Origin: Epithemia pelagica
Lineage: Eukaryota; Protista; Bacillariophyta
NCBI GenBank assembly: GCA_946965045.2
Contig: OX337237.1
Coordinates: 2,914,001 to 2,978,000, forward strand
Direction of reading: 5' to 3'
Length of the DNA: 64,000 bases
A program made the translations under genes and the position numbers. The notes beneath the pieces were generated by a model. That model was given only the letters and a program-made list of their open reading frames with translations. It did no database searches and was not told the origin of the DNA. Of the stretch, positions 1 through 64,000 are shown in pieces; within the stretch, counting starts at the first letter, position 1, and every line of letters begins with the position of its first letter.

Positions 1-878
1 ACTGCTCGGAAGCGTCCCGTCTAAAAGATTGTTATCAAGGATCCACCATTCCAAATTCGTCAGGGTGCCTACCGCTTCAGGGATTGGTCCCGTCAAGGCA
101 TTGCTTTGAAGATCCCAAACTTCCAAGTCCGTCAAGTATGTCATGCTGGACGGAATGGTCCCATAAAGCTCATTCTTGGACAAGCGCGAAATGGTCAAAT
201 GTGACAAGAGGCCCACATCATGGGACAATTGTCCCTTGAGTCCTTGCTGGGTAATGGAGAATCGTCGTACCACATCCACTCGTTGCGCGCAGGAAATTAA
301 GGTACAAAGGAGTTCCTCGGGCTGGTTGTTCGTCACGGTGGTGTTCTCCGTTCCTAAAATAAAGAACAGTTCCTCGCATTCGACCATGGCCCAGTCGCAT
401 TCATGAGCATCCGTGAGCCACGCGGTTTGTGCCACACTGTTCCATTCGGAACCAGTGGTGAGTTGAAAAAACCACAACGTGGCCAAGGCATAGCGTTGCA
501 AGATTCGTTTCGAATCGAGAAGAGGATCCAACGTAATGGCTACGGAATCCTGGTTCAAAATCCATGCCAAGGCTGCTTCTTCCGTGGTGGGATTGGTTGC
601 CTCCGCAGATGGAAAGGACAAGGGTGTTGTCAACAGCGTTTGGTTTTGGATCAATTCCAGAATGCCTTGTTTTCGGGGATCCCAAGGAGTCGGTGCACTG
701 GAGGGAACCATGGAGGGTTGCCCGGTTGGAGCCCATGACACGGTGGGAACCCCAGAGGGTACCAAAGAAACGGACTGTTGTGTTGTTGAGAAGAGGAGAC
801 AGACTCGTTCGTCAGATTCCATGGTACGACAAAAACGGCAAGGACCACCACCACAATCACCACAACGGCCAGGCACAC
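1..878 (-). CDS. Leucine-rich repeat (receptor-like) protein, 3' end runs off the window; not in the ORF track
   Basis: Manual translation of the minus frame ending at base 1 (open from 912, ATG at 822) gives ...LQRYALATLWFF...WLTDAHECDWAMVEC...GLKGQLSHDVGLLSHLTISRLSKNELYGTIPSSMTYLTDLEVWDLQSNALTGPIPEAVGTLTNLEWWILDNNLLDGTLPSS, i.e. plant-type LxxLxLxxNxLxGxIP repeats with an LRR N-cap. A TM-like stretch (CLAVVVIVVVVLAVFVV) lies in another frame at ~825-878. Confidence 0.88.
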
Positions 879-1038
879 TCAATTGTTTCCACACCAAAAT
901 CACGACACACATGCGACCCGACTACTCACCCCCTTGGGGAGGAAGACAAGACAAAGAGGCTCCAACAGCGCAAAAGCTCTCTATCGCTCTGCTATTGGAA
1001 TCCATAACCTTTTGTCGTCCATCGGCTTTTCATCATTC

Positions 1039-2481
1039 ATGGTACTCGCTGAACCACAAGAAGAACAAGAATCCAACCATTTCTTCCAGCAGCAGCAGCA
1101 GCAAGACGACCATTGTTCCACTTTGTCTGTCAAGATTGCCCTGTCGTCCTTGCGAAATGAGGTCGATTGGGACGCGATTATATCGCGATTGGTACCACCA
1201 GTACCATCGAAAAACGCCCAGGATGATGAAAACAGCAGTAGCAAGAATCATCATCATCATCAAGACCTGGAGCAAGATCCATTGGGTATAGCGACGGTCC
1301 AGTTGCCTCCAGCGGCATCGGTCTTAGTGCAACAAGCATGGAATGCCATTTATCCACTCCAGTCCGATGAAACGGATGAGGAATGTACCATTTCTCCACG
1401 CATGACTGCCTTTGATTGGTGGCAATCGAATCCGCAATGGATTCGTTTTGTCCAAGCCAATGATGATACAGCTCATTGCAATGGCTATCATCCTCACGCC
1501 GCTCACGATAGGACTACTAACACAACGACAACGACTGCAACATCCTCCTCCTCCTTGTCCAATCGGTACAATCAGTATCGACGCGGACTGGTCTTATCCA
1601 ATGGCATGCATACCTGTCCTCGACCCGACGACTATGCCATGCCGGACCACACATCTGCCGGCGCAGAGCGGAGAAAGGAATTGGATAGTGCCTTGACGGA
1701 TTTTTATATTATTCTGCATGCCATTTTGGATCATTTGTTGCACGCCTTGGCACGACATTGGCACTTGTCCTTGTCGGGGTACGCTAGTACCAATGAGGGA
1801 AGCAGCACCCATTGGTTTCAACACGTCATGGGACCGACGCGAGAACACAGTCAATGGCACGTGAAGGAATACATGACACCTGTTTACGACAAAGAAGACG
1901 ACATCACACCACAGGAATGGTTGCCGGCTCATACTGATCCTTCCTTGCTGTCCATTGTCATGCATCCTCATCGTCCTTCCAAACGCACGCGTACGACTCT
2001 GACCCACCACCACACGGAATCAGTCCAGCCTCCTCGTCCCTGGCAGGGATTGCAATTTTATCACAATCAAACGTGGCATGACCTGGAGGAACCACCCGAG
2101 TTTCACGAGTCCCTCCACCACCCCGAACAAGCCGTGCCTACTACGGCTGTCATCCTGGTCGGATCGGTCTTGTCTGCCTTGACGGGAGGAGCCGTTCGGG
2201 CGTGTCGCCATCGTGTCGTGTACCGACCGGAGGAACCTCGAGATACGAATGGTGGTCGTTGTCGTCGTGCCGCCGTGACCTTGTTTGGACGACCGGCCCC
2301 CACGGCTCCCATGACTTGTTTGTCACCCTTTGCCACTGCCACCACTGCAACCAATGGCAATCCGGCGATACGAGCAAAGGTTCGGCAGCACCCGCAAACC
2401 TTTGCCGATTGGCTGGCACGTGTAGCTCGCAAGTACGAAAAAGCCAAACGTACACCAAAAGGCGAACCGCCAACGTCGTGA
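1039..2481 (+). CDS. 2-oxoglutarate/Fe(II)-dependent dioxygenase (IPNS-like fold)
   Basis: ORF 883..2481 has PAHTDPSLLSIV (HxD), GLQFY, ACRHRVV (distal His) and RAAVTLFGRP. Likely ATG at 1039 (MVLAEP); the track start is an alternative codon. Confidence 0.85.
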   Translation: MVLAEPQEEQESNHFFQQQQQQDDHCSTLSVKIALSSLRNEVDWDAIISRLVPPVPSKNAQDDENSSSKNHHHHQDLEQDPLGIATVQLPPAASVLVQQAWNAIYPLQSDETDEECTISPRMTAFDWWQSNPQWIRFVQANDDTAHCNGYHPHAAHDRTTNTTTTTATSSSSLSNRYNQYRRGLVLSNGMHTCPRPDDYAMPDHTSAGAERRKELDSALTDFYIILHAILDHLLHALARHWHLSLSGYASTNEGSSTHWFQHVMGPTREHSQWHVKEYMTPVYDKEDDITPQEWLPAHTDPSLLSIVMHPHRPSKRTRTTLTHHHTESVQPPRPWQGLQFYHNQTWHDLEEPPEFHESLHHPEQAVPTTAVILVGSVLSALTGGAVRACRHRVVYRPEEPRDTNGGRCRRAAVTLFGRPAPTAPMTCLSPFATATTATNGNPAIRAKVRQHPQTFADWLARVARKYEKAKRTPKGEPPTS

Positions 2482-3046
2482 CGAATATGAGACAAAGAGA
2501 GGAACAGGAAAAGTGTGAATTTGTGAGCTTGTCTAAGTCAAGATGCAATTACTTCTTGTGGGTTTCCCATCGCCGTTACTTTGGTTGCGTCGAGCAATAC
2601 CTGGCAATGGTGCACTGGATGACCGAGTAAATAGGGAACTACTGACAAAAAGGTGGTGATTTTTGCAAACTATGTACCCTTTCTCAAGAGACAGAGGTTT
2701 AGGGCACACATAATAACCACGACAACAAGAAAATCACACCAAAATCTCACTCATCGAACATTTTGAGTCATGGCAAACACTTTTCGATTCGAAGATGCAA
2801 GTATCCGTGGGTTTCCTGGAACACATGTACAATGATTTAGTCCTCACACGAAGAAAAGTGTGGAATATCTCCTAAGCCGCTCGGGCAACAAGCTGTGCAA
2901 CACGGGCAGAGTGCATTGTGGCAATTCTCCCGTCAAGTCATCACACCTTCATGAGGGCCAAAATCTATTCATGGAACTACTACACTGCTACAGCCGTCTT
3001 CATTAGACATTGAGAGCTACACGAAGTGCTAGAACACTCTTCTTCC

Positions 3047-3748
3047 TTATCGGTGGTGGATGGCTTCCATCCATTCGCCAACAATCCATTTGGATACAGC
3101 TGGAATATTCGCGTACGCCCTGTGCAAGGTATGCAAGTTGGGATACGAGGCTTCCAATGTCTTTACTGTCAAGTGCCCCGTTTGAATGTGATCGTACAGG
3201 AGACTAAACATGGCGGCATCGCCCCACAAGGGAGCACCCGAAGGACTGGTGCTCAAATAGGCGGATCCATCCTCAGTTGTCTTGTATTTCCGGTACAATG
3301 CTTCAAATTTGGTCAAGGTATCAGGCAATGTTGTGGAGCGGTATTCTTCTTTTTCAGCGTCTGTGGCAGTAAAGGACTTTTCGACCCACATGTCACGAAA
3401 GCCTTGATATTCGTCCGCGACCATATCTTGTACATATTCCTTCCAGAAATCACCGGACGTCAGATTATGGACACGAGCAAGATATCTGGTAATGGCAATG
3501 TGTTGACTCAATTGACGATTGTCGTCGTCCATGTACACGACAGGAACGGTTCCACAAGGATTTTCACCCGATTCGACGAGTCGTTTCTTTTCGGTATCCC
3601 ATTCCGTCATTGGAACAAGTTTTTCTTGATAGGGAATTTGATGGGCCAGCAAAAAGAATCGGAGGGTTCCTCCACGGCCACCAATGTGTCCCAAGTCAAG
3701 GTATTCGAAGGAAACAGTATTCATGTTGGAAACAGTATTCATGTTCAA
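3047..3748 (-). CDS. Glutathione S-transferase (sigma-like), tandem copy A
   Basis: EYLDLGHIGGRGGTLRFFLL, NPCGTVPVV, LSQHIAITRYLAR, WGDAAMFSLL, YPNLHTLH match the GST N- and C-domain pattern; 233 aa. Confidence 0.92.
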   Translation of the reverse strand: MNMNTVSNMNTVSFEYLDLGHIGGRGGTLRFFLLAHQIPYQEKLVPMTEWDTEKKRLVESGENPCGTVPVVYMDDDNRQLSQHIAITRYLARVHNLTSGDFWKEYVQDMVADEYQGFRDMWVEKSFTATDAEKEEYRSTTLPDTLTKFEALYRKYKTTEDGSAYLSTSPSGAPLWGDAAMFSLLYDHIQTGHLTVKTLEASYPNLHTLHRAYANIPAVSKWIVGEWMEAIHHR

Positions 3749-4407
3749 TGTTGTTGTTTTTGGAAAAGTAGGAGTGTGTTGTTTTGGTTGGATCGTTATT
3801 TTGTGAGACTAAGGTCCACAGGTCGAGATTGCTGTCATGAAACTGGAACAGGGTTGCTACACGAAGGTGTTTGAACCTGTGTATCTGATCATTGTGTTCT
3901 TCATTGATGTGTTCTTGATATTTCATCGTGCTCAAGTCTTTTCTGATGGATGTTGCCATTTCTGTGCTCAAGTCATCTTTTGGATGTCATTCGGAACAGT
4001 GAGGAAGACAACTTCCGAATGACGTACCATAATACAGTATTGTGTATTGTATGGAGTATTTTGTGCGATCGATCTACGACCTCTACAAAAGACTAGGGCA
4101 GCTACCCTGCTCTATCTGCCCTGCAAAATGGTCTTAAAATCGTCAAGGAGGCAAGGATGGATTAGAAATGGAAACGACCATGACTGCTCGATGCACAATA
4201 AACGTCGCCATGCAATAAGAAAATGTCTCTTTGAATCAAAATCTACTGCCAAGGGCTTGATGACACTACGATCCACAAAGCAAGAACCATGCATCACACC
4301 TTCTATTCAGGGAACTACTACTCTGCTACAACCGTCTTTATTGGAAGATTCTTGAGAGTGACACAGCTAATAGAACACTATTTCTTACTTATCGGTGGTG
4401 GACGGCT

Positions 4408-5082
4408 TCAAAAAATCCATTTGGATACAGCTGGAATATTCGCGTACGCCTTGTGCAAGGCATACAAGTTGGGATACGAGGCTTCCAATGTCCTTAATGT
4501 CAAGTGTCCCGTTTGAATGTGGTCATACAGGAGACTAAACATGGCGGCATCGCCCCACAAGGGAGCACCCGAAGGACTGGTGCTCAAATAGGCGCATCCA
4601 TCCTCAGTTGTCTTGTATTTCTGGTACAATGCTTCAAATTTGGTCAAGGTATCAGGCAATGTTGTGGAGCGGTATTCTTCTTTTTCGGCGTCTGTGGCCG
4701 TAAAGGACTTTTCGACCCATATGTCACGAAAGCCTTGATATTCGTCCGCGGCCATATCTTGTACATAATCCTTCCTGAAATCACCTGACGTGGTCAGATT
4801 ATGGACACGAGCTAGATATCTGGTAATGGCAATGTGTTGACTCAATTGACGATTGTCGTCGTCCATATAAACGACAGGAACGGTTGCACAAGGATTTTCG
4901 CCCGATTCGACGAGTCGTTTCTTTTCGGTACCCCATTCCGTCATTGGAACAAGTTTTTCTTGATAGGGAATTTGATGGGCCAGCAAAAAGAATCGGAGGG
5001 TTCCTCCACGGCCACCAATGTGTCCCAAGTCAAGGTATTCGAAAGACACAGGCTTCATGTTGGAAACAGTATTCATGTTCAA
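4408..5082 (-). CDS. Glutathione S-transferase, tandem copy B (C-terminal tail lost)
   Basis: Near-identical protein to copy A. Ends KWIF* because of a net 11-nt shorter 3' end. Confidence 0.9.
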   Translation of the reverse strand: MNMNTVSNMKPVSFEYLDLGHIGGRGGTLRFFLLAHQIPYQEKLVPMTEWGTEKKRLVESGENPCATVPVVYMDDDNRQLSQHIAITRYLARVHNLTTSGDFRKDYVQDMAADEYQGFRDIWVEKSFTATDAEKEEYRSTTLPDTLTKFEALYQKYKTTEDGCAYLSTSPSGAPLWGDAAMFSLLYDHIQTGHLTLRTLEASYPNLYALHKAYANIPAVSKWIF

Positions 5083-5673
5083 TGTTGTTGTTTTTGGAAA
5101 AGTTGGAGTTTTGTTTTGGTTGGATCGTTATTTTGTGAGATTAAGGTCCACAGGTCAAGATTGCTGTCATGAAACTGGAACATGGTTGCTACACGAAGGT
5201 ATTGGAAACTGTGTACCTGATCATTGTGTTTTTCGTTGATGTGTTCTTGATATTTCATTATGCTCAAGTCTTTTCTCTTGGATGTTGCCACTTCTGTGCT
5301 CAAGTCATATTTTGGATGTCACTCGGAACAGTCAAGAAGACAACTTCCGAATGACGTACTATATAATATAGCTACTATGAGTACCCTAGCGATTCTATCT
5401 ACCACCTCTCTTCCTATTTCTGTTTTTCGATAAGCCCGATGATCATCATATGGCCTCCCTTACATGGATCAGCAACTGATCTCATATCTCTGTATATCTT
5501 TGCTTTATTGCGGCCTACAATTCGATACCAGAGAGCAGGAGTGTTGTATCGCCGTTTTCTACTTCCACTTGATGAGAAGGAAAATCACCTATTTCTTGGC
5601 GCTTAAGCCTAGTACTACTAAGTTACATCGAAGAAGGGTACTTCAGAGGTTTATAGTATACCATTCTTGTCTC

Positions 5674-6341
5674 TTAGCCAACAAACGGATACGTGCCGTA
5701 GAGTAACTGGTCCTTAATGGCTTGGAGTGTAAAGGAAGCCAAGTCCTTAAAGGCCGTCTTGCTCGTCGGAGGAGTCTCCGTGACCGCCAGAGTGGCTCCG
5801 CCCTCCGAGTCGTCCAATGCCGACGGGCGAGTGACAATTGTCTTGAAATCGATATCGGATTGAATCGAGTCGACATACTTGATGACGGCCTCGTTGTCCA
5901 TGTAGTTGGGCCCTAATCCCATGACCCAGCTTCCGAGAATCACCCGAAAGATTCTTATCATAAAGGGCAAGTCTCCATTTGGCAAGGCTGAGAAGGCCCC
6001 CGCCTGGAACAGAAACACCTTGATGGTCTTGACTTGCTTCATGAGACCGACGAGGGTCGTGACAAAGTTGAGCATGAGATCCGGGGGGAGTCTGCCTGTT
6101 TGCCAGTCATGGGACCACCGGCCAAGGACACTACATAGTCAGCCCCGGTAATCGTCTTTTGGATGGCATCCTTGTTGAAAAAGTCGCCCTCAATGACAGT
6201 CAACTTGTTATTGGTTAGAGTGATCTTGGACGGAGTACGGACCATGATCTTTACCGTGTATCCAGCCTCCAATGCCATGGACAAAAAGTGCTTGCCAGTG
6301 CCACCAGTTGCGCCAAACAATGCAATCGTCTCACCCGACAT
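5674..6341 (-). CDS. NAD(P)H-binding Rossmann-fold reductase (flavin reductase/BLVRB-like), split by a 1-nt frameshift
   Basis: N-half IALFGATGGTGKHFL...VIEGDFFNKDAI...GADYVVSLAG (6039..6341). C-half LMLNFV...TIVTRPSALDD...DLASF (5674..6075). One extra base in the G6 run at 6083-6088 would fuse the two frames. Confidence 0.85.
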
Positions 6342-6991
6342 GATTCTTCTTCCTTAGAGCTTGTAAATCGATGGATATACAGAATACAGATAGCTGATGT
6401 GATGATCTGTGGGCACAGGCTCTTCTTTTGTTTTTTTGGATTTTGGATCTCTTTTTTCTTTTTTCTTTTTTTGCTGTGAGGTACTTCTTCGAACAAGCGC
6501 GATGTTCCTGTTCTTTTCCTGTGTGATTTTTCGCAGATGTCGTATTCCAGAGATTCGCTGTCGTATTCTCAGCTTTCTATAAGTGCAAGAGTACAAGCGA
6601 CATGGGGGAGCAGTACCGTTAATACTATCCTTTTTATTGTACAGTTTCGCCTTCTCATTTCTGATGTCGCTGTTCGCAGTACGGAACCGCGGCTTCCGAG
6701 TGAAGTACTCTATAAGATAGTCTACTGATATAGTACTCTTCAATTATATATTGATTGGTGTAGAGATGAACTGCGAGACAGGCAGACGCACAAACAATGC
6801 ACAATATTATTGGATCCACGCGTGCCAATCCCGGATGACTTGCACGTTGGGCGATACTCTCTCCCTCTCTCTCTTAGTTTAGTATTCCATCTACTCCTCT
6901 AAGAATCAAAGAGTCAGAGCGTATATGTCCATCAAGCAATGCTCTTTTCAATCATTGCGTTTCCCTTTCAGAACATTGGCAATCTCCAAGA

Positions 6992-8938
6992 ATGCGTCGT
7001 CGTCCGAGTATCCTGTCACTATGGGCCATGACCGTGGCCATTGCTCTTTTGTTTTCCAGTTTCATTAGCTTTTGGAACCTTGATGATCGGCAGTTCCAGG
7101 AGGATACTACGCGGAAACCTATGTTGGTATCGTTGGATACGTATCGAATGACCTCTCGACGAGCTCCGTTTTGGAATGGGACCGGTCATGGCATGAAAAG
7201 CCACTACACAAGTCGTCTCGACACCATTCAAGCAAACTCCAGGTCACACAACGACAAACCTTTGCATTCACCAAGGCCCGATCCAACAAATCAAAGGCCG
7301 CACAACAGGCACAGTTATTTGAATATTGACAATGAGACGTTGATTCGATCCTGGGGGTGTAGTTTGACGGAAATGCCATTTATCTTTGTCCACCTGGGCA
7401 AAATGGGTGGTGGTTCCATTCGACGACAAATTGCCTACAGTGCGACCAACTACACGCGGTCGGTGGAAGATTGGTACAAACCGGAACTGGATGACTCCTA
7501 TTACATGTCCAGTCGTTTTCAAAACAACAACAAGAGTGGATCGAATCGTACCAACCACAAGGCATATTTTTGCAATAGTGGGCATCTCCATTTCATGCCC
7601 ATTGCGAAACATGAAAGCTTTGAAGGAACGCGTGTTTGTTTGGCCATGACTCCAGTGGGACAAGCGTTGGTCTGTCCCGAACTTGATGCACCCAATCCAT
7701 GTCGTCGAACGAATTTCACGCCGGACGACTATGTCGTGTACGTGGGTCACAATGGAGTGGGTACCGAACTGCATTGGTTATCCTCGGACTTTTTGCAATC
7801 CTGGTGGAACCAAACGTGGGCCAATCCATCCTTTTTCGGGGGTCCAGTGGACTCTGATGGTTGGAATGGGACAACGGATGGTCTGTTTCTCGCCCAGCAA
7901 TGGAAGCATCGACAACAATTTGGAAACGAGGCCCGATATCCCGAACACCAGGACAAGACACTTGCTCGTGTGTCAAGCCTGGATGGCGCGACGCATCGTA
8001 TCTTGCAGCGTTTCCTCGAAACCAAGAACCAGGAATTTATCGTGCAACGTCCCTTCCAACAAGACCAGCACCAATCTCTTGACTTGAACGAGACTACTGA
8101 GAAGAATGCAACAAGAAGTCGTTCTCGTGGGCGTTTGTACGCTGCTCTTTATGCATCCCTTCCGGTATTGCGTGCCATCATGATACGAGAACCATTCTCA
8201 TGGTTGGGTTCCATTTTCGCATGGCAAGAATTGTCCAACATGGGGGTGGATTGTCACGATATTGCCTATGCGACAGATTCCACCAACCATTGGACCTTGT
8301 ATCGAGCACCCGTCACTGCCACCATCCAAGACCTTGTTGTCCACAATGGGTCGAGTGTCGACTGGAGCATAATGACTCGTGACATTCAAATGATCCCAAT
8401 GCATCATGCCGGCTGGATGCGACGGTTGGCCTTGGATCAGATTTACGACTGGTGTGGAGCCGATTGTCGTGTGCGGCACTTGTTCCATCCTGGTACCACG
8501 CTCGAGGAACTGGTGGCCCAAGCGGAATGGAATTTGCGGCATTCCTTTAGTGTCGTGGGAATTTTTAGTACCATGGAGGACGACGAGTCCAGAAAGTCAC
8601 TCGATCGATCTTCGTTGTCTTCTTCTGGGCGTGGCCAAGAAACATTTTTGGAAATGCTTGCCCAGCGGATTGATTATCTACATCAGATTGTTCAACCAAA
8701 AGTGAGTGCCAGCAATGGCAATACCTCAGACGACGGTCGTCATTCCACCGAAGGATTGGATCAAGACTGCAAACAAATATTTCTCGATGCTTCCTTTCAA
8801 CGGGCTGTTCTCCAAGCGTCCCCCGAAGTATCCGCCTTGGTACATCTCTATCAAGTGGCGGTCCAAGTCAATCAATTTCAACAAGAGGAATTACACAAGT
8901 GTCGTCCTTTGCATATGGATGCACGCTTGAAGGACTAG
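6992..8938 (+). CDS. Type II membrane sulfotransferase-like protein (paralog 1)
   Basis: N-terminal signal anchor, FIFVHLGKMGGGSIRRQI (5'-PSB-like) and IMIREPFSWLGSIFAW (3'-PB-like); 648 aa. Confidence 0.75.
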   Translation: MRRRPSILSLWAMTVAIALLFSSFISFWNLDDRQFQEDTTRKPMLVSLDTYRMTSRRAPFWNGTGHGMKSHYTSRLDTIQANSRSHNDKPLHSPRPDPTNQRPHNRHSYLNIDNETLIRSWGCSLTEMPFIFVHLGKMGGGSIRRQIAYSATNYTRSVEDWYKPELDDSYYMSSRFQNNNKSGSNRTNHKAYFCNSGHLHFMPIAKHESFEGTRVCLAMTPVGQALVCPELDAPNPCRRTNFTPDDYVVYVGHNGVGTELHWLSSDFLQSWWNQTWANPSFFGGPVDSDGWNGTTDGLFLAQQWKHRQQFGNEARYPEHQDKTLARVSSLDGATHRILQRFLETKNQEFIVQRPFQQDQHQSLDLNETTEKNATRSRSRGRLYAALYASLPVLRAIMIREPFSWLGSIFAWQELSNMGVDCHDIAYATDSTNHWTLYRAPVTATIQDLVVHNGSSVDWSIMTRDIQMIPMHHAGWMRRLALDQIYDWCGADCRVRHLFHPGTTLEELVAQAEWNLRHSFSVVGIFSTMEDDESRKSLDRSSLSSSGRGQETFLEMLAQRIDYLHQIVQPKVSASNGNTSDDGRHSTEGLDQDCKQIFLDASFQRAVLQASPEVSALVHLYQVAVQVNQFQQEELHKCRPLHMDARLKD

Positions 8939-9602
8939 AGAAATGCGCAGTATCACGGAGAAAGTGACAATGAACGAGAAAAGGGAAGAAATCAATGTCC
9001 GCTATGGAAAGGACGAAGCGAAGGTCTCCGATTTGAAGACAAGAATTTTTCAACCGTAGGAGATATTCAGAACTCAACTCCGACTCCAAAAACTTCGATC
9101 AACACTGACCACTCAGGTCAACGAAAGTGTTTTGTCGAAAACGCAAAACCATTTCTCGAGGAAAGCATGTATGCATTGACGTCCAAGAGTGGTAGTAGTT
9201 GTTCTTCCTCTTCTTCCGATGAGCAAGATTATAGGGTCTATTACATCGATGAAAGCTAAAGAAGAAGAAGCATTCGCCTTTCTGTTCATAGTTCATACGG
9301 TCCGTAGTTCCATATGCGACCAAAGAATTTGTTTCCCACTCGCCGCGACTGCGAGCTGCTATAGCAGCACGCGCGGTGATCATGTGGCGAGATCAGTCCT
9401 CACGAAATATTTTATGTGCGCGACGTTGAGAATGAAAATTTTGTTTGGCACGAATCCTGTAAGATCGAACCTTTGTCGAAGAACCTAGCACAACAGATTG
9501 CGATTTCGTTGGAACACTATATCCACAGATCCATTTGTCACAGACAGAAACAATAGCAGTAGAAACCTGCCTAAATTCCAAAATCTTTTCCCTTTCCTAG
9601 AA

Positions 9603-11142
9603 ATGCAAGATCAAACTCAGCAATCTTGCGCAACAGTCGATGATAAAAGAATGAACCACAGCATGAGCTCGCAAGTGCATGGCGTTGCGTATGGACGCTC
9701 AAGAACCAACAATGTATGCTTTCCATTTCGTTTGCTAAAAGGGCTCTTGTTGCTTTTCGTGCCATTTCCCATTGCCGCCACTTCCAGTCCGATTCCTCAA
9801 CAGCAGTGTAAACAAGAAGATACATCGCTATCTTTAGTAGATCAAGTGATTGACTGGACGCGCTCCAATGGTGGATTCATCCACGAAAAGGTCGTGAATC
9901 AACAAATTGGTCCTGGACTCAGTGGTTTATACTCCACGGGTCCCATTGCCGAGGGAGAACTTCTCATGAGCATTCCTTGGCATCTCATCATTCGGCCTGG
10001 CTCAAATCTCTCTCGCAGTGTATATGAAGATGAACAGGACGAAGATGAAGAATACGAAGATGACGAATATGAAGATGAAGAATACGACGATGAAGAAGAC
10101 GGTGATGGGTATTTGTCTTGTTCCACAGTCCGTAATGTCCGAGATGCCGTGACGGGAAAGAAAAAACTGGATCCTTCGTGCCAAACTCCCTATGAACAAT
10201 ATTTATCGACCCGATCGCGTGAGTACCATCCATGGTTCTGGTCAAAGCCAGGCCAGGTGCTGTTACAAGAACTGTTGGAGGAAAGTGGCATTGAAGTCAA
10301 TGCCGACTATGAGGACTGGAATGAAACATGGGTAGAGCAATGCGGAGAAGAAGCGGATGAGGGTATTTTGCAGGCTATTTTTCTTTTGCGAACGCGTGGA
10401 GAGGGAGATGATATGAATCTTTTGGTCCCCGTGGGAGATATACTAAACCATCGTGTACGTGGAGCTTTGTAAAAAACTGTGCTTGCAATTCTCGGACTGT
10501 GTTTGTAACTCACACGTGAGGGCTATTTCATGTACGCCACTTCTTTCTGATTAGAATGGCAATTTCACCAATGTCGACATTGTCGTCCAGGACGACAAAG
10601 AGGTCCTATACGTTGCAAAACGAAACATTCGGGCTGGAGAGCAACTTTCCAATTCCTACAATCAAAATAGGTATTGTCGGCGCTGCTTTTCCAACGCTCG
10701 GAGCTCCGACTCATTTTTTGTGACCTCGCAACTCTTTGAGTACTACGGTTTTGTCGAGAACCCACCTCAGCGATGGGTCGTCACCGACGCCCGACTCGTT
10801 TTTGATCTTGTGCAATCGGCGGAAGGTAACAAGGAAGCGTCCTGCCGTTCATTGAGCGACTGTCCTTCGACCAATCTCACTATTCAGCACGCCGTTTCAC
10901 CCAGTCAAGATGGATTAACGGTTCTGACAGAGAAGCTTGAATCCTTGAAAGAATTTGAGGAAAAGCACAAAACTCGGAGTGACCTTCCCTCCCATGAGCT
11001 TTTGCAACTATTTGCCTTTCATCGAGCAATTGTGACGGCATACTCGTTGGTACTGCAACAATCGGAGGGACAAGAGCTTCGGTCGCATGTGTGGGAGCTG
11101 GGAGAAACGGAATGGTATCGTGAGCCCCATCCACAGCCATGA
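9603..11142 (+). CDS. SET-domain protein methyltransferase with N-terminal hydrophobic segment; join(9603..10454,10555..11142)
   Basis: GGFIHEK...GLYSTGPIAEGELLMSIPW...LLVPVGDILNHR, then a 100-bp intron gtacgt...ttctgattag (10455-10554), then NGNFTNV...AKRNIRAGEQLSNSYN...LFEYYGFVENPPQRW. The splice keeps the frame and links the two track ORFs. Start codon uncertain. Confidence 0.85.
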
Positions 11143-11692
11143 TGCACGGGTTCAATCCTGCTTTGTCGCCCTCCTCGTTGCATCTAAAAACGACCATTGG
11201 TTCATGACGTGCCCAAACAAGCCTATTGGCTTACTCCTTTGTCCTTGTGGAGCGTTGAAAGCGTCCAAACCATTGTCCATGTAATCATTTTTCTTGTTGT
11301 AAATGTATTTCCCTTTTCATGCCCATAATGAAATACGTAATAACTAGGTGTAGGAAGAGACTAGCTAGGCCATCTGGGTCTGGGGCCTAACCTGTCACTC
11401 TCCCCACCGGATTACTCCCGAGATTTCGTGCTTGCCTCTTTTTTATGTGCATGAATCTTCGCACATTCACGAAACCACACGACTCATCCTTCCGCTTGGG
11501 GGTACCCGCCGGATTTGTGTCACGAATGGACATACCCCCCAGCGGGGGTGAGTCATGAGGATTAGTGATTCTGTAAGAAGAATCGTTCATTACGGGTTTA
11601 GGGTTAACGGTCCGTCCTTCCACCCGGTCTTTCTTTTTAAAATGTAAAAGTTTGCGCTAATTGATCCTCGACGATGATGATGAGAGACCAAA

Positions 11693-13201
11693 ATGCACGG
11701 GAGACAGAATGAATTGAGGTCCTTACATTCTATTATGTCGTCCGTACAAGAAGAGACTTCCCGTCGGCTGCGATGGGAAATGCGAGAAAACGGACAATGC
11801 GTGGTGTGCAAAGGAGACATGGATTGGCCGGCAGCGGACTCCGACACGCTGTTTGTGAATCCTGCATACGTGTCGTTGTACTCGGAATGTCTGTCTCTAT
11901 GGGGCGGTGGCATCCAAGCTATATTCGTGAAGGGTACACCGGGTATTGGAAAGTCTTGCTTGCTCGACTATGCCCTTTTTCGATTTCTTATGGAGCAAAA
12001 AACGGTGTTGTTTGCGGATTGTCCCTCCGACTGCATCTATAAGTTCTATCCACCATGAAAAGGTGGCGGCTACGAATTGTTTCAAGGTGTATTTCATGCT
12101 TTGACGAAGCTGGACGTGGCTCGCAGCACAGCCGTAGATGTGGTGCTGTTTGATCCTCACGAGAACGCCATGGAAACGCAGCGTTACACACGGAAGCATT
12201 TTTTTGGAAAGAACATTTTGGTTGCCGTGTCTCCGGATCCGGAGAACTGCAAAAAACTCTTGAAAGCAACAGCGCTAAGTCAGGCAATTCTCTACTTGGG
12301 CACACTTTCGCTTGCAGAAGCGAAGCAAATGCGGAGCACACTCTACACCAATTCGGTCTCGGAAGAGCTATTGACTAGGCGATACACGAACATTGGAGGT
12401 GTTCCGCGGTACCTCTTTTCGAAATTGCTGCCGAATGGCGATGACTCAGCACTCAAGCAAGTAAAACAAAAGCAGGAAAAATCTCTGAGACAAGCTGTAG
12501 ATCAACCACAAGTCATTGATGGTGGCGAAGTGGATGCCGCGTTTAAGCACCTATGGTCTCTTTATTTCCTCCAACCTCTCCGTAACAGTGATGGTACCGT
12601 CGACTATTATCACTACTCGATCGAACTTTGTAGCGAAGATGCCCGGATGAGGCTTCGTGACCGCTTGATGGAAAAAGAAGTCAAATCTTTATGGGCGCTG
12701 TATGACAACACTCTCGATCAAAATGACACTTTGAAGGGAATTCGGTTCGAGGCGTATGCCCACAAGAAAATTCTCGCGGAGGGGGTCACCGGAATCGCGC
12801 AGAGCCTGACGACAACCGGCACCGAATCCGCTACAAGACAGTTCACCATCCCAGCATTATTGCCCAAAATTGTCTTGAAGGACAACAACAACTTTGGTCA
12901 GCCTCTGACGGACGATATTCTTGAGGCACGAAAGAACCCAAGTGGAGGCTACCTGCTGCCACACTTGTCGGATTTCCCGGTCCTCGATTCTGTCTTTACT
13001 TTTACAACCGGTACCGTACCACTTCAGATGACGGCAGGACGAAGCAAAGCACTTTCCGCAACTGCAGAAACTCTGTTTCATGGCTTGGGGTGCTTCGAGC
13101 TATTCTTTGTTGTTCCCGACGATAGAACAATGTCGCGCAAGTTAGTGGGCGGACCGAACCAGCTGAGGCAGTTCCGAATCATTTTGAGGGAAGGTTCTTG
13201 A
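11693..13201 (+). pseudogene. Crinkler/RHS-like P-loop NTPase + REase-fold gene with a single in-frame TGA at 12056-12058
   Basis: Track ORFs 11693..12058 and 12077..13201 are in the same frame (cca cca TGA aaa ggt ggc ggc tac gaa ttg). Motifs: LFVNPAY, VKGTPGIGKS (Walker A), VAVSPD, IGGVPRYL, GIRFEAY, FPVLDS, LQMT. Confidence 0.78.
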
Positions 13202-14407
13202 AAAAAACGTATTTCATTCTCAAGCGCTACGCCAATCCCACACACCGTCCAGCACTTGAACGGCACTTCCCGTAGAACGACTTTGGACAGACGTGCTCCA
13301 GCCAGTATTCATCAAGATCTGTGCATAGTATTATTTCTGCGTTCGTCCCTTTACAGATATTGACTGGGGGATGGCTTAAGTTGAGGAAATGACTTGTCCA
13401 TGTAATGGCGGACTGACTCTTTCATCATCATGGGATGAGCCTTTTCTCTTGTTGATAAAAAATGCACCAAAACTCCCGGTACACCGGGTTTAAAGAATGC
13501 CATTGAGTCTTTGTTGGCAGGGCGACCGTTTAGCTAAATATGTTTAGCAGTTGCGTCACCATAATCTGCACCAATCGATCTCCTGTAGGTTCAAGAGAAA
13601 TCCATCCGTAGTTGTTGTAGATTGTTTTTTTTTTGGTTTTGATCGGCCACCAGGCTAGAGAGGCTATAGTTATTCACTGCCTTATTGTCGAGAGACCCGA
13701 AGAGACAACCTCCGAAAAGACTGACATTTTGTCGTCCTCGTCCTCATTTTGGGCTTCTCCTCTAGATGCTCCCATCTTCCTCGTCTGCCGTATGTACTAA
13801 GTTGGTAGTGGCTTCCACCGACATCGACGTGATGTCCGACACAATAAGATCAAACCTAGCTAGAGACGCGCGAATTGATGACGCAAAAGTGTCTCTCCTC
13901 ATGCATTAAGGAAGGGGTTGATGCAGCAAAGAGAACCAGGCTGTGACATGTGGCTCATCTAGCCAAGGACCCTGTTGTTGATAGCTACTAAAAAGCTGCT
14001 CTAGCAACTCCTAGTCATTGGGAGGAAGCCATCGAGGAAGCTGCACTTGCATTTGTGGAACATGCAGAGACAACAAAGCGCCGGGAAGCACCTAATGGGC
14101 CGGCCAAGGCGGCTCCGAAGTGGCGGCTCTTCACTGTGTCGGCAATGAAAGAGATGGACAATCACTTTGCCCTTCATGAACTAACTGATATAAACTTAAG
14201 GGGGCCGCGAATTAGATGAGCCACATTGCACCGAGCCTACCTAGAGAAGGGCACATTACTAATAGGTGCTGGAGATGCCGGCGAGAGACAGTTCATGGAA
14301 TGGTCTTTTGGGTTTTTTGTGGCAATACGAAGACTGGCCGTAGGAAACAATGGTCGCCAGGCGTCGTTTCCGCGCCTGTCATGCTGAAATCGCCAGCATA
14401 TGCAACT

Positions 14408-14472
14408 GAGCGCGGGGAGACCTCCTCATCACAACAAGGTACTTTGTCACCAAAAAATGCGTTCCAACGTCT
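14408..14472 (+). promoter_or_regulatory. Conserved upstream element of sulfotransferase-like genes (GAGCGCGGGG ... CCAAAAAATGCGTTCCAACGTCT)
   Basis: The 23-mer at 14450-14472 is the exact reverse complement of 34707-34729. Variants at ~45488-45512 and ~53230-53292. Always ~80-170 bp upstream of a type II membrane ORF or relic. Regulatory function is inferred. Confidence 0.55.
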
Positions 14473-14609
14473 CGTCTCTCCCTCTCCATCTCCATATATT
14501 ATGTGATGCGATAATCTCTTCTACCGTCCTTTTGTCTACATGCGACCAAACGAGTGCTTTGGGCCGGTAACCAACAATACAAGCAAAAAGACGCGCCAAC
14601 CACCGAGCC

Positions 14610-16703
14610 ATGTCACGCCGATTGTGGCGAATGGTGACAGGACTCTTGCTGGTTGTGGCAAGCCTCATCTTGTTGCTTGTGAATCTCAGTTGGAGTGTTT
14701 CACAACAACTCGTGGTGTGGACGGATCCAGTGCCGCTACCAGAATGGTCCGTTTTGGAGAACGACAAAGCGCAAGAACCTCGGGGGAAGGCGAACCACAC
14801 CACTACCCATCCACTAACAACCAACACCAGCAGTAATAGCCATGTGGCTTCCGTCAAGCAGGAAACTGCTCCACGGCATCCTTCTCTCCTTAAAGCTCTC
14901 CAGAAACATGGCCGTTCTGCCAATCCTGTCGTGGCAAAAAGAAGTTATCTGGACATTACCAACGATACATCGATTCGGTCCTGGAAGTGCGGCTTGACCC
15001 AAACCCCTCTGATTTTTGTCCATCTGGCCAAGGCCGGAGGTGGTTCCATTCGACGACGGATTGCCTACAGTGCCGTCCAGTATACGCGATCGCTCCATCA
15101 ATGGGGTCAACCCCACTTGGATCAATCCTATTACCCCATTCGACGAAAACGACAACCACCCAATGGTACAGTCCACCCCCATCTCCAGCACGACAAGGAC
15201 AAGGCATATTTTTGCAACAGTGGTCATTATCAATACATGCCCATTCCTCAGCATCGGACCTATGAAGGAACTCGGGTGTGTACGGCCACGACACCTCTCG
15301 GACAAGCCATGGCGTGTCCAGAACCCGAACGACGCTCCACAACAACATCAACATCAACCAGCACATGCTATTCGAACCAGGATCGTGTCGTCTATGTGGG
15401 TCACAATGGTTTTGGTACGGAAGTGCATTGGTTGTCCCAATCCTTTTTGGAATCGTGGTGGAATACCGAGTGGGTCAACCAGCTGCACGAGCACAACACG
15501 AAGAAAGATGCAACCTATTTATCGTTGCAATGGCAACATCGTCATCAATTTGGAGATGCACAGCATTCGCACGGCAACGACGCAGCCTTGCGGCAACGTC
15601 GTCAGGACACGATTGATCAAAGGACCAATCGTTTCTTGTCAGCATTTCCTGCCTTTTCGTCGTTGGGCACCAACACGAATAATACCAGCAGTGTGGGAAA
15701 TCCTCAAATGTCTTCCATACATAGAGGGCGGGCCTATGCCGCCCTGTATGCTTCCGTACCAGTCCTGCGGGTCGTGTTGATGCGGGAACCCTTTGCCTGG
15801 TTGGGATCCAAATTTGCCTGGCATGACTTGTCGCAACGAGGAGGTGTCGTTTGTGATGACATTGCCTATGCCACAGCAGGGGCCGGTCATTTCAATATTT
15901 ATCGAGAATGGAATCAAAGTCAGCTGGTAGAACTTGAACAGCAACAACCAGAGCGACAACCACAGACATACAACAACAACAACAACAACAACAACAACCT
16001 CTCGTCTCCCCACCAAACACAAGCACAGACGGCACCACGGATACGACGACCACGACGACGGGGATGGCAACGAAACCCCAAACCGCCTGGTTTTTCGGGA
16101 TCTTGGGCTCCGGGATGGATGCGACGATATGCCTTGAATCAAGTCTATGATTTATGTGGATCCGATTGTCGTGTACGCCATTTCCAAAATCGTTCCACCC
16201 TGACGGAGATTGTGGCGCAAGCCGAATGGAATTTACGACATTCCTTTGCGGTCGTGGGTATTTTGCCAGATTATCACAAAGAAAACGAACCAGGAGAAGA
16301 GCCTCGTACTCTCCAGTTGTCTAGCAATACAACAAGGTCGGACACACTCACGAATCCACCTCGTCGTCCCAAACCAATAGCAAAGGGTGGTTCCGAACAG
16401 TTTTTGGAACTGTTGGCGCAGCGAATCGACTACTTGGATACGATTGTACAACCTCCAGTGCTTCGTCGGGCACACAATTCGTCCGTGTCCTCCGAGGATG
16501 TAGGACACAGTACGGCCAAGATTCATTCCACGGTGGGACGGGAACAAGCCTGCAAACAACGATTTCGAGACTCCTCCTTTCAACAAGCGGTACTGCAGGC
16601 GTCACCCGAAGTGGCCGCGTTGGTGCACTTGTACAAGGTAGCTGTCCAAGTCAATCAATTCCAACAAGCCGAACTCGAGGCTTGTCGTGCTGGTAATAGT
16701 TGA
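14610..16703 (+). CDS. Type II membrane sulfotransferase-like protein (paralog 2)
   Basis: TM anchor, LIFVHLAKAGGGSIRRRI, VLMREPFAWLGSKFAW; shares FCNSGH and CGxDCRVRH with paralogs; 697 aa. Confidence 0.75.
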   Translation: MSRRLWRMVTGLLLVVASLILLLVNLSWSVSQQLVVWTDPVPLPEWSVLENDKAQEPRGKANHTTTHPLTTNTSSNSHVASVKQETAPRHPSLLKALQKHGRSANPVVAKRSYLDITNDTSIRSWKCGLTQTPLIFVHLAKAGGGSIRRRIAYSAVQYTRSLHQWGQPHLDQSYYPIRRKRQPPNGTVHPHLQHDKDKAYFCNSGHYQYMPIPQHRTYEGTRVCTATTPLGQAMACPEPERRSTTTSTSTSTCYSNQDRVVYVGHNGFGTEVHWLSQSFLESWWNTEWVNQLHEHNTKKDATYLSLQWQHRHQFGDAQHSHGNDAALRQRRQDTIDQRTNRFLSAFPAFSSLGTNTNNTSSVGNPQMSSIHRGRAYAALYASVPVLRVVLMREPFAWLGSKFAWHDLSQRGGVVCDDIAYATAGAGHFNIYREWNQSQLVELEQQQPERQPQTYNNNNNNNNNLSSPHQTQAQTAPRIRRPRRRGWQRNPKPPGFSGSWAPGWMRRYALNQVYDLCGSDCRVRHFQNRSTLTEIVAQAEWNLRHSFAVVGILPDYHKENEPGEEPRTLQLSSNTTRSDTLTNPPRRPKPIAKGGSEQFLELLAQRIDYLDTIVQPPVLRRAHNSSVSSEDVGHSTAKIHSTVGREQACKQRFRDSSFQQAVLQASPEVAALVHLYKVAVQVNQFQQAELEACRAGNS

Positions 16704-17027
16704 CAAACAACAGGATCCCAGAAAGTAGGATAGAAAAGTTCTTGGCAGCATAGGCACTATGGCTTTTGGTCTGGTTTTAGGTTTCAGAACGCGAATCGCA
16801 GGACCCTATTCACTCTCATGTCACAATGATATCAAGTAGGATCGTCTCATTTTAGGTTTCATCCCACTCCAGTTCCATTGGTACAAAACTAGAGGTAGTA
16901 GAGGACAATGCTAGAGATTGAGCTATACTCTTTAGCGATCTATCTATCGCCTTCGAGGGGTAGCTTTTTTCGTCCGTCCATCGTCGATCCTTTTGCAAAA
17001 AAAGACGATTCTGCGAGAGACTATACC

Positions 17028-17929
17028 ATGGCGACGGCAGAACTCAAACCAGGTATGAACCGTCGTCCTCCAACAATCCATCCATGCGAGTATTAGAATG
17101 TGTGTACGTCACACGACGCGACATTGCGAACATGAATGTTCGGCGCTTCGCCCAACGTTTGATTTCATCCTGATGCTGTGTAACGACCACTATGTGCTTC
17201 GATGTTGGTTTTGTTGCTGTTGCCCACTCGCACTTGTATTGTTTTATGGATGGTTTGGAATGGAATTCTCATTTTCATGAATGTTGTTGTTTGTGCAGGT
17301 CAAAAGTTTCCGACTCCCACCCCCGGGTTTGGGGATCGAGTGTTTTATGAAACCTTGTTGCGACAACGTCCCGATTCGGCCATGGCACAGGAATGGTAGG
17401 TTCCATTTTCGTTGGTTTTGGGGGCAAAGAAACGTGTGGTTGTGTGGACCAAACAGTAAAATTGTATGAAAGGGACAGGGGGATTTCATGAAAAGGATTC
17501 AGGAGAGCAGGGTCCCCAGTAATCATAGAGTCCAGCTGTCTCGTTCTCGATCATCTGTTTGGTTCGATCACAGTCGAATATTGGTCCGACCACTCGACAC
17601 GAACCAGTTGGCCGACAACTTCACCAAATCTCACACAGTCTCTTGTGTGCTTTTCACTGTGGGGTAATCTCGTCGTCGTACGTACTACTACTTCGATTTC
17701 TATTTCCAGGTGTGTTTCCTATGGTGTCTTGCCACAAGCCCAAGCCAAACGCTTGAATCAAGTCATTTTGGAACGCAAAAAACAATCCAAATCGTTGGCG
17801 CCCTTGACCAGTCCTTCCAAGAATAAACGAACCGAGGAGCCGGCGCGGTCCAAAAAAGTCAAACGAAGCGCGGAAGAAGACACGAAACCCAAAAAGAAGA
17901 AAAAGAAAGTCAAGTCCGAAGATTCCTAG
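17028..17929 (+). CDS. Small basic conserved protein, 3 exons: join(17028..17052,17299..17395,17710..17929), 113 aa
   Basis: Introns gtatga...gtgcag (17053-17298) and gtaggt...ttccag (17396-17709) splice in frame to MATAELKPGQKFPTPTPGFGDRVFYETLLRQRPDSAMAQEWCVSYGVLPQAQAKRL... with a Lys-rich tail. The PGQK..FYE(S/T)L..Q.P.S.MA.EW pattern is recalled from uncharacterised eukaryotic proteins. Confidence 0.8.
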
Positions 17930-18614
17930 GTATTAGTGATTCCGTTCGATTTGTCACAATCAATGCCGTTGGAGGAATGGAGCGGAAGTAGTGCGCACAA
18001 GGGAAACGACAGACTGTCTGAAATGGCTCTGTGGGGGCATTTCTTTGGGGGGAAAGAATCGAGTAGTTTGCAGGTGTAGGTGGGAATGGAGCAACCAAAC
18101 CACACGACAAAACATGACGACGACGACAAGCATTTTCCAGCTACTTGTTTCCCGGTATAGAATGGTTCGTGGTCGTAGAGGAGGGTCTTGTGTGAATATG
18201 CAGTCCTGTATTGCTGATAAAAGGATGGGAGCATTTGGTCATTGTCCCAACCCGTCTCGAGACGTGGGCGAGCAGTGGTTTGTAGTAGTAAAGCTGCTGT
18301 TGTATAAAGGGGATGCCCTCGCGTCTGTGGTGTTGTGTAGTATAGCTTCTATGGTCTTCTTGGAAGGAAGGAGGCTTTCTTTCTGGAGCTGCCACGTCAA
18401 ATCAAGCAAACGATACCGTGATGGCGCCTAGGTTCTGTTTGGATGTAGGCGTCTGCCATCCCATCCATGTTTTACGGGCGAATGGCGATTGGCCCAGGCA
18501 TCATTTGCCGTTCCAAAAGAGGGGAGCCGCAACGGACGACCGCAGCAAACGTGTGTCTGTGGGAGAGTTGGTGGTTTGGAACTGCCCTCCCTCGTTTCTA
18601 CCCACACCAAAGTG

Positions 18615-20576
18615 TTATGTAATTTTCGTGTCGTCATGGCGGTCCATCGTGGGGAAACAAATGTGATATCCCGTCATTTCGTGGGAGGTATCGGCCACGA
18701 CAATTAGATACGACGGCGAAGGACCATCCAGTGTTGTGGGGTCCTTCTTATTCTTGTCGTTCTTGTCGTCGTCGTCGGGCGGGGATGCCAATGGAAGAAC
18801 GACCAAGTCATTGGGTTTGTGTGCCTCTTGTGGTTGTAGTTGTTGTTGGGATGCATGATCAATAAAACACACCAAGGGTGGCGGTGGTGTCGCTTCCTCC
18901 TCGTCGTCGTTGTCGTCGTCTTGTTGTTGTTGTTGTTGCACAATCCATGGAGCCAAATTCCAGGCTTGAATGGTACCATCGTTGCCCGTCGTCCACAAGA
19001 AGAACCCTTCATCCTCAACATTTCGTCGTGTCGTGAATGGTTCGAACGACGATCCAAAATGCCAAGATCGTGGTCGTGGGGGTGAGGGTGCAAACACGAC
19101 ACGGACAATGGATCCGGCATGTGCCTGTTGCCATCGTCCCATGAGCTGCAAACAATCGTGGTCGTCGTCGTCGTTGTCGTCATCGTCCTGGTGGTTGGGT
19201 GGAGTCGTGGACGATTCGACAAATTCCAAGAGGGCGACGGACCCATCGCCCAATCCTACCGCCAGGTACTGTCCCGTGTTATTCCAGTGCAAGCAATGCA
19301 CGAGGGGAGGATTGCACACTTGGGAGATGGACTCGTCCGACACGATGGTGGCCATGACGTATTGTTGTGGTTGGGGTAATGTGCTGGTGGTGGTATGTTG
19401 TGACGAGTCGTGGTGGGTCTGGTGGTTGTTGCACCACCAGGCATGGACGTGTGCCGTGACATTCCACAAGGATACGGTACAATCGGTTCCACCCGTGGCC
19501 AACCAAATGGGACCGTCCTTCTTTGTGTCGTTGTGCTGGTTTGGGTGGGGTCGAAAGGCGGCACACGTTACCAGGGTTGTGGACTCGGCCAATTCTTGTT
19601 CGTCTGGATCATGATACCAACGAGCCAAGCGTTGAAATGACAATGGTACTGGTGATGGATGGGGTGGTGGTTCTTCTTGTTCTGAGTGGTGTTGGTCGTC
19701 GTCCGGATTCCTCTCGGTTGTTCTTTGACAGCCGTACAAGTGAAGGAGACCGGCATCGTCGGCACTGGCCACCAGAAATCGTTGGGATTGTGATGGTGGG
19801 TCGGACGAGGAACCGGAATGGAACAACTGTGGAGTTTGTGATAACGGGAGGACGGCCAATTGGTTGATTTCGTCCGTGGCGACCGGCACGGAAGAAAACG
19901 ACGAGGAGGGCGTGGCAGTGTGATGTGGCGATTGTTCGTGTGGTGATGGTTCCTTGGCATTGTTGTTGTTGGACGACCACACGCCGAATGGTATTTCTGG
20001 TACCGGCACTGTGACGAGTGGCCCCGTGGCATGGGACAGATCCTGACCCACGATGCAAGCGACGGCTGTGGGAGTGTCGTTGTTGTCATGGTTGTGGTTG
20101 TCATTGTGGTTGTCGTCGTGAGACCCAGAACCACACCACGAGGCTAGCAGGACCGTGACGGGTCGTGCAAAGAGAGACACGGACGACGACGACGACAAGG
20201 ACGACGAAGGGATGACGGTCAAGGCGGTAATGATCCAGGGTGGTTTTTGTGACGACAACGACAATGACCGGAGTCGAAGGCAGGTGGTGGCTCGAACGAC
20301 TCGGTGATTCTTGTTGGTGTTGTTGTTCTGGTTGGTGGAGATCTCCCAGAGTCGTACCGTCCCATCGTCGGATCCGGATACAATCAAAACCTTGTTGTTG
20401 TTGTTGTTGGTCTGATTGTCATTCTCATCCTCATAATGATACGAATACGACTCCAAACACGTGACGGATCCTTGATGACCCGGAAACTTGTAACTGCCCG
20501 CCAAAATGGGGTTCCTCCTGTTGCGAATGGTGTTGTTTGTATGAGTGCTGGATCTCGTTGGGGTGGTGGTCGACAT
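18615..20576 (-). CDS. WD40-repeat protein (WDR53-like)
   Basis: GHQGSVTCL, VSGSDDGTVRLWE, DEINQLAV, SADDAG, LATGGTDCTVSLWN, NPPLVHCL, AVGLGDGSV, TTGNDGTIQAWN. Likely ATG at 20576 (MSTTTP); the track extends to 21020. Confidence 0.8.
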   Translation of the reverse strand: MSTTTPTRSSTHTNNTIRNRRNPILAGSYKFPGHQGSVTCLESYSYHYEDENDNQTNNNNNKVLIVSGSDDGTVRLWEISTNQNNNTNKNHRVVRATTCLRLRSLSLSSQKPPWIITALTVIPSSSLSSSSSVSLFARPVTVLLASWCGSGSHDDNHNDNHNHDNNDTPTAVACIVGQDLSHATGPLVTVPVPEIPFGVWSSNNNNAKEPSPHEQSPHHTATPSSSFSSVPVATDEINQLAVLPLSQTPQLFHSGSSSDPPSQSQRFLVASADDAGLLHLYGCQRTTERNPDDDQHHSEQEEPPPHPSPVPLSFQRLARWYHDPDEQELAESTTLVTCAAFRPHPNQHNDTKKDGPIWLATGGTDCTVSLWNVTAHVHAWWCNNHQTHHDSSQHTTTSTLPQPQQYVMATIVSDESISQVCNPPLVHCLHWNNTGQYLAVGLGDGSVALLEFVESSTTPPNHQDDDDNDDDDHDCLQLMGRWQQAHAGSIVRVVFAPSPPRPRSWHFGSSFEPFTTRRNVEDEGFFLWTTGNDGTIQAWNLAPWIVQQQQQQDDDNDDEEEATPPPPLVCFIDHASQQQLQPQEAHKPNDLVVLPLASPPDDDDKNDKNKKDPTTLDGPSPSYLIVVADTSHEMTGYHICFPTMDRHDDTKIT

Positions 20577-21515
20577 GATGGTGTTGTGTGTGTTGTGTCG
20601 TGTCGTGTTGTGGAGAGCGAGAAAAGGGTGAATGGTGGGGTGCCGCCCTGTTTCTCTTGGTAGTGTGTATTCGGCACGTCCACGTGGGGTCGTCGAACGG
20701 TATCCCGTATCCAGGAGAGGATGGTGGTGTGGTTGTTTGCTGGGTTGGTTGTGTTGGTTGGGTCTTCTCTTCTTCTTCTTCTTCTTCGTCGTCGTCGTCG
20801 TCGTCTTTTTTGTGTTGCGATCTTTGTGGAGGAGGATGTGGGTCCTTTGTGTCGACGGCGGATCGGTCGCGTAAAAAGAGGTCGCACCTGTCAATGGGTC
20901 GCAGATGGGGGTCGCGGATAGATGCTTCCAGCGAGCCGGCCCGTCCCGGGACGGACCGGCGGACAGACATGGCGCAGCTCTCATTGTGCTTGAAACTGAC
21001 AAAACGCACCACACACACACACACAGACAGCACAGTGCCGCGAGAAACCAAACGGAGCGAGGAAGAACACAACCATCATCGTCTTCTTCATTCGTCGTTC
21101 TACTAGAATAGTGTCTCCAAACTTGCGCTGGACATCCATTCTCAACGGCAATCCTCCTCCTCCTCCTCCTCTTCTTCTTCTTCTCGAGAAAAGAAAAAAC
21201 CCCTCAAAACCGACTTTCACTACTTCCAGGAACACAAACAACCGACAGTGGGAGAGAGACAAAAGAGAGACGAGAATTCCTACAGTTTCCCAAAAAGCTC
21301 AAACTCCCACTCTAGCAGCGCGTTTCCAGAAACCACGGGTGGTCCTTGGTTGGAGGTGTTTGGTTTTGTTGGAGGATCTCTGCAGCGCCGTATTGAAAGA
21401 AGAGTCTCTGGTTTTTGTGACAAAAAAAGACCTTGCTTGGAACAGTTGCATTCTGATTCGTTTCCATTGAAACAGTCACAACGCACCACCACGACAACAA
21501 GAACAGTATCACACC

Positions 21516-24500
21516 ATGGCGCATCCCTGGCATCCTCGTGAAGATGATGACGATGAGGATGACGAAGAAGAAGAAGACGAACAAGAAGAGACCCCCAACT
21601 TGTCTCGTCCCACAATTCCTCCTTCGATTTTGAGTACTTCCCGATCACAACAACAACCGCAACCACAACAAGGCGGCGGCGGCGACTATCCCTTGCCCGC
21701 CGTGTTGCAGTTTTGTCCGGGCGGTGTGGCGACGCCGCACCTTCCTCTTTCGTCGTCGTCTTCTCGTGTGTGGCCCGACGACTCGAATCGCCCCTTTTCC
21801 TATGCCTTGAATCAATTGTCGGCCCAACAACAAGCCTCCTTGCTGGCCCAAGCGCAAGCCGCCGACGATCGTTTGCGGCAGTACGCCCTCTGGTATCATG
21901 CGCAGGAGCAACAACAGCAGCCACAATCGTCCTCCACCACGACCACTACATCCTCTACTCATTTGCCGGCCCATGCGCGTCCTTCCTTGTCGGTCTTGTG
22001 CCATGCCGTCTTTGGTCGATTCACGGGCGTCTCGCCCGAGACGGTCAAGGACTGGGCCAATGCTCTTGTCCTGTCCTATTTGGATCGCGACGAAGCCCGC
22101 GAAGCCGCCATGTCAGTGCAATGTACCGTGGTGGGAAGCAGTGAGGCTCCACAACCGCAACCACTGGTGGAATCCATTCCCACGTCCGAGGAAGAAATTT
22201 GGAACGAGCCGACAACAACAAGTCCACTCGTGGCACCCCAATCCTTCTTGTCGTCCGCTCGTCCTCGCACCACATCCTCTTCCTTGGCGAGTCGTCTCAA
22301 GGATCGCTTGGCCCGAGCTCATCCGGGCATGAAGCGGCCCCGTCGTCCTTGCGGTTACGTCTTTCAACGCGGCGACATTGCCTGGAATTGTCGCACCTGT
22401 CAAACCGATGCCACCTGTGTCATTTGCGACGAGTGTTTTCGTAACTCCAATCATGAGGGTCACGAGGTCTACTTTCATCGCACCAGTCCCGGTGGGTGTT
22501 GCGATTGCGGCGATGTCGAAGCCTGGAATATACATGGGTGTTGTCCCACGCATCAACCGGAATTGACGACGACTGCCCAAGAAACGACGACCATGGAATC
22601 CTCGACCACGACGTGGAATTCGGTGGACCCGACCAATCCAACGACTTCTACTCCATCCACACCTTCGGTGGTCTCCATGGCGGCCGATCCCTTGGAAGCA
22701 GTCCGGACGGCCCTCAAGGGCTATGAATTGCAACAAGAAACGCTCGGGCAGGCTCCCACGGCCTTGCCTCCGGCCACGACAGCCGCCTTGGCGACGGTGA
22801 TTGGCGCCGCCGTCTCCTGCCTGGTGCAAGCCGTTCAAGGCGCGGGCGTTGGTGCCGATCCCTTGCAATTTCCCACAGCCTGGCCCCTGGAAGCGAGTTT
22901 ACTCAGTGGAGACCCGGCGGAGGAATTTGCCGCGGGACACTTACCCTTGCCACCAAACTATCAATTGCAATTGCGCTTGCACAATGACGATGTCCATACC
23001 TTTGAAGAAGTCATTGATGCCCTGCATCAACCCACAAATACAACTGGAGCAGCCGCCGCGGGAGCCTTTGGGGCTCCTCCGCCCAACAATCGTGGGGGTG
23101 GTGGTCCTCCAGGCCTGTCTCGACACGGAGGAGGACCCGATCGAATCCGACCCGGAACGGCGGCTCCGGCTCCACCGCGCGAACCGCCTTCGTTGGTTCC
23201 CTTGCGCGAACAAGCGACGGAAATGACCCATCACGTCGATGCCGATGGCCAAGTCGTGGTCAAGACCTACGACAATTGTCGCTTGGCCGTCCACGGCTTT
23301 GGTCGATTAAAGGTCCGCGGTTTGCAATGTGCCGTCGTCAGTACGGCCCAAGTCGACTTGGAACAACGGGCCCGACACTTGGCCGTGTGGTTGACCGAAG
23401 TGTGTGCCGCGCATCCCGTCGCGGCCGCTCTCTGCATTCATGCCTTGGTCCAAATCGACGATACGGAACCGCTGGCTGGATATTACGTTTGGTCCGAACC
23501 CCGTACCATTCCCCCCTGGGTCGGATCGGCCCAATTCGAACAAGATGCAGTGGCGGCCTGTCGACACCGACTTCAAGTTTTTGCACCGCACAAGGCCTCG
23601 TCGTATTTGACGCGCTTGGAGGCGTGGAAATTGCACGATGTGGCCAAGGGATTGCCGGGGTTTGCCGCATGGACGCGGGCCGACGTGCAGTATTATCAAG
23701 GTCACGGATCGTGGCGTCGCTTGGCACTGCAACGTCATGGCAAATCGCCCCATGCTCTGTGGGGAACCTTGCCCAGTCGGTATCACCCCCGGGCCGACCA
23801 ACACGACCTGTTGCGGCACTTGACATCATCCGACGGCAAACCGCCCGCGCAACCCGATACGGGCATGCACTTGGTGGAACCCCTCTATGTGGTGGATACC
23901 GATTTGCGCAAACAACAAGAAGCCGATCGGATTTCCAGCAGTGTCTATCCGCACAAATTGCCGGGATTGCATCTCGTGTGGAAACCCCTGGGCTTGTCGT
24001 CGTCGTCGACCAATAATGAACCTGAGGAGCCCAATCCCCAACAGGTTCGTCACTTGTTGGCCATGTCCTCGTATCGGGCGCCCGTGTCGTCCATTTTGTG
24101 GCTCTTGTTGTTGGATCCCTATCCGACCAAGCAATTGCGGGGCGCCACACACGCCTTGTTTTTGTCGCTGCTGACCGATTCGCGCTTCAAGTGTCGCTTT
24201 GCCGCCGCCTTTGGCGTCGCCTACCGACCCTTGTCGACCTTGTTTTGTGCCGGCGTGGGGACCGAAGCCGATACGCCCTTGCATTTTGCCGTGCAAATTT
24301 TGACGGCGGGCAGTTTGGTCCGGGCCCTTGGACACTTGCCGGCCACCCAACACTTGCTCTTGAGCGACTCGGCCCCATCACGACAAAACGACGACGCCCA
24401 CAACCACCAATCCTCGTCGTCCTTGGGAGTCTTTTGTTTGCCCATTGCCCATACCATTGCCCGATGCATTCATACCAACTTGTTGGGCGCCACCAAGGAA

Positions 24501-27500
24501 GTCAATATGATTTTGACCAATGCCTTTCGAACCCATCGACGATCGCGACGACGACAACGACAACGACTTCACCAACAACCACACGAACGGACGCGGGGAA
24601 CGGCCCATCCCGACGCCTTGCACGACGAAGCAGGCGACCATGACGACGACGACGACCTAATGGAGGAAGAGGAAGAGGACGTTCTCCTGGAAGAAGAGGA
24701 CTACGACGACACGACGGCCGCTCATACGGCGAGTAGCAATGCGACCTTGTTGCCCGCCTTGACGTATATTGCGGGAGAACATCCGTTGGTCACCTTGTTG
24801 CCAGCTGCTCCCGACGATGGCTTTTTGGATTCACGGTCGACACGGCACAAACGATTGCCGCATTTGCTCCGAGATTTGGAATATGTCATGGAAACACCGG
24901 GGACAGCTCTGCGATTGCTCTTGTATTCCCAATTTCCCGTGTATCAAGGTCAGACACCCCTGTCTCTGCGGAATAGTAGTACTAGTAACAGCAGTGGTGG
25001 TGGGTCTTCTCCGGACGATGTCTTGGTCTTTCCCACCGTCTTTGCCCGGTTGTTACGATTGGCGCAAGGAATGGATGCCCAAAAACGAAAAATATCCGGT
25101 GGACATGTCGAATACGAACAAAATCGATGGTTGGAAGCCTTTGGACTGAGTTTGAACATTGCCAGTGCCCGCGATGCCTTGGCCGAAAGTCCCGCCAAGA
25201 CAGATGCCGTCGTGGTGGATGGACGAAATTCGCAACAGCAACAACAAGAGACGCTGTTGGCGGCCTTTCGACAAGCCATGGGCAATCTCAATGCGGCCTT
25301 GTTGCGGGAAATCAAATTGTGGCTGTATCGAGAGGGATTGTTGGAAACCGGATTGCCGATTCCATCGGGAGGTGGCTTGCATGGACCCATGGATTTGGCC
25401 CAAGCGGGAGCCTTGCAACGGAGTACCTTGCATGTCACGGGCAGTAGTAGTAGTACCAGCAGTACCAGCGGGGATCGTCCCGCCATGGATACCAGTCCAC
25501 TAGCAGCGTCGTCGTCGGCGGCGGCGGCACCGTCCAGTGGCAGTGGCAGTTTGGCAGGCAGTTATCTGGGTGGCAACAGTAGCAGTGCGGGTCATCACTT
25601 GTTTCATCACCATTCCAGCAATCACAACATGGTGGCCTTATCGTGTGCCACGGGTGTCAAAATGACGGAACATCAATTGGGATTGATTGAAAATGCCCTC
25701 AAGGCGGAAGGAGAAATGCGGCTCCATCGATTGTCCGCCCTCGGTGTGGCGCCGACGACGACCCTCGGAGATTGTGCGACGGGGCCGTCGGCTGGATTGG
25801 TCATGGGAGATTGGTTGCGAGTGCCTCATTCCCCCTTGGCCGGTGATTCCTTGTCCTTTCATTTGCCACTTCATCGGGCCTTGGCCAAGAGTATCCGGAG
25901 TTTGTGCTCGGTGGTCATGCCCGATTCCATCCGCGATGCGCATCCTCATACATGGTGGAAGATTCCCGTCTTGGACGATGACGCAACCATGGAGAATGCC
26001 GCTTCGGCACCCTATGCCTCCTCCTTTCCCATGCACCCATTGGTTCCTCTGCTCAAGCCTACCTTGCGATCATCCAATTGTCGAGTGGTATGGATGATGG
26101 GACCCGATTGTACTCCTCAAGAAGCTCAACGACGACGCGCTCGGGCGCGCAATGTTTCGGCTCACATTGCCGTGACCAAGGTGTTGCATTCCTTGGCCGA
26201 TCATCCCATTCGTTGTTTGGCGGCGGCGCAACAAATTGAGCGACATTTGTGGGCTCGCAATGGCAGTCCGGTCACGGGCATGGCCATGAATTATACCTCG
26301 ACTCCCTTGTGTCGGTCCTTTCGGGACTTGGATTTGTTGTTGGTGCAATTGTCCGCCACGGGATGGAATGTAGGACTGGGTGCCCGACGAGTGTTTGCTC
26401 TCTTGTTGTCGCGGTTCAATATGGACGGCTATTTGTGCGACCCCGAGCGGCGATACACGGGTGGTCCAGCGGCGGCGGCATCGCCCCCAAGAGCATCCGG
26501 CAGTGGCAGCAGAGCGAACAACAACAACAACAACAACAACAATCCCAACTTGAGCGCAGCAACGACCTCCGTGATGCAACAATTCCATCATGGCTCGGGC
26601 GGAATAGCAACTAATCCCAATACCTTTTTGTGGGTGAATCCACCGCGGTTACAAGATCCCGATCATGCCGTGGTGCTGTCCGAATCTTTCTTTTCGACTC
26701 TTTGTGTCTTGGTGACGGAACTTCCACCTCCACCACCGCGATCCGCCTCGGACAATGGTCCTTTGCGACAATCGATTCGCCGAGAATTGTTGCACGCCCT
26801 AGCGTCGGAGCCACGATCTCGGAGTGAAGCCATGGCTGCTGCCGCACTGGGAGTGATGCGTCGCGATGAAAGTGAGGGAAGTAGTAATGGCGGAGCAGCG
26901 AGTGGGGGTGGTACTGGTGGAGGACTGTTTCGAGCCACTTTTGCGCAAGTGCTGGATGAGATTGGACAGGCCAAAAAGACTACGGGTCGATCCCGGGGAA
27001 CTCCGGGTGCACCACCATCCTTTGAATTGTCGGCTGATTCTTGTGAAGAGTATGACCCAACCTTTTACCATTTGCGTCGACAAGATCATCAACATGCCAT
27101 GGACATTGTTGCTCGTTTACGCAAAGTGAAATTTCCAAATGAGTGTCTTCCATTGGTTTGTCCTCCACCCAAGGCACACCCACGGTTCTTACCCTGTCGG
27201 TTGCTCTTGCATTTACCCGCCCTCGATGCCTCGATTCGGCGTGCACTCTTGTTTGCTCTAACGGGAGGCTCCTGGTTACCACCGATGGAACCAGTACAAG
27301 TGCCACAAGAAGATCTTAAAATGTCCAACACCGATGGAGACGCCGAGGATGGCGACGTTATTTTACACGATGGATTGGCAGCACCGGCGAATTTCTCCAT
27401 GACAGCATCGGGAGATGTCGTTATAACCTCGTTTACTGGCGCCGATACTCCAGGCCGTCCATCGTTGGGACCACGACGCAACGCGACTCGGTCCGCCCTA

Positions 27501-30500
27501 GCATCCAGCAACAACCCGGTATCGTCCTTTCTCCGACGGCCTCAATCTCACGAACCTCATGACCCCCGTGGTGGCAAGCCATTCTCCAAAGAAGTGGTGG
27601 CCGCATCGGCCGTGTCATTTTTGGAAGTTTTGCAATTGTTAACTCTACAAGCACATACATTGGAAGAATGTGCGTCGTTGCATCGTACATTACCGGATTT
27701 GGATGAAGAATCCAGACTGATATCATCCGGTTTGTCAATAAATACGTATTTGAGTCGTTTGGTATGGGTTCCAGAAAGCATTGAAGACGTGTGGGCACTA
27801 AGACCGTCTTCACGGGGAGGCCCGTTGGATTCCAAAGGAAGTGGTGAGTGTCGAGGGTCTGTATTGGGTTTGCTGATTGCACTCTACGAACATCGTTCCG
27901 ATCATTCGGGGGGAACATCGGGAGGTGGGTCAGGAGGAGATGATTCCGATGATAATGCTGGTGGTGCCAACCTCATGGATGAAGGGCATCATGGAGGTGC
28001 GCGACAATTGGGAGCACATGGACTGAAATGGCTGCTGCGGTTTGTACGGGCGTTGGTGGACGGAGCTACGAGTGTCACAGCTGCCGCCAAGAGTGCGACA
28101 AGTGGCGTTCCCATTGCCATCGCGCTCCAATCGTCATCGTCAAAGAATAGCTCCCCTCAGTCTGGTTCATCAGTTTCCAAGTTATCGGCAACAGACGGTT
28201 CGTCGTCGTATACCCCGGGCGCTGCGACCTCTGCTGGATGGACGATTCATGAAGGTGTACGCACAACGATTCAAGGGATGCTTGATAATTTGCCAGATTT
28301 ATGGCCACTGGAAAAAAATAAACAAACCGCGGGAGATGGAAGTGGTGATAACAGTGCCATGAGTGCCAATCAAAGAAACAAGGAGGCCGGTAAAGAAGCC
28401 CAACGCCGTGTTATGGAGCTCATGATGCAGAAACAACGCAAATTTGCTGCCACTATTGATGACGGCAAGGGTTCATCCGACAACGTCTCTTCGGGGGTTG
28501 GTGTTGAAGAATGCATCATTTGTCGATGCGATGATGCCGATGGAGAAATCAACGGTCCTTTGGGTTACTTAGGACATGTCCAACGTTCCAGAGTATCTCA
28601 AATGCGGTCTTCACTGGAAGCGGAAATGGCTGATACCGACAGTGAAAATGGTTCCGGGAACAGTCGCGCGGCAATTCTTACAAAAACGTTTAGAGTTATT
28701 GGTCACATGGGATGTCAACTTCGCGAAACAGAGGCTCTGGATTCCAAGCCTTTAATGTGTCTCCCAAGAGGGAGTGTTGTGACCGTACTGAAACGAGCGT
28801 TCTCGGCTGAATATGGCATTTTGTCGCGACGTGTGCTGGTTCGCCACGTCAAGAAAGCCGACAATAATGCCTGTCCAGTTATTTCTGAAGGCTGGGCGAG
28901 CGTCATGTCTTCGCAGGGATACGTTATTTTGAGTCCGCTTGGTTCATTGTGTTATTCCAACTCAAAGTGGGGTGCCACACGACCGATTGTCATGCAATGC
29001 GGACATGCGGCCCATTTGAAATGTGTGGAAACTCATACGCTTTCCTTGCATCAACGTGCGGCAGGGGAACAACCCTACGACGGTCGTTTTGCAGCCAATA
29101 TTGCAGACGGCGAATTCCTCTGCCCCCTTTGCAAACAACTATCGAATATTTTAATTCCTCGCGACGTGCCTCCGTCTGGGACGAAAGAAACATTGCCAGG
29201 CGCCGAAGCGTCCATTCAAGCTTATGATAAAATGGATGTGGACCAAGAGGGGAGCTCGAGCAATCTCGGGGAATCAAGTGGTCTTGTGTCTTCCAATCGA
29301 GTACGAGAAATCGGTGAGATATTCCATGTGTCACGGCTGGCAAATCCAAAGCCCGAAGATTTGAATGACCTACGAGTGAAAGCCTTGGAAGACTTTGGTT
29401 CACACTTGTATCAGGCAATGGAAGTCTCTTGGGACAGAACGATGAACAACCGAAAGAAACAGCAAAGATGGCATCCTGCGATTCGAAAATGGGACTATGA
29501 AGAAGAAGGAGGCTCTGGCGGAGGATCAATGGGTCTTCCGAGGCTTCTTCGAGAACAGCTAATTGCCTGGTCTGCGATTGGTCACAGCGCATCTTCAGCT
29601 GAAGCCGGTGCCCGTGGAGTTGAAGAAGTCCTCCCGTTTGGCATCTCATCACAGACAAGTGATCCTTGGAACGGATTCACCAAGAGCTCATTCAGGACAC
29701 ATGCTATGATACGAGAACTTAAACGAACCTTATCGGGTGCGTCGGGTTTGTTGGAGTTGCTCTGTTCAAAAATGACAAATCGACTTTCGGTATACACGGA
29801 AGAAGAAGAACCTCAGAGAAATCGAGAGGGTGAAACTCCTGTTATACTGCATTGTCTTGGGAATTTGCTCCAGGGGCGATCATGGATTGTTTCCACGGCC
29901 CTGGCAACTGCTAACTCAGTCACGGGCCCGGATTCAGCGAATGATCTGGCTCTTTGGACGGAATTGACTGCATTAACAGCAGCATTGCCCTGTCACACTG
30001 CTCGGGACGGGGTTTTGTCTCTTCGATGCGAAGCACGGGCAACTGCGGCTTCTATGTGGGCAACCAACGGCGGTGCATCGTCTTCAAACAATTCGAACTC
30101 CTCTAACAATGCTGCACTTCCATTGGCCGTGCGAAATGTGCTGACATCGGCAACGCCTCATATCCGGATGCCCGAATCATGGGGCTCAACGGACCCCTGT
30201 GTCACGGTTAGCCAGTCGACGAACTCAACCATGAAACCTTTTCGGCTAGGTATTGCATGTGGCTATTTGTATACTCCTTTGTTGGCTTGGGACTTGAACA
30301 CATTTACGGGTGCGGTTTTCTCAGCTCTGCTTCTACACGATGTTGACAAGCTTCCGAACAACCAAGAACTCCTTCAAATTGTTCAAATGCTGTTATGTGC
30401 TAGAATAGTGCAAGCCATATCTATCCCTGGTGGCTTTGAAGTCCCAGACAAGGACGACCTGGATGATGAAGATGAGTGTTGGACAACAGCAGATGAAGTG

Positions 30501-32093
30501 CAATCCCAGGGAACGGCATTATCAAGGCTTGTAGCACACTGTCATGAGGCTGTATCTAAGAGTACCAGATGCCTTGATGCCAACACTGAGTTGCTTGGCT
30601 CTACGAACACAGATACTTCGAATTCCCCACTGCAGCTTTTGGCTGGGGTCAGCCGTGCAATCCTACCATTTGCCAGGTCCCTTGTTCTCATGACGCGCGC
30701 AACTGTTGCTGTAAGACAAGATCGGCTAGAGAGGGCCAATGTAAACAAGAATGATGAACAGACTGAAGCGGACCAAGTTCTTGAAGCCGCATTATTTGAT
30801 TCAGACTTGATGGAATGCGAAGATGGCTTTATGTTTGTAAAAGCATTGAAGGGTCCACTCCCATTGCAGATGGTGCCCGGGGATGTTTCCAACGAATGGT
30901 TTGAACTTACTAATCGCTGGTTAACTTCGTTGATCGGGTTCGAGATACATCAAGGGTCCTCTGGCAGAAGTTTGCTACCGCTGATCGCTGACAAGTTGGA
31001 TGCTGGTGAAGTTGCCAGACAACTTGCAGAGGATCGTTCGGGAGCTTCGCCGAAGGATAGCGCATCAAATCGAGTTCGAGATCAAGAAGGTGTGAATGAG
31101 GGCAATGTTGACGAAGTTATGCAAGAAGCACCACCAGTAGGTGGAGAAGGGGTGGAGGTGAATGCGAACGAAGGCGGATTCGTGGTGGTCCGTCGTGGTA
31201 CTCGGGTAGAGGTAATGGTCGATGACGTTGAAGACCACGATGACGCAGACGAGATTGTAGATGAAGTCGATATGGATGATGCCGAAGAGATGGTAGATTT
31301 TGCTAATACCCTTGGATTTGGTGAGGCTATCGGGGTGGCTGGTCCGTCCATGAATTCTGGTCAAGACGACTCACACGAATCGTCGGACGAAAACAGCGAG
31401 TCGGGTTCAGACGATGGATTCGAGAATTTCGCCGAGTTTGCCAATGTGTCACGATCCCCTATCATTCCGTACCAGCCATCCTTCTTGGCATTGGACCAAA
31501 TCGGCCCTGGACGACATGGTGCAATGTTTGAATATGGTGAAGCAAGTAGTGTCATGTCCGACTTGAGCCACCTTTCCATGATACACCGCAAACACGTACC
31601 AACTTTCAACCTGATACGTCTGCCCAAATCATTCGTGGAATTGTATAATATTGTGAGTAAGGTGAAAGGTCGTGAAGAGAGTGGAGGAACAGATGAACAT
31701 GAAGACGTGGGAAATACCGAAACGGCGATTTGTCTATTGACGGGCACCGTCATGCGATCCGGTTCCCCACGGCGTAGTTACAGTCGGTCGATTCGACCAC
31801 CCGGTGCATGTACTCTTCACGCGAGGAAGCATGGCTCGGGTATTGGAATATATTTCTTGGTCCAAAAATGTACCGTCCTGCTTATGCACAACAACAAATC
31901 CGCTTATTCTCCGAGCATTTATGTGGACGAACATGGAGAAGAAGACCCAGGCCTTCGTCGCGGTCGACCTTTGTTTTTGAACGATGTACGATACCGTGCA
32001 TTGGAAATGTTGTGGAGAAATCAAGGCATTCCACGTGAGGTGGCTCAAATACGATCGACGTCAGACCGCGTCATTCGGGACAATTGGTATTAA
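21516..32093 (+). CDS. UBR1: N-recognin E3 ubiquitin ligase, UBR1/UBR2/PRT6 family, 3525 aa, intronless
   Basis: UBR box (CGYVFQRGDIAWNCRTCQTDATCVICDEC...GGCCDCGD...CPTH), ClpS-like LHNDDVHTFEEVI, split RING (CIICR...CGHAAHLKC...FLCPLCKQLSN), C-terminal IYVDEHGEEDPGLRRGRPLFL. Confidence 0.95.
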   Translation: MAHPWHPREDDDDEDDEEEEDEQEETPNLSRPTIPPSILSTSRSQQQPQPQQGGGGDYPLPAVLQFCPGGVATPHLPLSSSSSRVWPDDSNRPFSYALNQLSAQQQASLLAQAQAADDRLRQYALWYHAQEQQQQPQSSSTTTTTSSTHLPAHARPSLSVLCHAVFGRFTGVSPETVKDWANALVLSYLDRDEAREAAMSVQCTVVGSSEAPQPQPLVESIPTSEEEIWNEPTTTSPLVAPQSFLSSARPRTTSSSLASRLKDRLARAHPGMKRPRRPCGYVFQRGDIAWNCRTCQTDATCVICDECFRNSNHEGHEVYFHRTSPGGCCDCGDVEAWNIHGCCPTHQPELTTTAQETTTMESSTTTWNSVDPTNPTTSTPSTPSVVSMAADPLEAVRTALKGYELQQETLGQAPTALPPATTAALATVIGAAVSCLVQAVQGAGVGADPLQFPTAWPLEASLLSGDPAEEFAAGHLPLPPNYQLQLRLHNDDVHTFEEVIDALHQPTNTTGAAAAGAFGAPPPNNRGGGGPPGLSRHGGGPDRIRPGTAAPAPPREPPSLVPLREQATEMTHHVDADGQVVVKTYDNCRLAVHGFGRLKVRGLQCAVVSTAQVDLEQRARHLAVWLTEVCAAHPVAAALCIHALVQIDDTEPLAGYYVWSEPRTIPPWVGSAQFEQDAVAACRHRLQVFAPHKASSYLTRLEAWKLHDVAKGLPGFAAWTRADVQYYQGHGSWRRLALQRHGKSPHALWGTLPSRYHPRADQHDLLRHLTSSDGKPPAQPDTGMHLVEPLYVVDTDLRKQQEADRISSSVYPHKLPGLHLVWKPLGLSSSSTNNEPEEPNPQQVRHLLAMSSYRAPVSSILWLLLLDPYPTKQLRGATHALFLSLLTDSRFKCRFAAAFGVAYRPLSTLFCAGVGTEADTPLHFAVQILTAGSLVRALGHLPATQHLLLSDSAPSRQNDDAHNHQSSSSLGVFCLPIAHTIARCIHTNLLGATKEVNMILTNAFRTHRRSRRRQRQRLHQQPHERTRGTAHPDALHDEAGDHDDDDDLMEEEEEDVLLEEEDYDDTTAAHTASSNATLLPALTYIAGEHPLVTLLPAAPDDGFLDSRSTRHKRLPHLLRDLEYVMETPGTALRLLLYSQFPVYQGQTPLSLRNSSTSNSSGGGSSPDDVLVFPTVFARLLRLAQGMDAQKRKISGGHVEYEQNRWLEAFGLSLNIASARDALAESPAKTDAVVVDGRNSQQQQQETLLAAFRQAMGNLNAALLREIKLWLYREGLLETGLPIPSGGGLHGPMDLAQAGALQRSTLHVTGSSSSTSSTSGDRPAMDTSPLAASSSAAAAPSSGSGSLAGSYLGGNSSSAGHHLFHHHSSNHNMVALSCATGVKMTEHQLGLIENALKAEGEMRLHRLSALGVAPTTTLGDCATGPSAGLVMGDWLRVPHSPLAGDSLSFHLPLHRALAKSIRSLCSVVMPDSIRDAHPHTWWKIPVLDDDATMENAASAPYASSFPMHPLVPLLKPTLRSSNCRVVWMMGPDCTPQEAQRRRARARNVSAHIAVTKVLHSLADHPIRCLAAAQQIERHLWARNGSPVTGMAMNYTSTPLCRSFRDLDLLLVQLSATGWNVGLGARRVFALLLSRFNMDGYLCDPERRYTGGPAAAASPPRASGSGSRANNNNNNNNNPNLSAATTSVMQQFHHGSGGIATNPNTFLWVNPPRLQDPDHAVVLSESFFSTLCVLVTELPPPPPRSASDNGPLRQSIRRELLHALASEPRSRSEAMAAAALGVMRRDESEGSSNGGAASGGGTGGGLFRATFAQVLDEIGQAKKTTGRSRGTPGAPPSFELSADSCEEYDPTFYHLRRQDHQHAMDIVARLRKVKFPNECLPLVCPPPKAHPRFLPCRLLLHLPALDASIRRALLFALTGGSWLPPMEPVQVPQEDLKMSNTDGDAEDGDVILHDGLAAPANFSMTASGDVVITSFTGADTPGRPSLGPRRNATRSALASSNNPVSSFLRRPQSHEPHDPRGGKPFSKEVVAASAVSFLEVLQLLTLQAHTLEECASLHRTLPDLDEESRLISSGLSINTYLSRLVWVPESIEDVWALRPSSRGGPLDSKGSGECRGSVLGLLIALYEHRSDHSGGTSGGGSGGDDSDDNAGGANLMDEGHHGGARQLGAHGLKWLLRFVRALVDGATSVTAAAKSATSGVPIAIALQSSSSKNSSPQSGSSVSKLSATDGSSSYTPGAATSAGWTIHEGVRTTIQGMLDNLPDLWPLEKNKQTAGDGSGDNSAMSANQRNKEAGKEAQRRVMELMMQKQRKFAATIDDGKGSSDNVSSGVGVEECIICRCDDADGEINGPLGYLGHVQRSRVSQMRSSLEAEMADTDSENGSGNSRAAILTKTFRVIGHMGCQLRETEALDSKPLMCLPRGSVVTVLKRAFSAEYGILSRRVLVRHVKKADNNACPVISEGWASVMSSQGYVILSPLGSLCYSNSKWGATRPIVMQCGHAAHLKCVETHTLSLHQRAAGEQPYDGRFAANIADGEFLCPLCKQLSNILIPRDVPPSGTKETLPGAEASIQAYDKMDVDQEGSSSNLGESSGLVSSNRVREIGEIFHVSRLANPKPEDLNDLRVKALEDFGSHLYQAMEVSWDRTMNNRKKQQRWHPAIRKWDYEEEGGSGGGSMGLPRLLREQLIAWSAIGHSASSAEAGARGVEEVLPFGISSQTSDPWNGFTKSSFRTHAMIRELKRTLSGASGLLELLCSKMTNRLSVYTEEEEPQRNREGETPVILHCLGNLLQGRSWIVSTALATANSVTGPDSANDLALWTELTALTAALPCHTARDGVLSLRCEARATAASMWATNGGASSSNNSNSSNNAALPLAVRNVLTSATPHIRMPESWGSTDPCVTVSQSTNSTMKPFRLGIACGYLYTPLLAWDLNTFTGAVFSALLLHDVDKLPNNQELLQIVQMLLCARIVQAISIPGGFEVPDKDDLDDEDECWTTADEVQSQGTALSRLVAHCHEAVSKSTRCLDANTELLGSTNTDTSNSPLQLLAGVSRAILPFARSLVLMTRATVAVRQDRLERANVNKNDEQTEADQVLEAALFDSDLMECEDGFMFVKALKGPLPLQMVPGDVSNEWFELTNRWLTSLIGFEIHQGSSGRSLLPLIADKLDAGEVARQLAEDRSGASPKDSASNRVRDQEGVNEGNVDEVMQEAPPVGGEGVEVNANEGGFVVVRRGTRVEVMVDDVEDHDDADEIVDEVDMDDAEEMVDFANTLGFGEAIGVAGPSMNSGQDDSHESSDENSESGSDDGFENFAEFANVSRSPIIPYQPSFLALDQIGPGRHGAMFEYGEASSVMSDLSHLSMIHRKHVPTFNLIRLPKSFVELYNIVSKVKGREESGGTDEHEDVGNTETAICLLTGTVMRSGSPRRSYSRSIRPPGACTLHARKHGSGIGIYFLVQKCTVLLMHNNKSAYSPSIYVDEHGEEDPGLRRGRPLFLNDVRYRALEMLWRNQGIPREVAQIRSTSDRVIRDNWY

Positions 32094-32483
32094 AGGTCAC
32101 CGCAAAACGGAGGGCAGGTGCTATGTGTACCAAACACAACGAAACAACGATATAACAAGATTATAAATACAGAGTAATTTTAGATGCAAATGACAAGACG
32201 ACATTTGTTCATATCTCAAGTATAGCGCTTCATTTTGTGAGTTGTAGAGCGATTTTCCGATTGGATATATATAACGATCGAATTACAACGATCGCTCTAA
32301 ATCTTTTACTCGACTGGCTGCGGTTTGGAAAAAGCTATTATTTATACTTGATGTGCATACGTTCGTCGTTTTGAGCGTTTCCTAAGACGCTACGTATTTC
32401 CTATACATTTTCCAAATGTGTTGTCTGTGGAACACTAAACTGTGTGGGAATCACGAATACAAATATAAATCGAATGTTGGCCA

Positions 32484-34628
32484 TCATGACGAGCTGCTGC
32501 ATTGTTGCAATTCGTGTTGTTGCACGTGATTCACCTCGAGGGCAACCTGATACAAGTGCATCAAGGCTCGTACTTCTGGCGAGGCATTCAAAACTTGTTG
32601 TTGAAAGTCGGCCGTTTGAAATTTAGTTTTGCAACGACCATATTCTCCCGACGAAATGGATTCGTGAATCCGTTTCGGCGTTCTTGTACGGTTGTTGGTC
32701 GTCGTCCATCTCCTTTTCAGGGTCTCAGTCTCATTCGTTTCGCTGTTGTTGTTGTTATTGTTCAAGTACTGGATCCGCCGTGTCATCATGGACCACAGCA
32801 CGTCCATGCCGTGTTCCAAAATGCCCACGACACAAAAGCCCTGTTGGAGATTGCCCTGCGCTTGTGCGACCAGTTCGGTCAAGGTGGCCTCCTGTTCCAA
32901 ATGTCGGACTCGACAATCGGATCCACACAATTGATAGACATGATCCAAGGCCAATCGACGCATCCATCCCGGAGCAGGATCACGAACCAAATGAAGCCAA
33001 TTCTTCTCCTCCTTCTTCTTCGTTGTGCGGTTTGTGGCGGTGGTGGCCCTTGGTGGGCGGTTGCGCCGCACTGGGAGGCGGTCCTTTTGATTGCTGCTGC
33101 TGCTGCTGTTCATGCCGAGATAAATGTTGGAATTCCCAGCTCCAAAGGTGGCATGAGTGACATTGTCACAGTCCATGCTATGCCTGGAATACAAGGAATG
33201 CCAGGCAAAGGTGGAGGCGAACCAGGCAAAGGGATGACGCAGGACCACGACACGCAAGACGGGGAGGGAGGCATAGACATGAGACCAGGCCTGACCCCGT
33301 GCCATGTCGTCGTCGTCGTGTTCCTTCATTGTCCTGAAAGTAGTAGTAGCCGTGTCTTGTTGTTGTGGTTTTGGGATGGTACCACGGATCTGGTTGCCGT
33401 CTTGTTGTTCTCTGGACGACGGCGACAAAAGAGGACCCAAAATGGCATTCTTGGCGAGACGATCCACTTGTTGTTCCAATTCTTGACGACACTTGGTTCG
33501 TTGTGCTTCTTGTTGTTGTGTCGTTGTCGTATGCTGCTCGTTTGTTGCTGTTGTTGTTGGGTGGAGAGGGCGTGTCAAATTGTCGCACCATGAATGGTGT
33601 CCATCCAAGCGTGGCCAATATTCCTTCAAGGCGCGTCGGGCATGTAGTAGGGAATGGTTCTTGGGAATGATACAGGATGAATGGTTGTTTCTGTTGATGT
33701 TGTTCTTGTTGTTCTTGTCGTTGTCAGTGGGAGGTGGATCCGCCCCGTAGTAGTGCGTGTGCCACCACTTGGCCAATGTGTGGGCTGGCAACCAATGCAA
33801 TTCCGATCCCACTCCATTGTGTCCGACATAGACCCAATCCAGGGGAGTCGTGGGTCGGACGCCGGCAGCCGGCGTATTCGCCGAATCGAATCTTGTACTA
33901 CTAGTGTCCTGCGGATGATGAGAATGGCAATACCATTGATTGGTTTGGACGGCCGGTTTGCCAAAGTCAGTGGGACACGCCACGGCCAAACCAATGGGTG
34001 TGGAGGCCCGACACAGTTTGGTTCCTTCGTAGGACCAATGGTTGGCCCGTGGCAAAAATTGATAGTGACCACTGTTGCAAAAAGTGGCATTTTTTGTCGT
34101 CTTCTTCCTTGTCTTTTCCTCTCCCTCAGGGCGTCCTTCCGAAACCGGAATGGGATAAAAGGAATTGTCTCGACTTGGATCTTGCCAGGCGGTCGCACCA
34201 CGACGATAGTCGTGCGCGGCATGCGCCAATTGTCGTCGTAGGGAACCACCTCCCGTCTTGTGCAAATGGACAACAATCAAGGGTGTTTGCGTCAAGTGAC
34301 AACCCCACAATCGAGTCGTAGTCGTCGTATTGACATGATGATCACTGAGATGGTTAGTGTTGGGAGTGTGGTTCGGTGGTGGTGATGTTGAAAGACGTGT
34401 ATCACACAACGACAAGGACCATGACGAGTGGTTCGTCTTGGAATGCTTTTGCGGATGGATCTTGCTGTTGTTCCGGAGCGTTCGATTGGTACCAACCAGT
34501 GTCAATGACACCCACAAGACACAACTGCCCAATACTACTAATAGTACTACCACGATGCTGGTTCTGCCATTTCTGGTACTTTTTCTTCTCCTCATGCTGT
34601 CGTGCGTTTGGGAAACAGGAATGGACAC
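32484..34628 (-). CDS. Type II membrane sulfotransferase-like protein (paralog 3)
   Basis: MRRRKS...TM anchor, LIVVHLHKTGGGSLRRQL, VVLRHPFAWFASTFAW, CGSDCRVRH. ATG at 34628 or 34595. Confidence 0.75.
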   Translation of the reverse strand: MSIPVSQTHDSMRRRKSTRNGRTSIVVVLLVVLGSCVLWVSLTLVGTNRTLRNNSKIHPQKHSKTNHSSWSLSLCDTRLSTSPPPNHTPNTNHLSDHHVNTTTTTRLWGCHLTQTPLIVVHLHKTGGGSLRRQLAHAAHDYRRGATAWQDPSRDNSFYPIPVSEGRPEGEEKTRKKTTKNATFCNSGHYQFLPRANHWSYEGTKLCRASTPIGLAVACPTDFGKPAVQTNQWYCHSHHPQDTSSTRFDSANTPAAGVRPTTPLDWVYVGHNGVGSELHWLPAHTLAKWWHTHYYGADPPPTDNDKNNKNNINRNNHSSCIIPKNHSLLHARRALKEYWPRLDGHHSWCDNLTRPLHPTTTATNEQHTTTTQQQEAQRTKCRQELEQQVDRLAKNAILGPLLSPSSREQQDGNQIRGTIPKPQQQDTATTTFRTMKEHDDDDMARGQAWSHVYASLPVLRVVVLRHPFAWFASTFAWHSLYSRHSMDCDNVTHATFGAGNSNIYLGMNSSSSSNQKDRLPVRRNRPPRATTATNRTTKKKEEKNWLHLVRDPAPGWMRRLALDHVYQLCGSDCRVRHLEQEATLTELVAQAQGNLQQGFCVVGILEHGMDVLWSMMTRRIQYLNNNNNNSETNETETLKRRWTTTNNRTRTPKRIHESISSGEYGRCKTKFQTADFQQQVLNASPEVRALMHLYQVALEVNHVQQHELQQCSSSS

Positions 34629-37600
34629 TCTCCGCCATTAACAGGCTCTCTTTGGCTATCTATGATTTGGATTGGATGGATGGAGACCTCTCCCCTGAAC
34701 GGTGATAGACGTTGGAACGCATTTTTTGGGGTGCGGCTCAGCATCTCGTTTTGTGCTAGGGAAACAGTCACCCCGCGCGGAAAAGCCGCAAGTTCGCGCA
34801 CCGGCTCAGATGCGTTCTCACAAAAATCTCAAAGGAACACACCACAAAAAAAACAAAAGATATACATACAACAAGTCGAAGGATTGATGGCGATCGATTC
34901 ACGAAGGCATGTCTAGTTTGACACAATGTTTCAAGTTGCGATTGTCGCTTCTACCTTTTTTCCAACTCTTCACCTTGTTCCGATGCGAGTTCCAAAAATG
35001 ACATTAATTAGCCCCCATATGTCATTGGTATGTCCGCTTGCTTTTGCTCAGTTGGCACATCTTCCAAGGCTCTCATGCGTTTCAAGCTCGCATCCGCATC
35101 CTCGTTCATTATGTTTCGATAGTTCAACCCAGTTAAGACAATGCAGGGAAAGTCAAACCGTTCCGTCTCACTCCAATAATTGTGCCTGAAGCGTTTCTGC
35201 TCAAATTGCGTCGCTACGCCTGCGCCAACTTCATCCACTCCTATAGCAAATAGTATCGCTGGCCAATGCATTGCTAGGTCCACCCCAGCAGCCTTGAAGG
35301 TTTCTTTTTCCTCATTCGTCAAAAAATATTCCACGTTCGCCTTGTGATGTGTCGTAGCGTTCTCAGCCCCTGTAAGACTTTGAAGCGTGTCCGAAACTCT
35401 GTTTTTGTCCTGAACGACAACGCCAACGAACGTGTCTTTTTTTACCCTAAGCGGGATGACTTTGTCAATGCCTCTGCGACCCTCTTCCACAACAATTGCT
35501 GCAGTTCGTCGATAAGCATACCGCAGTAAATCATGAGTGATTAGTGGTCCCTTGATTGATTTGGAAAGATACACAAAATGAGTAAAGCAGACCTCACCGT
35601 CAAGGTACGTCAGATATCGGGAAGCTTCACTCGATTGATTCTGTTTCTTTGCTTCGAGAAGGGCCTGCGAATCCGACCAATCAAGCCCTAGACGCTTCAA
35701 GATTGCGAGTTCGTTTTCTACATTAATTTCTTGAAGACCACTCGTCTCGAGCTTGTCAATCACTGTACCAAGATTGGCATCCTTTCTGTTGAACTGCTTC
35801 AAGTAGTCCTTGAGCTGTACCCCTTTGACTGTTCCACCGCCCATTGCTTTGTCCATTGCAAGCGTCATCAACAGCCGGACGATGAGTTCTCCTTTGTATC
35901 CTTTATCGACAACTCCGAATGCAAGAAACTCGTTCAACGTAGATATCATCTGCTGTATATTTTCGGCGTTGTTCATTAATTTTCTGGCAGCCACGGCCAA
36001 AACTGGCTCCGAAGGATATGTCACCGTCATGCTCATTCTATCCTCTGAAACGCTTAGCGCTGTACCCATGTGACATGCAACAAGGGATGGTGCGTACAAA
36101 CTTGTCGGTGAGATGGACAGGCACAATCGAACCGACAAAGCAGCCAACAGTTCTTCCTTCTTTGCGAGCTTGAAATCGCTCTCCATCGAATTGCGTAGTT
36201 TCATTATTGCATAATCAAGCAGAGAACTTGGAGCCAGTGACATTTTGCATGTAAGGAGAGCCTTCCATAGTGGACGACCCATTGAATACAAGATTAGCGG
36301 ATCATGGCATGCTTCAACGTTCTTGGCAAGTAGTGTGTCGCGATCATTGTTCACCCGAAAGCTAGATCCAAGGATAAAGGGCTTCAATGGCTTTTGATTA
36401 TTGTCATCATATCCAGCATAAGGCTTGAATGACGAATCTTGATTCTCGTCATCGTACCTCGAACAGGGCTTCCATGACGGATCTTCGGGAGACAAATACG
36501 TTATGGAGGAAAATGTGGACATGACAACAAAAAAAAGCCATTCCGACTCATCTGTAAACGTCTTGAACACGGCACGCAGGGCGCGGTAGAACGACACCCC
36601 GTCCGATGTGAATTTGTCCAAGAGCCATGATGCTTCATCAACAACAAAGATAATCTTCTTTTGACCAGTTGGCACCATGGATATCGCCGGTGGCTTGGTT
36701 TCGGTAAGCAGTGGAGAAATTTTTGGTGAGACGGAAACCGGGTTTTCCCCTGCAATCGCTCTGTTCAGAGCCACGCATATCTCCTGGTTGAGCGCATTTT
36801 CTAGCACTATCCTTGGGTACTTTGAGAAGTCCGACTCCTCAATCGTCACGTTCTTTGATGGGTAGGCTTTTTTGGAACTAAAGGTCCAGTAAACGACCTG
36901 ATAGTTCTCTGGCGGATGATCTTTCAAATGAGTAACGAGACGTGATTTCCCGTAGCCAGAGCTCTGAATGACCGCAAAAAACGGAGCGTTTTTTACGACA
37001 GATTCTTTCTTTCGTTGCAAGAAAATCTTCCGTTGCTCCTCAAGATGTCGTATGAATTCGAGATCATCCTCATGGCTTTCATAGTCCTGTCTAAATGCAC
37101 TTTCAGCAGAGTCTTGGGGTAAATCCGGACCAGGATCTGCCAAATCCATTTTTTCTCTTATCTCAAGAAACCTACCAATTCTAGAGCATAACCACTTGTC
37201 AGTCTCGGCGGTGATCGTTGAAGGAAATTTCCTATAAATCGAAATGCTCTTGCTTGTCTCCGGTGCCTTTTTCCAGTCCTCCGTGGTAGATTTTGCATCA
37301 TTATATGCCTTTTCCAAAATGCCAACGTACGACCACTGCTGAGACTGAGATGCTTCGACCTCGTTGGTGTCGATGAGACTACTGTAGTCGTACGGCGGCT
37401 GCCCCCGTTTGCTGCTTGTTTCTGTTATTCCCGATGTAGCATCGACCATATTGACGTCTTCTTCCTCTTCTTCCATTGCCAATTTCTCGCTTCCCTCGAC
37501 TGTTCGCTTGGACATGATGCTTTTGCACCAAAGATCGAAATTACACAAAAAATGAAAACATGACGTGAAAAATATGGAAGGGCGCCCCCCCTTTTCTATT
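34290..37600. repeat. Segment (sulfotransferase 5' end + upstream region + N1) duplicated at ~45038-48340
   Basis: Shared sequence such as gggaaacagtcaccccgcgcggaaaagccgcaagttcgcgc at ~34760 and ~45541, continuing through the NTPase gene. Confidence 0.88.
35008..37515 (-). CDS. Crinkler-type P-loop NTPase + REase-fold protein, copy N1 (835 aa from MSKRTV)
   Basis: Walker A-like IQSSGYGKSRL, Walker B IIFVVDEA, YSMGRPLW, YPSEPVLA, KGYKGELIVRLL, RGIDKVIP...VVQDKNR (candidate E...D...QxK nuclease motif). Confidence 0.78.
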   Translation of the reverse strand: MSKRTVEGSEKLAMEEEEEDVNMVDATSGITETSSKRGQPPYDYSSLIDTNEVEASQSQQWSYVGILEKAYNDAKSTTEDWKKAPETSKSISIYRKFPSTITAETDKWLCSRIGRFLEIREKMDLADPGPDLPQDSAESAFRQDYESHEDDLEFIRHLEEQRKIFLQRKKESVVKNAPFFAVIQSSGYGKSRLVTHLKDHPPENYQVVYWTFSSKKAYPSKNVTIEESDFSKYPRIVLENALNQEICVALNRAIAGENPVSVSPKISPLLTETKPPAISMVPTGQKKIIFVVDEASWLLDKFTSDGVSFYRALRAVFKTFTDESEWLFFVVMSTFSSITYLSPEDPSWKPCSRYDDENQDSSFKPYAGYDDNNQKPLKPFILGSSFRVNNDRDTLLAKNVEACHDPLILYSMGRPLWKALLTCKMSLAPSSLLDYAIMKLRNSMESDFKLAKKEELLAALSVRLCLSISPTSLYAPSLVACHMGTALSVSEDRMSMTVTYPSEPVLAVAARKLMNNAENIQQMISTLNEFLAFGVVDKGYKGELIVRLLMTLAMDKAMGGGTVKGVQLKDYLKQFNRKDANLGTVIDKLETSGLQEINVENELAILKRLGLDWSDSQALLEAKKQNQSSEASRYLTYLDGEVCFTHFVYLSKSIKGPLITHDLLRYAYRRTAAIVVEEGRRGIDKVIPLRVKKDTFVGVVVQDKNRVSDTLQSLTGAENATTHHKANVEYFLTNEEKETFKAAGVDLAMHWPAILFAIGVDEVGAGVATQFEQKRFRHNYWSETERFDFPCIVLTGLNYRNIMNEDADASLKRMRALEDVPTEQKQADIPMTYGG

Positions 37601-38228
37601 GGGGTAGGGGCGGTCTCTTCGTTGCTCGTCGTTCGCATGCAATACATAAAAATGTAATAGCACAGGGGATGTAACAGGGGTTGCCACCAAGGTGTAATTT
37701 GGCCCACTTTTCGATATCGGTCGTTCTTCGTTACTTTCGCTGATTCCCCCCCCCATATTTCCTGACATCACGACTTTACCGCGCGTTCGTGGATTCCCCT
37801 TCTAACAAACAACTATTGTACGAGATTCAACGTCATCAAAAAGCCGTCAAAAATCCGGCTTTTCGACTGAGTTCAGTATGAACGATGTCGGGTAGATCGT
37901 TTAGATGGTGTCTGGGGTGGAAATTTAAACAATGACTGCAAAACAGACATAGTCATCTGACCATCGATCAGGAAGTACAATGAGAAATTTGGACAGGGAT
38001 TTGAGCGTTAACTATGATAGAAATAAGATATCAGAATATACAGAGTTGTACATTTTATGATGTGTTCGGGTCATTTTGTTGACTGTAAACCGCGCAGGGT
38101 CATAAGTCGATTAACTGTACAATTCATAAATATATCTATTGTAATAGACAAATATCGTGATTTTCCCAACCAATAACAAATGACTTTTACAAGCAGTGGA
38201 GTGATGGGGTACGAAGAAAAGAGGACGT

Positions 38229-38258
38229 CAGTAATCAGTAATCAGTAATCAGTAATCA
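38229..38258 (+). repeat. (CAGTAAT)4 microsatellite
   Basis: cagtaat x4 read directly. Confidence 0.9.
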
Positions 38259-38418
38259 TGAATGGCATTGCGTTTTGAGGTGTTGCGTTTGCGTTATCAT
38301 TGATCATATTAGCCATTCCCCTTGCAACTTGGAGTCCTAGAGGGGGCTGGGACTACCTACGCTAGGTTGCTTCGTGTCGCATGCGCTGATGCTGCTCACC
38401 CATGCGAATCCAGGGTGA

Positions 38419-39253
38419 GGGTTGGTCTTAACAAGCGTGAAATTTCACACATTTCACACTTTCTGCCTACGTGGTCTGACGTTGCTGTGAAATTTGATGA
38501 AATTCACAAATCTGCTCTCCAGGGCTCTTTTCACATCGAACAATATTTCACACAGAGGTCTATGGGTTCTAGGAGAGAGAAAGTTTGGGATTCTCTAGAC
38601 TATGCCGAACACCGACCATTGAAATCCAAAATGCTCGTACGATTCCAAACAACAATCAAACACAATCGTCCACCATGACGGACCCTCCTCCTGCACCTTT
38701 CCAAAATGATGGGCCTCAGAGGACCAAAGGACCAAAGGACCAACAGGGTGAAAAAACAACAAAGAGGAACGAGGGAGAGACACCTTTAGGAATTCCACAC
38801 TTCACCCTTCACCTCCCACAACAACGACCACGACAGTCTTTCCGCCCTCCTATGCACAGGATGGCAACTTCACCCATGCCACAGCAGTTCCCCAGCACTT
38901 GATCTATACTTCAAATCTCTATTGACATACATTAACAATTCTATTGTAGCTTCTTTTGTGCAGAGAAAAATCCCTTGAGTAGTCATACTAGTTCGTCCTT
39001 TCCTAGAAGGAAGAAGGAGATATTAGTCCTACAATGATGGACAAAAAGGTTTCCTTGTCCCTGCATCTTGATTCATGAAAATGGTTTTGCTACGGCAGTG
39101 GCACCGTTGTACTTGTACGGGGAGTGGTGGGAGGGTCGGTGTGAAAACATTTCACATCGTTTAGACCCTAGGATTTCACGTCTAAAAACTGTGACAAACC
39201 GAAGGTGTTTTAGTGTGAAACATGTGAAATTTCACGCTCGTTAAGACCAGCCC
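38419..39253. mobile_element. Non-autonomous DNA transposon (MITE), PIF/Harbinger-like, 835 bp
   Basis: 42-bp TIRs (38419-38460 and 39212-39253, 38/42 match), GGG...CCC termini, flanking TGA at 38416-38418 and 39254-39256 (3-bp TSD), repeated subterminal GTGAAA/TTTCAC, no transposase ORF. Confidence 0.85.
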
Positions 39254-39634
39254 TGAGCGATCAGCGCTGATCAGACTCGCGTGGTCACGGCGGGTCAGAG
39301 CTATATCACACTCCCATAGGAATACTGAATACTGAACTCAGCCGTCCTTCGCCTTAAGCGATTCAATTCCCTAATTTTTAAGAATCCAGGGAATTACGGG
39401 CGAAATCTAACTGAATTGGAAGGTTTCGGACGACGTAAAAACGAGAGAAAGAACGCGTAGATACGTGCGACTAAAAGGATACCGAGAGACCCAGAATGAG
39501 AAGGCAGGAAGAATGACCAGCATCTTCTAGTGGCTTTTCGGCTCGAGATCCTGAAGCTCCAGCCCGGCGGTCGCGTTTGACGCTGAGGCTGGATCATATC
39601 CTATCAGTGTTTGATTCTAGAGTGGACGCTGACA

Positions 39635-42600
39635 TACTCCTTCCCTCTGGACCATTATTAGTTGTGCCATTATGGATACTCTGGAATTACATGGGACCAA
39701 TGTGTCATTTACCGATCCCTTCTTCTTCAAGGAAGTTACTCGTATTATCAACGGCTTTGTTGATGACACCACAATTTGGGCCAACCAATTTGCGGACGAA
39801 CTTGCCCCAGCCGGCCACCAGTCAACCTACTCAGCTACCGAGTCGACGCGCAACCTGGAGACTCTAGTTGCCAATGCACAGTCCCTTGCACAGCAGTGGG
39901 AAAATCTTCTCTGGGCGACGGGTGGCATGCTTGAATTACCCAAATGCCTTTACTACGTCCTACACTGGTATTTCTCTCCCAACGGTCAGCCCTGTCTTGC
40001 ATCCACTGCCCAAATTTCACCACGGATCTCTCTGGTTGAAAGTGCTACGGGTAACACTCCTCCTATTCCGTTCCTCGAGCCCCATACTGCACACAAAACA
40101 TTAGGCGTGATGGTCAGTCCTTCTGGCTCGATGACTGCCCAATTTTCCCGCATTGCCTAGCAGAGCCGTAACCACATCTCCATCCTTCGCAGTCGACCGA
40201 TCCCACCTATGGAAGCGTGGATTTATTACCGCTCTGTGCTCCTGCCATCCATTCACTACTCCTTGCCAGCGACATCATTCAGCATTCGAGATGCCGCCAA
40301 ACTTGATGCACTGACCTGTGGACAACTCCTAAATGCTTTCGGTTTTCATCGCAACTTTCCCCGTTGTTTGGTGTACGCGCCAAAGACTCAGGGAGGTTTG
40401 GGTTTCACCGCCACCTGGACCGAACAGGGCCTGCAACACGTCCGCACCCTACTGGAACATGGCCGCAGCCCTGCTGGGAGTAAACTCCATGACACCCTCC
40501 ATCTTACGATTGCTCTGCCCCCTGACGGACTGCACTACTGCCTTACCTCACTTGCCGCCTGGTTGGGTCGCCACTCTCCGTGATTTTTTAGCTGCGATGA
40601 ATGCCTCGGTTAGTTGGCCCAGTGCCTGTCCCAAAATCGTTCCTCGGCGCGAGCATGACCGCATCCTCATGGACGATGCATGCTCCGGTTCCTGGTCTCC
40701 TTCCGACATCTGCCGGATCAATGCCTGCCGGCTGTTTCTGCGTGTGGAGTGTTTGTCGGACATCTGCTCTATTGCTGGCAAACATTTGCTTCCTATGGGA
40801 CCAGACTGGTGGATTAGTCCCAACACGTTATCCCAGCCCCGTGACTCTTGGCCCAAACAAGGCCTTCCTGATCAAGCTACCTGGCACCTTTTCCGTCGTT
40901 TTCTTCGTACCACCTACTGTTTTCACTCGAGGTCTTCGACATTGCGCCTTCCACTGGGCCAATGGTATGACACCCATCACTACCGGGTGTGGCCTTCTTA
41001 CTTTGATCACGATCTTCAGGGGATTGTGGTCCACACCAGTGACCACCGCTGGACTACACCATACCTCGTCCACCCTCACCAGAATCCAGACATGTGCGTG
41101 GTCTGCCCGACTCCATTTTGTGAAACCACTTCTGAGGAACTCCCTCCCGGTATGACACCTTGTGATCTTCCCTCCCAATGGTCCGTCCCCTTTCCCCGTC
41201 CACTCCCAGCTCTCCCGTCTCCGTCCACAGTTCTGTCGGATTCCGCCATGTCTTTACCTACCCTCAGTGAGTTTTCGACCTTCTCCCAGTATCTCGAGTG
41301 TCTGCCAGGCATTGTCCGTCAAGTTCTTGGTTCGGTTCAGTTCCTTCCTACCTTGATTCGCCAACCCACCATCTCCGACCTCCTTCCTCAGTGTCACCCT
41401 TCTCTCCTTGTTTGTGCTGATGGCGCCTCTGACACCCGTCACGGCGCCTATACATGGCTAGTTGCTACCCAGTCCGGTCGCCCTTTAGTAATTGGTTCCG
41501 CTCCTCTTCCATGCGGGCATCACGACATCTTTCGGGCCGAGAGTCTTGGCCTGTTGGCCGCGGTTTGGTTTCTCCATCATTACTGCCGATTTCACGTTCT
41601 CCACTTTGGTCATACTATTTCTGTGCTCAGCGATTCTGCTTACGTTCTTCGACGTGTCCGGTCCCTGCTTCCTCATCCGTCTGACACCTGGTATCCCCTC
41701 ACTTACTCTGCAGCTCATGCCGACGTGGTGACTGGCATCGTTTTGGCCGTCCAACGGGTGCCTGAACCGGGAGGCTTCAAGTTTCATCACCTCACCAAAC
41801 TTTCTGGCCAGCACGCTGCTCTTCTCCACCGTCGCTGCCACTTGGGTGCAACACGAATCCTCTCCGATGTCCGCTTTGGTGTTCTGAAGCCTCCCCCGTT
41901 CCCCCGTTCCTCCCTTTACCACATTGTCCACTTTATGTGCGCCATCACAATCAACCACTCTGCAGTCGTGAGGGCGTTACTCTCCGAATTGATCTGGCCA
42001 CTCAGTCCACTCGGCAATATTTCTGTGACAGGTTTCAATGGTCCCTTTGCGATTACCATGACGTTGACTGGCCTGCCTTTGGCAAGGCCCGCCAGCTGTG
42101 TTCTTCTATCCATCCTTTCACTACTAAGTTGGTCTCCGGTTGGCTTCCGGTCAATGCCAAACAATCCCGTGAGGAGCCCGGCGTTTCTCCCCTATGCTCT
42201 CTGTGCCACCGCCACGTTGAAATCATCGACCACATGCTGCTTTGCCCCGCCCGTGTGGAATGGCGGGTCCAGTTTCTCGACCGCCTAGCGACTTTCCTCC
42301 GCCAGCAAGGCACTTCTATTCCAGTCCGTCATCTTTTACTTTGGGGCATCACTGACTACTTTCAAATGTCTTCCGCTGGATCTGCGCCGTCCCCGACTGC
42401 TCCTCCCTTTCTGGCTTAATCTCGAATCGGGTGGTCCCTGTTCATTCGTGGTTTGATCTCCCGACAATGGATGCTCTTGCAACACTCCGGCTGCTCCTCC
42501 AGCCCTACCGCCAATCTCCTGGCCGGGCGCCTTATCCAGTTTGTGTGGACCTCCGTACATCATCTTTGGTTGCTCCGTAATGAACACGTTCACCGTCTTG

Positions 42601-42992
42601 TCCCCAATGTCGGGTCTGCTCGTGAGAGGGACAAGTTACATCAGTCTATTCGCGAACTCTACCAACTGGCTGAACAGTGCGACGCTGCCGATCGGGATTT
42701 GTTTTCTGTTTCTTTGGAAGAGCAGCTCCAACGTCCAAATTCATCCCATCGCTACTGGCTACGGACATTCTCTCAACCTATTCGAACGGCTGTCCGCGAT
42801 GCGTCGTTCCGCCTGCGCCACCAATGTCAGGACATCCGTCCATCCTTCCTAACCTCGGTGCTCTTCTCTGTCTCTCTTGATCTGTCTCATCGCTCTTGGT
42901 CTCCAAGCGCCGTGATGTCGGGCGCTCTTCTCCTGGTCACCCTGGAACTAGCTAGCTTGACATTAATAGGATTTCACATTATTATTATTATT
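39635..42992 (+). mobile_element. 5'-truncated, disrupted non-LTR retrotransposon (RT C-half + RNase H + C-terminal Cys/His region)
   Basis: GFVDDTTIW (RT catalytic), HKTLGV, RCLVYAPKTQGGLG, RLFLRVECLSDI, RNase H VCADGAS...FRAESLG...VLSDS, CSLCHRHVEIIDHMLLC. 3' (ATT)5 tail. TSD (T)AGAGTGGACGCTGACA at 39618-39634 and 42992-43008. TAG at 40158 plus frameshifts near 40520 and 41930. Confidence 0.92.
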
Positions 42993-43371
42993 AGAGTGGA
43001 CGCTGACACCCAGCCGGGTGCACAAGCCGATGCAGAGTTGGTCGTAGGCTTGGAAGAGGAGGAACACGGAATGGCAGTGGACAGCCTTCTAGCTAGCCAT
43101 GAAGACACCGACCAGCGGGCTATACCCCCCAGGTGGAGACTGTACCGGAGGGAAACGAAGACTCGGAGGTCGGGGTCTCAGACCACAGTGAAGCCACAGC
43201 GGCAAATGGGCAAGTCCTGGATGAAAGTGATGGAGGCACCACCGTCAACATGACCACGTTCGTGGATCTCTGTTCGGACGACCTATGCCGCGTCCTGTTC
43301 ATTCGAACGTACAGCAGGGGCACTCGGTAGAAGGCAGTATGTGGTGACTTCATACGAAAAGAGGACACAAA

Positions 43372-43596
43372 GCCAAACGCTTAATCGGTGCTAACAAACA
43401 CCGGGTGGTGCCGTGTGCCAAACGCTTAATCGGTGCTAACAAACACCGGGTGGCGCCGTGTGCCAAACGCTTAATCGGTGCTAACAAACACCGGGTGGTG
43501 CCGTGTGCCAAACGCTTAATCGGTGCTAACAAACACCGGGTGGCGCCGTGTGCCAAACGCTTAATCGGTGCTAACAAACACCGGGCGGCGCCGTGT
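43372..43596 (+). repeat. 45-bp minisatellite, 5 copies, reading CAKRLIGANKHRV(V/A)P in one frame
   Basis: Units start at 43372, 43417, 43462, 43507 and 43552 (gccaaacgcttaatcggtgctaacaaacaccgggYggYgccgtgt); no spacers. Confidence 0.95.
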
Positions 43597-43610
43597 TTCT
43601 ACAACAACTG

Positions 43611-43635
43611 CCCCCCCCCCCCCCCCCCCCCCCCC
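43611..43635 (+). repeat. C25 homopolymer
   Basis: Read directly, 14 bp after the minisatellite. Confidence 0.9.
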
Positions 43636-45037
43636 GAAGAGGGTTTTTGGTGGTTACGGACGGGCAAGTTGAGGGAGTGTTTCTCAGTCCTGCTGTGGGG
43701 CAAGCCCAATTGGAACAGCGAGATGCGTGATTAATGGAACGCCTTGCTGGACTACCAAGACGCTCTCAAGAATTGGAGGAGGAAATGGGCCTCTCTGGCA
43801 CGCCCGTGAACGATACCCTCCCCGACTTGGAAGTGGCCCCCGTGGAGGAGGAACCTCCTCAGGGCGTAGGAAGGAAGTGATCTGGGCAAGCAGCACGTGA
43901 ACGGCCGGCCCGAAGTTTGCAAATCAATACGACAGTGGGCCGTGGTACTGCCCAAGAGACGGCCTCCTCCATTCCAACCGATTATTGGGCATATGGGCTG
44001 GTCCACACCAGTGGAGTCCATCTGGCTGTGGCTGGACCATGAAGCGCAGTTGGCAGATTTTCTATGCACGGGGTGGACGATTTGCACCATGTTCACTACC
44101 CCACAACCCCACAAGACTCGGCAGGCCGGACAGCAAGGATGTTCTCCAGAATTACCCTAGGACTGGACGTCGGCAAGAGCAGATTGATATCATCTCCCTT
44201 GATAGCAAGGATGACGCTAGGATGGGCACAAGAGGTGACGGGGCTCCGAACCGTCGAAGATTGATAGCGGCGCGACAGTCTCCCTCATCACGTTGCCCGA
44301 GTGGTTGCATCAAATATGACAATGACGACGGGGAGTCTGAAGATGACAAAGTTTGGAGGGATGGGAGCAGTCTGGTTGTGTCCCGGACCCGGAGGACCCG
44401 TCTACAGGTACAGCCAAACAACTGTTCGGAGTGAACATCAATGATATGGCAGGGATTGACAAACTACTGCTCCCACTGGATGTGGTCGATCGACAGGAAC
44501 AAGAACCAAGATAGTTGCATTTTCATCATGGTAGCACAGGTAGTCGTATCTCCAGCGGATGCGCATACCTGGCTCCAGCAGAGACCTCTATCTCCAGCCG
44601 TACCTTGCTCAAGCAGAGATGAGCTGTTGCGGGACCGGCCTCTAAAAAGTACTGGTAGATAAGGGACTCCTGACACGAACTCAAATTCTTGAAAAAAGGA
44701 ACAATTCCACTGCCACAAAAGTTCCGCAACTTGACTTTTTCAGAAGAAAACGATGACTTAAGGTCAGAAACTAAGTTCTTGACTTCCACAATAATGCTAG
44801 AAGCCACAGAACACGGTGGAAGGTCCGAGTTCAGAACTTGACTTCGTGAAAAACAGTAAGTCAAAGTTGAAAATGAAAGTTTTCAATTGAACTTGAATGT
44901 GATGAAGTTACTCATGGTGCTCTCTAACTTGATTTCACTGAGAAAAGTCATTGGATCTCGGCTTGAAATGTAAAACAGTCAAGTCGAACTTCAACACCCT
45001 GGTTGCGTTGTATCACTGAACTCAGCCGTTCCATCCC

Positions 45038-45460
45038 AAAGGGTACTGCTTGCGTCAAGTGACATCCCCACAATCGAGTCTTTGTAGTCGTATTGACATG
45101 ATCGCTGAGATGGTTATTGTTGGGAGTGTGGTTCGGTCGTGGTGGTGTTGAAAGACAGGTAACACACAATGGCAAGGACCATTTCAATGACGAGTGGTTC
45201 GTCTTGGAATGCGTCTACGGATGGTTCGTGTTGTTCTTGTTGTTCCGGAGCGTTCGATTGGTTCCAACCAGTGTCAATGACACCCACACCACACAACTGG
45301 CAAATAGTGTACTACTACAAGTACTACCACCATGTTGGTTCTGCCATTTCTGGCACTTTTTCTTGTTCTTGTCCTCATGCTGTCGAGAATTTGAAAAACA
45401 GGAATGTGCATTCTCCGATTAACAGACTCTCTTTCTCTCTCTATGATTTGGATGGGATGG
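45038..45460 (-). pseudogene. Truncated, frameshifted 5' fragment of sulfotransferase-like paralog 3
   Basis: Aligns to ~34290-34700 (gcgtcaagtgaca.ccccacaatcgagtc; RLWGCHLTQ). The TM-coding frame is broken and homology stops at ~45038. Confidence 0.8.
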
Positions 45461-45759
45461 ATGGAGACCTCTACCCTCAACGTTGAGAGACGTTGGAACG
45501 AATTTTTTTGGGGTGCGGCGCAGCATCTCGTTTTGTGCTAGGGAAACAGTCACCCCGCGCGGAAAAGCCGCAAGTTCGCGCGCCGGCTCATGCGTTCCGC
45601 TTCTCACAAAAATCTCAAAGGAACACACCACAAAACAAAGACAAAGGATATGTCCATACAACAAGTCGAAGGATTGATGGCGATCGATTCACGAAGGCTT
45701 CTCGGTTGTCGCAACTACCTTTTTTCCAACTCTTCACCTTGTTCCGATGCGAGTTCGTA

Positions 45760-48246
45760 TTAGCTCCCATATGTCATCGGTATGTCCGCTTGTTTTTGCC
45801 CAGTTGGCACATCTTCCAAGGCCCTCATGCGTTTCAAGCTCGCATCCGCATCCTCGTTCATTAAGTTTAGATAGTTCAACCCAGTTAAGACAATGCAGGG
45901 AAAGTCAAACCGTTCCGTCTCACTCCAATAATTGTGCCGGAAGCGTTTCTGCTCAAATTGCGTCGCTACGCCTGCGCCGACTTCATCCACTCCTATAGCA
46001 AATAGTATCGCTGGCCAATGCTTTGCTAGGTCCACCCCAGCAGCCTCGAAGGTTTCTTTTTCCTCATTCGTCAAAAAATATTCCACGTTCACCTTGTGAT
46101 GTGTCGTAGCGTTCTCAGCCCCTGTAAGACTTTGAAGCGTGTCCGAAACTCTGTTTTTGTCCTGAACGACAACGCCAACGAATGTGTCTTTTTTTACCCT
46201 TAGCGGGATGACTTTGTCAATGCCTCTGCGACCCTCTTCCACAACAATTGCTGCAGTTCGTCGATAAGCATACCGCAGTAAATCATGAGTGATTAGTGGT
46301 CCCTTGATTGATTTGGAAAGATACACAAAATGAGTAAAGCAGACCTGACCGTCAAGGTACGTCAAATGTCGAGAAGCTTCACTCGATTGATTCTGTTTCT
46401 TTGCTTCGAGAAGGGCCTGCGAATCCGACCAATCAAGCCCTAGACGCTTCAAGATTGCGAGTTCGTTTTCTACATTAATTTCTTGAAGACCACTCGTCTC
46501 GAGCTTGTCAATCACTGTACCAAGATTGGCATCCTTTCTGTTGAACTGCTTCAAGTAGTCCTTGAGCTGTACCCCTTTGGCTGTTCCATCGTCCATTGCT
46601 TTGTCCATTGCAAGCGTCATCAACAGCCGGACGATGAGTTCTCCTTTGTATCCTTTATCGACAACTCCGAATGCAAGAAACTCGTTCAACGTAGACATCA
46701 TCCGCTGTATATTTTCGGCGTTGTTCATTAATTTTCTGGCAGCCACGGCCAAAACTGGCTCTGAAGGATATGCCACTGTCATGCTCATTCTATCCTCTGA
46801 AACGCTTAGCGCTGTACCCATGTGACATGCAACAAGGGATGGTGCGTACAAACTTGTCGGTGAGATGGACAGGCACAATCGAACCGACAAAGCAGCCAAC
46901 AGTTCTTCCTTCTTTGCGAGCTTGAAATCGCTCTCCATCGAATTGCGTAGTTTCATTATTGCATAATCAAGCAGAGAACTTGGAGCCAGTGACATTTTGC
47001 ATGTAAGGAGAGCCTTCCATAGTGGACGACCCATTGAATACAAGATTAGCGGATCATGGCATGCTTCAACGTTCTTGGCAAGTAGTGTGTCGCGATCATT
47101 GTTCACCCGAAAGCTAGATCCAAGGATAAAGGGCTTCAATGGCTTTTGATTATTGTCATCATATCCAGCATAAGGCTTGAATGACGAATCTTGATTCTCG
47201 TCATCGTACCTCGAACAGGGCTTCCATGACGGATCTTCGGGAGACAAATACGTTATGGAGGAAAATGTGGACATGACGACAAAAAATAGCCATTCCGACT
47301 CATCTGTAAACGTCTTGAACACGGCACGCAGGGCGCGGTAGAACGACACCCCGTCCGATGTGAATTTGTCCAAGAGCCATGATGCTTCATCAACAACAAA
47401 GATAATCTTCTTTTGACCAGGTACTAGCTTGTGTATCTCCGGTGGCTTGGTGTAGGTTGACAGAGGAGAAATTGTTGTGGAACCGGAACCCGGGTTTTCC
47501 CCTGCAATCGCTTGGTTCAAAGCCACGCATATCTCCTTGTAGAGCGCTTGTTCCAGCACTTTCCTTGGGTACTCTGAGAAATCTGAGTCGTCAATCGTTA
47601 CGTTCTTTGATGGGTAGGCTTTCTTGGAAGCAAAGGTCCAGTAAACGACCTGATAGTCCTTGAGGGGATAGGCTTTCAAATGAGTAACGAGACGTGATTT
47701 CCCGTAGCCAGAGCTCTGAATGACCGCAAAAAACGGAGCGTTTTTCACGATAGACTCTCCCTTCCGTTGCAGGAAAATCTTCCGTTGCTCCTCAAGATGT
47801 CGTATGAATTCGAGATCATCATCATGTCTTTCATAGTCCTGTCTAAATGCACTTTCAGCAGGGTCTTGGGCCAAATCCTTTTTTTCTCTTATCTCAAGAA
47901 ACCTGTCAATTCTAGAGCATACCCAATTTTCATTCTCGTCGGTGATCGCTGAAGGAAATTTCCTGGCAATCAAAATGATCTTGTGTGACTCCGATGCCTT
48001 GTTCCAGTCCTCCACGGTCGATTTTGCATCATTATATGCTTTTTCCAAAATGCCCACGCACGACCACTGCTGAGACTGATATGCTTCGCCCTTGTCGGTG
48101 TCGATGAGACTACTGTAGTCGTACGGCGGCTGCCCCCGTTTGCTGCTTGTTTCTGTTGTTCCCGATGTAGCATCGACCATATTGACGTCTTCCTCCTCTT
48201 CTTCCATTGCCAATTTCTCGCTTCCCTCGACTGTTCGCTTGGACAT
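45760..48246 (-). CDS. Crinkler-type NTPase + REase-fold protein, copy N2 (828 aa)
   Basis: Same motifs as N1; intact ORF. Confidence 0.78.
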   Translation of the reverse strand: MSKRTVEGSEKLAMEEEEEDVNMVDATSGTTETSSKRGQPPYDYSSLIDTDKGEAYQSQQWSCVGILEKAYNDAKSTVEDWNKASESHKIILIARKFPSAITDENENWVCSRIDRFLEIREKKDLAQDPAESAFRQDYERHDDDLEFIRHLEEQRKIFLQRKGESIVKNAPFFAVIQSSGYGKSRLVTHLKAYPLKDYQVVYWTFASKKAYPSKNVTIDDSDFSEYPRKVLEQALYKEICVALNQAIAGENPGSGSTTISPLSTYTKPPEIHKLVPGQKKIIFVVDEASWLLDKFTSDGVSFYRALRAVFKTFTDESEWLFFVVMSTFSSITYLSPEDPSWKPCSRYDDENQDSSFKPYAGYDDNNQKPLKPFILGSSFRVNNDRDTLLAKNVEACHDPLILYSMGRPLWKALLTCKMSLAPSSLLDYAIMKLRNSMESDFKLAKKEELLAALSVRLCLSISPTSLYAPSLVACHMGTALSVSEDRMSMTVAYPSEPVLAVAARKLMNNAENIQRMMSTLNEFLAFGVVDKGYKGELIVRLLMTLAMDKAMDDGTAKGVQLKDYLKQFNRKDANLGTVIDKLETSGLQEINVENELAILKRLGLDWSDSQALLEAKKQNQSSEASRHLTYLDGQVCFTHFVYLSKSIKGPLITHDLLRYAYRRTAAIVVEEGRRGIDKVIPLRVKKDTFVGVVVQDKNRVSDTLQSLTGAENATTHHKVNVEYFLTNEEKETFEAAGVDLAKHWPAILFAIGVDEVGAGVATQFEQKRFRHNYWSETERFDFPCIVLTGLNYLNLMNEDADASLKRMRALEDVPTGQKQADIPMTYGS

Positions 48247-48271
48247 GATGCTTTTGCACCAAAGATCGAAA

Positions 48272-49719
48272 TTACATGTCGATGAACAAAAAATGAACAC
48301 ATGACGTGAAAAATATGAAAGGGCGCCCCCCCCCCTTTCTATTGTTGGGTGGCAGCTCTCCGTTCACTGACTCTTGAGGAATGGATGGGTAATGAACTGG
48401 GACGGTGCGAAGCATTTGATTCGCATCCATTCTTTTGCAATTGTGTTTAAATTCGGCGTACATCTCCATGACCAGATCGTTGCGTTCGGATCGACTCGTG
48501 TTTCCAGTTGTAGCCATCAAGGGAAAGTATCCATAGTAGGCACATTTAAACTTTTGGACAAGGCCCAAAAGCCAAATTCTTAATAATGGGGAGGAAACAG
48601 TTCAATAATCGCTGATCCTGTTTTCATGAAAAGGAGATTGGTTGAGGCAGCACCGTGTGGAAGAATTACAATGGACTGTCGAGACCACCATGTAAATTGC
48701 TCTATTGGCTTCATATCTTCCATGTTGGCACGTTCCACAATACAATCCGGGTACATTTGGCGAATAGCTCGCTCCAGTTGGTCCATGTTCCCAATTTTGC
48801 GATTGTTCAATCGATTGACCAAGCCGATCCGGAGAACAGTCTCATCCATAAGGGCCACGTTGCTGCTGCTGGAATTGGTGGTTCCGCTAATGTTGTTGTG
48901 GTTTCGATACGTTTTTGTTTGAAAGAGACGATTTCGCAACGCTTTTCCATGTTGGGGATCCCAAAAAAATCGACGGAGAGCGGCATCATTACGGTGTGGT
49001 CGAAACAAGTAATAGGTATGAGTGGCAGTGTTTCGTGGCAAGTCTCGTTTTCGTGTGGTGCCCAACTGGTGGTCCTTCTTTTGTTGTTGTTGTTGTTGTT
49101 GTTTTTCGGGGCCGAGGGAGACAATTGTACTCGTTTGTGGTAACTCTGATAAATTGAACTCTCTGTAGTCGTAGGTACACTTCATCAACTTGACAATCAA
49201 GGCCGTTCGCCAATCTTTGGCAACTGGACCCACACCAGCCAAGTGGTTGAGGTTGACACGGCACTGAAACGTGTCCTCGTCGTTGTCGTCGTTGGACAGT
49301 TGAGAAGAGGCTGTTGCTTGGAGTAGTGCTTGCTGCGACTGAAAGAAACTCCAACATTGACTCAAGGCTTGGAGTGCATGCGGGAAATGATAGAACATAT
49401 ACGTCGACTCCTTGTCCAAAAAGCACATCAAGGCAATGGTTCTCCTATTCGGCTGCTGCAGTTCTGTTGCTAGTATGGTGGCATGCTCCTGTGAGCCTTG
49501 CAATTCCGTGTTATTGTTGCTTCTCATCCCAACGAATCTTGGTGATGCTGGTACTACCGGTGGAGCTTCCACTTGGCTGTCCCAAGTCATGGCGGAGAGT
49601 TCCGAAAGGAATTGACGAGACATGAAAAAGTTTCCTGTAAATGCCATCCAAATTGTGGATGCCACGAGATTCCTCCATTGGAAAAGGCTTCTTCTTCTTG
49701 AAGAAAGCGGTGCTTTCAT
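48272..49719 (-). pseudogene. GT61-family glycosyltransferase with nonsense codon and -1 frameshift near the 3' end
   Basis: ILPHGAASTNLLFM...IIELFPPHY then TAA (48580-48582), where the plus-strand paralog reads PHYYWRGFW. A one-base loss at ~48540 shifts to YYGYFPLMATTGN. Confidence 0.8.
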
Positions 49720-50839
49720 CGTGGACCGATCACATTGGGACCGGGTTCATCGTACTTTTTGTAAGGTTTGATTCTGATACAGCCAAAGAACGGTCATTCC
49801 TTGTCGGAACTTTTCATTAAATCAAGACCACTTCACCACGTCGTTCCACGTCAGAATCACTTCCAATGGACTAGCCAAGAAAGACAAAGAACAGTAGCGG
49901 ATAGCTATGCCATCTAGAGGACCTAGCTACGCTCAGAAGAGGTAGATTAGAACCTCTACTCCTACTCCTACCTAGATGCTTGTCATTGCCACAAATTGGT
50001 TTTGGTAGGCAGCAATCTAGGTCCCATTATTCATCTATAATGTTCCTACTTTGATGGTGTATACTCTCGCAATCTCGTCGGCCATGCCATCGGAAATGAC
50101 TGTTGTGGAAGGAAACGTAAGATGAGACTATCCTAGTTGATCATCGTGGGTTGTGGCGGCTGTCGTCATCGTCGTTCTGGTTGTGGGTACCCTCCTTTGA
50201 GAGCCTTGGCCGAAACGATCGACATGTTGTTATTGTTGTTCTCGTAATGGTTCGTTTGGGGGCATTCGCAAGAGGACTCTTGGATTGGGAATGGTGTTTG
50301 TTGTTGCGTGAAGGATGGAATACAAGGAGTCGGGGATGGTGACCAAATGCACCTGTTGTGGTTGTGGTTGCACGGCCGAACCCAGACCGGAACAGCAGCA
50401 AACCTGTCACGGGCCCAAGTAGCCGCCACAGCCGAGCGGACCCATGTCGTTCTTTTGTTGGTGGTGCTGTCGAACTTGTGAGGACGGAACCAGGACATTG
50501 GATCGCACCAATCTTCCAGTGGCTTGCCTTTGTATACGGACGTATCGAATACAGCCCAACGATCGCAACACACCTCTCTACGCCACCAAAGGACTGTTGT
50601 TGTCAACTGTCCACTGCTGCTTCCGGGGTTGGTGAAATGCGAGATCGCGGCATAGATCCAATGCTACGTCCTTCGTCAATCTAGGTATATCTTCGACCGA
50701 TAGGTGATCTAAAAGCGACCTGTAGATGTGATGGTATGTACTCGTAGGATGATCGTGAATTGGCTCGCTCCCAACCAGAAATCAAGAAACGTGGTTTCCA
50801 CAAGACACACATGCAAACTCGGCACAAAAAGACAGAACC

Positions 50840-52381
50840 ATGAGGAGGAGGCGCCGGTCCCAATGTGATCGGTCCACGACAAAAGCGACGCCGTCTTTTT
50901 CCAGAAGAAGCCTTTTGCGGTGGCGAACTGTACTTGCCGCCACAATTGCAGTGGCATTGACAGGAATCTTTGTCACATCTCGTCAATTCCTTCTGCAACT
51001 CTCCTCCTCGTCGCCTTTTATGGCGGGGGACAGCCACGAAACAGAACACGCTCCACCAGCAGTAGAAACACCGCCAGCATTCGTAGAAGACGCTCCACCA
51101 GTAGTAGAAGCGACAGGATTCGTTGGGATGAGAAGCAAGAGCAACAACAAGAGCACGGAGTTGCAAGGTTCACAAGAGGATACCACCACACCAGCAACGT
51201 CCTACAACAAGAGCAATAGCAACAACAACACGGAGTTGCAAGTTCCCCAGCATCATCCTGTTTCGTCACAACAAGCACCAGAGAACCATCTGCCGAGCAC
51301 AAAGACCATTGCCTTGTGGTGCTTTTTGGACGACAAGTCAACGTATATTTTCCCTCACTTTCCGCATGCACTGCAAGCCTTGAGTCAGTGTTGGAGTTTC
51401 TTTCAGTCCCAGCAGGCACAACTTCAGGCCACAGCCTCTTCTCAACTCCTCTCGAACGACGACACGTTTCAGTGTCATATCAACCTCAACCGCGTGGGAC
51501 GTTTGGGACAAGTCAAAAGGGATTGGCGAGCGGCCTTGATTGTCAAGTTGATGAAATGTACCTACGACTACAAAGAGTTCAATCTGTCACAGCTACCACA
51601 GAATAGTACGGTTATCTCACTAATAAAGCGTCCGGCCGATCAACCACAAGACCAAAAGCAACAACCAAAGGGAAAGAAGCACACCAAGCCAAAACCAGAG
51701 TTGCCTCGGAACAACGCAACGCATACCTATTACTTGTTTCGACCACACCGTAATGATGCCGCGTATTATCGATTCTTTTGGGATCCTCAACATGGACAAG
51801 TGCTGCGAAATCGACTCTTTGAAACAAAAAGCTATCGAAACCACAACAACATTAGCAAAACCACCAACTCCAGTAGCAACAGTGTGGTCCTTATGGATGA
51901 GACTGTTCTCCGAATTGGATTGGTCAACCGATTGGGTAATCGAAAAGTGGGGAACATGGACCAACTGCAGAAAGCTATACAGCGAATGTACCCGGATTGT
52001 ATTGTGGAACGTGCCAATATGGAAGGCATGACGCCTCTACAACAATTTACGTGGTGGTCTCGACAGTCCATTGTCATTCTTCCACACGGTGCTGGCTCGA
52101 CTAATCTCGTGTTTCTGAAAGCAGGATCGGCCATTATTGAAATTTTCCCACCGCACTATTACTGGAGGGGATTTTGGGCCTTGTCCAAAACGTTAAATGG
52201 GCACTACTATGGATACTTTCCCTTGATGGCGACAACTGGAAACACGAGTCGATCCGAACGCAACGATCTGGTCATGGAGATGTACGCCGAATTTAAACAA
52301 AGTTGTAAACAATTGGATGCGTATCGAATCCTTCGTAGCGTCCCAGTTATCAGCAACAACAACAAACTTTTATTCCACTGA
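50840..52381 (+). CDS. Glycosyltransferase family 61 (DUF563-like) type II membrane protein
   Basis: TM anchor, HFPHALQ, RIGLVNRLGNRKVGN, WWSRQSIVILPHGAGSTNLVFL...IIEIFP (HGAG.TN hallmark); 513 aa. Confidence 0.82.
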   Translation: MRRRRRSQCDRSTTKATPSFSRRSLLRWRTVLAATIAVALTGIFVTSRQFLLQLSSSSPFMAGDSHETEHAPPAVETPPAFVEDAPPVVEATGFVGMRSKSNNKSTELQGSQEDTTTPATSYNKSNSNNNTELQVPQHHPVSSQQAPENHLPSTKTIALWCFLDDKSTYIFPHFPHALQALSQCWSFFQSQQAQLQATASSQLLSNDDTFQCHINLNRVGRLGQVKRDWRAALIVKLMKCTYDYKEFNLSQLPQNSTVISLIKRPADQPQDQKQQPKGKKHTKPKPELPRNNATHTYYLFRPHRNDAAYYRFFWDPQHGQVLRNRLFETKSYRNHNNISKTTNSSSNSVVLMDETVLRIGLVNRLGNRKVGNMDQLQKAIQRMYPDCIVERANMEGMTPLQQFTWWSRQSIVILPHGAGSTNLVFLKAGSAIIEIFPPHYYWRGFWALSKTLNGHYYGYFPLMATTGNTSRSERNDLVMEMYAEFKQSCKQLDAYRILRSVPVISNNNKLLFH

Positions 52382-52669
52382 ATCAAAGTGACGGGAACGT
52401 GTTATCGTGGTCCTATGTACCTCAAGTCTCTAAAATGGTATCCTGGTGTTGGTCGGCTCAACACGTTTTGCCAAACAAGGACAATCTGGTCCATCACTTT
52501 GACGACGACCCGCCACAATGGCTCATGGATGAATACTCGTGAGGCACCAGTCGAGATGGAACTGTTTGGATTCTAAATGTGGTTTATCCGCCGATATGGT
52601 CCGCCGACGTCCTCACCACCGCCAAGGACGACTCCGACGACGATCCTGTGGCAAAGAATATGCTCCTCT

Positions 52670-53065
52670 TTATTCCACGTGTTGGGGGCTCTGTTGGAAG
52701 GAGCAATATATTATATAGACCACGTATGGTGGTTTCTTCCCTTGCATGCGTCTCCCGAAATCTAGAGCCGAACGTGCCGTGATCGTTCTCCTCAATTGGT
52801 GGGATAAAGCTATCATTGATAGCACGGTTTCACGCATGGACCCGCATTCGCTCACCAGACACTGGTACACGTGGCATCCAGAAAACTGCTTCAGATAGTT
52901 CCTTGGGCCAAGGAAAAGAACAGCGCTGAATACGAGTAGAAGACCAAGAGACAAAACGAAGAGGAAGCAACCATGATGAACAGCTACCGAAATTGCTCTA
53001 CTACTGCGACGCTTTATCGAAGACCAATCCGAGTTGCAACCAAGTGCACCATCATGTCGCAACAA
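52670..53065 (-). pseudogene. Relic type II membrane protein 5' end (second copy at 60012-60407)
   Basis: Basic N-terminus plus hydrophobic anchor (KRRSSRAISVAVHHGCFLFVLSLGLLLVFSAVLFLG), downstream of the shared upstream element; the frame closes early. Confidence 0.35.
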
Positions 53066-53632
53066 TCATATGGTTCATGGTGGTTTGGCGTCTTTTGTAT
53101 TCTTTGGAATTTGGTTGAATTGCTGGTTGCTTGCCAACCAAAACCACTCGTTTCGACGCATGTCGAAAGAAGAGTGGACCGGTATAGGCTGTACGGTTAT
53201 CGCATCCTGGCGAGAGAGATCGAGAATGAGAGAACCCATTTTTTGGTGGCTAAGTGCCTCGTTGCGACAAGGAAGATGTCGCCCCGCGCTCATAGGCCGC
53301 AAGCTCTCGTCGCGCCGGCTTGCGTCCCGTTTCTCACCAAAATCTGAAACAACATACCAAGAACCAAGACACCAAAAAACACAAGACTAAAAACTGACAG
53401 AAGATATAAGCAATATGCAACACCATGTCCCCTTGGAACGGAGGAAGCAGTGATGGCCATCGCCAAAGATTCAATGAAAAAAGGCGCTGCTTCAAATGGC
53501 AGTGAGCCAACTACTTCGTGCGATCATTCCGCAGAGGGACAAAGGAACTCGAAGTTAAGGAAAACTTACTATCGTTTCTCCTATGTCCTACTCTTCACCT
53601 TGTTCCGATGCGAGGTCCAAAAATGACATTAA

Positions 53633-56146
53633 TTATCTCCCATATGTCATCGGTATATCCGCTTGCTTTTGCTCAGTTGGCACATCTTCCAAGGCTCTGA
53701 TGCGTTTCAAGCTCGCATCAGCATCCTCGTTCATTAAGTTTAGATAGTTCAACCCAGTTAAGACAATGCAGGGAAAGTCAAACCGTTCCGTCTCACTCCA
53801 ATAATTGTGCCTGAAGCGTTTCTGCTCAAATTGCGTCGCTACGCCTGCGCCAACTTCATCCACTCCTATAGCAAATAGTATCGCTGGCCAATGCATTGCT
53901 AGGTCCACCCCAGCAGCCTTGAAGGTTTCTTTTTCCTCATTCGTCAAAAAATATTCGACGTTCGCCTTGTGATGTGTCGTAGCGTTCTCAGCCCCTGTAA
54001 GACTTTGAAGCGTGTCCGAAACTCTGTTTTTGTCCTGAACGACAACGCCAACGAATGTGTCTTTTTCTACCCTTAGCGGGATGACTTTGTCAATGCCTCT
54101 GCGACCCTCTTCCACAACAATTGCTGCAGTTCGTCGATAAGCATACCGCAGTAAATCATGAGTGATTAGTGGTCCCTTGATTGATTTGGAAAGATACACA
54201 AAATGAGTAAAGCAGACCTGACCGTCAAGGTACGTCAGATATCGGGAAGCTTCACTCGATTGATTCTGTTTCTTTGCTTCGAGAAGGGCCTGCGAATCCG
54301 ACCAATCAAGCCCTAGACGCTTCAAGATTGCGAGTTCGTTTTCTACATTAATTTCTTGAAGACCACTCGTCTCGAGCTTGTCAATCACTGTACCAAGATT
54401 GGCATCCTTTCTGTTGAACTGCTTCAAGTAGTCCTTGAGCTGTACCCCTTTGACTGTTCCACCGCCCATTGCTTTGTCCATTGCAAGCGTCATCAACAGC
54501 CGGACGATGAGTTCTCCTTTGTATCCTTTATCGACAACTCCGAATGCAAGAAACTCGTTCAACGTAGATATCATCCGCTGTATATTTTCGGCGTTGTTCA
54601 TTAATTTTCTGGCAGCCACGGCCAAAACTGGCTCTGAAGGATATGTCACCGTCATGCTCATTCTATCCTCTGAAACGCTTAGCGCTGTACCCATGTGACA
54701 TGCAACAAGGGATGGTGCGTACAAACTTGTCGGTGAGATGGACAGGCACAATCGAACCGACAAAGCAGCCAACAGTTCTTCCTTCTTTGCGAGCTTGAAA
54801 TCGCTCTCCATCGAATTGCGTAGTTTCATTATTGCATAATCAAGCAGAGAACTTGGAGCCAGTGACATTTTGCATGTAAGGAGAGCCTTCCATAGTGGAC
54901 GACCCATTGAATACAAGATTAGCGGATCATGGCATGCTTCAACGTTCTTGGCAAGAAGTGTGTCGCGATCATTGTTCACCCGAAAGCTAGATCCAAGGAT
55001 AAAGGGCTTCAATGGCTTTTGATTATTGTCATCATATCCAGCATAAGGCTTGAATGACGAATCTTGATTCTCGTCATCGTACCTCAAACAGGGCTTCCAT
55101 GACGGATCTTCGGGAGACAAATACGTTATGGAGGAAAATGTGGACATGACAACAAAAAATAGCCATTCCGACTCATCTGTAAACGTCTTGAACACGGCAC
55201 GCAGGGCGCGGTAGAACGACACCCCGTCCGATGTGAATTTGTCCAAGAGCCATGATGCTTCATCAACAACAAAGATAATCTTCTTTTGACCAGGTACTAG
55301 CTTGTGTATCTCCGGTGGCTTGGTGTAGGTTGACAGAGGAGAAATTGTTGTGGAACCGGAACCCGGGTTTTCCCCTGCAATCGCTTGGTTCAAAGCCACG
55401 CATATCTCCTTGTAGAGCGCTTGTTCTAGCACTTTCCTTGGGTACTCTGAGAAATCTGAGTCGTCAATCGTTACGTTCTTTGATGGGTAGGCTTTCTTGG
55501 AAGCAAAGGTCCAGTAAACGACCTGATAGTCCTTGGGCGGATAGGCTTTCAAATGAGTAACGAGACGTGATTTCCCGTAGCCAGAGCTCTGAATGACCGC
55601 AAAAAACGGAGCGTTTTTCACGATAGATTTTGCCTTCCGTTGCAAGAAAATCTTCCGTTGCTCCTCAAGATGTCGTATGAATTCGAGATCATCCTCATGG
55701 CTTTCATAGTCCTGTCTAAATGCACTTTCAGCAAAGTCTTGCGGTAAATCCGGAACAGAATCCGCGAAATCCTTTTTTTCTCTTATCTCAAGAAACCTGT
55801 AAATTCTAGAGGACAACAATAACCAATCATTATTCTCGACGGTGATCGCTGAAGAAAGTTTCGCGACCACCACAAGACTCTTGTTTTCCTTCGATATCTT
55901 GTTCCAATTCTTTGTGGAAGATTTTGCATCATTATATGCTTTTTCCAAAATGTCCACGTACGACCGCTGCTGAGACTGATATGCTTCGCCCTTGTCGGTG
56001 TCGATGAGACTACTGTAGTCGTACGGCGGATGCCCCCGTTTGCTGCTTGTTTCTGTTGTTCCCGATGTAGCATCGACCATATTGACGTCTTCTTCCTCTT
56101 CTTCCATTGCCAATTTCTCGCTTCCCTCGACTGTTCGCTTGGACAT
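53633..56146 (-). CDS. Crinkler-type NTPase + REase-fold protein, copy N3 (837 aa)
   Basis: Same motifs; most divergent N-terminal block. Confidence 0.78.
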   Translation of the reverse strand: MSKRTVEGSEKLAMEEEEEDVNMVDATSGTTETSSKRGHPPYDYSSLIDTDKGEAYQSQQRSYVDILEKAYNDAKSSTKNWNKISKENKSLVVVAKLSSAITVENNDWLLLSSRIYRFLEIREKKDFADSVPDLPQDFAESAFRQDYESHEDDLEFIRHLEEQRKIFLQRKAKSIVKNAPFFAVIQSSGYGKSRLVTHLKAYPPKDYQVVYWTFASKKAYPSKNVTIDDSDFSEYPRKVLEQALYKEICVALNQAIAGENPGSGSTTISPLSTYTKPPEIHKLVPGQKKIIFVVDEASWLLDKFTSDGVSFYRALRAVFKTFTDESEWLFFVVMSTFSSITYLSPEDPSWKPCLRYDDENQDSSFKPYAGYDDNNQKPLKPFILGSSFRVNNDRDTLLAKNVEACHDPLILYSMGRPLWKALLTCKMSLAPSSLLDYAIMKLRNSMESDFKLAKKEELLAALSVRLCLSISPTSLYAPSLVACHMGTALSVSEDRMSMTVTYPSEPVLAVAARKLMNNAENIQRMISTLNEFLAFGVVDKGYKGELIVRLLMTLAMDKAMGGGTVKGVQLKDYLKQFNRKDANLGTVIDKLETSGLQEINVENELAILKRLGLDWSDSQALLEAKKQNQSSEASRYLTYLDGQVCFTHFVYLSKSIKGPLITHDLLRYAYRRTAAIVVEEGRRGIDKVIPLRVEKDTFVGVVVQDKNRVSDTLQSLTGAENATTHHKANVEYFLTNEEKETFKAAGVDLAMHWPAILFAIGVDEVGAGVATQFEQKRFRHNYWSETERFDFPCIVLTGLNYLNLMNEDADASLKRIRALEDVPTEQKQADIPMTYGR

Positions 56147-56171
56147 GATGCTTTTGCACCAAAGATCGAAA

Positions 56172-57461
56172 TTACATGTCGATGAACAAAAAATGAACAC
56201 ATGACGTGAAAAATATGAAAGGGCGCCCCCCCCCTTTTCTATTGTTGGGTGGCAGCTCTCCGTTCACTGACTCTTGAGGAATGGATGGGTAATGAACTGG
56301 GACGGTGCGAAGCATTTGATTCGCATCCATTCTTTTACAATTGTGTTTAAATTCGGCGTACATCTCCATGACCAGATCGTTGCGTTCGGATCGACTCGTG
56401 TTTCCAGTTGTAGCCATCAAGGGAAAGTATCCATAGTAGGCACATTTAAACTTTTGGACAAGGCCCAAAAGCCAAATTCTTAATAATGGGGAGGAAACAG
56501 TTCAATAATCGCTGATCCTGTTTTCATGAAAAGGAGATTGGTTGAGGCAGCACCGTGTGGAAGAATTACAATGGACTGTCGAGACCACCATGTAAATTGC
56601 TCTATTGGCTTCATATCTTCCATGTTGGCACGTTCCACAATACAATCCGGGTACATTTGGCGAATAGCTCGCTCCAGTTGGTCCATGTTCCCAATTTTGC
56701 GATTGTTCAATCGATTGACCAAGCCGATCCGGAGAACAGTCTCATCCATAAGGGCCACGTTGCTGCTGCTGGAATTGGTGGTTCCGCTAATGTTGTTGTG
56801 GTTTCGATACGTTTTTGTTTGAAAGAGACGATTTCGCAACGCTTGTCCATGTTGGGGATCCCAAAAAAATCGACGGAGAGCGGCATCATTACGGTGTGGT
56901 CGAAACAAGTAATAGGTATGAGTGGCAGTGTTTCGTGGCAAGTCTCGTTTTCGTGTGGTGCCCAACTGGTGGTCCTTCTTTTGTTGTTGTTGTTGTTGTT
57001 TTTCGGGGCCGAGGGAGACAATTGTACTCGTTTGTGGTAACTCTGATAGATTGAACTCTCTGTAGTCGTAGGTACACTTCATCAACTTGACAATCAAGGC
57101 CGTTCGCCGATCTTTGGCAACTGGACCCACACCAGCCAAGTGGTTGAGGTTGACACGGCACTGAAACGTGTCCTCGTCGTTGTCGTCGTTGGACAGTTGA
57201 GAAGAGGCTGTTGCTTGGAGTAGTGCTTGCTGCGACTGAAAGAAACTCCAACATTGACTCAAGGCTTGGAGTGCATGCGGGAAATGATAGAACATATACG
57301 TCGACTCCTTGTCCAAAAAGCACATCAAGGCAATGGCCCTCCTGTTCGGCTGCTGCAGTTCTGTTGCTAGTATGGTGGCATGCTCCTGTGAGCCTTGCAA
57401 TTCCGTGTTATTGTTGCTTCTCATCCCAACGAATCTTGGTGATGCTGGTACTACCGGTGGA
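56172..57461 (-). pseudogene. GT61 pseudogene copy, additionally 5'-deleted
   Basis: Same TAA (56480-56482) and frameshift as the 48272-49719 copy. TM-coding 5' end absent beyond the junction at 57457-57461. Confidence 0.82.
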
Positions 57462-58181
57462 AGGAAAGGTAAGATGAGACTATCCTAGTTGATCATCGTG
57501 GGTTGTGGCGGCTGTCGTCATCGTCGTTCTGGTTGTGGGTACCCTACTTTGAGAGCCTTGGCCGAAACGATCGACATGTTGTTATTGTTGTTCTCGTAAT
57601 GGTTCGTTTGGGGGCATTCGCAAGAGGACTCTTGGATTGGGAATGGTGTTTGTTGTTGCGTGAAGGATGGAATACAAGGAGTCGGGGATGGTGACCAAAT
57701 GCACCTGTTGTGGTTGTGGTTGCACGGCCGAACCCAGACCGGAACAGCAGCAAACCTGTCACGGGCCCAAGTAGCCGCCACAGCCGAGCGGACCCATGTC
57801 GTTCTTTTGTTGGTGGTGCTGTCGAACTTGTGAGGACGGAACCAGGACATTGGATCGCACCAATCTTCCAGTGGCTTGCCTTTGTATACGGACGTATCGA
57901 ATACAGCCCAACGATCGCAACACACCTCTCTACGCCACCAAAGGACTGTTGTTGTCAACTGTTTCCGGGGTTGGTGAAATGCGAGATCGCGGCATAGATC
58001 CAATGCTACGTCCTTCGTCAATCTAGGTATATCTTCGACCGATAGGTGATCTAAAAGCGACCTGTAGATGTGATGGTATGTACTCGTAGGATGATCGTGA
58101 ATTGGCTCGCTCCCAACCAGAAATCAAGAAACGTGGTTTCCACAAGACACACATGCAAACTCGGCACAAAAAGACAGAACC

Positions 58182-59723
58182 ATGAGGAGGAGGCGCCGGT
58201 CCCAATGTGATCGGTCCACGACAAAAGCGACGCCGTCTTTTTCCAGAAGAAGCCTTTTGCGGTGGCGAACTGTACTTGCCGCCACAATTGCAGTGGCATT
58301 GACAGGAATCTTTGTCACATCTCGTCAATTCCTTCTGCAACTCTCCTCCTCGTCGCCTTTTATGGCGGGGGACAGCCACGAAACAGAACACGCTCCACCA
58401 GCAGTAGAAACACCGCCAGCATTCGTAGAAGACGCTCCACCAGTAGTAGAAGCGACAGGATTCGTTGGGATGAGAAGCAAGAGCAACAACAAGAGCACGG
58501 AGTTGCAAGGTTCACAAGAGGATACCACCACACCAGCAACGTCCTACAACAAGAGCAATAGCAACAACAACACGGAGTTGCAAGTTCCCCAGCATCATCC
58601 TGTTTCGTCACAACAAGCACCAGAGAACCATCTGCCGAGCACAAAGACCATTGCCTTGTGGTGCTTTTTGGACGACAAGTCAACGTATATTTTCCCTCAC
58701 TTTCCGCATGCACTGCAAGCCTTGAGTCAGTGTTGGAGTTTCTTTCAGTCCCAGCAGGCACAACTTCAGGCCACAGCCTCTTCTCAACTCCTCTCGAACG
58801 ACGACACGTTTCAGTGTCATATCAACCTCAACCGCGTGGGACGTTTGGGACAAGTCAAAAGGGATTGGCGAGCGGCCTTGATTGTCAAGTTGATGAAATG
58901 TACCTACGACTACAAAGAGTTCAATCTGTCACAGCTACCACAGAATAGTACGGTTATCTCACTAATAAAGCGTCCGGCCGATCAACCACAAGACCAAAAG
59001 CAACAACCAAAGGGAAAGAAGCACACCAAGCCAAAACCAGAGTTGCCTCGGAACAACGCAACGCATACCTATTACTTGTTTCGACCACACCGTAATGATG
59101 CCGCGTATTATCGATTCTTTTGGGATCCTCAACATGGACAAGTGCTGCGAAATCGACTCTTTGAAACAAAAAGCTATCGAAACCACAACAACATTAGCAA
59201 AACCACCAACTCCAGTAGCAACAGTGTGGTCCTTATGGATGAGACTGTTCTCCGAATTGGATTGGTCAACCGATTGGGTAATCGAAAAGTGGGGAACATG
59301 GACCAACTGCAGAAAGCTATACAGCGAATGTACCCGGATTGTATTGTGGAACGTGCCAATATGGAAGGCATGACGCCTCTACAACAATTTACGTGGTGGT
59401 CTCGACAGTCCATTGTCATTCTTCCACACGGTGCTGGCTCGACTAATCTCGTGTTTCTGAAAGCAGGATCGGCCATTATTGAAATTTTCCCACCGCACTA
59501 TTACTGGAGGGGATTTTGGGCCTTGTCCAAAACGTTAAATGGGCACTACTATGGATACTTTCCCTTGATGGCGACAACTGGAAACACGAGTCGATCCGAA
59601 CGCAACGATCTGGTCATGGAGATGTACGCCGAATTTAAACAAAGTTGTAAACAATTGGATGCGTATCGAATCCTTCGTAGCGTCCCAGTTATCAGCAACA
59701 ACAACAAACTTTTATTCCACTGA
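58182..59723 (+). CDS. GT61 glycosyltransferase, second copy (protein identical to 50840..52381)
   Basis: Identical translation in the track; offset 7342 bp. Confidence 0.82.
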   Translation: MRRRRRSQCDRSTTKATPSFSRRSLLRWRTVLAATIAVALTGIFVTSRQFLLQLSSSSPFMAGDSHETEHAPPAVETPPAFVEDAPPVVEATGFVGMRSKSNNKSTELQGSQEDTTTPATSYNKSNSNNNTELQVPQHHPVSSQQAPENHLPSTKTIALWCFLDDKSTYIFPHFPHALQALSQCWSFFQSQQAQLQATASSQLLSNDDTFQCHINLNRVGRLGQVKRDWRAALIVKLMKCTYDYKEFNLSQLPQNSTVISLIKRPADQPQDQKQQPKGKKHTKPKPELPRNNATHTYYLFRPHRNDAAYYRFFWDPQHGQVLRNRLFETKSYRNHNNISKTTNSSSNSVVLMDETVLRIGLVNRLGNRKVGNMDQLQKAIQRMYPDCIVERANMEGMTPLQQFTWWSRQSIVILPHGAGSTNLVFLKAGSAIIEIFPPHYYWRGFWALSKTLNGHYYGYFPLMATTGNTSRSERNDLVMEMYAEFKQSCKQLDAYRILRSVPVISNNNKLLFH

Positions 59724-60974
59724 ATCAAAGTGACGGGAACGTGTTATCGTGGTCCTATGTACCTCAAGTCTCTAAAATGGTATCCTGGTGTTGGTCGGCT
59801 CAACACGTTTTGCCAAACAAGGACAATCTGGTCCATCACTTTGACGACGACCCGCCACAATGGCTCATGGATGAATACTCGTGAGGCACCAGTCGAGATG
59901 GAACTGTTTGGATTCTAAATGTGGTTTATCCGCCGATATGGTCCGCCGACGTCCTCACCACCGCCAAGGACGACTCCGACGACGATCCTGTGGCAAAGAA
60001 TATGCTCCTCTTTATTCCACGTGTTGGGGGCTCTGTTGGAAGGAGCAATATATTATATAGACCACGTATGGTGGTTTCTTCCCTTGCATGCGTCTCCCGA
60101 AATCTAGAGCCGAACGTGCCGTGATCGTTCTCCTCAATTGGTGGGATAAAGCTATCATTGATAGCACGGTTTCACGCATGGACCCGCATTCGCTCACCAG
60201 ACACTGGTACACGTGGCATCCAGAAAACTGCTTCAGATAGTTCCTTGGGCCAAGGAAAAGAACAGCGCTGAATACGAGTAGAAGACCAAGAGACAAAACG
60301 AAGAGGAAGCAACCATGATGAACAGCTACCGAAATTGCTCTACTACTGCGACGCTTTATCGAAGACCAATCCGAGTTGCAACCAAGTGCACCATCATGTC
60401 GCAACAATCATATGGTTCATGGTGGTTTGGCGTCTTTTGTATTCTTTGGAATTTGGTTGAATTGCTGGTTGCTTGCCAACCAAAACCACTCGTTTCGACG
60501 CATGTCGAAAGAAGAGTGGACCGGTATAGGCTGTACGGTTATCGCATCCTGGCGAGAGAGATCGAGAATGAGAGAACCCATTTTTTGGTGGCTAAGTGCC
60601 TCGTTGCGACAAGGAAGATGTCGCCCCGCGCTCATAGGCCGCAAGCTCTCGTCGCGCCGGCTTGCGTCCCGTTTCTCACCAAAATCTGAAACAACATACC
60701 AAGAACCAAGACACCAAAAAACACAAGACTAAAAACTGACAGAAGATATAAGCAATATGCAACACCATGTCCCCTTGGAACGGAGGAAGCAGTGATGGCC
60801 ATCGCCAAAGATTCAATGAAAAAAGGCGCTGCTTCAAATGGCAGTGAGCCAACTACTTCGTGCGATCATTCCGCAGAGGGACAAAGGAACTCGAAGTTAA
60901 GGAAAACTTACTATCGTTTCTCCTATGTCCTACTCTTCACCTTGTTCCGATGCGAGGTCCAAAAATGACATTAA

Positions 60975-63461
60975 TTATCTCCCATATGTCATCGGTATGT
61001 CCGCTTGCTTTTGCTCAGTTGGCACATCTTCCAAGGCTCTGATGCGTTTCAAGCTCGCATCAGCATCCTCGTTCATTAAGTTAAGATAGTTCAACCCAGT
61101 TAAGACAATGCAGGGAAAGTCAAAGCGTTCCGTCTCACTCCAATAATTGTGCCTGAAGCGTTTCTGCTCAAATTGCGTCGCTACGCCTGCGCCAACATCA
61201 TCCACTCCTATAGCAAATAGTATCGCTGGCCAATGCATTGCTAGGTCCACCCCAGCAGCCTTGAAGGTTTCTTTTTCCTCATTCGTCAAAAAATATTCGA
61301 CGTTCGCCTTGTGATGTGTCGTAGCGTTCTCAGCCCCTGTAAGACTTTGAAGCGTGTCCGAAACTCTGTTTTTGTCCTGAACGACAACGCCAACGAATGT
61401 GTCTTTTTCTACCCTTAGCGGGATGACTTTGTCAATGCCTCTGCGACCCTCTTCCACAACAATTGCTGCAGTTCGTCGATAAGCATACCGCAGTAAATCA
61501 TGAGTGATTAGTGGTCCCTTGATTGATTTGGAAAGATACACAAAATGAGTAAAGCAGACCTGACCGTCAAAGTACGTCAGATATCGGGAAGCTTCACTCG
61601 ATTGATTCTGTTTCTTTGCTTCGAGAAGGGCCTTTGAATCCGACCAATCAAGCTCTAGACGCTTCAAGATTGCGAGTTCGTTTTCTACATTAATTTCTTG
61701 AAGACCACTCGTCTCGAGCTTGTCAATCACTGTACCAAGATTGGCATCCTTTCTGTTGAACTGCTTCAAGTAGTCCTTGAGCTGTACCCCTTTGACTGTT
61801 CCACCGCCCATTGCTTTGTCCATTGCAAGCGTCATCAATAACCGGACGATGAGTTCTCCTTTGTATCCTTTATCGACAACTCCGAATGCAAGAAACTCGT
61901 TCAACGTAGATATCATCCGCTGTATATTTTCGGCGTTGTTCATTAATTTTCTGGCAGCCACGGCCAAAACTGGCTCTGAAGGATATGTCACCGTCATGCT
62001 CATTCTATCCTCTGAAACGCTTAGCGCTGTACCCATGTGACATGCAACAAGGGATGGTGCGTACAAACTTGTCGGTGAGATGGACAGGCACAATCGAACC
62101 GACAACGCAGCCAACAATTCTTCCTTCTTTGCAAGCTGGACATCGCTCTCCATCGAATTGCGTAGTTTCATTATTGCATAATCAAGCAGAGAACTTGGAG
62201 CCAGTGACATTTTGCATGTAAGGAGAGCCTTCCATAGAGGACGACCCATTGAATACAAGATTAGCGGATCATGGCATGCTTCAACGTTCTTGGCAAGTAG
62301 TGTGTCGCGATCATTGTTCACCCGAAAGCTAGATCCAAGGATAAAGGGCTTCAATGGCTTTTGATTATTGTCATCATATCCAGCATAAGGCTTGAATGAC
62401 GAATCTTGATTCTCGTCATCGTACCTCGAACAGGGCTTCCATGACGGATCTTCGGGAGACAAATACGTTATGGAGGAAAATGTGGACATGACAACAAAAA
62501 AAAGCCATTCCGACTCATCTGTAAACGTCTTGAACACGGCACGCAGGGCGCGGTAGAACGACACCCCGTCCGATGTGAATTTGTCCAAGAGCCATGATGC
62601 TTCATCAACAACAAAGATAATCTTATTTTGACCAGTTGGCACCTTGGATATCGCCGGTGGCTTGGTGTCGGTAAGCAGTGGAGAAATTTTTGGTGAGACG
62701 GAACCCGGGTTTTCCCCTGCAATCGCTTGGTTCAAAGCCACGCATATCTCCTGGTGGAGCGCATTTTCTAGCACTATCCTTGGGTACTTTGAGAAGTCCG
62801 ACTCCTCAATCGTCACGTTCTTTGATGGGTAGGCTTTCTTGGAACTAAAGGTCCAGTAAACGACCTGATAGTTCTCGGGCGGATGATCTTTCAAATGAGT
62901 AACGAGACGTGATTTCCCGTAGCCAGAGCTCTGAATGACCGCAAAAAACGGAGCGTTTTTTACGACAGATTCTTTCTTTCGTTGCAAGAAAATCTTCCGT
63001 TGCTCCTCAAGATGTCGTATGAATTCGAGATCATCCTCATGGCTTTCATAGTCCAGTCTAAATGCACTTTCAGCAGAGTCTTGGGCCAAATCCTTTTTTT
63101 CTCTTATCTCAAGAAACCTGCCAATTCTAGAGCATAACCACTTGTCAGTCTCGGCGGTGATCGTTGAAGGAAATTTCCTGGCAATCAAAATGATCTTGTG
63201 TGACTCCGATGCCTTGTTCCAGTCCTCCACGGTCGATTTTGCATCATTATATGCCTTTTCCAAAATGCCCACGCACGACCACTGCTGAGACTGAGATGCT
63301 TCGACCTCGTCGGTGTCGATGAGACTACTGTAGTCGTACGGCGGATGCCCCCGTTTGCTGCTTGTTTCTGTTGTTCCGGATGTAGCATCGACCATATTGA
63401 CGTCTTCCTCCTCTTCTTCCATTGCCAATTTCTCGCTTCCCTCGACTGTTCGCTTGGACAT
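60975..63461 (-). CDS. Crinkler-type NTPase + REase-fold protein, copy N4 (828 aa, N1/N2 mosaic)
   Basis: Same motifs; intact ORF. Confidence 0.78.
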   Translation of the reverse strand: MSKRTVEGSEKLAMEEEEEDVNMVDATSGTTETSSKRGHPPYDYSSLIDTDEVEASQSQQWSCVGILEKAYNDAKSTVEDWNKASESHKIILIARKFPSTITAETDKWLCSRIGRFLEIREKKDLAQDSAESAFRLDYESHEDDLEFIRHLEEQRKIFLQRKKESVVKNAPFFAVIQSSGYGKSRLVTHLKDHPPENYQVVYWTFSSKKAYPSKNVTIEESDFSKYPRIVLENALHQEICVALNQAIAGENPGSVSPKISPLLTDTKPPAISKVPTGQNKIIFVVDEASWLLDKFTSDGVSFYRALRAVFKTFTDESEWLFFVVMSTFSSITYLSPEDPSWKPCSRYDDENQDSSFKPYAGYDDNNQKPLKPFILGSSFRVNNDRDTLLAKNVEACHDPLILYSMGRPLWKALLTCKMSLAPSSLLDYAIMKLRNSMESDVQLAKKEELLAALSVRLCLSISPTSLYAPSLVACHMGTALSVSEDRMSMTVTYPSEPVLAVAARKLMNNAENIQRMISTLNEFLAFGVVDKGYKGELIVRLLMTLAMDKAMGGGTVKGVQLKDYLKQFNRKDANLGTVIDKLETSGLQEINVENELAILKRLELDWSDSKALLEAKKQNQSSEASRYLTYFDGQVCFTHFVYLSKSIKGPLITHDLLRYAYRRTAAIVVEEGRRGIDKVIPLRVEKDTFVGVVVQDKNRVSDTLQSLTGAENATTHHKANVEYFLTNEEKETFKAAGVDLAMHWPAILFAIGVDDVGAGVATQFEQKRFRHNYWSETERFDFPCIVLTGLNYLNLMNEDADASLKRIRALEDVPTEQKQADIPMTYGR

Positions 63462-64000
63462 GATGCTTTTGCACCAAAGATCGAAATTACATGTCGATGA
63501 ACAAAAAATGAACCCATGATGTGAAAAATATGAAAGGGCGCCCCCCCCTTTCTACAATATTATTTGGTGGCAGCGGTCTCTCCGTTGCTCGTCGTTCACT
63601 GACACGTCAGATGAAACGATAGTCTATTTCAGCTGCCGCGGCAGTCCCGCAGGACATACTCGACCGACTGCCCGGGCGCCATTTCGACGCGAGGGAACAG
63701 CCCTCCGGTGACGGGGGCCACACACAGACGACCATTTTAACGGACCCTGTAACTGGTCCTCCCAACCCACGATCGTGGAAGTGTCAGATGAAATCGAGCA
63801 AAAGATAGAGATAAAGGTCGCAAAAACTTATGTGGAGTACTATAAATCATCACAGTTATTGAGCGATTGTAGCGGGTCCACATCAAAGTGGTGGACCAGT
63901 GTGTCCCGGCATCAACACGTTGAGCCAACGTACAATATGAAACCATTTTAGAAAATTGGTCGTATAGATTGTTGTTGTTGCTGATAAGCCAATTCGACCA

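Follow-up and report, generated by a model that had tools for sequence, protein, structure and literature searches.

The diatom Epithemia pelagica carries a tandem array of four intact, intronless minus-strand genes (N1–N4; 829–838 codons including the stop), which raises the question of whether their variable N-termini are cassettes reshuffled in a diversifying sensor/effector locus, as the original prediction held, or the outcome of ordinary tandem-gene evolution. Crinkler-type NTPase-nuclease modules have been described chiefly as effectors of oomycetes and fungi. In the ORF list of the window, which is the whole stretch of 64,000 nucleotides analyzed, all four genes lie where they had been placed (Table 1). 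Each starts with MSKRTVEG and has a single terminal stop; N1 to N4 encode 835, 828, 837 and 828 residues (836, 829, 838 and 829 codons including the stop), respectively. The N1 protein is identical to a protein (P0001) encoded by a separate ENA contig. Genome-wide, N1–N4 are the only close copies, all at one locus, and homology among the copies runs from approximately 140 bp upstream of the ATG to approximately 45 bp past the stop. As detailed below, the array clearly exemplifies ordinary tandem-gene evolution, with a history of three old types, gene conversion and one unequal crossover that is simpler than cassette shuffling; a hypervariable immune locus is not demonstrated.

Table 1. Features of the array and its repeat unit, in positions of the window.
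Feature	Position	Strand	Details
N1 CDS	35008–37515	-	835 aa + stop; N-terminal type a; from the ORF list, with the conserved start and one terminal stop
N2 CDS	45760–48246	-	828 aa + stop; type-c backbone with a patch apparently derived from N4
N3 CDS	53633–56146	-	837 aa + stop; apparent hybrid, 5´ part from ancestral N2 and 3´ end of N4 type
N4 CDS	60975–63461	-	828 aa + stop; N-terminal type b; copy used for the structure model
Deeply diverged region, N4	62619–63311	-	alignment codons 51–290: helical N-terminal domain and Walker A-Walker B insert
Equivalent region, N1	36652–37365	-	alignment codons 51–290
Equivalent region, N2	47404–48096	-	alignment codons 51–290
Equivalent region, N3	55277–55996	-	alignment codons 51–290
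Walker A, SSGYGKS	62910–62930	-	N4 residues 178–184
Walker B, FVVDEAS	62595–62615	-	N4 residues 283–289
Putative PD-(D/E)xK catalytic core	61368–61871	-	E536 (KGYKGEL), D677 (GIDKVIP), Q695-x-K697 (VVQDKN)
Common upstream stretch, N4	63462–63600	-	about 140 bp; putative promoter and 5´ UTR, homogenized in all four copies
Patchy, putative gene-conversion tract, N2	47869–48066	-	alignment CDS nt 181–405; about 200 bp, including a 21-nt deletion
7342-bp repeat unit	52348–59689	.	N3 and GT61 genes; missing from the alternative-haplotype contig; repeat-register position 53632–60973
GT61 glycosyltransferase ORF	48580–49719	-	379 aa; PF04577, E 3.9e-14
Shortened copy of the 379-aa GT61 ORF	56480–57424	-	314 aa
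GT61 glycosyltransferase ORF	50840–52381	+	513 aa; PF04577, E 3.5e-12; copy at 58182–59723

The array protein appears to combine a P-loop NTPase of the AAA+ fold with a C-terminal PD-(D/E)xK-type nuclease, the two being joined by a helical linker. In the AlphaFold2 model of the N4 copy (pLDDT 81.8), residues 1–40 are disordered, helices occupy residues 56–163, and a helical region with short strands spans residues 377–530. Residues 131–490 match AAA+ folds in VIA-align with Z scores of 9–10, and ORC5, NVL, Pex1/6, TnsC (Z 9.4 over 224 aligned residues), BrxC and Avs3 score alike. Walker A (QSSGYGKS) and Walker B (VVDEAS) are intact in the array; they do not vary among diatom homologues and hardly vary among 61 homologues, and D286 and E287 of Walker B are invariant or nearly so; GRPLW, YPSEP, KGxxGE, D and QxK are also conserved over the 61 homologues. 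Three superfamily-conserved elements, E536, D677 and Q695xK697, are located in the model on a helix, at the start of a strand and at the end of a strand, respectively. The top structural matches of the C-terminal domain are nearly all REase-fold nucleases with weak Z scores of 2.7–4.1 (HamA at 4.1, followed by Can2, Cap4, LlaBIII, MspJI and PaqCI), and its shape matches in Atlas reach a TM of 0.25–0.29 to named nucleases, a TnsA-like cluster being among the weak ones. Foldseek with this domain gave no match below E 0.02. In Pfam and NCBIfam, neither the whole array protein nor its C-terminal domain had a match, and of 28 fungal homologues two matched the Crinkler header and nothing else was found; a profile search of PDB sequences returned only marginal AAA+ matches (E 0.1–0.2). 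The conserved residues and fold matches thus lean toward a PD-(D/E)xK-type nuclease, and the predicted NTPase-nuclease architecture is probably correct.

The proposed CR-type relationship was also upheld by homology to fungal proteins. The fungal homologues P0038 and P0059 carry the Crinkler header PF20147 and match a single array sequence with E-values of 2.6e-7 and 2.1e-4; the family profile, with which P0038 reaches 1e-181, additionally finds P0080, P0082 and P0090. The array protein itself has no match to PF20147 at E ≤ 0.1. In place of the Ubl header of Crinklers it bears a helical N-terminal domain of approximately 120 residues that matches no family. Its first 40 residues are acidic, predicted to be disordered and devoid of a hydrophobic run, in agreement with the predicted lack of a signal peptide. 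A Crinkler (CRN) effector proper requires delivery into another cell and a Ubl header with LxLFLAK (PF20147); the array protein is without this header, and we know of no link between the diatom array and pathogenicity. According to PMC5289972, the C-terminal module of CR effectors consists of an NTPase, an HTH and an REase (Zhang, Burroughs, Vidal, Iyer & Aravind, 2016), and CR-type modules are also reported from free-living eukaryotes. The array resembles such a module in the order of its P-loop NTPase, helical region and putative PD-(D/E)xK-type nuclease, in its fungal homologues (some with PF20147), in its occurrence in a free-living eukaryote and in being a multi-copy, recombining family; it differs in lacking both the Ubl/LxLFLAK header and a signal peptide.

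In the E. pelagica genome, the family profile yields 57 matches, which lie in several arrays. The tandem arrangement is not conserved in relatives: on two metagenomic diatom-like contigs, no second copy accompanies the homologue within 10 kb, and the surroundings differ. Full-length Amphiprora transcripts, which share 61–62% identity with the array proteins and align without gaps, demonstrate expression in a relative; their block combinations were left out of the evidence because they may be assembler isoforms. Codons 51–290 are poorly conserved among diatom homologues generally.

The four-gene alignment contains all the blocks listed in the original prediction: EVEAS/KGEAY, the three block-2 types, the block-3 types, a 7-aa deletion in N2 and N4, and a split of N1/N4 versus N2/N3 between Walker A and Walker B. 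The mosaic is confined to about codons 51–290, where three N-terminal types are distinguished (a in N1, b in N4 and c in the N2 backbone). The remainder is 96–100% identical at the nucleotide level, which bears out a highly similar C-terminus but not an "almost invariant" one, as the C-terminal part is a mosaic too, though one of low divergence. Along the CDS, the site patterns form spatial clusters: 14|23 at nt 150–210, 298–350 and 500–990, 13|24 at nt 228–270, singleton sites only at nt 990–2070, and 12|34 at nt 2080–2511. In a PHI-like test with seven sequences, local incompatibility is 0.142 compared with 0.298 ± 0.008 after permutation. None of 2000 permutations reaches the observed clustering, and recombination among the copies is therefore strongly supported. 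Together with the tract mapped in N2, these data corroborate the proposal that gene conversion reshuffles the 5´ part.

Substitution rates separate the diverged segment from the rest of the gene. Between N-terminal types, dS is 0.12–0.27 in codons 51–135, which is 4–8 times the C-terminal dS, and 0.10–0.16 in codons 136–290; omega is 0.6–1.3 over codons 51–290 and 0.63–1.28 over codons 51–135. Outside the variable region, dS is about 0.03 and omega is 0.2–0.3 (0.2–0.45 in comparisons of the C-terminal region). Because dS is raised as well in codons 51–135, the variation reflects old divergence rather than hypermutation, and alleles from the two haplotypes differ there by 0 synonymous and 0–3 nonsynonymous changes; N-terminal hypermutation is rejected by the allelic identity at synonymous sites. 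The N-terminus is thus deeply diverged and not, as had been claimed, hypervariable. In codons 51–135, omega is indistinguishable from neutrality (binomial p > 0.3 whichever direction is tested; 0.4–0.8 for omega above 1), so the proposed diversifying selection is not demonstrated; an omega near 1 over a confidently modelled helical domain could mask positive selection at some sites, given 4–7 recombining sequences. In the C-terminal region, allelic and paralogous dS are both approximately 0.03. Alleles as far apart as paralogues are what concerted evolution produces, and the C-terminal body appears to evolve in this way.

A second haplotype clarifies how the copies are related. The alternative-haplotype contig ctg1321l is collinear with the window at 98–99% but contains three copies and lacks exactly one 7342-bp unit; the reverse complement of the alternative contig (L007) follows the window from 37880 to 52348 and then jumps to 59689–63653. 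The two contigs may represent two haplotypes of one cell or two strains. Each of the three N-terminal types is essentially identical on the second haplotype, where the gene at the N2 position combines an N3-type N-terminus with an N2-type C-terminal end. The original prediction had read N4 as the recombinant; the arrangement is the same in the N4 allele of the other haplotype, and the recent mosaics are instead N2 and N3. In sliding comparisons, the 5´ flanks of N2 and N3 are 99–100% identical and the 3´ flanks of N3 and N4 are 100% identical, while between N1 and N4 flank homology ends approximately 140 bp upstream and 45 bp downstream. With an N2-type 5´ end, an N4-type 3´ end and flanks of 99.7–100% identity, N3 is apparently a hybrid formed by a recent unequal crossover. 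The other-haplotype N2 allele (h2_N2) and N4 differ at 70 sites within the tract; N2 has the N4 state at 62 of them and keeps the allele state at five of the remaining eight. Outside the tract, N2 is allele-like. Such patchiness seems compatible with heteroduplex repair or several events. The duplicated flanks of the unit (50105–53631 and 57457–60973) are 99.66% identical. This difference of 0.34% is smaller than the 0.6–2.1% between haplotypes (97.9–99.4% identity), so that the four-copy state looks derived, a direction that rests on relative divergence rather than on an outgroup. Transposon fragments are present nearby on the other haplotype.

Taken as a whole, the locus is probably a small tandem family of header-less, non-secreted Crinkler/CR-type NTPase-nuclease genes shaped by concerted evolution, crossover and conversion. 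Paralogues N1, ancestral N2 and N4 would have arisen long ago, as the dS of the N-terminal third (0.12–0.27) suggests, and inter-paralogue conversion would then have kept the promoter of approximately 140 bp, codons 1–50 and roughly the last 550 codons near-identical. The weakly constrained codons 51–290 (omega ~1) may have diverged and largely escaped this homogenization, leaving three stable types. On the haplotype of the window, a recent unequal crossover between ancestral N2 and N4 would have added N3 and the 7.3-kb GT61 unit, after which N4 sequence presumably replaced part of N2 in a patchy conversion over some 200 bp. Crossover and conversion events of this kind give the array its "block-shuffled" look. 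The array shares with known cases of concerted evolution with partial escape a paralogue distance equal to the allele distance in the homogenized part, a sharply bounded diverged segment, a hybrid gene at the duplication junction and a haplotype-dependent copy number; apart from the patchy N2 tract, it displays nothing unusual among such cases.

The sensor/effector interpretation holds that the N-terminal domain and the Walker A-Walker B insert are specificity determinants kept different by balancing or diversifying selection, and that conversion makes new combinations of them in proteins acting in immunity, allorecognition or toxin-type conflict. Both parts of this proposal are unlikely. Three diverged N-terminal types do persist on both haplotypes despite the homogenization around them, omega rises from 0.2–0.3 to 0.6–1.3 where the model shows structured helices, no copy is disrupted and copy number is polymorphic, the superfamily has expanded into arrays throughout the genome, and CR-type modules have been interpreted as conflict proteins (PMC5289972). 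However, omega does not exceed 1 (binomial p 0.4–0.8), and the likewise raised synonymous divergence allows age alone to explain the variability. Low constraint predicts the poor conservation of codons 51–290 across diatom homologues, divergence of 15–25% by itself blocks homologous conversion and makes selection unnecessary, and the N-terminal part records a single recent reshuffling event. The related "NLR-like" label did not hold either. Foldseek with the whole model returns Avs3, CED-4, Apaf-1 and ZAR1 first (E 1.7e-4 to 1.7e-3), and Avs3 likewise joins an REase-type nuclease to an NTPase, but the nuclease is C-terminal in the array protein and N-terminal in Avs3. The array protein has no LRR, WD40 or TPR repeat sensor, its C-terminal domain being nuclease-like rather than a repeat array, and because ORC5, NVL, Pex1/6, TnsC and BrxC score equally in VIA-align, there is no specific STAND signal. 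A stronger version, in which selection keeps three ancient recognition types on an AAA+-nuclease killing module as a polymorphic self/non-self or antiviral specificity locus, is quite improbable; we give as little credence to its corollary that conversions such as that in N2 create specificities and that at least 30 CR-type genes form an intracellular immune or allorecognition repertoire in diatoms.

It is very improbable that the genes are the cargo or enzymes of a mobile element, namely a transposon-derived NTPase and nuclease whose own activity built the array. The limited extent of homology among N1, N2 and N4 (the transcription unit, ~140 bp upstream and ~45 bp downstream) would fit this origin, as would the transposon fragments on the other haplotype. 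TnsC is among the best NTPase matches, aligning with residues 131–490, and the weak TnsA-like match falls in the C-terminal domain; descent from proteins of prokaryotic transposons has been suggested for CR modules (PMC5289972), with Tn7-type proteins proposed as ancestors in 10.1101/2025.07.27.667033, which cites Zhang 2016. Against it, the borders of homology lack terminal inverted repeats, target-site duplications and poly-A tails, and the close copies are not dispersed; retroposition and a mobile-element origin are rejected on these grounds. The newest copy, N3, came with 4.8 kb of adjoining GT61 DNA and has its borders inside homologous genes, which is the signature of unequal crossover. 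The repeat unit contains no transposase, integrase, TniQ or element ends, its other genes encode GT61 glycosyltransferases, and the parts that resemble TnsC and TnsA are fused in one eukaryotic protein. The array thus lacks the defined ends, target-site duplications, transposase and dispersed copies of an autonomous DNA transposon, Tn7-like or other. There is equally little reason to suspect a mis-joined or mis-collapsed repeat, or mixed haplotypes. Repeat units of 97–100% identity are hard for assemblers, the unit is unbridged by long reads, and short Logan contigs end at the repeat borders, including near the 57457–57461 junction, none bridging the unit. Nevertheless, Logan contigs from four runs of one study cover N3-type sequence at ≥99% identity, a 2.06-Mb ENA contig that may stem from the same data encodes exactly the same four proteins, exactly one unit is all that separates the cleanly collinear alternative contig from the window in layout, and the hybrid structure of N3 is what a real unequal crossover predicts.

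On the preferred reading of a concertedly evolving tandem family, the proteins would act inside the cell as NTP-regulated nucleases on nucleic acid, with the N-terminal domain as a candidate targeting or partner-binding part, and the array may be one branch of a large conflict-type repertoire (defence, toxin or selfish) in the diatom. As predicted, no earlier description in a diatom exists among the papers found in the literature search. The array alone reveals no new mechanism. It is a clean, small and fully intact header-less CR example in a diatom, whose two haplotypes preserve the traces of old duplication, concerted evolution, the escape of one segment, recent unequal crossing-over and a short conversion, which makes it a useful worked example of evolution in such families. 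With four genes and three N-terminal types, it offers a tractable entry to the role of header-less CR proteins in algae.

The neighbours of the array had been described as decayed, which is accurate for one GT61 gene on the minus strand, the copy of which is cut from 379 to 314 aa. A 540-bp indel (49565–50104 versus 57457–57461) lies beside this shortened copy. The two plus-strand GT61 ORFs are both intact at 513 aa.

The array comprises four open reading frames (N1-N4) on the minus strand at the positions originally predicted (Table), and all the N-terminal blocks listed in that prediction are found in the protein alignment, which confirms the observation of a four-gene mosaic array. Inspection of the ORFs gives no sign of introns, and full-length transcripts from a related diatom align end to end. 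A six-frame search of the assembly (60.5 Mb in 23 contigs; the window is contig 10, 2914001-2978000) revealed no close copies other than N1-N4, together with one further relative that is 24% identical and lies 223 kb from the array. This distant paralogue is intact, has 722 aa and starts with MSKR like N1-N4; its 24% identity spans the NTPase and linker, and its C-terminal nuclease motifs are unaligned in BLASTP. A family profile has 57 matches in the assembly, grouped in arrays, and the superfamily is much expanded in the Epithemia pelagica genome. In those other arrays the matches are to the NTPase portion, within open frames 450-986 aa long. N1-N4 are much closer to one another than to any of these matches (E 1e-17 or weaker), and their locus is a separate, small subfamily.

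Positions and properties of the array genes, coding segments and associated features (window coordinates unless another sequence is named)
Feature	Position	Strand	Observation
N1	35008-37515	-	ORF from conserved start MSKRTVEG, single terminal stop
N2	45760-48246	-	ORF from conserved start MSKRTVEG, single terminal stop
N3	53633-56146	-	ORF from conserved start MSKRTVEG, single terminal stop
N4	60975-63461	-	ORF from conserved start MSKRTVEG, single terminal stop
Site run	CDS nt 150-210		N1=N4 vs N2=N3
Site run	CDS nt 228-270		N1=N3 vs N2=N4
Site run	CDS nt 298-350		N1=N4 vs N2=N3
Site run	CDS nt 500-990		N1=N4 vs N2=N3
Site run	CDS nt 990-2070		singletons only
Site run	CDS nt 2080-2511		N1=N2 vs N3=N4
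Three types	codons 51-135		dS 0.12-0.27, omega 0.63-1.28
Allelic pairs	codons 51-135		dS 0, 0-3 nonsynonymous changes, omega not defined
Types	codons 136-290		dS 0.10-0.16, omega 0.7-0.9
Paralogues	codons 291-836		dS 0.025-0.056, omega 0.17-0.31
Alleles	codons 291-836		dS 0-0.033, omega 0.38-0.48 where defined
Distant paralogue	contig 10 2690060-2692228 (L005:475-2643, outside window)		722 aa
Profile-match arrays	contig 10 496-590 kb, 2641-2648 kb; contig 9 353-507 kb; contig 8 394-544 kb; elsewhere too
GT61 genes and fragments	48580-59723		interleaved with array
GT61 cluster past array	L006:841-8900 (contig 10 outside window) = window-extended 64841-72900
ctg1321l insertion	ctg1321l 274718-287074 (L008:1-5866, L007:19500-22514)		~12 kb
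GC-rich block	40000-44000		55% GC
ORF in GC-rich block	40333-42288	+	651 aa
Direct repeat	2964-4031 and 4302-5363		~1.07 kb, 92% identity

Self-comparison of the window shows the array to be a segmental tandem repeat with spacings of 10752, 7873 and 7342 bp. The N2-N3 and N3-N4 intervals each contain two GT61 glycosyltransferase genes (PF04577), one per strand, and additional copies are found past the window end. The segments 50105-53631 and 57457-60973 share 99.66% identity; N2 and N3 match at 99-100% over their 5´ flanks, and N3 and N4 at 100% over their 3´ flanks. Extragenic homology between N1 and N4 is limited to the ~140 bp before the ATG and ~45 bp past the stop. For N1 and N2, the only flank in common is an older one on the 3´ side (80-90% identity). 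No poly-A tail or inverted repeats were found at the homology borders. The GT61 genes and fragments are mutually 72-89% identical, and one of them is truncated next to a 540-bp indel (49565-50104 vs 57457-57461).

Recombination among the array genes is real. Informative sites form runs along the CDS in the alignment of the four sequences, and a PHI-like statistic for N1-N4 plus three alleles from the second haplotype gave a local incompatibility of 0.142, compared with 0.298 +/- 0.008 when site order was permuted (0/2000 permutations as low); both bear out the predicted gene-conversion-type reshuffling. The 90% cluster of N1 holds eight proteins from a single ENA assembly: N1-N4 are matched exactly by four of them, located on a 2.06-Mb contig, and three on a 776-kb contig (ctg1321l, the second haplotype) are variants of the array genes. 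The alignment of ctg1321l to the window is collinear (98-99% identity) but skips from window 52348 to 59689; the contig thus lacks exactly one 7342-bp unit and has three gene copies. Its genes at the N1 and N4 positions have N1-type and N4-type N-termini, respectively, and that at the N2 position joins an N3-type N-terminus to an N2-type C-end. Given these gene types and the collinearity, N3 is best read as having arisen by unequal crossover, its 5´ part coming from an ancestral N2 and its 3´ part from N4. The duplicated flank diverges by 0.34%, less than the haplotypes do (0.6-2.1%; 97.9-99.4% identity), which makes four copies look like the derived state. N2 is distinguished from its allele by a patchy tract of N4 origin that covers CDS nt 181-405 (window 47869-48066) and includes the 21-nt deletion; it has the N4 state at 62 of the 70 tract sites where allele and N4 differ, and outside the tract it is allele-like. 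By the N2 tract and the crossover structure of N3, these two genes are the recent recombinants, rather than N4 as originally proposed. The N3-type sequence is covered at >=99% by short Logan contigs from one study, which do not bridge the repeat.

An insertion in ctg1321l, 135 bp upstream of the N1 allele, has ORFs with MULE transposase (PF10551, PF21056) and hAT-dimerisation domains. The insertion point (~ window 37650, where the window holds just 230 bp) is the 5´ limit of paralogue homology.

The N-termini had been regarded as hypervariable and diversifying. According to Nei-Gojobori estimates, however, alleles have no synonymous divergence in codons 51-135 while the three types are clearly separated, which argues that the N-terminal variation is old divergence, not hypervariability. 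The counts in these codons fit the neutral expectation, with no departure detected (binomial p 0.34-0.83), and give no positive sign of diversifying selection, which may nevertheless act on this segment. The same segment is poorly conserved among diatom homologues. In codons 291-836, paralogue distances equal allele distances, the hallmark of concerted evolution. In the simplest model, the paralogues would be old, and gene conversion would homogenise the promoter, codons 1-50 and the enzymatic body; a weakly constrained segment would have become divergent enough (15-25%) to escape most conversion, and two recent events would have made the mosaic.

The array protein has no Pfam or NCBIfam family match. 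Homologues include Amphiprora transcripts (61-62% identity), metagenomic proteins that are presumably also diatom (32-63%), and many fungal proteins plus one Selaginella protein (E 1e-18 to 1e-4). Some fungal homologues carry the Crinkler header PF20147, and profile search found more such proteins; a language-model look-up returned unnamed oomycete and basidiomycete clusters, a lead only. QSSGxGKS, DE (Walker B), GRPLW, YPSEP, KGxxGE, D677 and QxK are conserved across 61 homologues. The Amphiprora MMETSP transcripts (protein records P0002, P0071, P0072, P0074, P0003, P0004) represent at least three distinct expressed versions, 84-91% identical, with blocks combined differently over the whole protein; these combinations are possibly assembler isoforms.

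The AlphaFold2 model of N4 (mean pLDDT 81.8, pTM 0.81) has disordered residues 1-40 and helices at 56-163. An NLR-like protein had been suggested, and the top Foldseek matches are indeed Avs3, CED-4, Apaf-1 and ZAR1 (E 1.7e-4 to 1.7e-3); archaeal ATPases and ORC/Cdc6 rank slightly lower than these STAND matches. When residues 131-490 are realigned, however, NVL, ORC5, Pex1/6, TnsC (9.4), BrxC and Avs3 (9.0) all score Z 9-10; because many AAA+ proteins match alike, the predicted NTPase fold is AAA+, and nothing in it points to STAND proteins in particular. For the C-domain modelled separately (pLDDT 76), no structural match is strong. Its best VIA-wide matches are nearly all PD-(D/E)xK nucleases (HamA Z 4.1, Can2 3.9, Cap4 3.7, LlaBIII 3.5, followed by DdmD, AspBHI, LmuA, MspJI and PaqCI), and the Atlas shape matches below the fungal family itself include R.HinP1I, TnsA and PDDEXK_3 clusters (TM 0.25-0.27). 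In the model, E536 lies on a helix, D677 at a strand start and Q695xK697 where a strand ends, which is the arrangement of the REase core. A C-terminal nuclease fold is probable. The original interpretation is partly supported: it holds for recombination and for an NTPase joined to a probable nuclease, and is not borne out for hypervariability, N4 as the recombinant or a specific NLR/STAND signal.

As summarised from Zhang et al. 2016 in PMC5289972, Crinkler-RHS-type (CR) proteins occur in eukaryotes including free-living ones, most commonly have a C-terminal NTPase + HTH + REase architecture, carry Ubl or assorted alpha-helical headers, and have modules that probably descend from prokaryotic transposon proteins. 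The diatom genes match the C-terminal NTPase-REase module and have no Ubl header. Rather than as Crinkler effectors proper, they are best classified within the CR NTPase-REase family, as members with no header (or with a helical one). A literature search found no published account of such genes in diatoms, in agreement with the original prediction.

Within the window, the GC-rich block shows strong negative GC and AT skew, and its ORF has no Pfam/NCBIfam match and is 99% conserved on the other haplotype. The direct repeat is unrelated to the array.
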